Assembly (NCBI GenBank): GCA_041640595.1
Contig: JBEPZY010000007.1
Span: forward strand, 85,611-149,610
DNA: 64,000 nt
Direction: 5' to 3'
Source of the DNA: Gemmatales bacterium
GTDB lineage: Bacteria; Planctomycetota; Planctomycetia; Gemmatales; HRBIN36
Part shown: positions 1 to 64,000 of the stretch, in pieces
How the letters are laid out: each line of letters begins with the position of its first letter
Numbering within the stretch: position 1 is the first letter of the stretch
Notes under the pieces: model-generated
Told to the model about the DNA's origin: nothing
What the model saw: the letters and a program-made list of their open reading frames with translations, nothing else
The model's database searches: none
Made by a program: the position numbers and the translations under genes

Positions 1-290
1 GGTTAGCGGCCAGTGATCAGTGGCCGGCGAAGCATCTGGATAGTGGTTAGTGGCCAATGGCTAGTGGCCGGTTGCCGGAGAAGCATTTGAATAGTGGCTA
101 GTGATCAGTGGTTAGTGGCCAGTTACCGGGGAAGTATTTGGCCAGTGGTTACCGATGCTGCACCTTGCTGTCTCCCGGCGCCAGCAGTGGTCAGTGGGGT
201 TACAAATGGCCGGTGGTCGGTTGCCGGGAAAATATATGACCGGTGGTCAATGATATTTCAAGTGGCTAGTTGCCGGTAGTGCGACGGTTG
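1..290. repeat. Degenerate heptamer (AGTGGYY-like) repeat array with a 51-bp higher-order period
   Basis: Runs of agtggtc/agtggcc/agtggct/agttgcc. A ccggNgaagNatNtg-like anchor starts at 24, 75 and 126 (period 51), with a more degenerate copy at 224. Confidence 0.8.
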
Positions 291-378
291 GCGGATATGT
301 TCGGCGTCCTCAGATGGCCAGTTGCCGCAGAAGCGGGATGGGCACGTACACGATTTGCCGATCATTATGACCGGCAGG

Positions 379-858
379 CTAGGTCCTGGAAACAATCGTG
401 ACCAGAGCCTGGCAAGCGATGCCTTCGCTACGCCCGATCGCGCCCATTCCCTCGCTGGTTTTGGCTTTGATGTTGACTCGATCGAGGGGCAATCCCAGCA
501 ATTCTGCCAGCCGTCGTCGGATAGACTCTTTATACGGCCCTAGCCTGGGTGTTTCTGCCAGAATAATAACATCCACCTGGTGAACCTGGTAGCCCTTTTC
601 GTTCAGACGATTGAGGGTTTCCCGCACGAATATGGCAGAGTCGGCACCGTGCCAGTGCGGGTCGGTATCAGGGAACCACTCACCAATATCGCCAAGCCCA
701 GCCGCGCCGAGCATGGCATCCACGACTGCATGCAAGACCACGTCTGCGTCGCTATGCCCAACCGTGCCTAATGGCGAAGGAATTTCCACTCCGCCCAGCT
801 TTAGCGGTCGGCCAGGCAACAAGCGGTGACTGTCATAGCCCAGACCGGCACGAAGCAT
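379..858 (-). CDS. ispF: 2-C-methyl-D-erythritol 2,4-cyclodiphosphate synthase
   Basis: GLGYDSHRL, GHSDADVVLHAVVDAMLGAAGLGDIG and NIKAKTSEGMG motifs; 159 aa. Confidence 0.97.
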   Translation of the reverse strand: MLRAGLGYDSHRLLPGRPLKLGGVEIPSPLGTVGHSDADVVLHAVVDAMLGAAGLGDIGEWFPDTDPHWHGADSAIFVRETLNRLNEKGYQVHQVDVIILAETPRLGPYKESIRRRLAELLGLPLDRVNIKAKTSEGMGAIGRSEGIACQALVTIVSRT

Positions 859-934
859 GTGTTGTTCCTCTAAGCAATGTCATTGTAGTTCGGAGACGAC
901 CATCTTGCTTGCCCAGGTATGAGGTTACGGTTCA

Positions 935-1125
935 GGTGGCCCGTGATCAGTCGGCCTTACAAGTGGTCAGTGGTCAGTGGCTGGTGGTCAGTTGCCGGAG
1001 AAGGATGTACGCGGCAATTCGTCGGCTCAGAAGTGGCCGGTGGTTAGTGGCTTTACAAGTGGTCAGTGGTCAGTGGCTGGTGGTCAGTTGCCGGAAAGTG
1101 ATTTGGCTGTGGTCGGTCGCCGGTG
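935..1125. repeat. Second array of the same heptamer family, including an exact 43-bp direct repeat
   Basis: ttacaagtggtcagtggtcagtggctggtggtcagttgccgga occurs at 957-999 and 1053-1095. Confidence 0.85.
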
Positions 1126-1410
1126 GTGCGACAGTTACTCGAGAAGTTCGGTATGCTCAGGCAGGGCGGAGATCGAGCAACGAAACCGATAGACCGTATC
1201 CGATTCCTCGGCGGGCCTCCCAAGACATAGCGGCAGAAGTTGTTGCATGGCATGCCCAATATCAGCTCAAGCATAGGCAATGTTTCCTGGCTCGCAAGAT
1301 TTAGTGGCGGAAGTTGCTCTATGCTATGTGCTTGAACCCGCATGCAAGTCTATTTTCAACATCAGCTACCCCAGCCTGAGTGTTTCCTATACACTCACGA
1401 ACCGCCCTTA

Positions 1411-2094
1411 TCAGTTCGAGGAAGCCACGGTTCGGCCCTGCAGTAAAAATTGACCAGGTTCGACTCGCAAATTTTCCAGGCGAAACGTGGGGGCTCGACG
1501 ACTGGATTGAAAGCGCACGACGGCTACCGGCAGACCTTCATGGCGATACCATTGAATTTCCAGATTGCGACGACGAAGAGCCTGGGCGAGCAATTCCTGG
1601 ACATAGCGCACGGGTACCGGAATTGCTCCGACGCGGACACGGCGGACTTGCACCATCACGGTGTCGCTTTCGTGGGCACTTGTCCAGAGCCGCAACTCCA
1701 CCGACACCACTACACTCCAGCTTCCCCGGCCATAGCGGAATCCGACCAGCACCGTGTCCGCATCAAACGCCACCCGCAACTCGCGGATATGCCGAGGCAG
1801 CTCAGTACGGTCGAGGTGTGCCTCGATGAAACCTTCTGCCAGGTAACTGTTCACTTGTTCCTGGGTCAACCGCAATTGCCAGGGCCTATCCGGTTCGGGG
1901 TCGTTCAGCAAACTCAACAGGGTGCTGACCTGACGGTAAAACTCTTCCGAAAGTTGGGTACGGCGGGGACCTGGCGGCACTTCGGCCCGGCGATAGTAAC
2001 CGGGTTCGTGCTGCAACAGCACTACCAGGCCGGCTATCAGAGCCGCCACAATCAGCGAACTGACCAGTGTGCCTGCCCACCACCAACGCCGCAT
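1411..2094 (-). CDS. Hypothetical membrane-anchored protein
   Basis: 227 aa with an N-terminal hydrophobic helix and a beta-rich body; purine-rich RBS (aaggaggag) upstream. Confidence 0.75.
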   Translation of the reverse strand: MRRWWWAGTLVSSLIVAALIAGLVVLLQHEPGYYRRAEVPPGPRRTQLSEEFYRQVSTLLSLLNDPEPDRPWQLRLTQEQVNSYLAEGFIEAHLDRTELPRHIRELRVAFDADTVLVGFRYGRGSWSVVVSVELRLWTSAHESDTVMVQVRRVRVGAIPVPVRYVQELLAQALRRRNLEIQWYRHEGLPVAVVRFQSSRRAPTFRLENLRVEPGQFLLQGRTVASSN

Positions 2095-2266
2095 CCCTTG
2101 CTCCTTCCTTGGCCAGGATGCTAACCTACCACGGTCCTGAGATCAATTGCAGTTATGCCTCCCCGCATACCCTGTTGTGAAAGCTGCCGCAATTTATGGG
2201 CAAGGCGGAGGCACTTCAACAACGCACCGCATCAACATGCATTTCCGTCGCCAAGTGGGGGCGAAA

Positions 2267-3415
2267 TTAGACAGTGGCCGTTTCGGTTACCGTTGGATTT
2301 TCCAGTGCCTCAGAGGCACGCCTGAGTTTTTGCGATACCTCGTAGCCCTGCGGTGTGGTGCTATATGCGAAATATCGTTCGATGCCGGACGGGTCGTTGG
2401 CCATGCCATGTGTGGTATGGGGGCGCGGTTGCCAGTGCAACTGGGCCAGAAGCTGCTGTAACTCAGGCAACAGCTGTTCAGCCCAGCGGCGAGCAATTTC
2501 CGCTTCCTGCGCGGTTAGATCAGGCGTCAGCGAGCGGGTTTCGCAAGGATATTCAGGAAATGCCTCGTACAGGTTGACGCTTCGCACTGCCGGAATGCCA
2601 AATAGTTCAGCGACCTTGGTGGCACAATTTTGCGGACACCCGTTCAGGGCGACTGTAGGAAAATCGCGGTAATAGTGCACATCTTCAGGCACTCCGGCAG
2701 CCAGAGCCGAAATGCAAAGCGGTTGCGACTTGCCCAGCAGCTTGTCCTGATCCTCGCACAGATGATAGGCAGTTCGCTGAGCGATACGGGCCCCGCTGCG
2801 CTTAATCCCCTGGCAAGGTAAAAGCGTCAAACCTTGGGCAGCAGGAGCAGTTTCCCCAGTCGCAGCAGGATCGGAGTTTTGAGCCTGCGCTGCTTGTGCC
2901 ACGCTGGTAGCGCAAGAATTGTCAGCGCTACCGGGGAAATGCTCATGGTCGGTCTGGACATGGTTCTGACACTGGCAGGCGAAGGGACATCCAGTTGGCA
3001 TTTGGCCGCTCGCAACATCCGTCGGCCAGGGGGCATCTGCAAGCACAAGCTGGAGTCGCTCAGCGACAGCCTCGGCGAGCTGTTTGCCTGAAGTTTCCAA
3101 TTCCTTACGTGTGCGGCCTGGCGTGAGGCGTTTTTCACGGATGATCCGCGATACTTCAACTTTCGCTGCTGGGGTCGCACCAATCAGTTTCATGACATGA
3201 CTGGCACAGCGTAAAACGCAGCCTTCAATGACCACTACCGGATGTTCCAGGGCTAAACGCCTCTCCTCTTCACTTCCAGCCAGCAGAGCCGGGATGGAAA
3301 GAATCTCCGTGTCTTCAGGGCAGGCGGCATGGGTCAGGTAAGCGGCTCGACGGGTCACGTTAGCAACGACCTTGCCAACTCCCATGCAGGGTGCCAGCAC
3401 TACTTTTTCGCTCAT
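2267..3415 (-). CDS. Protein with two tandem DGC-type (putative zinc-binding) domains
   Basis: Domain 1: PCMG...VVVIEGCVLRCA. Domain 2: PCQG...PLCISAL...VALNGCPQNCA. The start overlaps the gcvH-like stop (ATGA). Confidence 0.75.
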   Translation of the reverse strand: MSEKVVLAPCMGVGKVVANVTRRAAYLTHAACPEDTEILSIPALLAGSEEERRLALEHPVVVIEGCVLRCASHVMKLIGATPAAKVEVSRIIREKRLTPGRTRKELETSGKQLAEAVAERLQLVLADAPWPTDVASGQMPTGCPFACQCQNHVQTDHEHFPGSADNSCATSVAQAAQAQNSDPAATGETAPAAQGLTLLPCQGIKRSGARIAQRTAYHLCEDQDKLLGKSQPLCISALAAGVPEDVHYYRDFPTVALNGCPQNCATKVAELFGIPAVRSVNLYEAFPEYPCETRSLTPDLTAQEAEIARRWAEQLLPELQQLLAQLHWQPRPHTTHGMANDPSGIERYFAYSTTPQGYEVSQKLRRASEALENPTVTETATV

Positions 3416-3876
3416 CGGTTGATATCCCCTTTGATGGTGCGTTGCGTTTCTTCCCAGGTGGCCTCCAGGTATGCTTTATATTCCTCGCTGCTCCAGGTTT
3501 CACCCTGAGCTTCCGCCAGTTCGAATAGCCAACCCGTGCCGTAACCATCAAGGTTAATTGGCGAGGGGTCTTGCAACAATGCCTGATTGAATTGCACGAT
3601 ACGTCCGGCCATAGGTGCAAAGAGGTCCGCGGTGGCTTTGGAAGTTTCGATATGGCCAATCGGTTGCAAGTAGGTCACCGTGTCGCCGACGTTTACATAC
3701 CAGTCCAGGAAATACACGTCTTGCATGAGTCGAACGGCATAAGCAGTGAAACCAAAACGCCAGACCTCGCCCAGTCGCTGACACCACATGTGATTGCGAC
3801 AATAACGCCGATCGCCTGGCAACACGGCCGCGAATTTCCCCATCCAGAAGGTAACAGTGCCCGAATCCTGGCTCAT
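3412..3876 (-). CDS. Glycine cleavage H-like lipoyl-carrier protein (copy 1)
   Basis: DRRYCRNHMW, GFTAYA, IETSKATADLFAPMAG (lipoyl Lys position), PINLDGYGTGWLFE. Confidence 0.9.
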   Translation of the reverse strand: MSQDSGTVTFWMGKFAAVLPGDRRYCRNHMWCQRLGEVWRFGFTAYAVRLMQDVYFLDWYVNVGDTVTYLQPIGHIETSKATADLFAPMAGRIVQFNQALLQDPSPINLDGYGTGWLFELAEAQGETWSSEEYKAYLEATWEETQRTIKGDINR

Positions 3877-3946
3877 GGCTTATCGGTCATAGTATAAGCG
3901 AGGCTGAAAATTTAGTGGTAAACAGGGCGACTACTTCCCATGTTTG

Positions 3947-5293
3947 TCAGGTATAGCGAGACGTTCGGTGTTGCGGCAGGAAAAATACCGGCAAGAGCCG
4001 ATCTACTTGCAGCAAGCCACGCCGTGTCAGGACGATTTCTTTGTCATTGTAATCTAAATATCCTTCTGATTGCAGCCAGGCAAGTTCCTCTCCAAACCGG
4101 AGAGTTAAGTTCTCACCAAATTTATTGCGGAAATAATCAAGCGCAACATTCCCCGTTTTCAATTGCAGGATAAATTCGCGTATGCACAGCTCTAAGGGAG
4201 TGCACTGATAGGCTCGATAAAACGGCAAACGTCCTTCTTGTAAGGGGCCCAGGTAGCTATCCCACTCAGTCTGGTTTTGTACGTGTACGCCACCGATGTG
4301 CCCAAAGGATGCCACACCTGTGCCTACTAAGTCCGCTCCATGCCAGAGAGCATCGCGATATAAGAAACGCACTCGCTGTTTGTCACGCACTACCGTATAG
4401 GCACTGGAAATTTCATAGCCAGCTGTGATAAATTCGTTAAAAGCATAGTCCACCCAGGCACGTTTAGTCGGCCAATCGGCCAGGTTAAACGGCAGGGGCT
4501 GACCTGATCGGGCCGCTTTGGAATACTCTGTGTTATAAGGTAATTCCATCTGATAAATGGTAATGCTATCCGGTTGCAAAGCCAGTGCCTGCTGAACACA
4601 CGTACGCCAATTGTCCCACGTTTCACCCACCATTCCGGCAATCAGGTCTATATTAATTTGCGGGAAAGCAAGTTCTTTCGCCCAATGATAAGCACGAAAA
4701 ATTTCTGCAGCATGGTGGGCCCGCCCGTTCTCTTCCAGAATGGCATCATTGAAGTTCTCAACACCGATACTTAGTCGAGTAACACCGAGCTCGCGCAGGG
4801 CTTCCAGTTTCTGTTTTTGTAAAGTGCCTGGTTCGCATTCAAAAGTAACTTCCTGGATGTTATCCCAGGAGAAAAATCTTTTCAATTCGCCGAATAAATC
4901 CCGAAGCTGTCGCACACTTAGATAGGATGGCGTACCTCCACCAAAGTAAACAAAATCCAACGGCCGTCCCTGGAGTGCGGGTTTCCGGGAGTAAAGGTCT
5001 ATTTCTCTGAATAAACCTTCCAGATACTCTTCGATTTGACGGGCATTTTTATCCGTGTAAACGCGATAATAGCAAAACTTGCAGCGTTTGCGACAAAAGG
5101 GAATGTGTACATACAATCCCAGAGGGATCTCTTTTTTTGGAGTTTGCGATAGAGCGGTTTCAGCCGCGGGAATATAATCAGGTTTCCAGAGCGAAAAAGG
5201 AGGATAATTGGCGATAAAGTAATTACCGAGGCCGGTTTTCTCATCGGTGCTGGATAGGCTTAGCCGACTGGCAGTTGCCGATGTAGTGGTCAT
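3947..5293 (-). CDS. HemN/HemW-like (class C) radical SAM enzyme
   Basis: LYVHIPFCRKRCKFC, VYFGGGTPS, RLSIGVE and NIDLIAG motifs. ATG at 5293 sits 1 nt after the upstream TAA. Confidence 0.9.
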   Translation of the reverse strand: MTTTSATASRLSLSSTDEKTGLGNYFIANYPPFSLWKPDYIPAAETALSQTPKKEIPLGLYVHIPFCRKRCKFCYYRVYTDKNARQIEEYLEGLFREIDLYSRKPALQGRPLDFVYFGGGTPSYLSVRQLRDLFGELKRFFSWDNIQEVTFECEPGTLQKQKLEALRELGVTRLSIGVENFNDAILEENGRAHHAAEIFRAYHWAKELAFPQINIDLIAGMVGETWDNWRTCVQQALALQPDSITIYQMELPYNTEYSKAARSGQPLPFNLADWPTKRAWVDYAFNEFITAGYEISSAYTVVRDKQRVRFLYRDALWHGADLVGTGVASFGHIGGVHVQNQTEWDSYLGPLQEGRLPFYRAYQCTPLELCIREFILQLKTGNVALDYFRNKFGENLTLRFGEELAWLQSEGYLDYNDKEIVLTRRGLLQVDRLLPVFFLPQHRTSRYT

Positions 5294-5294
5294 G

Positions 5295-6386
5295 TTATTG
5301 TTCCGCTGTTTGGCCAAAGCAATAGAGCAGTCCGTCCTGCGTGCCGATCACAAGATGGCGGTCGGTGATGGCCGGCGAAGCAGTAATTGGTCCGCCTAAA
5401 GCTGCCGACCAGATCACCTTACCGCTGCCTAATTCTAGGCAATAAAGCTGGCCATCGGATGAGCCGACATAAACGTGGCTCCCAGCAATGACAGGTGAAC
5501 TATCTACTTTGCCGCGCGTTGGCGTTCGCCACCGTTGCTTACCCGTTTTAGCATCCAGAGCATAAACGGCTCGGTCGCGGCAACCGACTACCACCAGATC
5601 GCCGGACACCGCAGGGGAAGAGTAAAACGGAAACGGTCGTTCTGGTTCAAAACGCCAGACGACCTTTCCTCGTTTCCAATCCACGGCCAGCAGGGTTTTG
5701 TCCATGTTGCCCACATATAGAATATCGTTCAGCACGGCTGGGGAACCGCCAACCTGCGCCCCTAATTCTAAGCTTCTCGTTTCTTTACCGGTTGCTAAAT
5801 CCACCACGTGGAGGCGCGAATCGCAGCCCCCGAAGATAGCATGGTCATCGGCAATAGCAGCCGTTGCGTTGACTGGCCCTTCTGTAGCCAGCTTCCAAAT
5901 CAGTTTGCCAGTCTTGGCTTCCAGACAGTAAAAATTCTCATCGTAGGAGCCGACAAGGAGCCGACCTTTCCAGAAAGCCGCTCCTGCGATGATTTCCGCT
6001 TCCGTCTTGAATGTCCAAAGTTGCTTGCCACTAGCTGCTTCGACGGCGTGCAAAGTTCCACGCATATCGCCAACATAAATGATTCCATCTTGCCAGGCCG
6101 GTGGCGCCTTCAATTGCGAACCAGCATGGTATTTCCAGCGCTGTTTCCCCGTGGCTAATTCCAGGGCATATAGATGTTCGTCCATGCAGGAAACGTACAC
6201 AGTATCACGAACGATAACCGCGGCGGATTCGATACTGTCACCGAGCTGAACACGCCAGTATTGCTTCAACGGTGGGATTAAACCGTCCATGCGAAACGCA
6301 GTTTGTCGAAGGTCACCTCGCCAGGTTGGCCAGTCGGCCGCCAGTGCGGCAGTTGCGACTACAACTATCATCCCAACCAGGGCCAT
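5295..6386 (-). CDS. Secreted PQQ-like/BamB-family beta-propeller protein (start uncertain, 6386-6467)
   Basis: Signal peptide, then ADWPTWRGD, then repeated (A/C)L(D/E)xxTGKxxW blades. Confidence 0.9.
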   Translation of the reverse strand: MALVGMIVVVATAALAADWPTWRGDLRQTAFRMDGLIPPLKQYWRVQLGDSIESAAVIVRDTVYVSCMDEHLYALELATGKQRWKYHAGSQLKAPPAWQDGIIYVGDMRGTLHAVEAASGKQLWTFKTEAEIIAGAAFWKGRLLVGSYDENFYCLEAKTGKLIWKLATEGPVNATAAIADDHAIFGGCDSRLHVVDLATGKETRSLELGAQVGGSPAVLNDILYVGNMDKTLLAVDWKRGKVVWRFEPERPFPFYSSPAVSGDLVVVGCRDRAVYALDAKTGKQRWRTPTRGKVDSSPVIAGSHVYVGSSDGQLYCLELGSGKVIWSAALGGPITASPAITDRHLVIGTQDGLLYCFGQTAEQ

Positions 6387-6452
6387 TCCTGAAAGCCACA
6401 GCGGGCTCGGTCTCTTGCTTCCGGACCTCTCGACACCTAGAAAATAGTCGCC

Positions 6453-6908
6453 ATGGCTGGGCCGCATGATTTGCTTGCTCCCGGTGACATTCGCATTGCC
6501 ACTGACCGATGGTATCATCGAGACCATTATTGGATTTTATTCGATTCTCCACAGCCGGGCTATTGCCGCTTTGGTTTATCCGCTTATGTTTGTCGCCCAG
6601 GCATCGAGGTGTACTTCGTGGAAGATCTGGCTCTACCCGGACAGGAGATTGCGGAAGGCGACCTGCTCGGGGTCATCGAGACGGAGAAAGCGGTGGTTTC
6701 CCTATATAGTCCGATGCCCTGTCGTGTTCATGCGATCAATCAGGATGTCCTATGCGATCCCAATGCAATTAGTTTTGACAACTATGGGACATGGATATTA
6801 GAGGTACAAGCGGCCGGTTTCCCGAAGTTGCTTAGTCCGGAGGAATATCTGGCCTATTTGCAAACGTTACCGCCTCCTCAGTGTTTCACTAAATCGCCAG
6901 CATCTTAG
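6453..6908 (+). CDS. Glycine cleavage H-like lipoyl-carrier protein (copy 2), opposite strand to its neighbours
   Basis: DRWYHRDHYW, FGLSAY, VIETEKAVVSLYSP (Lys retained), DNYGTWILEV, LLSPEEY. Confidence 0.85.
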   Translation: MAGPHDLLAPGDIRIATDRWYHRDHYWILFDSPQPGYCRFGLSAYVCRPGIEVYFVEDLALPGQEIAEGDLLGVIETEKAVVSLYSPMPCRVHAINQDVLCDPNAISFDNYGTWILEVQAAGFPKLLSPEEYLAYLQTLPPPQCFTKSPAS

Positions 6909-6921
6909 TTCACGCGCATCA

Positions 6922-8094
6922 TTAGTAGGCGGACTGGTAGAGAGCCAGAAAGTCCTCAAAGATTACCGGCCGAGGATTAAATTTGCCCGTCCACTGCTGC
7001 GTGGCTTCTTCAGCTAGAACGGGCAGAATATCGCGATTGACACCCAGGTCACGCAGGGAGTCCGGCAAACCCGCATACTTTCGCAATGACTCTATACGTT
7101 GCGCAACTGCTTCTGCCGGGGAATCATGATACTCCAACCGCGCAACTTGAGCAAGTTCAAGATAAAGATTGTTCACAGCTGGGGCATTGAAACGAATAAC
7201 ATGTGGCAACATGAGCGAGACAGCCAGACCGTGAACGATGCCATAATGGGCGGTGAGTGGGTTGGCCAGGGCGTGAGCCGCTCCCAACATAGACATTTCA
7301 ATGGCTTGTCCGGCATAATGAGCACCAAGCTGCATCGCTGCTCGCGCTTCTAAGTCCTCTGGCGAGTCCAGCACCCGACAAAAATGGTGCTCTAATAAAC
7401 GCCACGCCTCACGGCTAAATAGCTGCGACCAGGGATTGCGCTTAGTGCAAACATAACTTTCGATGGCGTGAGCGATAGCGTCCAGGCCAGTGTCCGCCGT
7501 TACGTGTCGCGGTTGCGTGATAGTTACCACGGGGTCCAGGATAGCGATCCGAAAGGCCGCCTTTCGATCGCCGCAGGCCATTTTCATGTGCGTTTGCGGG
7601 TCGGCGATCAGGGCATACGATTGTGCTTCGCTTCCTGTTCCCGCGGTGGTAGGAATACCTATCGAAGGTAACATAGGCCTGGCGGCTTTCCCGTAACCCC
7701 GATAATCCTGCATACATCCGCCATTGGTGTAGAGGAAGTTAATGCCCTTGGCGCAATCCATAGCGCTCCCACCACCGACCGCGACAATACAATCCGGCTG
7801 GAAACGCTGGGCTATACTGGTGCCCGCTTCGACATGTCGCGTGGTCGGATTTTCTTCCACACCATCGAATACTTCCACGCATAAACCTGCCGCAACCAAC
7901 GAAGCAATGGCTTTCTGCGGATGACCGGCAGCTTCTAAGCCTGGATCGGTGACCAGAAGGACGCGATTTGCACCAAGTTCACGGGCTAATTCCCCCAGGC
8001 AAGCAATTGCTCCGGCGCCAAAAAAGACCCGCGTGTTAGGAACATAGTCGAACGAGGTAAGTAGCGGCAGCGTGGCTATAGTCTTATCGTACAT
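6922..8094 (-). CDS. Iron-containing alcohol dehydrogenase
   Basis: GGGSAMDCAK, PTTAGTGSE, DAIAHAIES and AAHALA...HG motifs. Confidence 0.95.
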   Translation of the reverse strand: MYDKTIATLPLLTSFDYVPNTRVFFGAGAIACLGELARELGANRVLLVTDPGLEAAGHPQKAIASLVAAGLCVEVFDGVEENPTTRHVEAGTSIAQRFQPDCIVAVGGGSAMDCAKGINFLYTNGGCMQDYRGYGKAARPMLPSIGIPTTAGTGSEAQSYALIADPQTHMKMACGDRKAAFRIAILDPVVTITQPRHVTADTGLDAIAHAIESYVCTKRNPWSQLFSREAWRLLEHHFCRVLDSPEDLEARAAMQLGAHYAGQAIEMSMLGAAHALANPLTAHYGIVHGLAVSLMLPHVIRFNAPAVNNLYLELAQVARLEYHDSPAEAVAQRIESLRKYAGLPDSLRDLGVNRDILPVLAEEATQQWTGKFNPRPVIFEDFLALYQSAY

Positions 8095-8116
8095 AAGCTC
8101 GCTCCAGGGCTGGGCA

Positions 8117-9550
8117 CTAAATGCGAATCCAGTCGCGGTCGAATTGAAAAGCCCTGGCCCGGAATAGGAAGTCCACGATGTTCCCCTCGTGGGGTTGTAG
8201 CCAGTTGAGCTTGATAGTCGGGATCGGACCGATGTTAAGACGGTCTATATGCACGGCGTCGGTAAGAGCCCGTTGAAACCTAGCGTCGGCAGTGATGGCA
8301 GTGCACACCAAAGTAGGCCCAATTTTTTCTAACATTTTTTCCTGGGGGCATTCGACAACGGTAACAAACGGGAACATGTATTCTTTCCTGGCGATGGCAA
8401 CTTCTGGTGAGGAGCAATAAATCACCATAGGCCGTAAGTAAGCACAACGTTCGCGCTTCACCAGACGTGGACCGAACCGGGCGGTCATATCCTCAACGCC
8501 AGGTTGGGCGAGATCGCGTTCGATGTCGGCGTATATAGCTTCTGCCTGACCAGGCACGGTAAAAGCAGCCAGTTGCGCCTGGGGATCATCTGGCGGCCTG
8601 GGCTCGATAGGGCCGAGACGTTCTGCGAGAGCCTCGGCGATCTTGCGTCCATGCCGCGACACCCAAATGCCGGAGCAGTTGATGCACCCGCGGCCGCTAT
8701 TGACGAGGACGCTATCCACCATGAGGTCCAGATATTTTTCCCATTCGTCCACCTTATCATCGCCAAACAGTATTTTACTGAAACCCGGGCCATGCACCTG
8801 CACTCGCGGATTGCCTTTATATTGTTCCACGGTCTGTGTGCTTCCAAAAATCAAGGTACGCGGACAAGAGTTTACCACGGCAGCGCCAACGTCGCCCAGG
8901 CCAGGATAAATTGCTATTGCCTGTTTTGGAACTCCGGCTTCGATAAAAGCCTGGGTCATACGATAGGGTGTCCACGGCTCCTGCGGGCCTGGCTTCAGTA
9001 CCAGACCAATCTGCAACGGAATAATCGGCAACCAGAGCGTGTGAACTCCGGGGGAGTTGCTTGGAAGAACCAGACCTAACACTGGCGACTGGCATTGATA
9101 ACTTATCGGGACGCCCCGGCTTTCCACACCATAGCCGCGCGACAAAATCTCTAAGTCCAGGCCACGGGTTAGCGAGTCTAAAATTTTATCCATATTAGTC
9201 AGGACAAAATGGTTTTTCTCCATATTGAAACGGCACATATGTTCGGGCATGCCGGTGGTAGCTGACTGCATGCGGACGAACTGCTCCGGTGTCTGTGTCC
9301 CATTTCCCAGCGGGAGTTCGGCACGGGTGTAAAGATCGGCTGCCTTACGAAGCATAGCCAACAAATCGCGGATGGGAATTTCGCGCAGCACTTCGCGTGC
9401 CCGGCGAGCGTGGCGCATATCACGTTCGACCAGCGCAGCATTAGCACGACTAACTTCCGCTAACACTTCGCCGGTCTCAAAATGCACAACTCGGTCAACT
9501 TCCATGCTGCGATAATGTTCTCCCCAACGCGATATTGGTATATGCAACAT
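8117..9550 (-). CDS. Aldehyde dehydrogenase-fold / acyl reductase (GriD/EhpG/LuxC-like)
   Basis: LPSNSPGVH, LKPG, HGPGFSK, NSGRGCINCS (candidate catalytic Cys), EYMFPF. It lacks the canonical ELGG motif and lies next to the EhpF-like gene. Confidence 0.8.
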   Translation of the reverse strand: MLHIPISRWGEHYRSMEVDRVVHFETGEVLAEVSRANAALVERDMRHARRAREVLREIPIRDLLAMLRKAADLYTRAELPLGNGTQTPEQFVRMQSATTGMPEHMCRFNMEKNHFVLTNMDKILDSLTRGLDLEILSRGYGVESRGVPISYQCQSPVLGLVLPSNSPGVHTLWLPIIPLQIGLVLKPGPQEPWTPYRMTQAFIEAGVPKQAIAIYPGLGDVGAAVVNSCPRTLIFGSTQTVEQYKGNPRVQVHGPGFSKILFGDDKVDEWEKYLDLMVDSVLVNSGRGCINCSGIWVSRHGRKIAEALAERLGPIEPRPPDDPQAQLAAFTVPGQAEAIYADIERDLAQPGVEDMTARFGPRLVKRERCAYLRPMVIYCSSPEVAIARKEYMFPFVTVVECPQEKMLEKIGPTLVCTAITADARFQRALTDAVHIDRLNIGPIPTIKLNWLQPHEGNIVDFLFRARAFQFDRDWIRI

Positions 9551-9611
9551 ATTAGATTCTCCCCTCTTGTTCGCTTTTGGTTCCTCAATTTGGTTCGCTA
9601 CCTATACACGA

Positions 9612-10739
9612 TTAGTACACACCCACGGTGGTAGTAGCAGCGAAACCGCGATAAGGCTTCACGCCACTCACACCATCCCACGGAAAGCGTTCACAGGGTA
9701 ATTCGCGTACACCTTCGTCGCGCTCAGGAAAGCGCGGCATAAAGAACTCTTTCGTCAAGGTGGTAAGCAGGACGCGGCCCTCCTGACCGTAATCCACGAC
9801 CCGATTATGATCGTCAAAATCTACCACCTCGATAACGGCACGAGGTTGTGGTGCGTAGTAGGTGATCTTATATCCGTCTTCCGGGCGAGGCATTTCGGAG
9901 ACAGCTAAACCCATCAGTGTATTTCCATAAGTCGGGGCGATATAGATACCAGGCCCGAGCAACTCTTCAATGGTAAAACGCATCCATTGCGGGGTCATTT
10001 CCGTTCCACCGCAGAAAATGCCGGTAATGCCAATTTCGCGCAGGCTCGTACCGCGTTTTTCCAGTTCAAGGGCGAGCGCTTCTAAAAGTTTCGGAGTCGC
10101 AAACATGCACTTAATATCGTGCCCCGCTTCCAGGATAGTGATGGCCTGCTCGATGCAATGTTCCATATAAGCCTTGGCCACATCCACCCATCCGCGTTTG
10201 AGGCACTTAACGACCCAGCGGGGATCAAGGTCTATACAAAAACAAATGCCTCCACGATACTGGCAGAGGTGTTCCACGGCCAGGCGCAAACGACGTGGCC
10301 CGGAAGGGCCTAACATCAGCCAATTAGCTCCTTTGGGGAAATACTGGTCGGGAAGCGTTGCGCTGAACTGTTCGTAATCAATGCGAAAGTCCTCGATATT
10401 GATGCGCGTTTTCGGGATGCCGGTCGTTCCGCCTGTTTCGAAAACGTAGATCGGGCGATTTTGGTAAGCTCGAGGTACCCAGCGGCGGACTGGCCCTCCC
10501 CGCAGCCATTCATCCTGGAAAAAGCCGAATTTTCTCAGGTCAGCAAAGCCGCGAATTTCTTTGCGGGGGTCAAAGTTTAGCTGTATATGCGGGTTAGTAC
10601 CGGCCAGGGCATCGAGCCAGAAAGGCGTTCCGGTTTCGGGACTGAAGTGCCACGCTACGATTTCGCGCACGTGAGCATCCAGGGCTGTGCGAGCTGCAGC
10701 GACACGTTCCTGGAGGGATGAAGCAAGTGCCGTGGTCAT
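9612..10739 (-). CDS. EhpF/GriC-like carboxylate-adenylating enzyme (LuxE-related)
   Basis: WHFSPETGTPFW, FETGGTTGIPK P-loop, IDLDPRWV, GGTEM, YGNT, ERD and C-terminal GVY; collinear with EhpF as I recall its sequence. Confidence 0.85.
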   Translation of the reverse strand: MTTALASSLQERVAAARTALDAHVREIVAWHFSPETGTPFWLDALAGTNPHIQLNFDPRKEIRGFADLRKFGFFQDEWLRGGPVRRWVPRAYQNRPIYVFETGGTTGIPKTRINIEDFRIDYEQFSATLPDQYFPKGANWLMLGPSGPRRLRLAVEHLCQYRGGICFCIDLDPRWVVKCLKRGWVDVAKAYMEHCIEQAITILEAGHDIKCMFATPKLLEALALELEKRGTSLREIGITGIFCGGTEMTPQWMRFTIEELLGPGIYIAPTYGNTLMGLAVSEMPRPEDGYKITYYAPQPRAVIEVVDFDDHNRVVDYGQEGRVLLTTLTKEFFMPRFPERDEGVRELPCERFPWDGVSGVKPYRGFAATTTVGVY

Positions 10740-10771
10740 GGTTAACGAAAGCTCCTGGAGTCAGCGGGAGG

Positions 10772-12418
10772 TTATTTAGTTTCCGCAATGGCGTAGAGAT
10801 TCTGGCGGGTCATGACATAGAGCACACCGTTGACCGCGATGGGCGTGCTCAGCACTGGGGCTTCCATTTCGTTTTTCGCTAGCAGTCGCAATTTTTTACC
10901 GTGCTCAAAAACATAGACGGTTCCTTCATCCGTGCCAATATAGACCTTGCCATCCACGACGTAAGGTGAACCCCAGATAGCGGAGAGGGTGTCGTACTCC
11001 CAGTATTTTTCACCGGTGCGGGCGTCGAAACAGGCAACAAAGCCGCTCAGGTTGGCGATATAACAAAGCCCATCGTGAATCGCACAGGTGGAAAGGCCAC
11101 GTCGCCAAAGCAATTTACCATCTTTATCTTGACCCCCGACGTGCCAGACCAGGCCGGAATTCTTATTCTCCGGAGCCTTCGGGTCAAAATTATCGTTCAC
11201 TGGCGAAAGGTCTATATTGGTCGGGCTGGCTTTACTGGGATCTATGCACCAGAGGTGACCGACGCCTTCACCATGTTCGGGGTCCTGGCCAACCTGAATA
11301 TAGACGCGACCTTCATAGACAACAGGAGTGGCGATGATTTCGTTTTTAGTTCCGCGACCCCCTAGGATATATTTCGAGTTCTTCGGATTGCAATCGAACT
11401 TCCAGAGCAGCTTACCGGTACGAGGTTCAAAAGCATATAGCCAACCGTCGCCGCCCGGGAAAATGACCTGCGGCTGGCCATTAATTTCGGCATAACAGGG
11501 ATTCGACCACTGGCCGTGCAGGATTTTGTCGCCGGGCAAATTGCTTTCCCATAGAACTTTGCCCGTAAACTTGTTTACTGCCAGGAAACTCGGAGCACGG
11601 GGAGCGGGAATGTTCTCATGCGATTCGTCATGGCCGTTGCCAGTAACAACGTAAACAATATCGCCGACTACCAGCGGGGAGCAGACCGCCAGGTTATGAG
11701 GAAAAACGCCTAACTCTTCCATCATATCCAGTCGCCAGATGATGTCGGCGTCGCTTTCGTCCTTATACTTCTCGTCTTGCACACCGTCGTTCTTACCATC
11801 GTGGAATCCTTCCGTGTCCGCGCAAACCAGTTCACATCGGTTACTCACGTAATAAACGCGATTATCCTCGACATAGGGAGAGGAGCAGATTCCCTGTTCC
11901 GGCCAATCGTTGACGCGGCCGGAGGGCAGCTTATCGTGAACCGCTTGCCAGAGGAACTGGCCGTCCGATTCGCGGAAGCAGATGAGAATGCCCTTATCCA
12001 CGGGAATAAGCTCATCTCCTTTTTTGACGGCATCGCGGGGATTGCGCAGGCCACCGTTATTAGTACCTAAAAAGATTTTGCCACCGTAAACCACCGGATT
12101 GCCATACGATTGAGAACCGAGCTTAGCGACCCACTTGATGTTTTTGGGAGGGATTTTCCGTTTGGGGTCGCCAATGTGCCACTCGGCGGGAAGACTTTTC
12201 TCCACGGTGTTGACCATATTGCGGAAGGGCGTGCCGCCAAACATGCGCCAGACCCTGAGCGGCACGTTGCTGATGTCCACCTTTGGCACCTGAGCCGCCG
12301 CTCGCGGGGAGAATGCCGAGGGCTGTTGAGTAGTTTGCGAAAACCAGCCGAGCAATAATAGAAAGCCGGCCGACAACAGTGCCAGTAGCCAGCGATAGCC
12401 AGAAGCTTTTGGCCGCAT
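10772..12418 (-). CDS. Secreted PQQ-like beta-propeller protein
   Basis: Signal/TM segment, WRMFGGTPFRN, IKWVAKLGSQSYGNPVV and repeated TGKxxW blades. Confidence 0.88.
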   Translation of the reverse strand: MRPKASGYRWLLALLSAGFLLLLGWFSQTTQQPSAFSPRAAAQVPKVDISNVPLRVWRMFGGTPFRNMVNTVEKSLPAEWHIGDPKRKIPPKNIKWVAKLGSQSYGNPVVYGGKIFLGTNNGGLRNPRDAVKKGDELIPVDKGILICFRESDGQFLWQAVHDKLPSGRVNDWPEQGICSSPYVEDNRVYYVSNRCELVCADTEGFHDGKNDGVQDEKYKDESDADIIWRLDMMEELGVFPHNLAVCSPLVVGDIVYVVTGNGHDESHENIPAPRAPSFLAVNKFTGKVLWESNLPGDKILHGQWSNPCYAEINGQPQVIFPGGDGWLYAFEPRTGKLLWKFDCNPKNSKYILGGRGTKNEIIATPVVYEGRVYIQVGQDPEHGEGVGHLWCIDPSKASPTNIDLSPVNDNFDPKAPENKNSGLVWHVGGQDKDGKLLWRRGLSTCAIHDGLCYIANLSGFVACFDARTGEKYWEYDTLSAIWGSPYVVDGKVYIGTDEGTVYVFEHGKKLRLLAKNEMEAPVLSTPIAVNGVLYVMTRQNLYAIAETK

Positions 12419-12446
12419 AGGTGTCCGGTCCTCCTTGGCGTCTCGG

Positions 12447-14753
12447 TTATGGATTGGGATATATTTTTACGTTGTCGAAGTACGCTTCAGCGCCGGGGGA
12501 AGTCGCGGTAATGCCCGTGGCGTAGGCGTAAAGACCGGCTGCCCCTTCGGTATTGGGAATCGGGTCTTCGGCGGTGATGGTCCACTCCCTGGGTTCGGGC
12601 TGCTCACGTGGCCAGACTTTGCCCAGAAGAATGCCTTTACCGTTGACCACGCGCACGCACAGTTTGAAGCGGTACCAGACGTTGGGTTGCCAGGGAAAAT
12701 CCACCTTTTGATTGATACGACCCGGAACGGCATCCGGAGGAGCGTCTTCGGGCCGGCGCGCTTCCCAGGTTCGTAAAAGCAGCCGTTGTTTGTTACCGTC
12801 CAGCGTCAGGCTATAGCGACAATTCACCACACCCATATCAGGAAGGTTGCGGCGACGTTCGGTTGCCATGAGATCGGCTTCGATAGTGTAGTTCTGAACA
12901 TGCGGCGTCGTTATAAAAGCAATAGCGCGGGCCAGAAGCGGATTCGGGTTGTTAGCCAGTTTTTTGAGCACCTTGTTCTGCGGATTGGTAGGATCGGTGG
13001 CGACGAGGAATTTTCCGGAGACGTTGACCCATCCCCCTGGCACAGCACCTTCCGGCATAGCGTCGAAAGTTTGCACGAGCGGGATACGAGGGGCAACCCG
13101 CACACGTGCCCGTGCGGTCAGTTGACCGAAGCGAGCCTGAACATAGCCTTGCTGGGCGGGAATGTTCGGATCGGCGCGGAACAGACCTGATTGTAAAGTT
13201 CCTCGCAGTGGTGGCGGTGCTGGCGCGGGTTTCCCCTCCGGAGTCGTTGGCGGTGCCTGGGGAGCCGGTAGCGTCCATTCTTCGGGTTCCACTTCGCGCA
13301 GGAACTGGCCGCGAGCATTGTACACGCGAGCGGTGAACTTTACCTGGCCGCCTGGTTCCAGCACCACATCTGCAGGAATCAGTTGCAGCCAGCTGGCTGG
13401 CTCATCCGGACTTACCTTCGGTTCTTGCGGTGGCAACGGTACCTTGCCTTCACGGCTTTCCTTTGTGGCCAGGCAGTACAAGGCATCGCCGGTGGTGAAA
13501 TATAAACGTCCTTTCCAAACGGCTGGCGTACCGTTGTTTTCAATCACTTCCCCATGCGGGCCGAGCGGGTTGGTAAACGTGTGAATCGTTTTGCAACTGC
13601 GGTCATCAGGCTGCAGGATGTGGAACTTTCCGGCGACTTCCATGATATAAATCCTGCCATCGGCCCACACAGGCGAACCACGGGCCATGGTGCCGTACTT
13701 ATGTTCCCACAAAGTTTCTCCGGTCAGTGCGTCAAGGCAATGCAGCTTAGCGGAATTGTCGGCGACGTAGAGACGGTTGTCGAATAACGCAGGGGACGCC
13801 AAACCCGCCAGGATGCCCAGTCGTCGCCACAGCAGTTTCGGCCTGCCGTTGCTGACCTGAGAAGCATCCAGACAGTAAACGCCTCCCATCTCGTTGGTGT
13901 CGAGGTTTTCATCGCCGTGGGTGATATAGACGCGGGAACCGGTAACCACCGGGGACGGATTGACACCACGTTTCGAGAACGGGAAACTCCAGACCGGCTT
14001 GCCAGTACGGGACTGCAGGGCGTGTAACGCACCATCCGCGCCGCCGCAAATGACCAACCGTTCGCCGTTGATGATCGCCACGACCGGGACAGAATACAGG
14101 GTGTCCAGGGGTTGGCCACCAGGTTCGGACCACCAGAGGACCTTGCCGGTCCGTTTGTCGAATGCAACAAAACGATGGCCACCGCGACCCTGGTCGCCCC
14201 AGCTGGCGTTCAGGAAATGGAGAATCACTCGGTCTTCGTCCACAATGGGCGTGGTAACGCGGCCACCATAACCAGAGATGCGGCCAAACTCTTCCGTCAA
14301 TGAGCGCGACCAGACAACTTTGCCGTCCGGAGAAAGACAGAAGAGCAAACCCTGAATGCCGTGCGCGTAAACATAACCGGTCTCTTCGTCGGCGGCCAGA
14401 TTTGCCCAGCCAACTCGGTTCGTAACGATGTCCGTATGGAAAATGTTGAAGCGGTACTCCCAGAGTAACTTGCCCGTGTCGGCGTCAAAGCACATGACCC
14501 GTTCCTGTTCGCGAATATTGCCGGGTTCTGCTCCGTTGATGATGTAAACGCGACCCTGGCAGACAACCGGAGTGGAGCGGCCACCGTAGGGCTGTTTCCA
14601 GAGCAAGTTGAGTCCCGATGGCGACCAGGCTGTGGGCAAGCCGGTATCGCGGGATGCACCATTCTGTTCCGGCCCGCGCCAATGCACCCAATCTACACTC
14701 CATGCGGGGATCAACAACGCACCCAACGTCAGCATCACAGCCAGATAGCGCAT
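12447..14753 (-). CDS. Secreted PQQ-like beta-propeller protein with a C-terminal lectin/DUF1080-like beta-sandwich
   Basis: DWVHWRGPEQNG, TGKxxW blades, and C-terminal WYRFKL...KVWPREQPEP...AYFDNVKI. Confidence 0.88.
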   Translation of the reverse strand: MRYLAVMLTLGALLIPAWSVDWVHWRGPEQNGASRDTGLPTAWSPSGLNLLWKQPYGGRSTPVVCQGRVYIINGAEPGNIREQERVMCFDADTGKLLWEYRFNIFHTDIVTNRVGWANLAADEETGYVYAHGIQGLLFCLSPDGKVVWSRSLTEEFGRISGYGGRVTTPIVDEDRVILHFLNASWGDQGRGGHRFVAFDKRTGKVLWWSEPGGQPLDTLYSVPVVAIINGERLVICGGADGALHALQSRTGKPVWSFPFSKRGVNPSPVVTGSRVYITHGDENLDTNEMGGVYCLDASQVSNGRPKLLWRRLGILAGLASPALFDNRLYVADNSAKLHCLDALTGETLWEHKYGTMARGSPVWADGRIYIMEVAGKFHILQPDDRSCKTIHTFTNPLGPHGEVIENNGTPAVWKGRLYFTTGDALYCLATKESREGKVPLPPQEPKVSPDEPASWLQLIPADVVLEPGGQVKFTARVYNARGQFLREVEPEEWTLPAPQAPPTTPEGKPAPAPPPLRGTLQSGLFRADPNIPAQQGYVQARFGQLTARARVRVAPRIPLVQTFDAMPEGAVPGGWVNVSGKFLVATDPTNPQNKVLKKLANNPNPLLARAIAFITTPHVQNYTIEADLMATERRRNLPDMGVVNCRYSLTLDGNKQRLLLRTWEARRPEDAPPDAVPGRINQKVDFPWQPNVWYRFKLCVRVVNGKGILLGKVWPREQPEPREWTITAEDPIPNTEGAAGLYAYATGITATSPGAEAYFDNVKIYPNP

Positions 14754-14887
14754 GCCCGATTCTCCTGGGGAAAGAGGATTCGCCTACGGGGATGGATGTC
14801 TCCGAAGTTACTTTATGTCGGCGGGTGGCTGGCGGAAACCAGCCCGGTTGTGGGAGTATATTAGTATAGCCGGACGGAATCAGTCAG

Positions 14888-16204
14888 CTAGATTTGCTTA
14901 CGCCAGCGGCGGGCTTTCAGTTCGTGGCGGGGCAAACTCCCAACAGGAACGATAGCGATTCTGGGCTTGATGAGAAAAGTTGCCTGTACTTCCTTGCAGA
15001 TACGCTCGGCCAGTTGCTGGCGATCTTCCGGAGAGTCCATACAGCGTGCTTCGGCAGGCTCGATTTCCAACAGCAGTTCGCTCAGTTCGCCTTGAGCGCT
15101 TACGGTCACCCGATATTCGCCGACTTCGGCAAATTTTCTCAGGACATCATCCAGAGCAGCGGGATAAATCTTGGCGCCACGGACAGCCACCAGGTCGTCC
15201 TGGCGGCCAAGAATTCCTCCTTTCAGCCGCAGCCAGATACGGCCGCACGGGCATGGTTCCGGATCAGCAATCACGCGATCACCGGTGCGATAGCGAATAA
15301 GGGGACTGCCCCAGCGGCCGAGGTTGGTCAGAACCAGTTCCCCTTCCACTCCCGCAGGCACGCGGCAGCCAGTTTCGGGATCGATTACTTCGGGGATGCA
15401 TTCGGTCTCCAGCAGATGAACACCGAGAGGATTCTCGGGACATTCGATTCCCAGTGGGCCGATTTCCGTCATACCTGTGTGATCGAAAACGCGGGCCTGC
15501 CAGCCTTGTTCAATGCGTTGGCGAACGTGCGGCCAGCTACCGCCTGGCTCCCCAGCCACAATGAGCATACGCACCGCACTATCTGCCAGGTCAATTCCTT
15601 CCCTGCGGGCGACTTCAAGCAAATGCAACGCATAGGTGGGTGTGCAAAAAACCACGCTGATGCCGTGATCCAGAACAGCCCGCACACGGGCGAGGGTGTT
15701 CATACCGCCTCCCGGGAGCATAAACCATCCGCACCGACTTGCAGCATCCCAGGCAGCCCAGAAACCAAGAAAAGGGCCAAACGAAAACGGGAAAAAGAGG
15801 CGGTCGCTGGCTCGCAAACCGACGATAGCAAATATCCGTTGCCAGCACTGCAATATCCATTGCCAGCTTTCAGGAGTGTCGAGCCAGCGAAGTGGCTGAG
15901 CGGTCGAGCCAGAAGTTTGGTGCAGTCGCACATAACGCGCCAGGGGATAGGTCAGGTTCGTGCCATAGGGCGGTGCAGTTTGCTGGTCGGCGAGTAACTC
16001 CTGCTTCGTAGTAAAGGGCCAGCTCGCCAGGTCTTCCAGCGAACGCGGCAACGCGCACGAACCAAGCTTGCGGCGATAGAAGGCGTTACGCGATAAGACC
16101 TCGGTCAGCATCGCACGCAGTTTTTGCAACTGCACCGCCTGGAGTGCTTCCCGGTCTGTTTCGCATCGGCCTAGTCGCATCGGTTGTTCCATGCCCAATT
16201 TCAA
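14888..16204 (-). CDS. Phenylacetate-CoA ligase (PaaK) family adenylate-forming enzyme
   Basis: FTTKQEL, HQTSGST, AGEPGG, GMTEIG, PLIRYRTGD and GRQDD motifs. Confidence 0.9.
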   Translation of the reverse strand: MKLGMEQPMRLGRCETDREALQAVQLQKLRAMLTEVLSRNAFYRRKLGSCALPRSLEDLASWPFTTKQELLADQQTAPPYGTNLTYPLARYVRLHQTSGSTAQPLRWLDTPESWQWILQCWQRIFAIVGLRASDRLFFPFSFGPFLGFWAAWDAASRCGWFMLPGGGMNTLARVRAVLDHGISVVFCTPTYALHLLEVARREGIDLADSAVRMLIVAGEPGGSWPHVRQRIEQGWQARVFDHTGMTEIGPLGIECPENPLGVHLLETECIPEVIDPETGCRVPAGVEGELVLTNLGRWGSPLIRYRTGDRVIADPEPCPCGRIWLRLKGGILGRQDDLVAVRGAKIYPAALDDVLRKFAEVGEYRVTVSAQGELSELLLEIEPAEARCMDSPEDRQQLAERICKEVQATFLIKPRIAIVPVGSLPRHELKARRWRKQI

Positions 16205-17188
16205 GATTCCCCGGCTCCAAAATCAAAGCCCCTCTATGGCAAGGTTATGACGAGAACTCGTTCCTCGGCCAGCGGTCAGGCAAATTCTCCCGCCCCTGTC
16301 CTCCGAAACCTTTACTTCCTGCTCGTTCGATGGGCTGTAATTACCCGCACTCATATCGAGTGGCGCTTCGTCTTAACCGCTTTCCGGCCTGATACCGGGC
16401 ACCGAGCCAGTGGCTGAAACTGAACTGGCAGCTTCGTCTCCACCGCTCGCCAGTGGTGGTACTGGTATCCGGTCTGGCGGTTTTGGATACCTGACCGTTT
16501 TGGTCGGGAACCGGTTACCGTCCGACAATTTTGCACCCTGGCTGTTCAACGTGCCTGCAGGAAATGGGCGAGGCTGCGACCGAGTTGCTGGCCTAAGCGT
16601 TCATACCCGGCAATCGTACTGTGCGCTGTGTTCCGCGGAGTTTTGAGGGTAACTGCGAATACCGAAGAACCGCGATTCAGCGCGACTATGACGCCCTTAT
16701 TTCCTGGTTGGATCGTGCTTGCGGAGGGAAGCGGGGCTGGCGAAGGGGAACGGTTCGGCGCGAACCATTTTTTCGCAAGGGCACGCCGGTCCAGAAAATA
16801 ACCTTAGCCACTTTCGACCGGGCGAAGGATAAGCCGCCAGGGTGGACGATGCGCTGGCGTAAACGAAGCAGAAACCAGGACTGAATTTGTGGAGCTCGTG
16901 GTGTCAGAACCCAGGCCGGCGGAACCAAGACGGGACTGATTATCCGCATCGCCACAATCATGCAGGTGAATAAAGACAGAGAACGGCCCAGTTTGACGGA
17001 GCCGACGGATACGTTGCCGATCGGCTGTCGAACACAGCAAACAACTATGCTGACATTATCGCCGGGAGAGTTAGCCGAAACTCACCGATGCTGGTGTTCG
17101 CACGAGCTGGCCATCCAGGTAACGCAAGCCGAGATACGAGAGCAACTGCCCAAATTTTTCGTGCCTGGGCCGTTTGCGGATCTGGTGT

Positions 17189-18046
17189 TTATTCTTCCTC
17201 GCGTACCAGGGCGAAGAAACGTTCGCGGAGTTGCCGGGTAATCGGGCCCGGTTTGCCGTTGCCGATTACCCGACCGTCGCACTTCACGACCGGGATAATT
17301 TCTGCTGCGGTACCAGTCAGGAAACACTCGTCCGCGGTGTACACATCATGGCGTGTCAGCGGTTCTTCGCGGGTCGGGATTCCGGCCCGCTGCGCCAGTT
17401 CGAGCACTGCATTGCGAGTAATCCCTTCGAGAATCCCGGCGTCCAGAGGTGGGGTGCGCACCACACCGCGGGTCACCACAAAAATGTTATCGCCCGTGCA
17501 CTCGGCGATTTCCCCTTTGTGATTGAGCATGAGAGCTTCCAGGCAGCCGGCCTGGATAGCCTCGAGCTTGGCCAGGATGTTGTTCAGGTAATTCAGCGAC
17601 TTGATGCGAGGATTGACGGCATTGGGGTGGTTGCGGATAGTGGCCACGGTAACGATTTCCAGTCCGTTTTCGTACAATTCGGGCGGGTAAAGCTGAATGT
17701 GGTCGGTGATGATAATCACCTGCGGGTCGCTGGTCTTTCGCGGATCCAGGCCGAGTGAACCGGCACCGCGAGTAACCACCACGCGGATGTAGGCGTCTTT
17801 CAACCCGTTGAGATCGAGCGTCTGGCGAATTGCCTGGGCCAGTTGCTCCTGGCTCATCGGGATTTCCAGGCGGATCGCTTTGGCCGAATCGTACAAACGT
17901 TGCAGGTGCTGCCGCAAACGAAATATTTTCCCGCCATAAGAACGGATGCCTTCAAACACTCCGTCGCCGTACAGCAAGCCGTGGTCATAGACGCTTATTT
18001 TGGCCTCGTTTTTGTCGTAAAACTGGCCGCTGATATAGACCTTCAT
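17189..18046 (-). CDS. ilvE: Branched-chain amino acid aminotransferase
   Basis: DHGLLYGDGVFEGIR, KSLNYLNNIL, ILEGITR and FLTGTAAEIIP motifs; start taken at MKVYI. Confidence 0.95.
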   Translation of the reverse strand: MKVYISGQFYDKNEAKISVYDHGLLYGDGVFEGIRSYGGKIFRLRQHLQRLYDSAKAIRLEIPMSQEQLAQAIRQTLDLNGLKDAYIRVVVTRGAGSLGLDPRKTSDPQVIIITDHIQLYPPELYENGLEIVTVATIRNHPNAVNPRIKSLNYLNNILAKLEAIQAGCLEALMLNHKGEIAECTGDNIFVVTRGVVRTPPLDAGILEGITRNAVLELAQRAGIPTREEPLTRHDVYTADECFLTGTAAEIIPVVKCDGRVIGNGKPGPITRQLRERFFALVREEE

Positions 18047-18136
18047 CGTTGCTTGTCTCCCGACACCAACGCTTCGTTGTAAGCCGGCACAAATCCATCC
18101 TGCCACAGCCCATCGTGCTGGCACCGGGCACGACGG

Positions 18137-19066
18137 TTAGCTGGCAGGGCGTTCATCCGGAGCACTAGTCGCTGGCCACTGGCCACCTGGCATTTCTCTG
18201 CACACAGGATGCAATTGGCCATCGGCTAGCCGCAAGACTCGGTCGGCCTGCTGTGCCAGTTCCCAGTTGTGGGTAACCATGATGATAGTCATTCGCTCGT
18301 TTCGGTTCAAGTCGCGGAGCAGAGCAGCGATCTGGGAAGCGTTGGCCGGGTCGAGGTTCCCCGTCGGTTCGTCGGCGAGCAGGAGTTTCGGCTGGGCGAA
18401 CAAGGCACGGGCGATGGCGGCACGTTGTAATTCACCACCGCTGAGTTCTGCCGGTCGGCGGTTGGCCTGACTCGCCAGCCCCAAACGATCCAGCAGTTGC
18501 CAGGCTCGCTTTCTCGCCGACCAGCGTTGCCACAACCACACTGGCACCGAGCAGCGAATAAGCGCTGGCATCATGATGTTTTCCAGCAGCGTCAGCTCCG
18601 GCAGCAGGTGATAAAACTGGAAAATAAACGCGATTGCCTCGTTGCGCACCTTGTCTTTCTCCCGCGGCGACAACGTGTCGAGCCGTCTCCCTTCAAACCA
18701 TACCTCGCCCCGATCCGGTGCGTCCAGCGTGCCGAGCACATGCAAGAGCGTGCTTTTGCCGGAACCGGAAGCGCCGACCACCGCCACAAACTCACCCTGC
18801 CTGACTTGCAACTCCACGCCGCGTAGCACCGAAATTTCGTGCCGACCTTTCCGGTACGCCTTATACAACTGCCGCGCTTCCAGAATCGGCCGGGCTCCGC
18901 TGGCCACGTCGTTTCCCGATCGCAGCAGCGCTTGCACCAGACCGTTCGCAGCTCCGCAACCATCGCCGGACGTTATCGCTGACATGGTCTCCTCTGCCGC
19001 CGTTGCAGGCGCTGCACCCAGCGGCGACACTCCGCTCGGGGATTGAGGTTCGGACAGCTCTGCCAT
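18137..19066 (-). CDS. lolD: LolD-like ABC transporter ATP-binding protein
   Basis: GASGSGKST, FIFQFYHLLPELT, LSGGE, LADEPTGNLD and VTH motifs. Confidence 0.8.
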   Translation of the reverse strand: MAELSEPQSPSGVSPLGAAPATAAEETMSAITSGDGCGAANGLVQALLRSGNDVASGARPILEARQLYKAYRKGRHEISVLRGVELQVRQGEFVAVVGASGSGKSTLLHVLGTLDAPDRGEVWFEGRRLDTLSPREKDKVRNEAIAFIFQFYHLLPELTLLENIMMPALIRCSVPVWLWQRWSARKRAWQLLDRLGLASQANRRPAELSGGELQRAAIARALFAQPKLLLADEPTGNLDPANASQIAALLRDLNRNERMTIIMVTHNWELAQQADRVLRLADGQLHPVCREMPGGQWPATSAPDERPAS

Positions 19067-19247
19067 TTTCGATCCGTCTAATTGGCTCATGCAGCCATCA
19101 TTGTGAGACAAGCCGCTAATCAAGCGTCCAGCTATTCTGCCATTTTCAATCCGTCTTATTGGCTCATGCAGCCATCATTGCGAGACAAGCCGCTAATCAA
19201 GCGTCCAGCTATTCTGCCGTTCTCGATCCGTCTAATTGGCTCATGCA
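19059..19247. repeat. 77-bp tandem repeat, about 2.4 copies
   Basis: ctgccattttcgatccgtctaattggctcatgcag... units start at 19060, 19137 and 19214. Confidence 0.92.
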
Positions 19248-19721
19248 GGGCTGGCTGGTTCGCGTGCCGGGCTGCCAGTCGCCCTGGCTAGTCTGAACAA
19301 TTCCCTCCCGCTGTCAAGAGCGAAATCACGAAGCCGGTTCGCAGCATGCTTCCTGAGCGCTGGTATGCCTGCACCGTCGTATGTTCAGCGAGAAGAACAG
19401 GGTCGCCTCCACATGTCCGTTCCACTGTGCCACAGCTCATTACGCAATAGCCACCACGGACGGCAGCCAACTCGATCGTCCTGAATGCTCGCCACTTGCC
19501 TCTTTGAATGTGTGGAACGTATGATCTTGCCGTTTATGTACACAGCTGCGTTTTCACGGATACAACAAAAGTGCTCTGGTTTAGTGGACGGCGGATTTAC
19601 TGGAGATGCCCGCCATGGTGCCCCGGTGAGCAAGGCCGGACACTGGCCACCAGCCACTGGGCACCAGAGACGCCTAGCACGACGATGGTGGGCAGTTGCA
19701 TGCGATGATCGGAGAAACACC

Positions 19722-20660
19722 ATGACCGATTGGCGACTCAATGATCGGGCCTTGCAGTTGTTCCAACGGGCACTGCTGGATCCGGCCCCACTACGAATCA
19801 CTGTGCAGACGGTGAACGGGACAATGGTGATAGATGCCGGCATTCAATGCGAAGGCGGTGTGCAGGTAGGTTTATTACTGGCCCGCGTATGTCTGGCCGA
19901 TTTGGCTCAGGTAGAAGTGATTACGGGTGAGGGCGAAATGCCCTGGCCGATGGTGAGTGTCTTCAGCGACCAGCCCGTGATTGCTTGCCTGGCCAGTCAG
20001 TACGCAGGCTGGCAGATTCAGAAAGGAAAGTATTTCGCCATGGCATCCGGCCCGATGCGGGCGATTTATGCTGGCGAAAAAATTTTCGAGGAAATCGGCT
20101 ACCGGGAAAGGTCCGCTGTTGCCGTCGGCGTACTGGAAACGAACAAGCTGCCGTCCGAGGAAGTGGTGAGTTATCTGGGCGAAAAATTGCAGATGTCCTC
20201 CCATGCTTTACGTTTGCTGGTAGCACCAACCGCGAGCCAGGCCGGCATGCTGCAAATCGCTGCCCGGTCGGTGGAGACGGCATTACATAAATTGCACGAA
20301 TTGGGATACCCGTTGTCGGAAATCGTGTCGGGTTTCGGCACGGCACCATTATTGCCGCCGCCACGAGATCCCATAGCGGCCATCGGTCGTTCCAACGATG
20401 CGATCCTGTACGGCGCTCGGGTCTGGCTATGGGTGCGGAGCGAGGATGAACGGATCGCGGAAATCGGGCCGCGGGTACCTTCTGCGGCTTCGCCGGACTT
20501 CGGCCGACCTTTTCAGGAAATCTTTCAGCGTTACGGTGGCGATTTTTACCGAATTGATCCGATGCTGTTCAGCCCGGCCGAGGTACACTTCTACAATCTC
20601 CAGACAGGCAGGCATTTCCGCTTCGGCCAACGCCGACCCGATATTTTGCAGGAAATGTAA
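19722..20660 (+). CDS. mch: Methenyltetrahydromethanopterin cyclohydrolase
   Basis: ACLASQYAGW, FAMASGPMRA, ARSVETALHKLHELG, GRSNDAILYG and DFYRIDPMLFSPA motifs. Confidence 0.95.
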   Translation: MTDWRLNDRALQLFQRALLDPAPLRITVQTVNGTMVIDAGIQCEGGVQVGLLLARVCLADLAQVEVITGEGEMPWPMVSVFSDQPVIACLASQYAGWQIQKGKYFAMASGPMRAIYAGEKIFEEIGYRERSAVAVGVLETNKLPSEEVVSYLGEKLQMSSHALRLLVAPTASQAGMLQIAARSVETALHKLHELGYPLSEIVSGFGTAPLLPPPRDPIAAIGRSNDAILYGARVWLWVRSEDERIAEIGPRVPSAASPDFGRPFQEIFQRYGGDFYRIDPMLFSPAEVHFYNLQTGRHFRFGQRRPDILQEM

Positions 20661-20732
20661 AGCAAGTGCGCAGAATCGTGTCGCATTGCTTCGAACAAGC
20701 CATGGGGAAGGATTTTTGACTTCGGAAGAGTC

Positions 20733-21632
20733 ATGTCGGTCAACGTAATGGTGCTGGCCAGTGGTCCCGGCTGGCATGTGCGCGACCTGCAGCGGGCGGC
20801 TGATATTGTCGGCTGCCGGCTTCGCATTGGCGACTTTCGCCGTATCGCGGCAAGCGTCGCCACAGGGATGGAAACGCCGCTGCATCAGCCGGAATTGTTG
20901 GGAGAACCTGGCTGGGCAACAAATGCAGTGCTCGTACGCACCATGCCCCCAGGAACCCTTGAGCAGATTATTTTCCGTATGGACGTGCTGCACCGCTGCC
21001 AGGCCAGTGGCATTGCCGTCTTCAATGGCCCCCGTGCACTGGAGACGTGCATTGATAAGTATTTGACCACGGCTCGCCTGGCCGCTGCTGGTTTGTGCGT
21101 ACCGGAAACCTGGGTTGGACAGGACGCTGATTCCGCACTGGTAGCATGGGAACGACTGGGCGGGGACGTGGTTGTCAAACCCATTTTCGGTTCGGAAGGG
21201 CGCGGCATTTTGCGTGTGCAGGAACGGGAATTGGCCAGGCGAGTGTTTGGTGTGCTGGAACGGCTGGGGGCGGTTTTGTACTTGCAGCGTTACGTGGAGC
21301 ACGAGGGCTATGACCTCCGCGTCTTCGTGCTGGGTGAAACGGTGCTGGCAGCGATGCGACGTTACGCCCGCAACGATTTCCGCACTAACGTGGCTCAGGG
21401 CGGACAGGCCGAAGCGGTTTCCCTTACCGCTGCTGAAACCAGAGCCGCGTTGCAGGCGGCTGCATGTGTGGGTGCCGAAATCGCCGGGGTGGACTTATTA
21501 CCTGCTCGTAATGGTCAATTGTTCGTCCTGGAGGTGAACGCGGTGCCAGGCTGGCGGGCTTTGTCCAGGGTCAGCCATTGTGATATTGCAGCGGAGGTGC
21601 TTCGATACATTCGTGGGCGGATTCAGCATTAG
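20733..21632 (+). CDS. RimK-family ATP-grasp glutamate ligase (Orf5-like, C1 cofactor biosynthesis)
   Basis: GTLEQIIFRMDVL, VVKPIFGSEGRG, DLRVFV, FRTNVAQG and LEVNAVPGW motifs; follows mch. Confidence 0.88.
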   Translation: MSVNVMVLASGPGWHVRDLQRAADIVGCRLRIGDFRRIAASVATGMETPLHQPELLGEPGWATNAVLVRTMPPGTLEQIIFRMDVLHRCQASGIAVFNGPRALETCIDKYLTTARLAAAGLCVPETWVGQDADSALVAWERLGGDVVVKPIFGSEGRGILRVQERELARRVFGVLERLGAVLYLQRYVEHEGYDLRVFVLGETVLAAMRRYARNDFRTNVAQGGQAEAVSLTAAETRAALQAAACVGAEIAGVDLLPARNGQLFVLEVNAVPGWRALSRVSHCDIAAEVLRYIRGRIQH

Positions 21633-21822
21633 CGGGTCAACTGCCAGGCGTAAGAGATTGCCAGGGGACTATGCTGACATCCACACTGGCCAGCAGCTAG
21701 TGGCCGGTGTCCGGGACGAATCGCTGTGCCAGAGTGGAGTGCTTCTAGTTCATGCTGCTTATTTCGCCTCCGCGATAAATTCCTCGCTTGTACGAATTCA
21801 TGTCGGGTTTCGGGGACGCGCT

Positions 21823-22767
21823 ATGCAATCACCTTTCGGGTATCCACAACCGATAGGGACAGGCAAAAACCCTGATACAGCCCAGAGGACAGATCGCTGG
21901 CCCAGCGGCAAGCGGTTACCTGCTTCGGTGGCAGCGTACCTGGCCTGCACCCTGGAAGTGCTGGCTCCCAAAGCAGGCAACGTACACGTGCACCAATCGT
22001 TCGACGATGCAACGGTGCTGGACTATATAGCCAGCGCTGCCGTGCTTGCACCGTTGCTGGATGAAACGGCCAGACGCGGGGTGGGTGCCACCGTGCTGGA
22101 AGCTGTTCGCCGTACCCAGCTGGTTGCGCAAACCAACACGAATCTTGGCATAGTTTTGCTCCTGGCTCCACTGGCCGCTGTTCCTGCCGAGTGCTCGCTG
22201 GCTGACGGTGTAGCCGCGGTTCTGGACAGTTTGACGGTGGAGGACAGTCGGGCAGTTTATACCGCGATTCGTCTGGCCAGCCCCGCCGGTCTGGGCAAGG
22301 TGCCAGACCAGGACATTGGTGGCGAACCGACGCTGCCCCTGCGAACGATCATGCAGCTAGCCGCTGACCGTGATGCAATAGCCCGGCAATACGCCTGCGC
22401 GTTCCGCGACGTTTTTGCCTTTGGCGTGCCCTGTCTGTTGCAGGCACTTGAGCAGGGCCGATGCCTGGCGGACTCCCTGGTCTGGTGTCAGCTGCAATGG
22501 CTGGCTGAGTTCGGCGATTCACTGATTGCCCGCAAATGTGGATGCGCTATCAGTCAGGAAGCAGCGGAGCGGGCCCGTCAGGTGCTGACGCTTGGCTGGC
22601 CCGATACGCTGGCGGGACGGGAGGCCTTTAGCGAACTCGACCGCTGGCTGCGAGGCGATGCTCATCGTCGTAATCCGGGCACGACTGCCGATTTGGTAGT
22701 GGCCACGCTTTTTGTCGCCCTGCGGGATGGCTTAATCCCTGTTCCGTTCACGGTACGCTGGGCGTGA
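21823..22767 (+). CDS. CitG-like triphosphoribosyl-dephospho-CoA synthase family protein (Orf7-like)
   Basis: LEVLAPKAGNVH, NTNLGIVLL, DSLIARKCG and RNPGTTADL motifs. Confidence 0.88.
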   Translation: MQSPFGYPQPIGTGKNPDTAQRTDRWPSGKRLPASVAAYLACTLEVLAPKAGNVHVHQSFDDATVLDYIASAAVLAPLLDETARRGVGATVLEAVRRTQLVAQTNTNLGIVLLLAPLAAVPAECSLADGVAAVLDSLTVEDSRAVYTAIRLASPAGLGKVPDQDIGGEPTLPLRTIMQLAADRDAIARQYACAFRDVFAFGVPCLLQALEQGRCLADSLVWCQLQWLAEFGDSLIARKCGCAISQEAAERARQVLTLGWPDTLAGREAFSELDRWLRGDAHRRNPGTTADLVVATLFVALRDGLIPVPFTVRWA

Positions 22768-22954
22768 TCGCGTATGTCAGCTAAGCAACGTAGCGGATCA
22801 GGGTGCTTACTCAGCTGGCCTCGATGCTGACGGAGCTGGTCCCCCCGAATGGGGGCGGTTTTCTCGCCTGCCCAAGTGGTTTATATACTGACCCGGAAAA
22901 CTGCTCGTCTCCGCGTGGCTGCCAGATGGCGAGACGATGGGTTGGAGATAAACC

Positions 22955-23449
22955 GTGGCTGAAACTTTCACCGTTCGCGTGCAGAAAGAGCAATTCACCT
23001 TTTGTGCGGCACACTTTATCACCTACGAAGGTGAGCAATGCGAGCGCTTGCACGGACACAATTACCGCGTGGCCGTGGAACTGGCCGGACGGCTCGATGA
23101 AAACGCTTACGTGTTCGATTTTATCGCCCTGAAACATTTAGTCCGTGAACTCACCGAGCAACTCGATCATCGCATGCTGATTCCGTTGCACCATCCGCGT
23201 TTCCGGCTGGAAGTCGGCGAGCGGGAGGTCGTTTTACATTACGGGAATAAACAGTGGTGTTTCCCGCGGGACGATTGTGCTCTGCTTCCCGTGAGCAATA
23301 CCACAGCTGAAATGCTCGCAAAGTACCTGGCGGAACGCATCATGGCATCATTGCAAAGGCGAGGTTTTAAACCGGATTGGCTTCGCGTCGAAGTCGAGGA
23401 GGCCCCCGGACAAACCGCGAGCTATACCTGGACGAAAGATCGCACCTGA
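22955..23449 (+). CDS. 6-pyruvoyl-tetrahydropterin synthase family protein (COG0720), CExxHGH motif
   Basis: FCAAHF, CERLHGHNY, LDHRML and NTTAEMLA motifs; GTG start. Confidence 0.9.
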   Translation: MAETFTVRVQKEQFTFCAAHFITYEGEQCERLHGHNYRVAVELAGRLDENAYVFDFIALKHLVRELTEQLDHRMLIPLHHPRFRLEVGEREVVLHYGNKQWCFPRDDCALLPVSNTTAEMLAKYLAERIMASLQRRGFKPDWLRVEVEEAPGQTASYTWTKDRT

Positions 23450-24171
23450 TCCGGCCGGATTCGACCATCGTGTAATGCAGAAGCGACCAGCACAGCTTCT
23501 ACGTTGTCCGCGGCCAACAGGTGCAAGTCGTCCACGCAACGAACACCACCTCCCAGGTACCATCGCGCTTGCGGTGCCGCCGACCGGGCTGTTCGCAGTA
23601 GTTGCCAGCTCCAGTGCAGCTGGCCTGTTCCGACCGAGGCCAGATCGAGAGCCAGAAAGTGTTGCCAACCACGCTGATGCCACCATCCTACCAGTTCGGT
23701 AACCGACCGGGATCGCCATCGCGCCTCTGCTACCAGTAACTGCCCTTGAGACGCATCCAGCGAGAGCAAAGCTCCTGCCGCTGTTAGCACTTGCCAGCTT
23801 GCTTGACCCACGGATTCACCGGAACCACCAAAATCAAGCGTTTCCAGGCCAAGAACCGGTCGGCAACCGAACTCGCTTGCCCACTCTATAGCTGCTTCGA
23901 TATTGCGAAAGCCCGCGTCTAACCAGAGACCTGGCAGCAAGTTCGCCAGTCGCTGGATAAGCTGACGGTTTGGTCGTCCATGCAGGATGCCATCGAGGTC
24001 TGCGACGTATAACTCACGAAAACCGTAGGCGTCTCGCAAAGCTTTGACCACATCCACAGCATGGCAGGATCGCGTCCAGATACTGGTCAACGGTTGGTAG
24101 CTATTCCGCTGACCAGCCACGGCATGGACTGCCTGCCCATTCAAAATGTCCAGAACCGGTATCAGCCGCAT
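23422..24171 (-). CDS. HisA/HisF-like TIM-barrel protein (Orf17-like, C1 cofactor cluster)
   Basis: IPVLDILNGQAVHAVAG, LYVADLDGI, LDLASVGTG, GGGVR and LVASALHDG motifs. Confidence 0.88.
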   Translation of the reverse strand: MRLIPVLDILNGQAVHAVAGQRNSYQPLTSIWTRSCHAVDVVKALRDAYGFRELYVADLDGILHGRPNRQLIQRLANLLPGLWLDAGFRNIEAAIEWASEFGCRPVLGLETLDFGGSGESVGQASWQVLTAAGALLSLDASQGQLLVAEARWRSRSVTELVGWWHQRGWQHFLALDLASVGTGQLHWSWQLLRTARSAAPQARWYLGGGVRCVDDLHLLAADNVEAVLVASALHDGRIRPDQVRSFVQV

Positions 24172-24214
24172 GCATTTTCAGGTCTGCGGTCTCCCGCTTA
24201 CACTGGCGTATCAT

Positions 24215-25000
24215 TTACGGAAAGAAACCCAGTTTGATAAGGGTGCCGGTAACCCCGGTCAGGGTGACGCGATCTACGCCCAGGCCACCAATCAGTACAC
24301 TGACCGGCTTCCCCGACGGAAAGCTGACGTTGTTGAGGTTGGCCTTGTCGTGACCAGTCCCCAGATCAAACAGGGAGAACACCGCGAACGCCGAGTTGGT
24401 TATGTCGAGCTGATCATTGCCATCGTCCGTGTGCAAAACCACCCGGCCATTGAAGGTTGACTGTAGCAGCTGCACCAAATCCTGACCCCGGCCGGTGCTC
24501 AGCTGAAAGTCGCGGGAGAATTGGCTCTGGAAAAGAGTAACGGTATCGTTGCCTCCTCCGGTTCGCAAGATTACCGACCCGTTAAAAGTCCCGTTTGCCA
24601 ATGCAATCTGATCGTTGCCGCTGTCATCGAGAACCACGATGGAATTGTCGAATTGACCTGCCCCAATGCTGCTCACGTCGTTCCCATCGCTTGGCAAAAC
24701 AATCACCTGTCCGGCAAAAGGAGAACTGGCCGACACGGAGACCGTATCATTGCCACCACCAAGGTCCAGATAAACCCGTGTTACACCGCTAACGGAAGTC
24801 GGGCCGGATATGGAAGTTGTGGCGTCACCCGCAATGGTGAGCGAATTGGCGCCGGTAGCTGTCAAAGTTACGCCGTTGTCTAAAGCATCTCCAATCAATC
24901 GGACGATACCGCCCGATTGCACCACGTTGACTGTTCCAGCGGGCTGACAACGCTGCTCGAGACATTCGATGCTCAGACATACGCTTTGGCGAGGCCTCAT
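24215..25000 (-). CDS. Planctomycete extracellular protein with a LEPR-XLL-type N-terminus and GxGND beta-roll-like repeats
   Basis: LSIECLEQRCQPA, followed by repeated GGGND/DGND/SGND/GTGHD units. Confidence 0.8.
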   Translation of the reverse strand: MRPRQSVCLSIECLEQRCQPAGTVNVVQSGGIVRLIGDALDNGVTLTATGANSLTIAGDATTSISGPTSVSGVTRVYLDLGGGNDTVSVSASSPFAGQVIVLPSDGNDVSSIGAGQFDNSIVVLDDSGNDQIALANGTFNGSVILRTGGGNDTVTLFQSQFSRDFQLSTGRGQDLVQLLQSTFNGRVVLHTDDGNDQLDITNSAFAVFSLFDLGTGHDKANLNNVSFPSGKPVSVLIGGLGVDRVTLTGVTGTLIKLGFFP

Positions 25001-25179
25001 GGGTTGTCTCCTTTTTTCTAGTTGACGCATATTCCGATTTTACCAACTCTTCCGAAATTTACAAGCCGAGCCTTTCGAACGTAATACTTTCCGCTTTCCC
25101 CAGAGCCTATCGCTCAACAAACAGGATTTGCCATTGTCAGCGGGGCGAATTTACGGCATTTCCCATACGGTGCCGAAGG

Positions 25180-26112
25180 ATGCCGAAAGCGGAGGAGAGG
25201 AAGAGCAGCATGGATGCCGGTTTCATATCGCTGGGATGTCCGCCTGCATACACGACTCGCTGGGGAGCGGCTTACGTGGGAGATTCGCTGCAATTGATGC
25301 GGCGGATACCGGACGAATCCGTTTCGTTAGTGTTGACGTCACCACCGTTTGCCTTACGTCGGCGCAAACAGTACGGCAACGTCGAGGCGGAACAGTATCT
25401 GGAATGGTTCATGCCATTTGCGGAAGAGATCTGGCGTATCCTGCGGCCTGATGGGAGCTTTGTGCTGGAATTGGGAGGAGCATGGGATCGCGGGCAACCC
25501 ACGCGTTCACTGTTACCGTATCGCCTGGTTCTGCGGCTGGCCGAGCGTTTTTATCTAGCACAGGACTGTTACTGGTACAACCCATCGAGGTTACCGACTC
25601 CTGCGGAATGGGTGACGATTCGTCGCAACCGGCTCAAGGATGCCGTAAATTTCGTGTGGTGGTTCAGTAAAAGTCCGTTCCCGGAGGCGGATAATCGCCG
25701 TGTCCTGAAGCCATACAGCGATTCCATGCAACGGTTGCTGCGCGAAGGTTACAGGCCGCAGCTGCGCCCTTCGCAGCATGCGATTTCTCCTCATTTTCGC
25801 CGGGACAACGGCGGGGCGATTCCGCCGAACATTTTGATGCTGCCCAACACCCGATCACGCGACCCTTATTTAGACGCCTGCCGGCGCGCCGGTCTGCCGA
25901 TCCATCCGGCTCGTTTTCCGTTCGGGTTACCGGAATTCTTTATCCGCTTCTTGACCCAGCCAGGCCAGATTGTGCTGGATCCATTCGCCGGAAGTAACGT
26001 GACTGGCTACGCAGCGGAAATTCTCGAACGTCACTGGGTGAGCATCGAAATCAATGCCGCTTACGTCGAAGGCTCACGCTACCGCTTCACTGCTCTGTCC
26101 CAGGCGGCTTAG
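25180..26112 (+). CDS. Beta-class N4-cytosine DNA methyltransferase, M.PvuII-like (alternative start 25210)
   Basis: TSPPF catalytic motif precedes the DPFAGS SAM motif; also NPSRLPTPAEWV, DNGGAIPPN and HPARFP. Confidence 0.9.
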   Translation: MPKAEERKSSMDAGFISLGCPPAYTTRWGAAYVGDSLQLMRRIPDESVSLVLTSPPFALRRRKQYGNVEAEQYLEWFMPFAEEIWRILRPDGSFVLELGGAWDRGQPTRSLLPYRLVLRLAERFYLAQDCYWYNPSRLPTPAEWVTIRRNRLKDAVNFVWWFSKSPFPEADNRRVLKPYSDSMQRLLREGYRPQLRPSQHAISPHFRRDNGGAIPPNILMLPNTRSRDPYLDACRRAGLPIHPARFPFGLPEFFIRFLTQPGQIVLDPFAGSNVTGYAAEILERHWVSIEINAAYVEGSRYRFTALSQAA

Positions 26113-26221
26113 TTTGTTATCGTGGCCAGTACCAGTGGTCAATGACCGGCACCGAGAGCCTGTGATATTCGCACACTCGGCAGGCTTCTAGTGGCAGCTG
26201 CGTTTCCGGATCGCGCCGCGC

Positions 26222-26255
26222 AAAAAAGGAACCGTGGCAACTATTCCACGGTTCC
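26222..26255 (-). terminator. Rho-independent terminator
   Basis: Perfect 10-bp stem ggaaccgtgg/ccacggttcc followed by T6 on the minus strand, downstream of the small lipoprotein gene. Confidence 0.8.
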
Positions 26256-26312
26256 CCGATACACCTACATGACGCAATACGATCTTGCAGCGAATTTATG
26301 TCTGGGCGAACC

Positions 26313-26534
26313 TTACTCCGCCGGCGTGGGCAGCTTGCGAATGGTTTCGGGAGCCGGCTGAATCAATGACTTTTGGTCGCTGGGGACCACGTAAACGTTT
26401 CCACCGGCGCAACTTCCGCCGCATCCCCCGCATCCATCGCACACGTAATGATGGCAGCCCAGGCTGATCGCCAAAAGCCCGATGATCCAGCCCATCACCG
26501 CCGACTTCCGCCAGTTCCATTTTGCGGGTAGCAT
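26313..26534 (-). CDS. Small Cys/Gly-rich putative lipoprotein (73 aa)
   Basis: Strong RBS (aaggaaggag), lipobox-like SLGC, then HHYVCDGCGGCGGSC; has its own terminator. Confidence 0.7.
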   Translation of the reverse strand: MLPAKWNWRKSAVMGWIIGLLAISLGCHHYVCDGCGGCGGSCAGGNVYVVPSDQKSLIQPAPETIRKLPTPAE

Positions 26535-26987
26535 CGTCTCCTTCCTTGCCCGAAAGGGCATTCCTGCTCGTCAGTTTTTCCGCATTGCCGTTTTGCGGAG
26601 AGAGCCGATTCCGGCAACTGACGAGCTTTTCCCTCCGTTCCGCCGGAATCTGTCCTAACTTTCGTCGGCAAGATAGCGATGGATTCAATCCAACCGGTTT
26701 TCCGTAGCACACCAGAGCCGGGGAGCGAAACGAAAATGCTGACGGTAACGATTGCAGCGAGTTTGCCGTTGGTACGGACGAGCAGCGCAAATCAGAGCTC
26801 TGATTGACCCGGATAGCTTGTAACCTGGATTGGCTACTCCGAAGCTGACCGACTAGCAGCGAAATCGCAAGTTCTGCCAGACCCGGATAGGTCTAACACG
26901 CATCGGTGGCACTCGAGAATCTAACCTCTAATGGCAAGAGCTATTTCGTCCGCACTCGCAGGGAACGATTTGGCAGCCAGGAGAAGC

Positions 26988-29102
26988 TTAGGGCATGGGA
27001 AAGCCACCGCCCGGCTGGGGAGGTTTGAAGCCAGGGTTGCCAGGAGCATTTCCGGCACCGGGCTGCGAACCGCCGACGTAAGCAGGTAGTCGCATAGGCA
27101 GGGATTGTTTTCGCATGAACGCCAGCCATTCTTCCTGCAGTCGCTGGCACTTCGACTCATCGAGCTTGTCGGGTTGTTTCGGGTCAGCCAGGTCGAAGTG
27201 AAGAGCGAAGATACTCTCGACCACGTCCGGGCGAATGGTCATGTCGCGCGGCAACCGGCTCAGCTCATCGTAAAAGAGCATGAGCTGCTGCCAGCGGGTC
27301 TGGGCGAGGAAATAGATGAGTGCCCAGCTCTCCGCCTGGGCTTTGAGTAAAAGCAGGTCGCGCTGTTCCGGTTGGGCTTGCCATGCCTGACGGTAACCTG
27401 CTCCCGTCAGTACTTCCCGCAACACCACTGGCTTAACGGGGATTTTGATCTCGCGTTGTGTTTTTTCGTTGAAGACGACCTCGCCCGCCTTCAAACGCTC
27501 TTCCTGAGTGAAAAAGTTGAACACGGGCAGGTAAACCCAGTGAGGATTTCCCAGACCGCTGTAAAAACTGGCCGCACGGAATTCGCCGTTACTCTTAGGC
27601 GTTTCCAGAAGGCTAATGAAACCGTCGCTGAGGGACTCGGGCAAATGCACACGTGCTGGTAAGACGCCGACGGCATCGAGAATCTGTCGGGAGCCTTCGC
27701 TGGTGATCGTGGCCACGATCCCTTCTTCGTAGATAGCGGGCGAGGAATTGATGACGATGCGCGCCAGACTCAATGTGGCCATAGCGTTGGCATCCTGCGT
27801 GGCCATTTGTTCTATGATCGGAAGAAACTTCTTGAGCTGCGGATTGGGCCTGGCGAGAGCCTCAATTGTGAGTTGGAGTTCTTGAGGAAGCGGTTGGCCA
27901 CCGAATAACTGACCAAGCAGCTTGTTGCCAACGTCCAGCAGCAGCGCGTTGATGTCCTGCAACCGACCCTGGAGTCGGACATAAGCGGGATCGGCCCGCT
28001 GAGGAGAAATTACCAGGACTTTATCGGCCGCGGCATAGAAACCGTCCGCGGTTGTTGGCCGCGTTTCTCCCAAAGTTTGTCGCAATTTCTGATAGGCTGG
28101 GACGCTTTCGGCAAGCCAGACTACCAGGCGGTGTGGTGGCTGGGGCAAAGGTGTGCCCCGAAAAGCAAACCAGTAATAAAACCCGTGATAGAGCCGCTCC
28201 AGTCGTTCGAGCGTATCTTCCGCCTGCTTTTGATCCTGTTGCAAGTGAATGATCGCATAATGCCCGCGGGTAGTGAGCACGTATTTGCCACCGGTCAGCG
28301 AGGCCAGGCGGTTCAACAAGTCTCCCGCCTCGGGCAGGTCTTCTTTGAGGTGTTGTCGTGTTTCCAGAAGTCGGCGAATGATATTGCGATCCGCTTCGGG
28401 CAATTTTTCCAGGCCCGTCTTTTCCCACGCTGCTAACTGCTCTTCAAACCTCTTGAGCATATCGAAACCGGTTCCGGCCCGATAGGTCCAGTGTTCGAGC
28501 ATCCAACGCGCCAGCTCCGCCGGAGATTTTTGCGCCAGGTTTTTCTTTTTGGCCAACTCATCGAATTCCCGGCTCAAGCTCGGCGCTGGTATAGGGTAGA
28601 TTTCCGCCATGTTGGCTACACCGATGCCGGGCTGAAATGTAAACTGCCCGCCGTCATAGCGGAAAATATACGGCCCCTGAGGTGAGCGTGCGACGATTTC
28701 GCCCTGAAGGACAGCGAGGAACCATTCGGCAGCTCCTGGCGTTTCCTGAGGTGTGCCTGGCTGATTCGGTTGACCGGGTATGCCTTCGCCGACCCCACCA
28801 ACACCTGGGAACCCAGGAGCACCTGCCCCGATACCACCGAGTCCAGCGCCCGGAATGCCAAAGCCAGGTTTACCAGGAATTCCTGGTTGGCTAGGCACTC
28901 CCGGTTGCCCGGCCACCTGGGGCGGCCCACTTGTGTCGCCGACATTGATGCGAAAGACCAGGTAATCTGCCCACGCCGGTCCGGTCAACAAGCTCGCTAC
29001 GATCAGCAAAGAAAACCAGCCGAATAGTTTTTGCACCCGTCTTGCTTGGGCTCCACCGCGCTGGCTAACGATGCTTGATTCTGCAGTTATGACCCGCCGC
29101 AT
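26988..29102 (-). CDS. Secreted DUF1570-like protein with Pro/Gly-rich termini
   Basis: Signal peptide (PAWA-D), DGFY, SEGSRQIL, LSDGF...ETP and AESWALIYFL motifs. Confidence 0.7.
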   Translation of the reverse strand: MRRVITAESSIVSQRGGAQARRVQKLFGWFSLLIVASLLTGPAWADYLVFRINVGDTSGPPQVAGQPGVPSQPGIPGKPGFGIPGAGLGGIGAGAPGFPGVGGVGEGIPGQPNQPGTPQETPGAAEWFLAVLQGEIVARSPQGPYIFRYDGGQFTFQPGIGVANMAEIYPIPAPSLSREFDELAKKKNLAQKSPAELARWMLEHWTYRAGTGFDMLKRFEEQLAAWEKTGLEKLPEADRNIIRRLLETRQHLKEDLPEAGDLLNRLASLTGGKYVLTTRGHYAIIHLQQDQKQAEDTLERLERLYHGFYYWFAFRGTPLPQPPHRLVVWLAESVPAYQKLRQTLGETRPTTADGFYAAADKVLVISPQRADPAYVRLQGRLQDINALLLDVGNKLLGQLFGGQPLPQELQLTIEALARPNPQLKKFLPIIEQMATQDANAMATLSLARIVINSSPAIYEEGIVATITSEGSRQILDAVGVLPARVHLPESLSDGFISLLETPKSNGEFRAASFYSGLGNPHWVYLPVFNFFTQEERLKAGEVVFNEKTQREIKIPVKPVVLREVLTGAGYRQAWQAQPEQRDLLLLKAQAESWALIYFLAQTRWQQLMLFYDELSRLPRDMTIRPDVVESIFALHFDLADPKQPDKLDESKCQRLQEEWLAFMRKQSLPMRLPAYVGGSQPGAGNAPGNPGFKPPQPGGGFPMP

Positions 29103-29163
29103 GTTCTATCTCCTGCGTATATTGGTGCCCGTTGCACTAACGCCAACTTTCGCCGTTCTGAAC

Positions 29164-29667
29164 TTATTTTCCCAGATCGGCGGAGAAAATGCAACTGCCT
29201 GCGGCAAGGTCTTCTGCAAAACGATAAACCGCTTCTTCGTAACCATCGGCACTCATGGCTTGCGGACGCAACCGTCTTACCATAGCGATCGCCTCCCGGG
29301 CAGTGCAACGGTATCGCTGAACCAGATAACACGCCAGCACTGCTCCCGTGCGATCCATACCGTGATAGCAATGCACTACTACCTTGCGGCCCTGTCGTCT
29401 GTGCTCTTCGATAAAGTCAAACACTGCCGGCAGGCTACGCAAGAACTCTTGTTGCAGCTCCGGCGTGGTGAGCAAAATCATGGGCCGATACGCGGGCAGA
29501 TGCGCCAGACCTGCCGCTGTTATCTCCTCCGGACAGACGTTGCTGCTGTCCAGGGAAACAATTCCACCGATGCCCGCCCGTACCCAGGATTGCAAATCCC
29601 ATGGTGCCGACGCAGGGCCGCACCGGCCTCCCACTGCTTCCGGATTGATCCAGTAGATGTGTTCCAT
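29164..29667 (-). CDS. Dual-specificity/tyrosine protein phosphatase family protein
   Basis: VVHCYHGMDRTG (CX5R motif) and VRRLRP. Confidence 0.9.
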   Translation of the reverse strand: MEHIYWINPEAVGGRCGPASAPWDLQSWVRAGIGGIVSLDSSNVCPEEITAAGLAHLPAYRPMILLTTPELQQEFLRSLPAVFDFIEEHRRQGRKVVVHCYHGMDRTGAVLACYLVQRYRCTAREAIAMVRRLRPQAMSADGYEEAVYRFAEDLAAGSCIFSADLGK

Positions 29668-29988
29668 AGCCGACCCGCTCTCTGAGCGAAAGTGCAGAAC
29701 CTTTTTCTAGCAAGCCTGTGTATGGCTGCAAGAGGGCTTTGCCGATTCGCTTGCCCCGCCTAAGTTCGCCCTTGCAAACTGTCCAAGAGACGTTATAGTT
29801 TGCGACAATTGAGGCGGTCCGGATCGCCGTCGGTCGCAACGATGGGAAAAAAACCCAATCAGGACTGCAACAGGATTAGAAATGCCGACCTGGATGGATA
29901 CCATTTCCCAATCCGACTACCTGCAAGGCCTCTGCTGTTCGCCGTGCCCGAAAGCCAGAGCACATTGCCTGCAATTGAGGCCAGGCCA

Positions 29989-30798
29989 ATGAGTGCGAAA
30001 TCCCTTTTTATTCATCCGACAGCCATCATTTCCGCAGAAGCGGAACTGGAGCCGGAAGTTCGCATCGGCCCATACACCATTATCGAGGGGCCGGTGCGTC
30101 TGGGTCGGGGTACCGTGGTCGGTCCCCACTGCCACATTATCGGCCCGTGCACCATCGGCAAAAACAACATGATTGCCAGCAATGTCGTCATCGGCGGGCG
30201 ACCACAAGACCAGAAGTATCGCGGCGAATCTACCGGCGTGGAAATTGGTGACGATAACATTATCCGCGAAAACGTGACCATTCACCGCGGCACTGCTCAG
30301 GCGCGGTTGACGCGCATCGGTCATCGCAATTTTCTCATGGTCGGTTGCCACGTTGCCCACGACTGCCAGGTGGGCAACGATTGTGTCCTGGCCAACAATG
30401 CCTTACTGGCTGGGCACTGCGTCGTGGAAGACTTCGCCTATATCTCCGGTAACTCCGCAGTCCATCAACATTGTCGCCTGGGGCGGCTGAGTTTGATTTC
30501 GGGTTGTTCCGCGGTATCGAAGGATGTCCCGCCTTTTATCATCCAGCAGGGACACAATCAGGTGCGCGGTATTAACGTCGTGGGAATGCGCCGCGCTGGT
30601 TTCCGCTCGGAACAAATTGATGCCATCCGCCGACTCTATCATATCGTATATCTGCAAAATCTAAGCGTACCAACAGCCCTGGCGCGAGTGGAAACCGAAT
30701 TAGGACATATAGATGTTGTCCGGGAATTCATCCGCTTTGTTCGCGCTTCACGGCGTGGCATCTGCGGGACACGAGGCGGTTTGGCCGACGCCGCTTGA
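29989..30798 (+). CDS. lpxA: Acyl-ACP--UDP-N-acetylglucosamine O-acyltransferase
   Basis: IHPTAII, hexapeptide repeats, PQD, IRENVTIHRGT, HVAHDC, KDVPPF and GINVVGMRR. Confidence 0.95.
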   Translation: MSAKSLFIHPTAIISAEAELEPEVRIGPYTIIEGPVRLGRGTVVGPHCHIIGPCTIGKNNMIASNVVIGGRPQDQKYRGESTGVEIGDDNIIRENVTIHRGTAQARLTRIGHRNFLMVGCHVAHDCQVGNDCVLANNALLAGHCVVEDFAYISGNSAVHQHCRLGRLSLISGCSAVSKDVPPFIIQQGHNQVRGINVVGMRRAGFRSEQIDAIRRLYHIVYLQNLSVPTALARVETELGHIDVVREFIRFVRASRRGICGTRGGLADAA

Positions 30799-31504
30799 GG
30801 TTCCCTTTGTTAGCCGAGCACCTCACAACAACCTGGCCGCTCAATTCTCCGTTATCATCCCCACCTGGAATGAAGCGGGCTATCTCCCCCGGGCCATTGC
30901 GTCTGCTCGACGTAACAGAGCTGGTGAAATCCTGGTGGTTGACGGCGGCAGTACCGATGCTACCGTGGAAATTGCCAGGGAGTTGGCCGATCGCGTCTTT
31001 GTAACGGTGCGGGGGCGTGCTTCGCAGATGAATTGCGGTGCCAGGCATGCCCGGGGCGAATTTCTTTGCTTTCTCCACGCCGACTGTTGTCTCGGCCCCA
31101 ATGCCTTGATGGAAAGTGCTCGGCTATTAGAGCGTTCCGAAATAGCAGGTGGCTGCTTTCGCCAGCGACACGATATTTCTTCGTGGCAGTATCGCTGGCT
31201 TGACGCCGCTGCCAGCGCACGCCTTCGGCTATTGGGTCTGGCTTATGGTGACCAGGGGTTCTTTGTGCGACGCGATGTTTTCCTGCAACTCGGAGGTTTT
31301 CCCGACGTTCCTATCTTTGAGGATGCGTTACTATGGCAAAAGCTAAGCCGTCATGGCAAACTGGCGTTGGCCCGTTCGACCATCCTGGTCTCGGCACGAC
31401 GCTGGCAGCAGAACGGCTTCTGGCACCAACTTTGCCGCAACGGTTTTCTGGCTTGTGCATTCCTCCTGGGAGTACCTCCACACGCACTGGCCGGCTATTA
31501 TTAG
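30713..31504 (+). CDS. GT2 glycosyltransferase, TIGR04283-like (start uncertain)
   Basis: SVIIPTWNEA, VDGGSTD, GRASQMNCGA, FLHAD, YGDQG and SARRW motifs. Confidence 0.88.
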   Translation: MLSGNSSALFALHGVASAGHEAVWPTPLEVPFVSRAPHNNLAAQFSVIIPTWNEAGYLPRAIASARRNRAGEILVVDGGSTDATVEIARELADRVFVTVRGRASQMNCGARHARGEFLCFLHADCCLGPNALMESARLLERSEIAGGCFRQRHDISSWQYRWLDAAASARLRLLGLAYGDQGFFVRRDVFLQLGGFPDVPIFEDALLWQKLSRHGKLALARSTILVSARRWQQNGFWHQLCRNGFLACAFLLGVPPHALAGYY

Positions 31505-31604
31505 CAATAGCCACCCATAATTTCGCCCCATGGATATTGAGAATGCACGCCTCACAACAATAATAACGGTGAATTCAACTGACCATCCCGGCAGGAGACC
31601 TGAC

Positions 31605-33107
31605 ATGCCAACTGCGAAATCCACTGGTTTCCTGGTCGTGCTAGCGCTGTTTAGTTTGTGGCAAAGCGCACTATGTGCTGAGGCATCTAAGCCAACTCGA
31701 AGGCCTAACATTATCTGGATCACAGCGGAAAATATAAGTCTCGATTTAGGTTGTTACGGCGAGAAACTGGTGCACACGCCGAATTTAGATCGCCTGGCTG
31801 CGGAAGGCATGCGTTACACGCGGGTGTTTGCCACCTCTCCAGTTTGTGCTCCTAGCCGAAGCGCGTTTATGACCGGTATGTATCAAACAACGATAGACGT
31901 TCACCACATGCGCTGCCATCGCGATGATGATTATCGTCTTCCTCCGGGTGTGCGGCCACTAACACACCGTTTGGCCGAGGCTGGTTACTTTACCGCGAAT
32001 GTTAAGTATATAGGTAAACGGTTAGTGGGAACCGGAAAGCTCGACCTGAATTTCGTAAATGAAGGTCCTATCTTTCAATCCGACGATTGGTCGCTGCTTA
32101 AGAAACGGCAGCCGTTTTTCGTGCACATAAACACACCCGAAGTAGAATATGACATTTATGACCGTAAAACTCGTTTCAAGCAGCGGGTCGAATGGGTCGG
32201 TGAACGCGAACATCCTCAAATAGCGACTCCCGATAAAGTATCGCCACCCCCTTATTATCCGGACCATCCGATTGTTCGCGCCGAATGGGCCCGATATCTC
32301 AACTCTGTGTCCGGCCTTGACCGGCGGGTGGGCTGGATATTAGAAGCCCTCAAGGAAGACGGATTAGCAGATGACACCATAGTGGTCTTTTTCGCAGACA
32401 ATGGACGCTTAGAACCTCGCGGCATTCACTGGTGTTACGACTGTGGAATCCGTGTCCCCTTGATTATTCGTTGGCCAAAAAACTTCCCGGCTCCTCCGCA
32501 GTATAAGCCTGGAACAGTAAGCGATCAGGTGATAAGTTTGCTCGACCTGACCGCAACGACGTTATCTATGGCCGGCATTGAGAGGCCGCTGGGTATGCAT
32601 AGCCGTATTTTTCTCGGTAATCAGGCTGACCCCCCTCGTCAGTATGCCTTTAGCGCTCGGGATCGCATTGACGAAACCGTCAATCGCATTCGCTCCGTAC
32701 ACGACGGGCGATTTCATTACATACGCAACTTTATGCCAGAGCAATCTTTCACCGCGTTAAATCGTTATAAGGAAAAATGTTTTCCGATCATGGGAGTTAT
32801 GCGGCAATTGCATGCTCAGGGTCTGTTGTCAGGCCCGGCCTTGCGGCTAATGGCTGAACGGCTGCCGGAAGAGGAACTCTATGATACACTTGACGATCCC
32901 CATGAAATCCACAACTTAGCGGATTCCCCGCAACACCGGCCTGTTTTACTGCGGCTGCGAACGGCTTTAGAAGTCTGGATGGCCGAAACGAACGATCTTG
33001 GTCACCGACCTGAGCCGCCTCATATTATCCAGGCTATGGAACGCGAAATGCACGAATGGTTCGGCACCCCCGATTGGTACCGCCCCTCTAAGTCCCAGCC
33101 ACGGTAA
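31605..33107 (+). CDS. Formylglycine-type sulfatase
   Basis: Signal peptide, RPNIIWI, TPNLDRLA and CAPSRSAFMTG (CxPxR). Confidence 0.93.
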   Translation: MPTAKSTGFLVVLALFSLWQSALCAEASKPTRRPNIIWITAENISLDLGCYGEKLVHTPNLDRLAAEGMRYTRVFATSPVCAPSRSAFMTGMYQTTIDVHHMRCHRDDDYRLPPGVRPLTHRLAEAGYFTANVKYIGKRLVGTGKLDLNFVNEGPIFQSDDWSLLKKRQPFFVHINTPEVEYDIYDRKTRFKQRVEWVGEREHPQIATPDKVSPPPYYPDHPIVRAEWARYLNSVSGLDRRVGWILEALKEDGLADDTIVVFFADNGRLEPRGIHWCYDCGIRVPLIIRWPKNFPAPPQYKPGTVSDQVISLLDLTATTLSMAGIERPLGMHSRIFLGNQADPPRQYAFSARDRIDETVNRIRSVHDGRFHYIRNFMPEQSFTALNRYKEKCFPIMGVMRQLHAQGLLSGPALRLMAERLPEEELYDTLDDPHEIHNLADSPQHRPVLLRLRTALEVWMAETNDLGHRPEPPHIIQAMEREMHEWFGTPDWYRPSKSQPR

Positions 33108-33793
33108 ATCTGTCTCTCGGACTTGTAATACTGTATTTGCTGCCAGGGAGTCGCGGCATCCAATCAGTTGTCGCTGAGATTTAGTTAATCACTGTGCCTA
33201 ACGGATAGCCGTTGCTAGCTGCTGCTAAACTTTCCGTATCTCGAAATTTAGTCGAAGCTGGCCGAAGTCGTCATGCCATGGTTAGGCACAAAGGTCGCAA
33301 CCTGCATAGCCGCGATTGGCAAATCTTGTTTAGACAATTTTTGGCAGTTTTGCTGAAGGCTTCCTTTCAGCAAGTTGGCCTAATGGAAATTGAGAGAGAA
33401 TAATACACGGAACTAGTGCCGCGACGATCCAACACTTCTGGCAAACTTGGCATACGGGTTGTCGCTAAAGTCCAGAATATGTCGGTTTCGTTAGCCTTGC
33501 CAGGTAGAGCTTGTCGGAGATGACCACCTATACGGCAGCTCAGAGCCGCGCGGTACAGGTGGGAAAGGTGTCTGTATTCCTAAGGTGCCTCTATTCCTCG
33601 AACGTGTCTATTCCGCAACTGTGTCCCTTTCTGTGGAACTCGTTTCAATAGTTTCGAGTAGTGGCGGAAGATGGTCTGTGCTGCTAACTTGAGATGACGA
33701 AGGCTCAGTCTAGAGCGTGTTCGCCGGACGGTTAAACGCAGGTAGCAGCGTGAGCATAGGACCGGGCGTAACAAGGAGCCATCGGGGCAGATG

Positions 33794-36700
33794 TCATTTA
33801 GGCGGCTCGCTTTCGAGGAAAGCGAGGAGATCGGCAATCTCTTCGACGGTGAAATTATCGAGGAGGCGGTCGGGCATCGGGGAAACGGTGGAGGCCACGA
33901 TTTGCTCGATTTCCTCTTTGCGGAGTGTCACACGAGTGCCATCCTGTTGCAGCACGGTAACGGTGTCGCCTTGCGGAGCAGCCAGACCAGTGAAAGTCTG
34001 GCCGTTCTTGGTCAGGATGACGCTGCCACGATACTGGTCGCTGATGACTTTCGAGGGAAAGAGGATGGCTTCGAGGGTATCACGGCGAGTGAATCGGCCT
34101 TTGAGAGTGCTGAGGTCCGGGCCGATGCCTTCACCATAGTTGCCGAAACGGTGACACTTGACACAATTGGCTTTTTCAAAGATAGCCCGACCACGTTTCG
34201 GGTCGAGTTTATCCCGCGGGATTTTGTCGAGCAGTGCCAGCAACTCGTCGAGTTTCCATTTGCTCTCGCCGGTTAGAGCGGTAACGTTGGGCAGAGGCGG
34301 TTCTTTAGGGAACGTTTGGGAGAACCAACGTGCCCAGGCGTCAAGTTCGGTTTTCCAATCGCCATCTTCGATAGTGAATTGGCGTCCCGTCCAGCGACGG
34401 AGAACGAGAACGGCCTGCCAGCGGTCTTTGGGATCAAGTCGGCTGGCGGCAAGCAAGACGGCGCGGAAAGGTGCGGCATGTTCGCTGCGAGGTTCCTGAG
34501 GAAGCGGCGGCTTGTAATCGCATTTTTGCAGCGCGACGAGAATTTCCCGCACCACATTCGGAGTCGGGGAATCCAAGCCGCGGAGGAGGTAAGGCACATT
34601 TTCCGGCGAAGGCCTTTGTGCCAGGGCGCGAGCGACAGCGAAACGTTGTGCAGGATCGAGGTCGGCAATTTGTCGCAAAGCCGCCTGCGCTTCCGGCGAA
34701 AGCGAGCGACTCAGAGCCGAAACGATGGTTGGTTTCAGTTCGCTCGACTTTGGCAGTTGCTGGGAAGCATGCAGTCGGCGGTAAAGTGAGGCCAATTCCG
34801 AGGGTGAAGGCAATTCTTCCGGGCGAAGCTGGCGCAACACCACCTCGGCAGGTAGCCAGAACTGATCGGCTCGCAAAAGGATTTGTTTTCTGTCTTCCAG
34901 CGAAAATGCCGGCAGCAGGTCCTGGAAGATATTGGCCAGGTACGGTGTGAAACTGTGGCCGCCGGTCCAGTTGTGCGTGTTCTGATACCAGCGGAGGATG
35001 GTTTCCTTTTGTTCCGGAGTCCAGCCCTGGTGAAGCAATCGCAGGCAGTAGTAATAGTGGATTTGCTGTGGGCGATCCGTCTCCGGTCGGGTCATCTCGG
35101 CGAGCAGCTTGGACTGCACCGGTTCCTTCAAGAGGTCTTCGCGTGCCGCCCAGACCAGCAGAATGGCCAATTCTCGGTTAACGAACGGGTCGCGGTGTGG
35201 GAAGTGCTGCCAGCATATCCTGGCGATCTGCTTTACGGAATCCGGTCGGTTGGTGCTGTACAGAGCCGCCAGTTGCGTCGCGCGGAGAACGCCGAGTAAC
35301 CGGGTGGAATCATCCCAGGTGCTTTCGGTCTGCAGTTGCCTGGCCAGCCAGTCGAAAATTGTCGGGGCGCGCGAGTCGAGTTGATTGGTCTTGACCAGCG
35401 CAGCAATTCCTTCCAGCACAGCTAAGGGCGGTTGACGGAACAATTCGGACCACCATTGTTGCACAGGCAGGCGTTGCAAAACCAGCCGGGCAGCAGTGCG
35501 TACAAAGCGATCGGATTCATTGAGCAGGGGCCAGAGTTCGGAAATTTCGGGTAACAAGCCGCTGCGAAGGCAGTTTTCGCAGGCCAGTCGGCGAACATGT
35601 GGGTCGGGATCACGCAGTCCACGGCACAAAATGGGCTTCCATTGCGGGTCGGCACCGCGTGGACCGGAAGGATCGTCGGCAAGCGCGCCGATCAAGTTCA
35701 TCGCCAAACCGCGTATCTCGGCAGAGCGAGCGGTGAACAGTCGGCCCAGCGTTGCCGCATCCGGTCGCCAACCGTGCTGCCAGAGCACCCAGGCGATCTT
35801 GACGCGCTTTTGTTCCGGCTGCTGTTCGTCGCACAGCTGTGCCAGCCATAGCTCACGCAGGGACTTGCCCAGCGTCGGATTTGCCAGCGCATCGGCAATC
35901 GCCTTGCGGCCAAAAGCGGAGTAGGGTTGTTGCGAGAGCAATCGCTCAGCCTGGTTAGCTACGTCGTTGGCCCCAGAGCCGATCGCCTGGCGAGATTCGG
36001 ATTCCGACATCGCCACGATTCGGTAAACGCCTCCTTGCGTGCCGCGACCACCGAGGGTGAAATACAGTGCACCGTCCGGACCAACGGCAATGTCGGTCAC
36101 ATTCATGGGAGCGCCCGTGCAGAATCGCTCCACCGTACCTCGGCAGGCAGCTCCGTTTTTCTCCAGGTGCACCGCGTAGATGATACCGAGCGACCAATCG
36201 GAGATGAACAACGTCCGGTATTTTTCTGGGAAATTGCTGTGGTCGTACCATTCGACTCCTACGGGGGAACCGCGACCGACGTTAATGATGGCCGGCAAGG
36301 TGTCGTAGTAGTACGGCGGCAGCTTGGAAGAGCCAGTACGCCAGCCGAACTCGGCTCCCGGTATCACCTGGCAAACGCGTACCGGGCGATACCACGGGAG
36401 TCCTTCGTCCCATTCCATATCGCTATCGAAGGTAAACATCTCTCCATTGGGAGCGAAGGCAATGTCGTACTGATTGCGAAAGCCCGCTGCCATTAGAGCG
36501 AAACGTTTGCCGCTACTGTCCAGCCGCCAGATAGTGCCTCCGGGTGCGCGAATGTTGGCAGCGTGGCCACGAGCATCGTTTTGCCTGGGCAAGAGCACAT
36601 CTTCCGTGTGTCCGGGTTGAAACTGCTGCGGGGTCTGTCGGCCAGTAGGCCAGCGTAGCAAAGGTGAATTGGGAGCGATTTTGTCTGGATTGGGCCAGCG

Positions 36701-37939
36701 TTTGGCTACGTCCGGACCGATTTGGCACCAGGCATGGTTGCCGACTACGAGATACATGTAGTTGTCGGGGCCCTGCAAGATAGCATGGGGCCCGTGTTCG
36801 CCCATACCGCCTTCAAAACGATGCACCAGCTCCACCCTGGTGATACGATCCTGTCCGGCAGTATCGCGGCAGCGGTACAATCCAGTACCGTCCGGCCCAT
36901 CGCCGACCAGCCACAAGGCGCCATCGGCCCAGCACATGCCCTGACAGTTGCGCACCTGGTCGCAGTACACACGGATGCGCGAAATCGGGCGCTCGTTTGC
37001 CGAGGTGTTGCCGATACCGCCGGCCAGGCTCTTCGGCGGGCCGTTGTCGTTACTGGTACACAACAAGATCGGGCCGCGTTCCTGAGAAACCAGCAGTCGG
37101 CCACGGTCATCGAAGCACAAATTAATCAGCGAGAACGGCAGTTTGGGATCCAGGCCAACGGTTTCGATGCCGGAGACCTGTGGTTGTGGCGGCACAATCT
37201 CTTCCACGCGAAAACCCTCAGGCACCTGGAAGCGTTCATTGGCTCCCCACGCGACCTGCCGCCAGGGATCCGTTTTTCCATACGCGCCGAGCACCTTCAC
37301 CCGCGACCACCGGGAATCGTCATAATCGAGATTTTGCCAGCCTGATGTCACAGTCGCGGCGGACTTCCACTCCCCGTCGCTGTATAGAACCAGCCGGGTT
37401 TGACCATTCGGCGTGTAGGAGAGACGGACGAGCAAACCAGCTGGCCCGTCCTCGTTGCGTGCTTCCACAGCCAGGACGTTGCGACCATGCACCAGATAGG
37501 GCTTGACGTCAAAATGATAAACCTGCGACCAGTTGGAGCCGCTGCCGATCCGTTTGCCGTTGATCCAGACCGTAAACGCATTATCCGCCGTAATATCCAG
37601 CGTAGCCTCGTCCACGACGATTTGCGTAGGGCGGTTGATCTCCCAAACCCGGCGGAAATAACGTGTGCCAACGGGTGCTTCGCGGGCAGGCTCGCCTTCA
37701 TCGTGCCAGATCCAAAAAGCAGCGCCACTAGGAGAAGTAACCGGTCGCGGAGTCGGTTTGGGTTTGGGCTTGGCTTTCTCCGTTTGAGCCAGCGCGTACC
37801 AACCGATCCCCACTACCAAGAGAGCCAGCACCCAGCGTGGCCAGTGGCCTGGCACACGGGTGGTGCTGCCAGGAGAATGCACTTTTGTCGGCACAGGGTT
37901 CGGCGGTGAAATGGCGAGTTCTCGGTAGTCAGTTAGCAT
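33794..37939 (-). CDS. PVC-type heme c-binding dehydrogenase-like protein (sugar-binding N-domain, glucose/sorbosone-type propeller, HEAT repeats, cytochrome c); start uncertain
   Basis: ITADNAFTVWING, EHGPHA, GFRNQYD, FDSDMEWD, CVKCH...IGPDL and SPMP motifs. Confidence 0.88.
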   Translation of the reverse strand: MLTDYRELAISPPNPVPTKVHSPGSTTRVPGHWPRWVLALLVVGIGWYALAQTEKAKPKPKPTPRPVTSPSGAAFWIWHDEGEPAREAPVGTRYFRRVWEINRPTQIVVDEATLDITADNAFTVWINGKRIGSGSNWSQVYHFDVKPYLVHGRNVLAVEARNEDGPAGLLVRLSYTPNGQTRLVLYSDGEWKSAATVTSGWQNLDYDDSRWSRVKVLGAYGKTDPWRQVAWGANERFQVPEGFRVEEIVPPQPQVSGIETVGLDPKLPFSLINLCFDDRGRLLVSQERGPILLCTSNDNGPPKSLAGGIGNTSANERPISRIRVYCDQVRNCQGMCWADGALWLVGDGPDGTGLYRCRDTAGQDRITRVELVHRFEGGMGEHGPHAILQGPDNYMYLVVGNHAWCQIGPDVAKRWPNPDKIAPNSPLLRWPTGRQTPQQFQPGHTEDVLLPRQNDARGHAANIRAPGGTIWRLDSSGKRFALMAAGFRNQYDIAFAPNGEMFTFDSDMEWDEGLPWYRPVRVCQVIPGAEFGWRTGSSKLPPYYYDTLPAIINVGRGSPVGVEWYDHSNFPEKYRTLFISDWSLGIIYAVHLEKNGAACRGTVERFCTGAPMNVTDIAVGPDGALYFTLGGRGTQGGVYRIVAMSESESRQAIGSGANDVANQAERLLSQQPYSAFGRKAIADALANPTLGKSLRELWLAQLCDEQQPEQKRVKIAWVLWQHGWRPDAATLGRLFTARSAEIRGLAMNLIGALADDPSGPRGADPQWKPILCRGLRDPDPHVRRLACENCLRSGLLPEISELWPLLNESDRFVRTAARLVLQRLPVQQWWSELFRQPPLAVLEGIAALVKTNQLDSRAPTIFDWLARQLQTESTWDDSTRLLGVLRATQLAALYSTNRPDSVKQIARICWQHFPHRDPFVNRELAILLVWAAREDLLKEPVQSKLLAEMTRPETDRPQQIHYYYCLRLLHQGWTPEQKETILRWYQNTHNWTGGHSFTPYLANIFQDLLPAFSLEDRKQILLRADQFWLPAEVVLRQLRPEELPSPSELASLYRRLHASQQLPKSSELKPTIVSALSRSLSPEAQAALRQIADLDPAQRFAVARALAQRPSPENVPYLLRGLDSPTPNVVREILVALQKCDYKPPLPQEPRSEHAAPFRAVLLAASRLDPKDRWQAVLVLRRWTGRQFTIEDGDWKTELDAWARWFSQTFPKEPPLPNVTALTGESKWKLDELLALLDKIPRDKLDPKRGRAIFEKANCVKCHRFGNYGEGIGPDLSTLKGRFTRRDTLEAILFPSKVISDQYRGSVILTKNGQTFTGLAAPQGDTVTVLQQDGTRVTLRKEEIEQIVASTVSPMPDRLLDNFTVEEIADLLAFLESEPPK

Positions 37940-38118
37940 GTTGTCGCTCCGGCAAAGCATCGGTCGGAAAGGCCGCCTGGTCATGCGGTGCAGGATAATG
38001 CTAGGGAAGCAGGCATTACCAGCCAACTGAGCTTAAAAGAAACGCGGTGGGTCAGGACCCACCGCGCCAGAGTTTCGGAGACTCTCGTCTGCAAAAACGG
38101 TCAGCGTTCCAATGGACG

Positions 38119-38769
38119 TTATGGCAGGACTTTGATCTCGATGTTGCGGAAGTGGATTTCTGCCCCTTCCGACTGCCAGCCGATCGGGCCTTCACGAAGT
38201 TCGCTCTCGCCTTCGCTGACGGGGATACCATTGACTTTGGAGCTGAGATGGCCGTCTTTGCTCGTAATCTCAGTGGTGTTCCATTCGCCGACCGGTTTAA
38301 TCGCTTTTTTCTGAGCGGCCGCATCTTTCTTGAATTTGCCTTTAGCGCCGCCGATGGCGAAGATGTTGCCGTGATCGCGATTCATGCCCTGCACCTCGAC
38401 GCAGCGGGGCCAGACACGGTGTGGCAGCTGAATGTGCACAAGACAGCCGCTGTTACCGGGGAATTTCTCATCCTCGCCGGGCTTAAGATCGGCTGGCCGC
38501 TTGTAACGCCAGTCAAACCGCAGCACATAATTGCGATAGCTTTTCTCCGTATAGAAGTAGCCATTCGGTTTGCCCGGCACGATGATCACACCGTCTTCGA
38601 CGCGGATCACCTCGTTGAGTTGCGGCGGTTCAAAGCCAAAGCCGGTCATGTCTTTGCCATTGAAGAGTTTGACGAACCCTTCTTCGGCGGTTGGTGCGTT
38701 CGAGACCAGGCTCAGAGTCAGTATGCTGGCCAGGCCCACCACAGCCAGTAAGCTTCGGCGAATCAGCAT
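38119..38769 (-). CDS. DUF1080 (3-keto-disaccharide hydrolase family) protein
   Basis: LFNGKD, GNSG, EVQ, GEWN and QSEGAEIHFRNI motifs. Confidence 0.9.
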   Translation of the reverse strand: MLIRRSLLAVVGLASILTLSLVSNAPTAEEGFVKLFNGKDMTGFGFEPPQLNEVIRVEDGVIIVPGKPNGYFYTEKSYRNYVLRFDWRYKRPADLKPGEDEKFPGNSGCLVHIQLPHRVWPRCVEVQGMNRDHGNIFAIGGAKGKFKKDAAAQKKAIKPVGEWNTTEITSKDGHLSSKVNGIPVSEGESELREGPIGWQSEGAEIHFRNIEIKVLP

Positions 38770-39090
38770 CGTTGCACCTCCTTCATTTCCTTTTGCGACC
38801 GCCACCATGGCTGGTCGCGCGTTGCTCGCATTGTAGTTATCCGCGAACATCCAGCAAGCCGCCGGCACTTCCCTTCAAGTTTTCCCGCAGGTGTTTCGGC
38901 CGAAATTTTCAAAGCCGGACGTGTGTGGAACAACCCGCTGGTGGGAAGCCGCTTGTTAGGAACCCAGCGATGTGCCGTCTATTTTTGCAGACTGGTCAAC
39001 AACAAGGTCGCGGCCCAGGTGTGTGCGTTCTTGACTGGTGAAGCTCGGGGTACGTGGCATCAAGTAGCCACACAGAAGAGGAGGTAAACC

Positions 39091-39759
39091 ATGCTGCGAT
39101 GGCTGATGGTGAGCTGCTTGCTTTTGGGTCTCAGCGCCTACCTGTTTGCACAGGATAAGGAGCCGCCGAAAAAGGAGCCGCCGAAAAAAGAGCAGGCAAC
39201 TCCGAAGATTGATGAAACAGAGCTCAAGAAACTTCGCGACCTGATGGAGAAGGCGGGCAAGATCCTGGACGCTACTCGCGATCGCGACCCGCTGCGGTGG
39301 GATTTTAGGCGGGCGCTGGAACAGGCTCGGAAAAAGGACAACGGGAAGAAACCTGTCCCGGCCCCGCAACCGAATCCTCCTGAGAAAAAAGACCAACAGC
39401 CGGCTCAGCCTGGCGATGTCATAATCACCATCAACGGAAAACCAGTCCCGGCACGGATTCAAATAGTTCCAGCGAATCCTGTCCCTGCCCCGCAACCGAA
39501 TCCTCCTGAGAAAAAAGACCAACAGCCTGGAAAGAAGGACGGGAAGAAATCGGAGCCCATCCAACCGGCTCAGCCTGGCGATGTCATAATCACCATCAAC
39601 GGAAAACCAGTCCCGGCACGGATTCAAATAGTTCCAGTGAAACCTGTCCCGGCCCCGCAACCGAATCCTCCCGAAAAAAAGACCAACAGCCTGGAAAGAA
39701 GGATTGAAAAATCCGTCAGTTCAGGAGCCAAGCGGGTCGAATCACGTTTCGATCTGTGA
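39091..39759 (+). CDS. Secreted Pro/Lys-rich internally repeated protein; probable frameshift near the 3' end (likely true stop 39707)
   Basis: RBS gaggagg and a signal peptide; PVPAPQPNPPEKK x3 and QPGDVIITINGKPVPARIQIVP x2. Confidence 0.75.
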   Translation: MLRWLMVSCLLLGLSAYLFAQDKEPPKKEPPKKEQATPKIDETELKKLRDLMEKAGKILDATRDRDPLRWDFRRALEQARKKDNGKKPVPAPQPNPPEKKDQQPAQPGDVIITINGKPVPARIQIVPANPVPAPQPNPPEKKDQQPGKKDGKKSEPIQPAQPGDVIITINGKPVPARIQIVPVKPVPAPQPNPPEKKTNSLERRIEKSVSSGAKRVESRFDL

Positions 39760-39861
39760 TGAGGCCGGCGTACTCCCATTTCGCTCGCAATAGCCAACCG
39801 CCCTACTAGCAACCCTTGGCCATAATCAGCGCTCTGACGTGCGTCGCCGTTGCGCGGCGCA

Positions 39862-40230
39862 CTATTTGTTTGGATAAGGGCGGGACCAGAAGTTTTCGCC
39901 GTCCATGTTGAAAGGCGTGCGGACTTCGATCTGGCAATCGCCAAACACCCGGCACTGACAGGCCAGGCGAATTTCGTTCTCATGGCCGATCGTGGCCAGG
40001 CTCAACGCCAATCGAAACCGCTCACGCAGGGTCTTGGGACTGAGGTTCTCCATTCCCTGTTTAACCAGTACCCAGCAGGTGCCGCACATACCGAAGCCGC
40101 GACAGTTGAACCAGCGGTCGAGAAAGCCGCGATACACCTCGATGCCGTGTTTGAGCAATTCCTGGCGCAAATTGGCTCCTTGCGGCACCTCGATTTCCTT
40201 TTTCTCGTTGATGATTTTTATCTTGGGCAT
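39862..40230 (-). CDS. 2Fe-2S ferredoxin
   Basis: NCRGFGMCGTC...RLACQ; start taken at MPKIKII. Confidence 0.9.
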   Translation of the reverse strand: MPKIKIINEKKEIEVPQGANLRQELLKHGIEVYRGFLDRWFNCRGFGMCGTCWVLVKQGMENLSPKTLRERFRLALSLATIGHENEIRLACQCRVFGDCQIEVRTPFNMDGENFWSRPYPNK

Positions 40231-40461
40231 AGGCGAGCACTCCGGCGCTGATTGGAAGCTAACAAAATCCTGGATTATGTCGGGCAGATTGTACAAACGA
40301 CGGCGAAGTTTGTCCGCCAATACCCTGAGGCGAGCCGACAAACCTGGCAACTCAGATTTACCACAGATGGGGCAGGGCAAGCCGTAGGGTCGGGCAGGAC
40401 AATGTTCGCTAAGCCCAAAGCGGCCGCCATCGCTCACCGTCTTGCACAGCAAACTCAGCAT

Positions 40462-41388
40462 CTAGGCGGTCATGCCACGGGTAAGACGCATGAACGCGGT
40501 TTCCAGATTCACCTCTTCTTCCTTGAGCAAAACGAGTTTGAAACCTGAGTGGATGAGCAAATCGGGGATGAAGGTGAAATCCGTACAGCCGGAGACAAGC
40601 TGAACGCGAATGTCGTCGTCGCGCACCTCCACAGCCTGAACGTGTGGGTGGGTTTCGAGGCACTGGGCGGCTTTTTCCGTACGGTCAGCGACGCGAATCT
40701 GGAGAACCAGGTTCGGCTGCACCTTTGCCAGCAACTCCCGGAGGTCGCCATCGTAAAGCAATACGCCACGTTCAATGATGCCGACTTTGTTGCAAACGTC
40801 GGCCAGTTCCGGAAGGATGTGGCTGGAGATCATGATGGTTTTGCCCAGTTGACGCAAACGTTTCAATAACTGGCGCATGTCAATGCGGGCGCGCGGATCG
40901 AGGCCACTGGCCGGTTCATCCAGCAGCAACACCTGCGGGTCATGAAGCAGGACACGTGCCAGCCCCAGGCGTTGCGTCATGCCACGCGACAAACTGGTTG
41001 CCGGAGCGTCGCGCTTGAATGTGAGATTGACCAGTTCCAGCACTTCTTCGCACTTTTTCCGCCGAGCCGGGCCGTTGATACGGTACGCAGCTGCGAAAAA
41101 CTCCAGGTACTCAATCACCTTCATGTCGTCGTACACGCCGAAGAAGTCCGGCATGTAACCGATGAGCCGGCGGATTTCCCGCGGTTTGTTGTAAATGGAA
41201 TAGCCGCAGATGGTGGCCTCGCCCCAACTCGGCGCCAGCAGGGTGGCCAGAATACGCATGGCCGTCGTCTTTCCCGCGCCGTTCGGGCCGATGAAGCCGT
41301 ACACATCTCCCGGCTCTAACTTGATCGTGAGCCGATTCAAGGCATACAGGTCGCCGTATTTCTTCGTCAAATCGCGTGTCTCGATCAT
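40462..41388 (-). CDS. ABC transporter ATP-binding protein (ABC-2 type)
   Basis: GPNGAGKTT, LSRGM, LLDEPASGLD and ISSHIL motifs. Confidence 0.93.
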   Translation of the reverse strand: MIETRDLTKKYGDLYALNRLTIKLEPGDVYGFIGPNGAGKTTAMRILATLLAPSWGEATICGYSIYNKPREIRRLIGYMPDFFGVYDDMKVIEYLEFFAAAYRINGPARRKKCEEVLELVNLTFKRDAPATSLSRGMTQRLGLARVLLHDPQVLLLDEPASGLDPRARIDMRQLLKRLRQLGKTIMISSHILPELADVCNKVGIIERGVLLYDGDLRELLAKVQPNLVLQIRVADRTEKAAQCLETHPHVQAVEVRDDDIRVQLVSGCTDFTFIPDLLIHSGFKLVLLKEEEVNLETAFMRLTRGMTA

Positions 41389-41549
41389 GCCTGACCGCAC
41401 CTGCAGCGAATCATTTGTGTAAAAATCCCAAAAAGCCCGCAAACAAAAGACTTAGGTTGTTCATTGGGCATTGTATCGCTCTCGTTGTCGAGTGTTGCGG
41501 AAGTTATAGGTGAGCATGGCATTGCGGTTACACGTCTTTGCAGGTGGAA

Positions 41550-42554
41550 TCAACCACCGCGTAACCAGCGGGCGGCGTCCAGTGCGTGGTAAGTGAGGAT
41601 GAGATCGGCACCCGCACGTTTGATAGCGGTGAGAATTTCGAGAACGACGCGACGTTCATCCAGCCAACCACGTGCTGCCGCTGCTTTCACCATGGCATAT
41701 TCGCCGCTGACGTTGTAAGCAGCCAGGGGCACAGCGAACCGCTCTTTCGCCCGGCGAATGATGTCCAGATATGCCAGGGCCGGCTTGACCATCACCAGGT
41801 CGGCTCCTTCGGCAAGATCGAGAGCAATCTCCCGCAACGCTTCGTCGCTGTTGGCGGGGTCCATCTGGTACGTACTGCGGTCGCCGAATTGGGGCGGGGA
41901 TTCTGCAGCTTCACGAAACGGGCCGTAAAAGGCACTGGCGTATTTGGCCGCGTAGCTGAGGATCGGAATGTGGCTGAAGCCTGCGGCATCGAGGGCCTGT
42001 CGGATTGCCGCTACCATGCCATCCATCATTCCCGATGGGGCGACGATGTCGGCACCCGCCTGGGCGTGCACCACACACTGCCGACCCAGCATTTCCAGAG
42101 TGCGATCGTTATCCACATCCAGCCGTCCGGTCTGTTCCGACAGCACGCCGCAATGACCGTGGCTGGTGTATTCGCAAAAACATTCGTCGGTAATCACGAG
42201 CAGATCCGGCAAGGCTCGCTTCAGAGTGCGAATAGCCTGCGGGATTATGCCTTCAGTGTCGAGGGCTTCCGAGCCAACCTCATCCTTGCGTGCCGGTATG
42301 CCAAACAGGATTACCGCACGAATGCCAAGCTCCCAGGCCTGCCCGGCTACCTCGACCAGCGTGTCGGGACTGAGTTGGTACTGACCAGGCATGGAGGCGA
42401 TCTCACGGCGAACGCCCTGGCCATGCCGAACAAAAAGTGGCAGGATCATATCGCCTGGGGTCAATTCGGTTTCGCGTACCAGTTCACGCAAGGCGGCCAA
42501 TCGCCGCAACCGACGCAATCGCCATTGCGGAAAGTGCGGCGTTATCTCCCACAC
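41550..42554 (-). CDS. hemB: Porphobilinogen synthase (Zn-binding type)
   Basis: [42 protein letters not shown] and AYNVSGEY motifs. Confidence 0.97.
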
Positions 42555-44362
42555 AGCACATCTCCCTCGGCCGGCTGACAATCTTCCAGATACAGGATTT
42601 CCGCGAGTTCTTCGATTTCCGCCAGCTCACCTTCGTTTACAAGGCCGCGGTCTCGTGGAAGGCAGACAATCAGCCGTTTCGCACCGCCAGCGCTACCCGG
42701 CTGAACAGAATAGTAGCGGTCCAGGTAGCTCGGCTGCTCGAGGCAAGTGGCCCAGATACGCTGCAACGCATGACCCAGCCCGGTGGTCGCGCCGTTGATC
42801 GGCTCCAGGACCACCGTCAGTGTCAGGAACGGATTATGCTGGAGCAAACGTTTGATGCAGTGGCAAGCGTCTGGGGTATCGCGAGCCGGGTCTTGCGAGC
42901 GCAGCCAGAGCGTGAATACTTGCGTCACCTGCGGTGGCCAGGCCAGGTGATTCGGCAGCGGTAAATAAAACGCTGCCCAGTCTGCCGGTTGGTGCGGCGA
43001 AACGACCAGGGTGCCTAGTTGTTCTGGCCGCGAGGCTAGTAGCGCTGGCGGAAGTTTCGCATCGGGCAGGTCGTCCCACTGCAGCTCGAAAATAGCTGTG
43101 GCGTCCTCCCAGAGGCGAAACATCTCGGTCAATTCCAGTTGCGCCGTGCGGGTCACGTAGTATGGTGGTCGGGATTGAAACTTCAGTCCGAGGAGTTCTG
43201 CCTCGCGGCGGAAGTCGGTTCCAGGGAGCACCATCAAATGAAAAACCTGGACATCGTCATACATGCCGCTGCGTTTGAGGTATTCCATGCTTCGCCGCAC
43301 CGAGTCAGGAGTGTCGCCGGGCAAACCGATAATCAAGTCCACAATGACACGAATTCCCGCCCGGCGAAGGGCAGCCACGCCACGTTCAAAAGCCCGCAGG
43401 TTGTTATTGCGGTCCATCAAGCGCATGGTCCGAGGCTCGACCGACTGCAAGCCGACCTCCACCTCGGTGAAATTGGCCTGGCGGAGCAGTTGTGCGAGTT
43501 CGTCGGTAATCCCCTCTGCCCGCAACTCACCAAAGCACTTCCATTGACTGTCTGGGTTGGCTTCTGCCAGCAGGCGGAGCAAATCTGCTAAATCCCGCCG
43601 CTGGTTCAGCGTGGGGTCAAGCAACACGACTTCCTGAACCCCCTTCTGCCTGGCAACACGCAGGATGGCTCGCAGCGATTCCAGCGATAGAAAGTAAAGC
43701 CGGTCGTAGCTCTTCGGGTAATAACAGAACTTGCACTTGAATACGCAACCGCGCAGCGTCTCCAAGAGCAACATTCTGTCTTCGGCCGGATCGAGAATGC
43801 CCTCCACATACGGCGAGGCAACCAGGTCGAGCGATGGTAGGGGAGATCGGGGCAAGAAACCGCTCTGGGTACCGCAGCTGTGCCTGTTGACTACCAATCC
43901 GGGAATCGGTCGGTGCACTTCACGCTGGTGGGCGAGGTGGGCCAGCAATTCGACGAAGGTACCTTCACCTTCGCCGATGACCGCGTAGTCCACGGCCGGG
44001 TGTTGCAAAACCCACGCATTGTCCAGGGTAATTTCCGGTCCACCGACGAGAACGCGAAGGTCCGGTTCCAGCAGCTTCAATCGCTCGGCCAACCACAGGG
44101 AGCGCTCTACATTCCAGAGATAACAGGTGAAACCGACCAGCCAGGGTTGTCGCGACAGAATGGCCTCGACGAGAGCGACATCACCCAGGCGGTTGGTAAG
44201 CGAGGCCGGCAGGATTTCGATGTCGTACCACTGGTCCAACCCGCAACGTCGCGCATACAAACTCAGATACCCGGCCGCCAGCGGAACGTTACCGCGAATC
44301 GCTTGCGATCCCAGCGGCGGAATCGGTAATTGCAGCAGCAGTACCTTGCGCCGACCAGCCAT
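42542..44362 (-). CDS. B12-binding domain radical SAM protein
   Basis: [37 protein letters not shown] and IIGLPGD motifs. Confidence 0.9.
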
Positions 44363-44815
44363 GTTTCTGGCATTATAGATGAACATCGCCCCGACATGCC
44401 TGGCTGCGCGACAAGTGCACCCACGCAGCGTCAGCATCACGGGTGGAAGCAACATGGTTGGATTTTGCTGCCGACATGCCGCTGCGTTGTTAGCAGCTTG
44501 CGGTTTCGTGGAGTGCGGAGCCTGGCCGGACAAGTTCGCCGGGTCAACCTCCGTTCCTGAGCAGGTCGCGGTTTCGCTGAACGTGAGTGGAGAGCGCGTG
44601 CAAACTCGCGGAACCTCTTGGCCCTGGCGAGGGCGCCGTTTCGCTGAATGCAAAGCCCGGCCGTGGACCCTTCGGGATTCCGTTCAGGCATTGGCTACGA
44701 AAGCGCCAAGCACGCAGTACGGTGTTGGAATCGTCGTGGCAGGATTCCCTACAGACATTCGCTACGAAGGCGAGCGGGGTCGCCGATAGTCATCCGTTCG
44801 GGTATAATTCAGGTG

Positions 44816-45406
44816 ATGTTGAACAGTGCAAACGATGCGAAAAATGCGAAAACTGTGAACGTCGAGAAGGGAGACTTGCCGCAACTCCTGGTACAGGTGG
44901 AACATCAGTTCGTGGAGTTGTGGGGCGATATGAGTTCGTGGTGGGGTGTCAGCCGGACTATGGCGGAAATCCACGGTTTGCTTTATATCACCGGCGAAGC
45001 GTTGAGCGCTGAGGAAATTCAGAAGCGGTTAGGCATCTCGAGGGGCAATGTCAGCATGAATATCCGGACTCTGGTGGAATGGGGACTGGTTCGCCGCGTT
45101 CGTAAGCGAGGCGATCGCCGGGAATATTTCCAGTCGGTAGCTGATGTGTGGGAAATGTTCACGGTGCTGGCCGCCCAGCGGAAACGCCGCGAAATTGATC
45201 CAGTGCTGCGCACGTTGCAGCAGTGCCGCGAACAGCTCAGTCCCGCCATGCTCGGGCAAGCCGCCAACGATCCGAAGGCCCGGCAGCGCCTGGAACGCAT
45301 CGAGAATCTGCTGGCGTTTTTGAAATTGCTGGAGCAGCTGGCCGAACGGTTTATCACCAGCCAGCGCGGTTTGCAAGCAGCTGTACAGCGGCTGACGGAG
45401 CAGTGA
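44816..45406 (+). CDS. GbsR/MarR-family transcriptional regulator
   Basis: WGVSRTMAEIHGLLY, LGISRGNVSMNIRTLVEWGLV, DRREYF and REIDP motifs. Confidence 0.9.
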   Translation: MLNSANDAKNAKTVNVEKGDLPQLLVQVEHQFVELWGDMSSWWGVSRTMAEIHGLLYITGEALSAEEIQKRLGISRGNVSMNIRTLVEWGLVRRVRKRGDRREYFQSVADVWEMFTVLAAQRKRREIDPVLRTLQQCREQLSPAMLGQAANDPKARQRLERIENLLAFLKLLEQLAERFITSQRGLQAAVQRLTEQ

Positions 45407-45683
45407 GAAAATCGGTAGCGATCAGAGCCGCAAGAACGCTTTGTTCAGTCCAGCTGCGAGCAAAAAGGCCAGCGCTATCGAAAAATAGGCCGGAAAAATC
45501 GCAAATTTTTCCCTTTCCCTGTTGAAAGTCCCACAAATTTCGTTATTGTGTCTGGCAATCACACTGCCTCGGTGAGGCCGTGCGTGAGACGCGGTCGGGG
45601 TGAAGGGCTAGCGCTGGGAAATAGCACTTTCCCCCTGGAGGCAGAGAGGTCGTGTCTTCCCAGACCAACAGGAGGTGCATCTC

Positions 45684-46001
45684 ATGGCCAAAGCAGCCGC
45701 TGCCGGTCGCATGACCAAATCGCAGATCGCCGCCCACTTAGCCGAACGTGTCGGCATCACCAAAAAGCAGGCGGCCCAATGCCTGGAGGAATTGGTGCAA
45801 CTGATTTACAAGCAGGCCAAGAATGGCTTCGTCCTGCCGGGGCTGGGCAAAATCGAACTGCGCGAACGACCCGCTCGCAAAATGGTTATGCGGTTCGGCC
45901 CCAAAGCTGGTCAGGAAATCACGATTCCCAAGAAAAAGGTGCTCAAGTTCCGGTTCCTCAAGGCTGCCAAAGACGCCATTCTGGGTCCGGCCAAGAAGTA
46001 G
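45684..46001 (+). CDS. HU-family DNA-binding protein
   Basis: MTKSQI, LPGLGK, RPAR and ITIPKKKVLKFR motifs; AGGAGG RBS. Confidence 0.93.
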   Translation: MAKAAAAGRMTKSQIAAHLAERVGITKKQAAQCLEELVQLIYKQAKNGFVLPGLGKIELRERPARKMVMRFGPKAGQEITIPKKKVLKFRFLKAAKDAILGPAKK

Positions 46002-46052
46002 AATGGTGCTCCGTTCTAGAGTTTCATAGCAAACAGCAACGCTAGCCGTGTA

Positions 46053-46090
46053 GCCGGGCCGGGAGCATATTCCGGCTCGGCCTATGATTT
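46053..46090 (+). terminator. Possible terminator hairpin after the HU gene
   Basis: gccgggccggga/ttccggctcggc stem with G-U pairs; weak U tail. Confidence 0.45.
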
Positions 46091-46167
46091 TGTGCAAGAA
46101 GCGAAAAACGCACCGGCGAAACCGCTGCCGCCGCTAAACTGTCCGGCAGAACAATGCGAGGCGTCCG

Positions 46168-46746
46168 ATGCTCGAAAACATTCGCGGTCCTGCTTATGTG
46201 CTGGGCGACAACATTGACACCGACCAGATCATTCCCGCCCAGTACCTGATGTACAATCCCGCGATTCCGGAAGAGTACCGCATGTTTGGCAAATATGCGC
46301 TTTCTGGCGTCCCGGCAGCGCAGGCGGGTTTGCCACACGGCCATGTTCCTTTCCACACGCCGGAGGATGAGTTTGTCTCGCCCTATCGGGTGATCGTCGC
46401 GGGTCGCAATTTCGGTTGCGGCTCTTCGCGGGAACATGCGCCGATCGCTCTGAACGCGGCCGGTGTGCGTGCTGTGGTTGCGGAATTCTTCGCGCGTATC
46501 TTCTACCGCAATGCGGTCAATGGCGGATATCTGATTCCGTTTGAATCCGCCGAACGCTTGGTGGAAAAAATCCGCACCGGCGACGACGTGGAAGTGGATG
46601 TGTCGAACGCACGGCTGATCAACCACAGCACCGGCCAGGTTTACGCCTTGAAGCCGCTGGGCGATATTGCTCCGATTCTGGCCGCGGGTGGATTATTTGC
46701 CTACGCCCGTCAGGCCGGTTTGCTTCCTGCCACAACCTCGCCATGA
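46168..46746 (+). CDS. leuD: 3-isopropylmalate dehydratase small subunit
   Basis: [22 protein letters not shown] and [11 protein letters not shown] motifs. Confidence 0.88.
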
Positions 46747-47075
46747 GCAGTACCGTCCACCAGCCGCGCTGGATTCGCCGCATCTGGCGTAACTGGCGTG
46801 AGCGCCACCGCCAGCCGATCAACTTTCTCCTGCACCTGATCGGTATTCCCATGACTGTTGCGGCGTTGCCTTGCCTGGTGCTGGCGTGGTGGACAGGCTG
46901 GGCGATCTGGCTGGCGCTGGCACTTCTTGTCGGTGGCTACGTCTTGCAATTCATCGGCCACGCTCTCGAAGGTAACGATCCCGGCGAGGTGATTTTAGTC
47001 AAACGCTGGCTGGGTTTGCCTTACACGGCCATTGCACCATCTCAGCGATCCGGCAGCGCTTCGCCGCAGCAGTGA
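46743..47075 (+). CDS. DUF962/Mpo1-like membrane protein
   Basis: HRQPINFLLHLIGIP and QFIGHALEGNDP motifs. Confidence 0.85.
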   Translation: MSSTVHQPRWIRRIWRNWRERHRQPINFLLHLIGIPMTVAALPCLVLAWWTGWAIWLALALLVGGYVLQFIGHALEGNDPGEVILVKRWLGLPYTAIAPSQRSGSASPQQ

Positions 47076-47088
47076 CGGGACTGGCGTC

Positions 47089-48489
47089 TCAATCGAACAA
47101 CTCGTGCACGACCCGCCCGTGTGTCAGTAACTGTTGCCGACCCTGGCGATCAACGATCGGCATATCGAGGGGCACGCCCATGGCGTAGTACAATGTGGCG
47201 ATCAAATCCTGCGGGCTGATCGGCTTCTCGGTTGGATAAGCGGCAAACCTGTCGGATTGCCCGACCACTTTTCCGCCTGCGATGCCGCCGCCAGCCAGCA
47301 GAATGCTGTAGCAATAAGGCCAGTGATCGCGACCGGTGGCGTCGGTGCCAGCGTTGGCTGTAACTTGGCCCAATCGGGGTGTGCGCCCGAATTCTCCCAT
47401 GCTGATCACCAACGTCGTCGCCAGTAAACCGCGTTGATGCAAGTCCTCCAGCAATGCCGACAAACACTGGTCGAATTGCGGTAAGAGCTTTTCCTTCTGC
47501 TCAGCGAAATTGCGACGGTGCGTGTCCCAATAGGGATCGGGGGCATTGAGGGCGCCGCCCCAATACACGGTGACCATGCGTACGCCCGCTTCCACCAGAC
47601 GCCGTGCCAGCAATAACGCCTGTCCCCAGCGATGGCGACCGTAGCGCTCGCGCACGGCCTGGGGTTCTTCGTGCAGATGAAATGCTCGCCGGGCCTGCGA
47701 CGAACCGAGCAACTCGTAAGCCCGCCGGTAATAAATATCCATGCGGGCGACGTGCTCGGATTCCGTCAGCCGTGCCAGCTGCCGATCCACCTGCTGCAAT
47801 AAAGTGCGGCGCTGTTGCAAACGTGGCCAGTCGAGTTCGGCAGGCAAACTCAATTCCGGCACATCGAGTCGATCCTGGTTCGGATTTTCATGGAACAGAA
47901 ACGGGTCGTAACGCGGCCCGAGCCAACCCGCATTCTGGCCAGGCAGGTGAACGTTGCCATCGCCCACCAGCGTTTCGGAAATCTGCACGAATGCCGGTAA
48001 GGCACTGCGTGTCGGCCGGAATTTTGCCAGTACCGCACCCGGATTGGGATAATCTTCCGCGCTGGCTTTGAAAGCGACGACATCCCGATCGGGGGCCACG
48101 CCGCTCAACGCATAATACCCAGCGGGATTGTGGTTGGTAACTCGGTGCGTCATGGAACGCACCAGGGTAAAGCGATGGGCCAGTCTGGCCAGCTGCGGCA
48201 GATGTTCGCAGATTTGCAGTCCCGGAACGCTTGTCGGTATCGGACGAAACTCACCGCGAATGTTCTCCGGCGCTGCCGGTTTCATGTCGAAAGTGTCCAG
48301 CTGGCTTTGCCCACCTTGCAAAAACAACAGAATGCAAGCTTTGGCCCGCGCCGGGATATTTTCGTTTTCTGCCTCAGCGCGTAAAAGGTCCGCCAGTGTC
48401 AACGCGCTGCCAATCGCGCCAACCCGCAGCCACTCCCGACGAGTCATTCCTTCGCACAGTTTCGCCGAGACCGTCGAGATTCCGATCAT
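47089..48489 (-). CDS. DUF1501 protein
   Basis: TRREWL leader, GGQSQLDTFDMKP, LARRLVEAGV, WDTH, GEFGRTP and GRDHW motifs. Confidence 0.93.
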   Translation of the reverse strand: MIGISTVSAKLCEGMTRREWLRVGAIGSALTLADLLRAEAENENIPARAKACILLFLQGGQSQLDTFDMKPAAPENIRGEFRPIPTSVPGLQICEHLPQLARLAHRFTLVRSMTHRVTNHNPAGYYALSGVAPDRDVVAFKASAEDYPNPGAVLAKFRPTRSALPAFVQISETLVGDGNVHLPGQNAGWLGPRYDPFLFHENPNQDRLDVPELSLPAELDWPRLQQRRTLLQQVDRQLARLTESEHVARMDIYYRRAYELLGSSQARRAFHLHEEPQAVRERYGRHRWGQALLLARRLVEAGVRMVTVYWGGALNAPDPYWDTHRRNFAEQKEKLLPQFDQCLSALLEDLHQRGLLATTLVISMGEFGRTPRLGQVTANAGTDATGRDHWPYCYSILLAGGGIAGGKVVGQSDRFAAYPTEKPISPQDLIATLYYAMGVPLDMPIVDRQGRQQLLTHGRVVHELFD

Positions 48490-48616
48490 GCCTGGCCCCC
48501 ATTACTGCTGCTATTTTACGAGCAAATGGATAGCCACGACAAACGGCGAACTCGTCGCTTTTTGGGAAACAGCCGCGCCGCAGTCTCCGCACCGACGGCG
48601 AATGAATGGGTGTTGT

Positions 48617-48997
48617 TCAGTCTGGGAATTCCTGGTCGGCTTGTTCGGGATGTCGTTGCCGCCAGTGCGTTTCGCAGTAACGGTAGCGGCGGCGGAATAG
48701 CGGAATCAAGCCAAGCCAGCGATACCAATCCAGCTCTTCGGCGACGGCAGCCCGACCGCAGAGATGGCAATTCCAAACTATACCGCTGGCATCGCGCAAC
48801 ACGCGATGTTTCCAGCGGCGGTGATGGGCTTCAATTTCTTCCGGGGTGATCCCCCGGCGAGCCAATTCCGCTTCGGCGATTTCCACCGCTTCCGGTTCCA
48901 GGTGGTCGCGAAGCACGGTAACACGGTCGAGTAATTCCAGCGTGTCGGCACGTGCCGCATTGGCCAGCAGCCGCTGCGGGTTCAGTTTCAACACCAT
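48617..48997 (-). CDS. Hypothetical protein with a CxxC...CxxH motif
   Basis: LLDRVTV...EAELARRG, CHLCGR and YCETHW. Confidence 0.7.
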   Translation of the reverse strand: MVLKLNPQRLLANAARADTLELLDRVTVLRDHLEPEAVEIAEAELARRGITPEEIEAHHRRWKHRVLRDASGIVWNCHLCGRAAVAEELDWYRWLGLIPLFRRRYRYCETHWRQRHPEQADQEFPD

Positions 48998-49133
48998 CGG
49001 CGTCGCCTGTTTGCATTTTCACCAAAGTCGCTAAGGTTTTTCACGACCATTGGCAGGGCCGTCCGTGTTTTTGTACTGTAAGCCAGAGCTAGTAACCAGG
49101 CAGAAACCAGCAAATATTCCGGAGTGAACGCAG

Positions 49134-49871
49134 ATGACCTCGAAAGTTGCACTGGTAACCGGCTCGGCAACGGGAATTGGTCGGGCATCGGCGATTCGCC
49201 TGGCCCAGCAGGGTTTTGCCGTGGCTGTCAATTACTCCCGCTCCGCTCAGGAAGCCGAAGAAACACTGCACGAGGTACAAAAGCACGGCGTACCTGGCCT
49301 GTTGATTCGTGCCAACGTCGCCCGCGACGACGAAGTTCGGCAGATGGTCGAACGTATCGTCCAGGAATGGGGTCGCGTGGACGTGCTCGTGAACAACGCC
49401 GGCACCACACGCTTTATTGACCATCGCCAGCTCGACGCCTTGACCGAGGAAGTGTGGGACGAAATTCTTGGCGTCAATCTCAAGGGAGCGTTTTATTGTT
49501 GCCGGGCCGTCATCCCGCACATGCTGGCCAAAGACGGAGGCGCCATTGTCAACGTCAGTTCGGTGGCCGGTATTGTCGGAATTGGCAGTTCCATTCCCTA
49601 CGCAGCCAGTAAGGGAGCGCTGAACACCATGACCAAATCACTGGCGCGTGCCTTCGCTCCGAAAATTCGCGTGAATGCTGTCGCTCCCGGGCCGGTGCTG
49701 ACTCGCTGGCTGGCGGATCACATGGATCATGTCGAGCGTCAGCTCGCATTCACGCCCATGCAACGCGCCGCTACTCCCGACGATGTGGCCGAGGTCATCT
49801 GTTTTCTGGCGACCGGCACCAGTTACCTCACCGGACAAGTGATCGTCGTGGACGGTGGGCGAACCATGTAA
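49134..49871 (+). CDS. SDR-family oxidoreductase
   Basis: TGSATGIG, NNAG, YAASK and VDGG motifs. Confidence 0.95.
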   Translation: MTSKVALVTGSATGIGRASAIRLAQQGFAVAVNYSRSAQEAEETLHEVQKHGVPGLLIRANVARDDEVRQMVERIVQEWGRVDVLVNNAGTTRFIDHRQLDALTEEVWDEILGVNLKGAFYCCRAVIPHMLAKDGGAIVNVSSVAGIVGIGSSIPYAASKGALNTMTKSLARAFAPKIRVNAVAPGPVLTRWLADHMDHVERQLAFTPMQRAATPDDVAEVICFLATGTSYLTGQVIVVDGGRTM

Positions 49872-50080
49872 CCTTGTTCGAGGAACGCAGTGGGCGGCAA
49901 TTGTTTGAACCGTGTAAACTTGTCCGCGGAAACGGTGCGCAACGAATGGCACATGGCCGGGCCATGAAAGTTTTTCGCGGAAACACGACCTAGCTCTGGC
50001 AACTGTGCGATTCAAAAGCGAAACCAGTAAGCCGCCGTTCTATTCGCGGAGCGCCACCCGGCCTTATCCGTTTCGGCGAT

Positions 50081-51418
50081 TTATTGCCACAACTCTTCGA
50101 GGAATCGAGCGCCGGGAAGCAGGACGTTCAGTTCGTTGCGTTTCTGCGAGCTGATGCCCAGCGTCTCCAGAATGGTCAGGCCGATCATGGCCGGCGTAAT
50201 CGGCTCGGTAATCGGTTCTTCGCCGCGTTTGTCACTTTCGCCGATCACCCGACCACCGGGGATACCGGCACCGGCCCAGATGGAGAAATAAACGTTAGGC
50301 CAGTGATCGCGGCTGGCCTGGGCGTTGATTTTGGGTGTGCGGCCAAACTCACCCATGCAAATGACCAGCGTTTCCTGGAGTAAACCTCGGGCCTGCATAT
50401 CCGCCAGCAGGGTTGGAAACGCCCGGTCGAAAATCGGACATAAACGGTCGGCTAATAGCTCAAAATTGTAAATGTGCGTATCCCAGCCGAAATCGCAGTT
50501 CGGCGTCATGGCTTCGACATACTGGCTCCAGTTGACCTGGACATAGGGCACACCCGCTTCGATGAGCCGTCGGGCCAGCAGACAGCTCTGACCAAACGCC
50601 GTGTAGCCGTAAGCTTCTCGCAGCTGGGCGGGTTCTTGCGAAAGATCGAGAGCTTTGCGCGCCGCTGGCGAGGTGAGCAACTCGTAGGCCCGTCGGTACA
50701 CCGCATCCCATTGCTCCAGTGGCCCGCTTTCCACCCGGCGACGAAGTTGGTCGAGTTCGCGCAGCAAACGTTGCCGATTCTCCAGATGTTGCGGCGTCAA
50801 ACCTTCCAGCAAACGCAGGTGTGGAATATCCACCTCGCCCGTCTCGAAACAGTTCACCAGGAACGGATCGTACACATGCCCCCAGTTGCCGCCACCGTAA
50901 CCTTTCATGATGCCGACAACATCGCGGGGGTTGCCACGACCAATGGCAATGAACGGTGGCAGCTGTCGCGGCCCACGTGCCCGCGCCACGATGGAGCCGA
51001 AGTTCGGCTGCACTCCGGTCGCACCTTCCAAACTCCCGGTCAGCGCACAGGTACCCGCTTCCAGGTGGCCACTGTGGAAGTTCTTATTGGAGCGCACCAG
51101 AGTAAAAAGATGACTATGGTTGGCCAGACGCGGCAGCAATTCGGTGAAGCGAACTCCCGGCGTGCGTGTGGGAATGGTGGCGAACGGCCCGCGATATTCT
51201 GCCGGCGCGTCCGGTTTGGGATCGCAGGTATCCAGATGGCTCGGCGCGCCCCACAGCCAGACCAGCAGCACCGAGCGCGCTTTGGCCGTCTCGCTTGCCT
51301 GCACATCGAGGGCGCCACCTAACGCCAGCGCCAGAGGACTGGCCAGGCCCGCTTGCAAAAACGCTCGCCGGCTCATGCCACCGCAGTCTCGCGCTAAAAA
51401 GCTGCCCACCTGCAACAT
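50081..51418 (-). CDS. DUF1501 protein
   Basis: SRRAFL leader, GAPSHLDTCDPKP, WDTH, GEFGRTP and RDHW motifs. Confidence 0.93.
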   Translation of the reverse strand: MLQVGSFLARDCGGMSRRAFLQAGLASPLALALGGALDVQASETAKARSVLLVWLWGAPSHLDTCDPKPDAPAEYRGPFATIPTRTPGVRFTELLPRLANHSHLFTLVRSNKNFHSGHLEAGTCALTGSLEGATGVQPNFGSIVARARGPRQLPPFIAIGRGNPRDVVGIMKGYGGGNWGHVYDPFLVNCFETGEVDIPHLRLLEGLTPQHLENRQRLLRELDQLRRRVESGPLEQWDAVYRRAYELLTSPAARKALDLSQEPAQLREAYGYTAFGQSCLLARRLIEAGVPYVQVNWSQYVEAMTPNCDFGWDTHIYNFELLADRLCPIFDRAFPTLLADMQARGLLQETLVICMGEFGRTPKINAQASRDHWPNVYFSIWAGAGIPGGRVIGESDKRGEEPITEPITPAMIGLTILETLGISSQKRNELNVLLPGARFLEELWQ

Positions 51419-51566
51419 GACATTTCCCTCGCTTTTTGCAGCCGTCTCTGCTCGGCGCCCATGACCACCTTTTATTGTCGGCAATTGCATCGTCAACGGC
51501 AAGAGAAACTTAGCCGGTCGGCTCGGGCCTTTAACCGGTGTCCAGCAAAATTTTTTGCATCACCCC

Positions 51567-51596
51567 TTGACGTACTCGTACCCGCTTTTGTAAAAA
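51567..51596 (+). promoter_or_regulatory. Candidate sigma70 promoter of DUF1559 copy 1
   Basis: TTGACG-18-TAAAAA; weak -10 box. Confidence 0.4.
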
Positions 51597-51716
51597 GACT
51601 ATTAGAAATCGGTTAATCAGCGGCCAATCGCTACATACCTGCGCAATCGGAGCAGGTGCCATGACATTTTCGAGCGTCAAAACGTTGATGTGCGGGGTTC
51701 GCCAGGATAAACCCAT

Positions 51717-51795
51717 TGTGCGCGAAAAACGGGTCTGGTGTGGGGCCAGACTCGATTACATTTCCAGGTATTTTTCACACGTGGAGGGCCTCTCT
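51717..51795 (+). repeat. Conserved 5' leader with hairpin (copy 1)
   Basis: cgggtctgg-tgtgggg-ccagactcg at 51730-51754, then gattacatttccaggta...gtggagggcc. Confidence 0.85.
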
Positions 51796-52890
51796 ATGCG
51801 TCGCAGAAGCTCTTTGCTTTCCCGGCGGGGATTTACGCTGATCGAACTGCTGGTGGTCATTGCGATTATCGGGCTATTGATGGCCTTACTTTTACCGGCC
51901 ATCCAGCGTGTCCGCGAAGCCGCTAACCGTATGCGCTGTCAGAACAATCTGACCCAGATAGCCTTGGCCTGCCATAATCATCACAATGATTACAAGGTCT
52001 TTCCGACGGCAGGGATTTGGTGGAATTGGCCGTGGGTATATCGCAATGGCGTGCCAACTGCCGCCCCCCATCAGAACAGGAGTTTTCTCTTTCAAATCCT
52101 GCCGTACATGGAGTACAAGGATGTCTGGGCGTTAGGGCCTGGCCAGGAGGGAAGAGTAATCGGCACGGTCATTCCAACCTATTACTGTCCAAGCCGTCGC
52201 GCACCTGAGCCGGGTCCGCCGGTTGGCAACTGGGGCCAGGCGAACTGGATTGACATTGGCACCATGCAATCGGGTTCCACTGTGATATCGTCTTGGCGGC
52301 CTGGGAAGAATGATTACGCTAATCCATCCTCGTATGGCCCTATAACGCTGGGTGGCGTAACGTGCAATCCTTGCTGGCCCTGGGTTTGGTGGGGGTATGA
52401 ACGCACCCCCATTCTCTGCTTCGGGGGCTATGGCGATTTGAACCGGGCTAATGGTAGCCAGCCATGGCAGGAGAACTTGGAATACGCCGTCAGCCTGGAT
52501 GGCGGAGTCCGGGATGGTACCAACAATACCATCTTGGTAGCGGAGAAGTTTTTGCGGCCTGCGTGCTATCAGGCGAACTGCTACTACGACAATGAGGGTT
52601 ATGGAGGAGGTTGGGACAACGACACCGGGCCGCTGGTAGTTTTCCCCACGGACACCAATGGCTGGGCCAGGGTTCGGCCTATTCAGGACACAGACCTTCC
52701 GCCTATTGGACAATGGCCAGATGGGCAGGAAGGAAACCGTTTTGGATCGGCACATCCGAATTCTTTCAACGCAGTTTTCGCTGACCGCAGCGTTCGCCGG
52801 ATTCGCTACACCATCGATCTCAACTTGCTCGCAGCCTTGGTAAACCGAATGGACGGCTTGTCCATCGTTGATTGGACAGGGGTCGAGTAA
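51796..52890 (+). CDS. DUF1559 prepilin-type N-terminal cleavage/methylation protein (copy 1)
   Basis: [16 protein letters not shown]...[24 protein letters not shown] and SAHP motifs. Confidence 0.93.
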
Positions 52891-53265
52891 CTGATACAGC
52901 AAACCGCTGCTTAGAATGGGCTTGCAGCAGTAAACTTGTGCAAAGGCGAAGAATGCAAGGCCGCTGGTTATAGGGGCTAGCTTTGGTAACTAGCTTTCGT
53001 AACGGTAGCCTTGCACGCGTGTCGCTTACTGATCCTCGACAATCTCAGCGAGGGAAGCGCTGGTCTTCCGGTAACCTTGGTTGTAATATGTGCTGAGTGT
53101 TGTCCGCGTGTGTCGTTAGGGTAGCAAGCAACTAATGGCCGGGGTCGTCCGGACAGCTGTGAGGATCCGTCCACGCTGCAGCTGCACCGAACCGACACAG
53201 CTATCCTACAGTCCCTTGCGGCACTCCGTGCCAGCTCGCTCTGCATCAGTGGTCGGGATTTTTTC

Positions 53266-53294
53266 TTGACTGAGCAATGGGTCCTGAACATAAT
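53266..53294 (+). promoter_or_regulatory. Candidate sigma70 promoter of DUF1559 copy 2
   Basis: TTGACT-17-CATAAT. Confidence 0.6.
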
Positions 53295-53426
53295 AGCAGG
53301 CATCAGAGAGTGAGAATGGAGGATGACAGCCTGCAGGCAAGGGGAATGGCTATTGGCTGAGGCGGGCGCGATCGGTACTGTAACGGCTAAGTCATGGCGA
53401 AGCGTGCTTCGCCCGAGCATTCTTTT

Positions 53427-53505
53427 TGCGCGTCAAAAGCGGGTCTGGTGTGGGGCCAGGCTCGATTACATTTTCAGGTATTTTCTGCACGTGGAGGGCC
53501 TTTCT
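53427..53505 (+). repeat. Conserved 5' leader with hairpin (copy 2)
   Basis: cgggtctgg-tgtgggg-ccaggctcg at 53440-53464. Confidence 0.85.
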
Positions 53506-54561
53506 ATGCGTCGCAGAATGTCTTTGCTTTCTCGGCGAGGATTTACGCTCATTGAACTGCTGGTGGTCATTGCGATTATCGGGCTATTGATGGCCTTACT
53601 TTTACCGGCCATCCAGCGTGTTCGCGAAGCCAGTAACCGTATGCGTTGCGCTAACAACCTGTCGCAAATGGCCATTGCCGCACACAATTACCACAATGAC
53701 TATAACCTGTTCCCGAGCGCTGGTGTTGGGTGGTCGAGTGCTCGCACGGTTACCAACGGGATGCCAGCACAAGCTCCGCTCCAGGCCTGGGGCTTTGGTT
53801 ACCAGTTGTTGCCTTATCTGGAGTACGGGAACCTGTTTAATCTTCCACCGCTTGCGACAGCGCCGTCGAATGAGGTAACCATTATCGCCACGCCGATCCC
53901 GGTGTACTATTGTCCCAGCCGTCGTAGGCCTTTCGTGCGCAGTAATATCGGCATCTGGGGAAACCACTTTACATGGCAGGAATCCACGACCGGTACAGTT
54001 GGGCCTCTTCCCAGTGGCGGGCAGAATGTCGCTGCCATGGACTACGTCCTCGCCATGGCGGAGCCCCGCACCGGCCAGATGATTGCCCCAACCGATCCGA
54101 GTGCTCTTACCTCGACTTATCAGCCGCCTTATGGGCAGTGGACTGCAACTGGGCTTATTGTTCGTTCTGGTTATGGGTTTAACACAAACATTTGGTGCAG
54201 CTTAGACGGCGGAGTGCCAGATGGTACTACGAACACGATTATGTTCGCGGAAAAGTTTATGCGCCCTAACGAATACACGGGCTGGGGCCAGGGCGATCAG
54301 GCAGACCACACCTGTGGCTGGGATCGCATTACTCGCCGAAATGGCAACTTTCAACCGATGCAGGATTATAACATTGCGACGTGGACAGCCTGGAACAGCC
54401 CTCCGGACGGCGCCTTTGGTTCCGCTCATCCGGGCAGCTTTAATGCTGTGATGGGCGACCGTTCCATCAGGCGTATCCGCTACAGCGTCAATGTTGGCAT
54501 TCTGACCCGGGCTTGCGTGCGAGACGACGGTCTGCAATTCTCCTTACAGAACCTGGAATAG
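53506..54561 (+). CDS. DUF1559 prepilin-type protein (copy 2)
   Basis: Same N-terminus as copy 1; YCPSRR, DGTTNT and SAHPGSFN motifs. Confidence 0.93.
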
Positions 54562-54584
54562 GTTTCGGCCAGAAAAATCAGCTC

Positions 54585-54625
54585 GAGCCGACCGGTTGAA
54601 CTTATCGCCGGTCGGCTCTTTCTTT
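54585..54625 (+). terminator. Rho-independent terminator after DUF1559 copy 2
   Basis: Perfect 11-bp stem gagccgaccgg/ccggtcggctc followed by tttcttt. Confidence 0.75.
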
Positions 54626-54704
54626 CCCCAAGGTAGATTCCACGCCGCCACGCTATTAGGTCCTGGAGCGGCAAGCTCTTGTGCTGATTTTCCGCTTTTT
54701 CATC

Positions 54705-54734
54705 TTGACGTCGCCTCGGGATTTTCTGTAAACT
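54705..54734 (+). promoter_or_regulatory. Candidate sigma70 promoter of DUF1559 copy 3
   Basis: TTGACG-18-TAAACT. Confidence 0.5.
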
Positions 54735-54845
54735 GGGTACTGTAAGGCGTCGGGTTAGTGGAGAAATCGCCTGCGCGGTGAGATAGGCTTCTATGAACAT
54801 GCCACGGCTAAACTGCTTGCCAGTGAGGTTACTTACAAGGTCTGA

Positions 54846-54927
54846 TTGTGCGCGTCAAAAGCGGGTCTGGTGTGGGGCCAGGCTCGATTACATTTCCAGG
54901 TATTTTTCACACGTGGAGGGCCTTTCT
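54846..54927 (+). repeat. Conserved 5' leader with hairpin (copy 3)
   Basis: cgggtctgg-tgtgggg-ccaggctcg at 54862-54886. Confidence 0.85.
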
Positions 54928-55986
54928 ATGCGTCGCAGAATGTCTTTGCTTTCTCGGCGAGGATTTACGCTCATTGAACTGCTGGTGGTCATTGCGATTA
55001 TCGGGCTGTTGATGGCCTTACTTTTACCGGCCATCCAGCGTGTCCGCGAAGCCAGCAACCGTATGCGTTGCGGGAATAACCTGTCGCAACTGTGTATCGC
55101 CGCTCACAATTTCCACAACGATTACAGGATTTTACCAAGCGGCGGTTACAGCTGGATCAACAACACGGGCACTGTCACCACAACGATAGACGGCGTGACT
55201 CACACATTCGCCGTCGGTGCCCGCATGTTCCGCAATGGTGTGCCAGTAGTGGCTCCGTTTCAGAATTGGGGATTCTTTTATCAGATCACGCCTTACCTGG
55301 AACTGGGAGATGTCTTCAACAGGCCGCAAGGACAGGAACATCTTATCGGCCAGACGGTGATTCCAACACTTTACTGTCCGAGCCGACGCCGACCGGCACC
55401 GGGACCAAACCGAACAGTGAACTGGCCCTCCTATGATTTGGGTACTGCTTCCGGGTCTAGCTATTCAGCCGCTTTTGCCCCGGGCAAAAATGATTACGCA
55501 CAGCCGGCGTGCAACGTTGACTTTCAGCCTCCGGGCCAGAATTTCACGTACACCAACGGAATGGGCCCATACGGGGACCGGAACCAGGCAGGTGGGCTGA
55601 TCATCCGGTCGGGCGGTAACCTGTGGAACCGCGTCGTGGACTTAGACGCAGGTGTTCCCGATGGAACGTCGAACACCGTGCTCTTGACCGAGAAATACAT
55701 GAACACCAACGAGTATTTTACCAATCCCGGCTACGACAACGAGGGTTGGGCCAACGGTTGGGATAATGATGCCGGCCCACTGTGGGCCTCCAATCAACCT
55801 ATGCAGGATACGATAATTGCCGCGCCTGCTAACCGGGTCGGCTCAGCACACCCCGGTTCCTTCAACGCCGTCATGGCCGACCGCACGGTTCGGCGCATTC
55901 GCTATACGTTCACTAACGTTCCTATGCTCATGTCGCTCATAGTCCGCGACGATGGCGGCATGATCGACTGGTCTCAAGTAGAGTAG
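54928..55986 (+). CDS. DUF1559 prepilin-type protein (copy 3)
   Basis: Same N-terminus as copies 1 and 2; YCPSRR, DGTSNT and SAHPGSFN motifs. Confidence 0.93.
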
Positions 55987-56395
55987 GTGCGAGCTACCTG
56001 CAGGTTTTACCGCAAATTAGAACCGCGTGATTTCGGAGCACACAATTACCAGCGCGGCAGGGGTGCCGGGCGGCGGTATCCCTGCCGATGCTGTTTTTGT
56101 CTTGACGATGCCAGTTGGACTCGTTGCAGTGGAGGTCACTTGGCCAGCTTTTCCGGCCGCATTCACAAGCGGAGCAATTTGCAGGACAGGTTCACGTTGT
56201 CCGGCAGCGCTGGGCGACTTATAATTGTTCGGGCGAAAGGACACGAAAGACAGTTCGTCGGCGTAAATCCGTGAGCACATTTCTGGTCGCCGACCCGGTG
56301 TGCCCGCTAATTGTCGGGAGTCTGTGGACTGCTGACGGCTGAAACGTCGGCGCGTGCGCAACAACGCGAACAGTTTTTCGATGGAGGGCGAGGCG

Positions 56396-57907
56396 ATGAC
56401 AGCGGTTACTCACGTGCCTCTGGTAGGCAAACATTTCCTGCGTGGTCGCTGGACGGAGGGGAAAGGAGCCCGGTTCGAGAGCCGAAATCCAGCTCGCTGG
56501 TCGGAAGTGGTTGGGGTGTTCCCTCAGGCTACCGCGGACGAGGTTGAAGAAGCTATTCGTGCGGCACGCGACGCGTACCCAAGCTGGCGGCGAATGAGCC
56601 GAATTTACCGGGCCGAACTGTTCGACCGCCTGGCGCAATTGATCAAGGCGGAAACAGAATCCTTGGCAGTTCTGATGGCTCGGGAGTGCGGCAAAGTGCT
56701 GAACGAGTGCCGCGCTGAAATCGTTGAAGGGTTGCACATGGTGCAATATGTGTTCGGCACAGCCCGCATGCCGATGGGCGAGGTTCTGGCGTCGGAAATC
56801 GCCGAAAAAGATGCTTACGTTCGCCGCAAGCCTCGCGGTGTTGCCGCCATCATCACGCCGTGGAACTTTCCCTTTGCTGTGCCGTTGTGGATGCTGGGGC
56901 CGAGTTTGCTCGAAGGCAACACGGTGATTTTCAAACCCTCCGAAGACACGCCGGCCATCGGACAGGCACTGGTGGAATTATTCGAGCGTGCCGGTTTTCC
57001 GCCTGGGGTGATCAACCTGGTTCACGGTGCGGGCGAGGTCGGCGAACTGCTGGTGCGCGACCCCCGCGTGAATCTGGTGCTCTTTACCGGCAGCTACGAA
57101 GTTGGGTCGAAAATCCAGCAACTCTCCGCCGGCATCGTCGATCGCATTTGTGCCTGCGAAATGGGGTCGAAGAGTGCCGTCATTGTCTGCGAGGATGCTC
57201 GCATGGATATTGCGGTGACCGCGGGCATTCTGAGTGCCTTCAAGACCAGCGGTCAGCGCTGTGTTTCCGCCGGGCGAATCCTCGTGCATGAGAAACGGTT
57301 CGAGGAATTTGCCGACCGGTTTGTGCAACTGGCACGCCGACTGAATATCGGCGACCCGCTGGATGAACGGAATTTCACCGGCCCGGTCATCAACGAAGCG
57401 GCCGTGCGAAAAATCAGCTACTACAACCAACTGGCACGCGAAGAGGGCGGAGAAGTATTGCTCGACGGTGGCCGAATGCTCGACGAAGCCCACCGCGATG
57501 GCTGGTACATGTCGCCGTTCATTTACCGCATCCATCATCGTCCGGGTATTCGTTGCATTCGCGAGGAAGTGTTTGGCCCGCACGTGGCGCTCATTCCCTT
57601 CGCCAGCAACGAGGAAGCCGCGGCCATTTACAACGATACCGACTACGGTCTTTCGCTGGCCGTGATTACTGAGGATTATCGCGCCATGCGCTATTTCCGT
57701 GAGGAATGCGATTTCGGCATGGGTTACGTTAACCTGCCCTGCATCGGTGCGGAAGTGCATCTGCCCTTCGGTGGCGTCAAGAAAAGCGGAAATGGTCGGC
57801 CCTCCGCTGCGGGGCTTATCGAAACCGTGACCCATCGCGCGGCCTGGACGGTTAACCACGGCCTGGAAATCAAAATGGCCCAGGGACTGAAGGCTACCCT
57901 CGATTAA
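56396..57907 (+). CDS. NAD(P)-dependent aldehyde dehydrogenase
   Basis: ITPWNFP, KPSEDTP, FTGS, EMGSK, SGQRC, EEVFGP and PFGGVKKSG motifs. Confidence 0.95.
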   Translation: MTAVTHVPLVGKHFLRGRWTEGKGARFESRNPARWSEVVGVFPQATADEVEEAIRAARDAYPSWRRMSRIYRAELFDRLAQLIKAETESLAVLMARECGKVLNECRAEIVEGLHMVQYVFGTARMPMGEVLASEIAEKDAYVRRKPRGVAAIITPWNFPFAVPLWMLGPSLLEGNTVIFKPSEDTPAIGQALVELFERAGFPPGVINLVHGAGEVGELLVRDPRVNLVLFTGSYEVGSKIQQLSAGIVDRICACEMGSKSAVIVCEDARMDIAVTAGILSAFKTSGQRCVSAGRILVHEKRFEEFADRFVQLARRLNIGDPLDERNFTGPVINEAAVRKISYYNQLAREEGGEVLLDGGRMLDEAHRDGWYMSPFIYRIHHRPGIRCIREEVFGPHVALIPFASNEEAAAIYNDTDYGLSLAVITEDYRAMRYFREECDFGMGYVNLPCIGAEVHLPFGGVKKSGNGRPSAAGLIETVTHRAAWTVNHGLEIKMAQGLKATLD

Positions 57908-57959
57908 TCGCTACCCTTTGTGGCGAGCGATACATCGCGGCAGCGAATCTGGTGAAACG

Positions 57960-59315
57960 ATGTGGCTATTTGACGGGGAAAAAGTACCGTGCATCCGGAT
58001 TCCACCTCCAGGGCCGAAAGCCCAGGCGCTGCTGGTACGCGACCAGCGAGTGATGTCGCCCTCGTACACACGCATCTATCCGCTGGTCGTGGAGCGTGCC
58101 AGTGGGGCCGTGGTACAGGATGTGGACGGTAACCTGTACCTGGACTTCACCGCCGGCATTGCCGTTACCAGCACCGGCCATTGCCATCCTTATGTCACCG
58201 CCGCCATCAAAGACCAGGCCGACAAATTGCTGCACATGTCCGGCACCGACTTTTATTACGAGCCGGAAATTGCTCTGGCGGAACGACTGGCGGAACTCGC
58301 TCCTGGGCCGGGACCCAAACGCGTCTTTTTCACCAATAGCGGTGCGGAATCGCTGGAAGCGGCTCTGAAACTGGCACGCTGGCATACCGGCCGGCCGCGG
58401 GCCATCGCTTTTTTAGGAGCGTTTCACGGCCGCACCTACGGTGCTATGTCGCTTTCCGGCTCGAAATTGACGCATCGCCGGGGCTTCGCGCCACTCGTAC
58501 CGGAAATCCACCATGCTCCGTTCCCCCGCGATTGTCTCGGTTGTCCGTCGGCGGGAGAGTGTCAGTGTGTGCAACAGATCGAAGAGACTCTTCTCAAGCG
58601 CATTGCTCCGCCGGACGAGGTGGCCGCGATCTTCGTCGAGCCAATCCAGGGCGAAGGTGGATATTACGTCCCGCCTGCGGGGTTTTTGCCTGCCCTGCGC
58701 GAATTGTGCGATCGCTACGGCATTTTGCTGGTGGCCGACGAAGTGCAAACGGGCATGGGGCGCACGGGGAAAATGTTCGCCGTCGAGCACTGGAATGTCG
58801 TGCCCGACATTATCTGCCTGGCCAAGGGGATCGCCAGCGGCCTGCCTCTGGGTGCGATGATCGCCCGTGCGGAGATTATGGACTGGCCGAGCGGCAGTCA
58901 TGCCTCCACGTTTGGCGGTAATCCGGTAAGCTGCCGAGCGGCACTGGCAACCATTGATCTGCTCGAAAACGGTCTGATGGACAACGCGGCGGAACGGGGC
59001 CGGCAATTGCGCGAAGGTTTGTTGCGGTTACAAAGCCGGTTTCCGCAACTGATAAGCCGGGTGCGCGGGCTTGGTTTGATGGTGGCCCACGATGTTCTGC
59101 GTGAGGGCGAACTCAGCACCGCGCTGCGCGATGAAATCGTCCAGCTGGCCTTTCGCCGCGGCTTGCTGCTGCTCGGTTGCGGTGATGCTGCCGTTCGCTT
59201 CTGCCCGCCTCTTTGCATTACTGCCGAACAGGTGCAGATCGCCCTGAACATCCTGGCGGACGTCTTCCAGGAGGTAACCACCCGCCGCCAGCTTGTTCTC
59301 GAAACCAGTCGCTGA
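57960..59315 (+). CDS. Class III PLP aminotransferase (4-aminobutyrate/acetylornithine family)
   Basis: NSGAES, FHGRT, EPIQGEGG, DEVQTGMGRTG, AKGIASG and STFGGNP motifs. Confidence 0.95.
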   Translation: MWLFDGEKVPCIRIPPPGPKAQALLVRDQRVMSPSYTRIYPLVVERASGAVVQDVDGNLYLDFTAGIAVTSTGHCHPYVTAAIKDQADKLLHMSGTDFYYEPEIALAERLAELAPGPGPKRVFFTNSGAESLEAALKLARWHTGRPRAIAFLGAFHGRTYGAMSLSGSKLTHRRGFAPLVPEIHHAPFPRDCLGCPSAGECQCVQQIEETLLKRIAPPDEVAAIFVEPIQGEGGYYVPPAGFLPALRELCDRYGILLVADEVQTGMGRTGKMFAVEHWNVVPDIICLAKGIASGLPLGAMIARAEIMDWPSGSHASTFGGNPVSCRAALATIDLLENGLMDNAAERGRQLREGLLRLQSRFPQLISRVRGLGLMVAHDVLREGELSTALRDEIVQLAFRRGLLLLGCGDAAVRFCPPLCITAEQVQIALNILADVFQEVTTRRQLVLETSR

Positions 59316-59342
59316 CGACCAATCGTCGGCGAAAACAGCAGT

Positions 59343-61916
59343 TTATACAGACGCGCTCTCTCCGGTCCGCTGCGATGGCAAAACCGGCGAACCGACGTCA
59401 GCACCGTTTTCCAGCGGCATCTGTGCATGAAGGCTGACAAGTTCCCGCCAATCTGAGCGATGTGTCAGCCGCAAGAGTAACGGCAGCAACACCAGGTTTC
59501 CGATGACCCCTCCAAGTAAAGCCAGGGCCGACAGCAACCCGAAATGGACCAGCGGGATAAACCGCGATTGCGTAAGCACACTGAAACCGAGCACCAGGGC
59601 GAAACTGGCTACCAGCAATGCCGCACCGGTGCTGCGATGCGTGCGTATCAATGCAACGGCAAAACTTTGGCCGGCCAATTGTTCCTCCCGCAGCCGATAC
59701 AGATACAGCAAGCTGCTGTCAATGGTCATGCCCATAGCCACACTGGCCAGCATCGCCGTGGCAATGTTCACCGGCAAACCAATCCAGCCCATGGTGCCGA
59801 CTACCGCCAGCACCGGTAACACGGTCGGCACCAGGGCAATCAGTGCCAGTTTCCATCGCTGAAACGCCAGGACGGCCATGAGAAACATACAAGCCAGCGA
59901 TACCAGGGTTGTATAGGCCTGGTCACGCAGGACGCTTTCGATAAGGCCAGCCAGCATCAGATAAACACCGGTTAGTTGATATTCGGCTTGCGCGCCAAGC
60001 GTTTCCTGACAGCATGCATCAATCTGGGCGAGTAATTTTCGCTTGGCCCAGGCACTAAGTCGTTCGCGGGCTTGCAGTAAGATGCGTAGCTTGCGCTCCT
60101 CCCGGTTCCAGAAACTAAACAAAACCGCGTTTTCCTGGATCTTTTGCCAGACACCAGCCGGTACAAGTGCGGCCCGCACACCGAGTTCTTTTTTCGCATT
60201 TGGCAAGTCACCAGCTAACATAAACAAACGCGCCCGCGGTGTCAGCCAGCTGGCCACGACAGGAATGTTGTCCATGAAATCATAGAAGTCGGGAATGCTG
60301 ATGGCCTTGGTGATGCCTTTCACCGTTTCGCCGCTTTCCAATGTAATTTCTATACTCGTCAGGCGGTCTTGAAGCATTTGCAACTGTCTTAGATAACTGC
60401 TCAACTCCTCGTTGCTAAGACTGAACAAATCCGGCGTTGAAAGGATTAACTCGAGCTGACCGGCACCACCGTAATAATCCTCAATGAAGCGGTAGGATTG
60501 ATAGACGCCCGTCTCAGAGCGAAAGTTGTTAGTAAAATCCGTTTGCGGCTGTAAGCGTGTCATTCCTAAGGCAAGTGTGGCCATGGGTAACAGCAAACCA
60601 CAGCCACACATCCACGGTCGGCTATCCAGCACTAATAACAGGCGGTTCAAGCTGTTTTGCATCCACGATGGGATCTGCACAGTGTAAGCCGGTTGCGATT
60701 GCCAGCCCATCGCGGTCAAGGGGAAGAAAAACAGCGTTGCCACGCCAACTAAACCAGTAGCCAATGCCATAATCATCCCAAAGTCATAAACGGGTTTAAT
60801 TTGACATACCAGCAATGCTGCGAAGCCACCCGCCGTAGTCAAAATAACCCAGAAGAGAGCCGGGCCTAAGTACCGTAACGTTTGTTGCAAGGCCAGTTGA
60901 GAATCCATACGCTGTCTCAGTTCCTTGTAGTGAAGGCCCAGATGAACTACAGAAGTGACACCTATCACAGCCACCAGCGAACTGATGGCGGAGCCTACCA
61001 TCGTCATTTCTCCGCGTACCAGGCTCCAGATGGCTTCAGACCAGGTTAGGGTGCTATAAATCACCAGGAACGGCAAAATGAGCCAGCGCGCGCTGGCCAG
61101 CACATCGCCCATTCCGCGCAGCAAGCTGACTTGACCTAGCCGATAGCGAATCCATGCCTGACGCAGCTCTGGAACCACAAAGGCACCGGTAATGACGATG
61201 GCCATCAGTAACACCGAGAAGAATTGCAAGCGCCGCCCATCCTGGGCCGTGTATTCGTAAACATCATGGATCATAAGCAGGGTGCCAGCGGTATAAGGCC
61301 CCTCCAGTTGCGGAATGTTTTCGCTTTGCATAAACTCCTGGGCAGTGCGGCGAATGGTTTCCAGTTTTTGTCCGGCTTCTTCCGGTTTACCTAACTCGCG
61401 ATGCAACTGGACAACCAGAGCCGTCGTGATCGCGTCAGGGCCTAACGTTACGCCAGCGTATAACCGCGTCTTCTCAACTTTTTCGCGCAACTTAGTCACA
61501 TCGCCATCGTGGCCAGCTCGTTTGACAGCTTCTCCTATCGTCAGCATTGGGTTGGTAGGTGCGGGGCTATTAGCCAGTGCGACCACCCGGTGTACGCCGG
61601 GACAAGTTTCCAGGCGATGGGCTAACCGTAATTGCCGGTCCATGCCTTCCGCAGTCCACAATTGAGGATCGCGATAAACCACTAACAACGTGTGCTCACT
61701 AGCGAACCACTCCCTTGATTTGCGGTAAAATTGCAAGTGCCTGTCGTGTTCCGGAAAGAAACTCTCCATGGAACGGTTATAGTAAACCGGGTGAGAGGAT
61801 AAGTACCGGTACGCGACCACTAGCAGGATTAGTCCTACTAGAAAAAGCACCAAACGCCAACGAACTAGCTGCCAGCATAACCAATTTGCCGATGGGCGAA
61901 CCGGATTTTGCAACAT
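59343..61916 (-). CDS. MMPL/RND-superfamily transporter
   Basis: 857 aa with two TM+loop repeats; TTAGGFAALL, SVAMGMTID and LGFSVL motifs. Confidence 0.88.
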   Translation of the reverse strand: MLQNPVRPSANWLCWQLVRWRLVLFLVGLILLVVAYRYLSSHPVYYNRSMESFFPEHDRHLQFYRKSREWFASEHTLLVVYRDPQLWTAEGMDRQLRLAHRLETCPGVHRVVALANSPAPTNPMLTIGEAVKRAGHDGDVTKLREKVEKTRLYAGVTLGPDAITTALVVQLHRELGKPEEAGQKLETIRRTAQEFMQSENIPQLEGPYTAGTLLMIHDVYEYTAQDGRRLQFFSVLLMAIVITGAFVVPELRQAWIRYRLGQVSLLRGMGDVLASARWLILPFLVIYSTLTWSEAIWSLVRGEMTMVGSAISSLVAVIGVTSVVHLGLHYKELRQRMDSQLALQQTLRYLGPALFWVILTTAGGFAALLVCQIKPVYDFGMIMALATGLVGVATLFFFPLTAMGWQSQPAYTVQIPSWMQNSLNRLLLVLDSRPWMCGCGLLLPMATLALGMTRLQPQTDFTNNFRSETGVYQSYRFIEDYYGGAGQLELILSTPDLFSLSNEELSSYLRQLQMLQDRLTSIEITLESGETVKGITKAISIPDFYDFMDNIPVVASWLTPRARLFMLAGDLPNAKKELGVRAALVPAGVWQKIQENAVLFSFWNREERKLRILLQARERLSAWAKRKLLAQIDACCQETLGAQAEYQLTGVYLMLAGLIESVLRDQAYTTLVSLACMFLMAVLAFQRWKLALIALVPTVLPVLAVVGTMGWIGLPVNIATAMLASVAMGMTIDSSLLYLYRLREEQLAGQSFAVALIRTHRSTGAALLVASFALVLGFSVLTQSRFIPLVHFGLLSALALLGGVIGNLVLLPLLLRLTHRSDWRELVSLHAQMPLENGADVGSPVLPSQRTGESASV

Positions 61917-61945
61917 ACGGATACATAGCTCCTTGCGGAGGTGGC

Positions 61946-63145
61946 TCAGCGATCCACCTCTCCCATGACTATATCAATGCTGCCGACGATGGCGGGAACA
62001 TCCGCAATCAGGCATCCGCGACAGATTTCGTGGGTTACGCTGAGGTTGCAGAAACTGGATGAACGTGCCCGCACTCGTAGCGGTACACTTTCTTTAGTGG
62101 GCCTGCCCACGACATAAAAGCCCATCTGCCCACGCGGGCATTCGGTCTCCACGTAAGCTTCGCCAGGCGGCAAATGACGCGGCGGCTCGATGCGATGTGA
62201 TCCTTTAGCGGTTTCGTATTTCCGCAATGCCTGTTCGACGATCCGTGCACTCTGCTCCATTTCTTTCATACGGACGTAGAAACGGTGCCAGGCGTCGCCA
62301 ATAACTGCCTCGACCGGAGCGTCGTCGAAAGGCGGAATCGGTACCTCGAAGTCATACTGCTCGTAGCCGCAATACGGCTCGATCTTCCGCAAATCCCAGG
62401 GCGGGTCGCCTTTTGTGCGATTCAGCGAACCGCGCAACATCGGCCCGGTGCAGCAGTACGCGATGGCCATCTCTTTCGGCAGAACACCGATCCCAGCCGT
62501 CCGCTTGATAAAGATGCTATTGCGTGTCAGCAACGTGTGATATTCTTCCAGCCGCGGCACAAACCATTCGAGGAACTTACGGCAGCGGTCGATCCAGCCT
62601 TCGGGCAAATCGTCATGAACGCCGCCTATGGTCACGTAACTATAGGTTAGGCGTGCTCCGCAAACTTCCTCGAACAGGTCAAGGATCATCTCGCGTTCGC
62701 GGAAAGCGTAGAGGAATGGGCTGAACGTGCCCAGGTCTAAGCCATAGGCGCCGATGCCAACTAAGTGGCTGGCGATACGGTTCAGTTCGCAAACGATGAC
62801 ACGGATGACCTGGGCCTTTTCGGGAATCTTGTCGGTCAGGCCGCACAGCTTTTCCACCGCCAGCGAGTAACCGAGATTCATGTTCATCCCAGCCAGGTAA
62901 TCCATGCGATCGGTGTAAGGGATGAACTGAATGGGTGTAACGTTTTCGCCGATTTTCTCTGCACAGCGGTGTAAGTAACCTAGGTGAGGCGTAACTTCGG
63001 ATACCACTTCGCCGTCGGTACGCAGCACGAGGCGCAGAACCCCGTGGGTACTGGGATGTTGCGGCCCCATGCTGACCAGCATTTCGTCGGTACGGACGTC
63101 CATTTCGATAATTTGCTCGGACTCGCCGGCAAAAGTCGTGGACAT
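61946..63145 (-). CDS. nuoD: NADH-quinone oxidoreductase subunit D
   Basis: MGPQHPSTHGVLRL, GYLHRCAEK, DRMDY, ELNRIASHL and DIVMGEVDR motifs. Confidence 0.97.
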   Translation of the reverse strand: MSTTFAGESEQIIEMDVRTDEMLVSMGPQHPSTHGVLRLVLRTDGEVVSEVTPHLGYLHRCAEKIGENVTPIQFIPYTDRMDYLAGMNMNLGYSLAVEKLCGLTDKIPEKAQVIRVIVCELNRIASHLVGIGAYGLDLGTFSPFLYAFREREMILDLFEEVCGARLTYSYVTIGGVHDDLPEGWIDRCRKFLEWFVPRLEEYHTLLTRNSIFIKRTAGIGVLPKEMAIAYCCTGPMLRGSLNRTKGDPPWDLRKIEPYCGYEQYDFEVPIPPFDDAPVEAVIGDAWHRFYVRMKEMEQSARIVEQALRKYETAKGSHRIEPPRHLPPGEAYVETECPRGQMGFYVVGRPTKESVPLRVRARSSSFCNLSVTHEICRGCLIADVPAIVGSIDIVMGEVDR

Positions 63146-63246
63146 CTAAATTCGCTCCTGTGCTTACGTCGGCGACAAGGACTTAAGTGTCCTGCCGCCC
63201 GGAATAGCTGTAGTAAGTTACCTAGGTTTTCGCGTTACGGTTTCAA

Positions 63247-63777
63247 TCAACGACCGCGGATGCCGTGATATTCGAGCGGGAAAATATAGTCCTTGCGGAG
63301 CGGATGACCTTCCCAGTCTTCCGCTAACAGGATGCGCCGCAAGTCAGGATGACCGATAAAGCGAATGCCTACCAGGTCATAAGTTTCGCGTTCATGCCAG
63401 TCGGCTGCTGGCCAGACGCTGGTTACGGATGGAACTTCCGGCAGCTGACCTTCGATATTATCCTTCCAGCGCGGCAAAATCACTTTTACCACGAACCGGT
63501 GGCGCTTGACGAAACTGGACATGTGGTAAACCACTTCCAGATGCGGCTCAAAACCGGCCTTCGCCGCCTTGGCCGGGTCGGGTTCACAGTAATCCACGCC
63601 GGTGATGCAATTGAGCATGTCAAATTGCAAGCGTGGATCGTCTCGCAAAAAACGACAGACCTCGACGATGTCGCCAGCATCTACAACTACATAGGGGTCT
63701 ATGGCATCTGGTTTTTTCTGGCGAATTCGCGGACCGAATTTTTCTTCGAGGATGGCAATGATCTCCGCACCGTGCAT
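63247..63777 (-). CDS. nuoC: NADH-quinone oxidoreductase subunit C
   Basis: ITGVDY and WHERETYDLVGIRFIGHPDLRRILLAEDWEGHPLRKDY motifs. Confidence 0.96.
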   Translation of the reverse strand: MHGAEIIAILEEKFGPRIRQKKPDAIDPYVVVDAGDIVEVCRFLRDDPRLQFDMLNCITGVDYCEPDPAKAAKAGFEPHLEVVYHMSSFVKRHRFVVKVILPRWKDNIEGQLPEVPSVTSVWPAADWHERETYDLVGIRFIGHPDLRRILLAEDWEGHPLRKDYIFPLEYHGIRGR

Positions 63778-63808
63778 GGGTATCTCCCAGGGAGATTGCT
63801 CACAAGTT

Positions 63809-64000
63809 CTAAACCTTTGCCGGTGTGCTAAGTTCCTTACGTCGGCGGCAATATTCGTTGGCTTTTTCCAGGGTCTCGACTTCCGGGGGCAGCTTGACGT
63901 AGCCGCTGCGCGTCGGGACAAGGTAGTCCAGGGGTTGACGCTTGGTGAGATCATGCATAGCCCGGATTTTATCTTGCACACGCATTAAGCCTTCCAACAG
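63809..64000 (-). CDS. nuoB: Probable 3' end of NADH-quinone oxidoreductase subunit B (truncated by the window edge)
   Basis: LLEGLMRVQDKI resembles the NuoB C-terminal helix and lies directly upstream of nuoC. Confidence 0.7.
   Translation of the reverse strand: MLEGLMRVQDKIRAMHDLTKRQPLDYLVPTRSGYVKLPPEVETLEKANEYCRRRKELSTPAKV

Follow-up and report, generated by a model that had tools for sequence, protein, structure and literature searches.

A conserved gene system with an EhpF-like putative carboxylate reductase pair, a HemN-like radical SAM enzyme and predicted exported propellers in Planctomycetota and other phyla

Closest described systems

EhpF/EhpG of Pantoea agglomerans (D-alanylgriseoluteic acid) and GriC/GriD of Streptomyces griseus (grixazone) are two-protein aryl carboxylate reductases that depend on ATP and NAD(P)H. 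Related enzyme logic is found in the engineered gastrodin route, which is composed of UbiC, a carboxylic acid reductase, an alcohol dehydrogenase and a glycosyltransferase, and in white-rot fungi, whose chlorinated anisyl alcohol cycle uses a halogenated benzyl alcohol outside the cell.

The locus described here comprises eleven genes within a 64,000-nucleotide stretch of DNA (the window) from a Gemmatales bacterium. As in EhpF/EhpG and GriC/GriD, an adenylating protein of ~370 aa without the ANL C-terminal subdomain is encoded beside a Cys-retaining ALDH-fold protein. However, the pair belongs here to a core gene set shared by entire classes and by several phyla rather than to a strain-level antibiotic cluster, an iron-type alcohol dehydrogenase (Fe-ADH) comes next, and a radical SAM enzyme, a halogenase and predicted exported propellers are co-inherited. 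With the gastrodin route and the anisyl alcohol cycle the system would share its enzyme logic by analogy, whereas both of these lack a radical SAM enzyme, a lipoyl protein and propellers.

The radical SAM enzyme has the Radical_SAM and HemN_C domains and the CxxxCxxC and GGGTP motifs of HemN/CgdH, HemW and the class C methyltransferases (NocN, ChuW/HutW), and is similar to HemN (1olt) and NocN (9p2u) over its full length. Unlike these types, it falls below every curated cut-off, lacks the fourth Cys and coexists with a genomic HemW, and the enzyme of Planctomycetia is uniquely paired with GcvH-like and two-[4Fe-4S] proteins. The two lipoyl-protein paralogues of the locus, GcvH-1 and GcvH-2, share the GCV_H fold and the lipoyl-lysine motif with H proteins of glycine cleavage and lipoyl relays, but GcvH-1 has its fixed place downstream of the radical SAM gene.

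Another related locus is BaaA/BaaB of Planctomycetales strain 10988, where a chorismate-lyase-like gene adjoins a flavin halogenase-like gene. For the 3,5-dibromo-p-anisic acid that this planctomycete makes, the two were proposed as a two-gene pathway without genetics and, in the accessible portion of the preprint, without a methyltransferase having been found (bioRxiv 10.1101/723874). Compared by that description, the pair resembles the chorismate-lyase-like and halogenase genes that follow the radical SAM gene in fuller versions of our cluster. Here, in contrast, the pair is part of a system of ~15 genes, and the window lacks the UbiC-like gene and the halogenase–GT4 pair, which this genome carries on two different contigs (C6 and C3, respectively). 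Our literature search found no paper on the whole system and only the unproven BaaA/BaaB proposal as a related one. The original prediction that no pathway of this composition has been described therefore stands for the system as a whole, and has to be relaxed for two genes that carry a published, unvalidated BaaA/BaaB assignment, as far as the accessible text goes.

Gene content and layout of the locus

Open reading frame calls for positions 2267..16204 place ten genes on the minus strand and one on the plus strand (Table 1), matching the coordinates and the single inverted gene anticipated from the sequence. Intergenic distances of 28, 32, 61 and 22 nt and a 4-nt overlap of GcvH-1 with the tandem DGC gene were likewise recovered. 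The 1-nt gap previously given between prop410 and the radical SAM gene is conditional, as it requires the latter to start at ATG 5293; its longest reading frame begins at TTG 5317 and overlaps prop410 by 23 nt. The remaining spacings are 134 nt (PaaK-like ligase to prop768) and 70 nt (radical SAM gene to GcvH-1), and the 5′ ends of the longest GcvH-2 and prop410 frames overlap by 75 nt. All domain names proposed earlier were upheld, either by Pfam (DGC and GCV_H twice each, PQQ_2/BamB-type repeats three times, Radical_SAM with HemN_C, Fe-ADH, Aldedh and AMP-binding) or, for the EhpF-like and HemN-like proteins, by PDB matches.

Table 1. Genes of the cluster in window coordinates, with predicted products.
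Predicted product	Position	Strand	Length	Supporting match
PaaK-like ligase, aryl/acyl-CoA or ester-forming	14888..16204	-	438 aa	Pfam AMP-binding + AMP-binding_C_2
prop768, BamB/PQQ-type propeller + Ig-like + concanavalin-like jelly-roll, predicted exported	12447..14753	-		Pfam PQQ_2
prop548, propeller, predicted exported	10772..12418	-		Pfam PQQ_2
EhpF/GriC-type stand-alone adenylating enzyme	9612..10739	-	375 aa	PDB EhpF match
ALDH-fold reductase partner (EhpG/GriD-like)	8117..9550	-	477 aa	Pfam Aldedh, 79.8 bits
Iron-type alcohol dehydrogenase	6922..8094	-	390 aa	Pfam Fe-ADH + ADH_Fe_C
GcvH-2, inverted lipoyl-protein paralogue	6453..6908	+		Pfam GCV_H, 41 bits
prop410, propeller, predicted exported	5295..6527	-		Pfam Beta-prop_ACSF4 + PQQ_2
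HemN-like (class C type) radical SAM enzyme	3947..5317	-	456 aa	Pfam Radical_SAM + HemN_C
GcvH-1, lipoyl-protein paralogue	3412..3876	-		Pfam GCV_H, 68 bits
Tandem DGC-domain cysteine-rich protein	2267..3415	-		Pfam DGC, two stretches

Conservation and co-inheritance

The eleven genes are the local share of a system of ~15 genes that is kept together across four or more bacterial phyla; gene content and order, co-inheritance and protein family or fold were all observed directly. In distant loci the full order is prop768, prop548, DUF3311, SSF, EhpF, ALDH, Fe-ADH, prop410, radical SAM, UbiC-like, halogenase, GT4, thioesterase, membrane protein and PaaK. Equal gene order is seen in contigs labelled Acidobacteriota (Terriglobia, Blastocatellia), Verrucomicrobiota (Verrucomicrobiales) and Poribacteria; radical SAM relatives in loci labelled as other phyla are 53-57% identical, and at least 594 matched stretches encode a radical SAM relative in a collection with one genome per species. 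An EhpF-like orthologue is present in 40 of the 41 relatives searched. Among the 35 fetched loci that encode an EhpF orthologue, a same-strand ALDH gene follows in 31, Fe-ADH follows ALDH in 27, and prop548 orthologues (40-87% identity), which also occur in loci labelled Terriglobia and Poribacteria, lie immediately 5′ of EhpF in 23. Of 80 loci examined around the radical SAM gene, 37 of the 71 with upstream room have prop410 directly upstream and 37 of the 75 with downstream room have GcvH-1 directly downstream. PaaK-like orthologues (44-72% identity) border the cluster in most loci.

Across a sample of 301 Planctomycetota genomes, which share kinship and are not independent events, the EhpF-like protein was found in 57 (E 1e-100 or better). 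Close orthologues of the radical SAM enzyme and prop768 occur in exactly these 57, the halogenase (E 1e-85 or better) is found in 56 of them and has no such hit in the remaining 244, and the UbiC-like profile hits 43, all inside the 57. In one family (f3), co-inheritance holds in 15/15 genomes despite chromosome-wide scattering of the genes. The arrangement exceeds chance. A neighbourhood search had been suggested as a check on synteny, and the doubt behind it falls away, since order and co-inheritance extend across other genomes and phyla, far past this genome. Grouping the propellers with the cluster proved justified by the identical distribution of prop768. The proposed membership largely stands as well, with two amendments: the window covers about two-thirds of the system, and GcvH-2 and the tandem DGC gene were found in this genus only.

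Contigs from four hot-spring RNA libraries align to the cluster, mostly at 95-99+% identity, and bridge the EhpF/prop548 junction in three runs. The contigs are compatible with expression of the cluster without proving it; some may derive from DNA, and transcription of the genes as one unit is beyond what they can show.

Partner genes on other contigs

Other contigs of this genome carry the genes for the chorismate-lyase-like protein, the halogenase, GT4, the thioesterase, the small membrane protein and the ferredoxin-like protein. On contig C8, MfnB-like and HPPK genes surround the thioesterase and Fer4 genes. No close SSF orthologue was found in this genome, where the search returned weak matches alone (contig C5). 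The UbiC-like protein is unrecognised by Pfam models. Its structure model (pLDDT 88) has DUF98 (2nwi, TM 0.67-0.77) and E. coli chorismate lyase (TMq 0.54-0.58) as top folds, and its profile matches 2nwi at E 5e-6. Searches for the UbiC-like gene found none in 14 of the 57 genomes with the cluster or in the eight loci labelled Acidobacteriota, so that a hydroxybenzoate origin is either not universal or depends on import. The halogenase, whose nearest family is CmlS, retains the motifs GGGPAG and GWFWYIP and the invariant Lys.

Protein families of the cluster

The EhpF-like enzyme matches EhpF in the PDB (3l2k, 3hgu) with E 1e-39 over residues 21-364 and, like EhpF, ends without the ANL C-terminal subdomain; no Lux family model matched it in Pfam, NCBIfam and PDB searches. 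In an alignment of the ALDH-fold protein with KauB, Cys289 falls on the catalytic Cys motif and His253 occupies the position of the general-base Glu. Fe-ADH reaches no NCBIfam equivalog (top ErcA, 299 bits against a cut-off of 550), and the PaaK-like ligase scores 201-213 bits with NCBIfam PaaK models whose cut-offs are 646-700. The previously proposed route from acid via aldehyde to alcohol fits this set of an EhpF-like enzyme, a Cys-retaining, Glu-less ALDH-fold protein and an Fe-ADH, judged from sequence; the substrate of this EhpF clade could also be aliphatic.

The radical SAM enzyme carries the CxxxCxxC and GGGTP motifs without the fourth Cys after CxxxCxxC, and in the PDB it matches HemN at 1e-40 and NocN, a class C methyltransferase, at 1e-33. 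It stays below the NCBIfam cut-offs for hemN (181/325), HemW (169/205) and HutW (175/400), and a true HemW (310 bits) is encoded on contig C3 of the same genome. It is therefore not the heme enzyme of this genome, in agreement with the original prediction. GcvH-1 and GcvH-2 likewise score below the GcvH equivalog cut-offs of NCBIfam and lie beside neither gcvT nor gcvP, a true gcvT-H-P operon being located on contig C12. The radical SAM and GcvH genes of the locus are thus additional paralogues, distinct from the housekeeping HemW and GcvH genes.

In GcvH-1 the lipoyl Lys80 is invariant, and GcvH-2 retains the lipoyl-lysine column. GcvH-1 was found in 28 of the 41 relatives, in 26 of these downstream of the radical SAM gene at a distance of up to ~1 kb, and in Planctomycetia it is a fixed downstream neighbour of that gene. 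This is a new observation; our literature search found no paper connecting HemN-like enzymes with GcvH. GcvH-1 is usually followed in Planctomycetia by a 350-aa two-[4Fe-4S] protein, and four loci show the order radical SAM, GcvH-1, Fer4, UbiC-like. The slot of the two-[4Fe-4S] protein is taken in this genus by the tandem DGC gene, which was found in 4 of the 41 genomes searched, all of this genus, and always abuts GcvH-1. GcvH-2 has orthologues (64-72% identity) in three genomes of the same genus, was absent from the two other family members searched and is present in one of 40 loci (L029).

The three propellers are probably exported, as N-terminal basic-plus-hydrophobic segments, judged by eye, suggest. 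In the searches of NCBIfam and the PDB, all are closer to the cofactor-less BamB than to any enzyme. Prop768 consists of a propeller (residues ~20-430), with PDB matches to BamB and tetrathionate hydrolase, and an Ig-like plus jelly-roll half (residues 430-768, bases 12450-13466). The model of its C-terminal half (pLDDT 90.5) resembles lectin, CBM and PL-14 jelly-rolls in Foldseek (e.g. CBM66 4b1m, TMt 0.71). Prop548 matches PQQ-ADH and BamB over short repeat stretches alone. Prop410 exceeds the cut-off of Pfam Beta-prop_ACSF4 (296 bits, cut-off 133) and stays below that of the BamB equivalog TIGR03300 (180 bits, cut-off 285).

A putative pathway and its alternatives

We propose a conserved system in which a chorismate-derived, hydroxybenzoate-type acid would be halogenated, radical-tailored, reduced to the aldehyde and the alcohol, perhaps glycosylated, and passed to the propellers, a reading to which we give an even chance. 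The presence of an SSF symporter and a DUF3311 subunit within the cluster in many loci, the exported look of the propellers and the patchy distribution of the UbiC-like gene are instead what uptake and salvage or catabolism would lead one to expect: exported propellers and lectins would release or capture an environmental carboxylate, SSF/DUF3311 would import it, EhpF/ALDH and Fe-ADH would convert it inside the cell, and the role of the halogenase-like and radical SAM enzymes would be to alter what has been imported, not to make a new compound. Turning an acid into an alcohol at the cost of ATP and NAD(P)H is, however, unusual for catabolism, the rest of the system is kept here without a close SSF orthologue, and the intact halogenase motifs, GT4 and the chorismate-lyase fold favour synthesis, which makes this reading rather unlikely in our view. 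Alternatively, the alcohol may serve as an extracellular shuttle: after export the propellers would oxidise or consume it, and the acid would be taken up and reduced again. Such a cycle would find a use for the importer, the exporter, the reductase pair, ADH and the exported proteins all at once, and a halogenated anisic acid is known from planctomycete culture. Yet the propellers have no evident redox cofactor site, this genome has no close SSF orthologue, and GT4, PaaK and the thioesterase are left without a role; we regard the cycle as distinctly unlikely.

An envelope lipid route, to which we assign a low probability lying between those two, would have EhpF/ALDH act as LuxE/LuxC on a fatty acid, with the fatty aldehyde and alcohol glycosylated by GT4 and delivered to the outer membrane with the BamB-like propellers, the aromatic genes forming a side branch. 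The pair does have LuxE/LuxC architecture, 12% of the proteins in one neighbouring ALDH cluster of the Atlas carry the Pfam LuxC family, GT4 and LolD/MacB-like ABC ATPase genes stand at the cluster end in several phyla, and BamB is the nearest likeness of the propellers. The adenylating enzyme nevertheless matches EhpF and no Lux family model, the halogenase and the chorismate-lyase fold track the 57 cluster genomes, and acyl carrier, acyltransferase and fatty-acid genes are all absent from the cluster. Housekeeping for heme or C1 cofactors, with the radical SAM enzyme as HemN/HemW or the cluster serving adjacent tetrahydromethanopterin/methanofuran genes, draws on HemN as the top PDB match, on mch and an MptN-like gene 3-5 kb from the cluster and on the MfnB-like/HPPK surroundings of the thioesterase and Fer4 genes. 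This very improbable reading is largely refuted by the separate true HemW and by the occurrence of mch in just 25 of the 57 cluster genomes; the sub-cut-off scores and missing fourth Cys of the enzyme also speak against it, and the fetched loci of other phyla lack such neighbours.

In the aromatic pathway that we prefer, the candidate UbiC/DUF98-fold protein would, on the strength of its structure model, convert chorismate to 4-hydroxybenzoate, while some lineages may import the acid through the SSF symporter and its DUF3311 subunit instead. The CmlS-like flavin halogenase would halogenate the ring, and the radical SAM enzyme would carry out a radical step, either C-methylation or an oxidative HemN-type reaction. 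In Planctomycetia, GcvH-1 and the two-[4Fe-4S] protein may serve it as a redox relay, in which the tandem DGC protein would replace the [4Fe-4S] protein in this genus. Following adenylation of the acid by the EhpF-like enzyme, the acyl group would be passed to Cys289 of the ALDH-fold partner and released with NAD(P)H as the aldehyde, which Fe-ADH would reduce to a benzyl-type alcohol. GT4, the PaaK-like ligase, the hotdog thioesterase and the small membrane protein are candidates for conjugation and export of the product. Once it has left the cytoplasm, this product would be bound or acted on by the three propellers, among which prop768 has a lectin-like domain, and they may display it.

Organization of the cluster and its flanks

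Positions 2267-16204 of the window hold ten ORFs on the minus strand and one on the plus strand, as listed in the table. Searches of Pfam, NCBIfam and the PDB agree with the protein names of the original prediction, and its intergenic distances (gaps of 28, 32, 61 and 22 nt as well as a 4-nt overlap) were recovered unchanged; the 1-nt gap that it also gave exists if the radical SAM gene starts at the ATG at 5293 and disappears with any other start. Close homologues of the cluster proteins carry Gemmatales or Gemmataceae labels, and hot-spring metagenomes contain near-identical DNA.

Table. Genes of the cluster and features of its upstream flank (window positions; propellers are named by their length in aa)
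Feature	Position	Strand	Remark
Tandem DGC protein	2267-3415	-	most downstream gene of the cluster
GcvH-1	3412-3876	-	
HemN-like radical SAM enzyme	3947-5317	-	
prop410, 410-aa propeller	5295-6527	-	
GcvH-2	6453-6908	+	inverted
Fe-ADH	6922-8094	-	
ALDH-fold protein	8117-9550	-	
EhpF-like adenylating enzyme	9612-10739	-	375 aa
prop548, 548-aa propeller	10772-12418	-	
prop768, 768-aa propeller	12447-14753	-	
PaaK-like ligase	14888-16204	-	most upstream gene of the cluster
Spacer	16205-17188		984 nt
Class IV aminotransferase	17189-18124		
LolD/MacB-like ABC ATPase	18137-19123		
Tetrahydromethanopterin genes	19485-22767	+	

The flanking genes are housekeeping genes unrelated to the cluster: ispF and a non-conserved membrane protein lie downstream, while ilvE, a LolD-like ABC ATPase and tetrahydromethanopterin genes follow upstream beyond the spacer. 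The latter, between ilvE and the PaaK-like gene, holds no convincing ORF, and blastn gave no match to it in 40 fetched loci, including one from the same genus, or elsewhere in the genome. An Rfam scan of positions 1-20000 at E values up to 1 returned zero matches, and hence no known riboswitch that would hint at a ligand; a promoter and terminator scan of positions 1000-17500 stayed at the level of shuffled sequence (14 versus 11.4 and 19 versus 18.4).

The class IV aminotransferase was considered as a PabC-like chorismate enzyme and rejected, as it passes the branched-chain aminotransferase cut-off (457 versus 363 bits). The LolD/MacB-like ABC ATPase gene is located two genes upstream of the cluster; genes for ABC ATPases 39-46% identical to it end the cluster in two planctomycete loci and in further ones with Terriglobia, Thermoanaerobaculia, Acidobacteriota and Verrucomicrobiales labels, and it is a candidate orthologue only, given that paralogues in its own genome are just as similar (41-43%).

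Contigs of four hot-spring metatranscriptome libraries, from four studies, match the stretch, mostly at 95-99+% identity. Those of run X15 are distributed over all 30 bins of the stretch, and those of runs X16-X18 leave some bins empty. The junction between EhpF and prop548 is bridged in X15, X16 and X17; X15 also bridges DGC/GcvH-1/radical SAM/prop410, ALDH/EhpF, prop548/prop768 and prop768/PaaK, and one of its contigs (record 8) covers the 984-nt spacer. As DNA carry-over is possible and contigs cannot establish single transcripts, these data are compatible with expression of the cluster and are no proof of it.

A widely conserved, co-inherited unit

The EhpF-like gene is present in 40 of the 41 genomes of the same order. 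At cut-offs of E 1e-100 (EhpF), 1e-60 (radical SAM) and 1e-70 (prop768) or better, orthologues of the three proteins were each detected in 57 genomes out of a fixed sample of 301 from Planctomycetota, the set of 57 being identical for all three. The 57 are spread over many families, being related genomes whose counts are not independent events. In one family (f3), all 15 genomes possess the trio with its genes megabases apart, so that linkage alone cannot account for the co-occurrence.

Two further genes, both located outside the window in this genome, stay within this set. Of the 57 cluster genomes, 56 encode a flavin halogenase (E 1e-85 or better), as does none of the 244 others; weaker, paralogue-level matches occur in eight non-cluster genomes and in G107, the 57th cluster genome. 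The profile of a ~190-aa protein, referred to here as UbiC-like, detects 43 genomes, all of them among the 57.

A scan of one genome per species revealed at least 594 stretches encoding relatives of the radical SAM enzyme. The labels of 17 contigs among the best 80 of these read Terriglobia, Blastocatellia, Thermoanaerobaculia, other Acidobacteriota, Verrucomicrobiota or Poribacteria; the radical SAM enzymes encoded there show 53-57% identity. The neighbourhoods of such contigs contain the same genes in the same order; a Terriglobia locus, for instance, reads prop768, prop548, EhpF, Fe-ADH, prop410, radical SAM, halogenase, DUF3311, SSF, glycosyltransferase (GT4), thioesterase, ABC. Considering both the co-occurrence in Planctomycetota and these loci from other phyla, the genes are syntenic in other genomes, and the cluster is a real and widely conserved unit. 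In this respect, the original reading as a cluster stands; what did not stand is its extent, since the window carries just part of the system.

The missing parts are apparent from distant loci, in which an SSF sodium:solute symporter and its DUF3311 subunit lie between prop548 and EhpF, and the radical SAM gene is followed by a ~190-aa protein of no family, a CmlS-like flavin halogenase, GT4, a hotdog (4HBT/YbgC-type) thioesterase and a small membrane protein. The Gemmatales genome keeps its counterparts on other contigs: the UbiC-like gene on C6, the halogenase-GT4 pair on C3, and the thioesterase and membrane-protein genes on C8, together with a ferredoxin-like one.

Flavin halogenases are marked by GxGxxG, WxWxIP and a conserved Lys, and here GGGPAG, GWFWYIP and K123 are invariant in all five aligned orthologues. 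The best-scoring family is CmlS, at 209 bits and thus under its cut-off of 900. The UbiC-like protein has, judging by its structural model (pLDDT 88), the DUF98/chorismate-lyase fold: the predicted fold compares to the DUF98 structure 2nwi with a TM of 0.63-0.77 and to E. coli UbiC (1fw9, 1jd3, 1g1b) with a TMq of 0.54-0.58 at 15-17% identity, and the profile matches 2nwi at E 5e-6. Six members searched at E values up to 10 yielded no related Pfam family, and there was no NCBIfam match.

Single in-frame stops interrupt otherwise full-length matches to the radical SAM enzyme in G026 and G043, and to the UbiC-like protein in G213, G230, G251, G295, G325 and G338; these may reflect read-through of an upstream stop, sequencing errors or broken copies.

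A putative two-protein aryl-acid reductase

EhpF/EhpG and GriC/GriD are two-protein carboxylate reductases, in which the thioester-forming EhpG/GriD/LuxC-like reductase has an ALDH fold that keeps the catalytic Cys and can dispense with the general-base Glu. The EhpF-like enzyme of the cluster matches EhpF crystal structures in phmmer searches of the PDB (E 1e-39, query 21-364 against chain 21-354) and belongs to the ~370-aa class without the ANL C-terminal subdomain. Its ALDH-fold neighbour, encoded 61 nt further 3′, scores 79.8 bits against PF00171. In an alignment to KauB, Cys289 falls on the Cys of the KauB motif, and His253 takes the position of the Glu in 'LEAGGKS', i.e. the site of the general-base Glu of hydrolytic ALDHs. 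Judged by sequence, the pair is a putative aryl-acid reductase of the EhpF/EhpG and GriC/GriD kind.

Gene order recurs in most loci: of 40 loci that surround EhpF homologues in the order and in the wider phylum, 35 hold an orthologue, and in 31 of the 35 the ALDH gene lies downstream on the same strand; Fe-ADH follows in 27 and prop548 precedes in 23. EhpF-like paralogues with 30-39% identity exist in other planctomycete families and, in one genome, as a second copy (L043-L046, L023), where no cluster gene is nearby.

The radical SAM enzyme and its partners

An enzyme of HemN-like architecture could simply be the HemN or HemW of its genome. However, it reaches 180.7 bits against TIGR00538 (HemN/CgdH; cut-off 324.95), over residues 53-257 only, and 169.2 bits against TIGR00539 (HemW; cut-off 205.4), and a genuine HemW (310.2 bits) is encoded on contig C3. 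Moreover, the CxxxCxxCxC motif of HemN/CgdH includes a fourth Cys, which CRKRCKFCYY in the cluster enzyme lacks. The suspicion that it serves something other than heme synthesis is thus borne out insofar as it is neither the HemN nor the HemW of this genome. Residues 47-258 match NocN, a class C radical SAM methyltransferase, at E 1.3e-33; the HemN-like architecture is shared with that class, and we know of no motif that tells methylases from HemN-type oxidases.

The two GcvH-like proteins present a similar picture. The column of the lipoyl Lys80 is invariant in GcvH-1, GcvH-2 and true GcvH, and against the cut-offs of 116 and 117 of TIGR00527 and NF002270, GcvH-1 scores 69 and 83 bits and GcvH-2 41 and 52 bits. 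A genuine gcvT-gcvH-gcvPA operon is located on contig C12, away from the cluster. Since all scores fall below the equivalog cut-offs and the genuine gcv operon and HemW lie elsewhere, the GcvH and radical SAM genes of the cluster are dedicated paralogues.

The 41 genomes of the order include 28 with GcvH-1; in 26 of these its gene lies on the same strand as the radical SAM gene, within ~1 kb 3′ of it, and eight genomes keep this pair far from the EhpF block. Among the best 80 of the at least 594 radical SAM loci, all from named genomes, 75 have room downstream, and 37 of these have GcvH-1 as the downstream neighbour. The labels of the 37 are Planctomycetota-type or unspecific throughout, and the 17 loci with labels of other phyla all lack GcvH-1 beside the radical SAM gene. 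A conserved 350-aa two-[4Fe-4S] protein (Fer4) comes next in 27 of the 37, and four of the best 80 loci show the order radical SAM, GcvH-1, Fer4, UbiC-like. These neighbour counts and the four-gene order show that GcvH-1 and Fer4 belong within the cluster in its Planctomycetia version.

In this genome, Fer4 has been relocated to contig C8. Its usual place is taken by the tandem DGC gene, which was found in the four genomes of this genus only and always abuts GcvH-1; GcvH-2, too, was found in this genus only. BLASTP detected no similarity between the DGC protein and the 350-aa Fer4 protein, a search of the PDB matched nothing useful, and a literature search for 'DGC domain' found only unrelated papers on diguanylate cyclases and zinc. 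In four Gemmatales loci (L059 8914-13755, L065 4330-7328, L058 and L062), another radical SAM gene (~395 aa) comes after Fer4, and then a squalene-hopene-cyclase-like gene, to which L059 adds a polyprenyl synthase fused to DUF116; this block, abutting the cluster, looks like a terpenoid-type one.

Lipoyl and ferredoxin-like proteins behind a radical SAM enzyme suggest, speculatively, a dedicated electron relay, which might fit oxidation of the HemN type no less well than methylation. A predicted complex of the radical SAM enzyme with GcvH-1 scored 0.00, making no call in either direction.

Predicted exported propellers

All three predicted exported propellers stay below the cut-offs of the characterized families to which they were compared. 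Against TIGR03075, the full eight-blade PQQ-dependent alcohol dehydrogenase (cut-off 480), the three score 109, 37 and 51 bits, and PDB matches to PQQ-ADH cover repeats of ~50 residues only; against TIGR03300 (BamB; cut-off 285), the three score 180, 65 and 60 bits. An Ig-like and a concanavalin-like (lectin-like) domain are predicted in prop768.

prop410 exceeds the cut-off of Pfam Beta-prop_ACSF4 (296 versus 133 bits). In animals, this propeller is part of the beta-alanine-activating enzyme and is joined to an adenylation domain. The match may hint at an old tie between adenylating enzymes and such propellers.

What the system might make

Families, folds, gene order and co-inheritance are direct observations, from which the most likely pathway may be pieced together. 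The UbiC-fold protein would form a 4-hydroxybenzoate-type acid from chorismate, or the SSF symporter would import it; this acid would be halogenated and altered by the radical SAM enzyme. The EhpF-like enzyme would adenylate the acid, a thioester would form on Cys289 of the ALDH-fold partner and the aldehyde would be released, to be converted to the alcohol by Fe-ADH. GT4, the PaaK-like ligase, the thioesterase and the membrane protein could conjugate and export the product, which the three propellers would encounter outside the cytoplasm. As such, the pathway is one of known enzyme kinds, newly combined.

A different product was suggested by the surroundings of the cluster. The plus-strand genes adjoining it comprise mch (TIGR03120, 366 bits), an MptN-like ATP-grasp ligase scoring under its cut-off and a weak CitG-like gene; on contig C8 of the same genome (L066, 62000-81999), the thioesterase and Fer4 genes lie among an HPPK-SDR fusion, an MfnB-like 4-HFC-P synthase, a GHMP kinase and a CobA-HemD fusion. 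The mch and MptN-like genes beside the cluster, together with the MfnB-like and HPPK genes beside Fer4 and the thioesterase, gave rise to the idea of a link to tetrahydromethanopterin or methanofuran, which was rejected because mch is present in just 25 of the 57 cluster genomes; it occurs in only 25 of the 301 sampled Planctomycetota genomes.

Returning to an aromatic product, a more elaborate scheme, which as a whole we consider a long shot, is an aryl-alcohol shuttle. A halogenated hydroxy- or methoxy-benzyl alcohol would be made from chorismate and exported, surface propeller/lectin proteins would oxidise or consume it, the acid would come back via the SSF symporter, and the carboxylate reductase and Fe-ADH would remake the alcohol. 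In Planctomycetia, the HemN-like radical SAM enzyme would work with the lipoyl protein and the two-[4Fe-4S] protein as its electron relay, which would be a partnership undescribed for any radical SAM enzyme. With such a shuttle, bacteria would possess a counterpart to the chlorinated anisyl alcohol cycle known from white-rot fungi.

The closest precedent comes from Planctomycetales strain 10988, for which adjacent chorismate-lyase-like (BaaA) and halogenase-like (BaaB) genes were named as the source of 3,5-dibromo-p-anisic acid, without genetics and with the methyltransferase not found (bioRxiv 10.1101/723874). The likeness of BaaA/BaaB to the UbiC-like/halogenase pair is one of gene-pair architecture only. 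The full-text literature search yielded this preprint as the only source touching the system and nothing else on the combination of parts, in keeping with the initial impression that no described pathway has such a composition; it also found no paper with both HemN-like terms and GcvH.

Implications

The system almost certainly makes something important to its hosts: a set of ~15 genes is kept together, and relatives of the radical SAM enzyme occur in at least 594 stretches from one genome per species, with labels of four or more phyla. Chemistry that is usual in strain-specific antibiotic clusters, namely a split carboxylate reductase, a flavin halogenase and a class C-type radical SAM enzyme, is joined here with predicted exported propellers, and the Planctomycetia version adds lipoyl and ferredoxin-like proteins. 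Solving the system would provide functions for thousands of 'hypothetical' genes and a proper genetic context for the sole published halogenated product of a planctomycete. It would probably also reveal a new aromatic metabolite or surface conjugate, widespread and possibly halogenated, in bacteria of soil, freshwater and hot springs, and it might uncover a redox partner system new to radical SAM enzymes.
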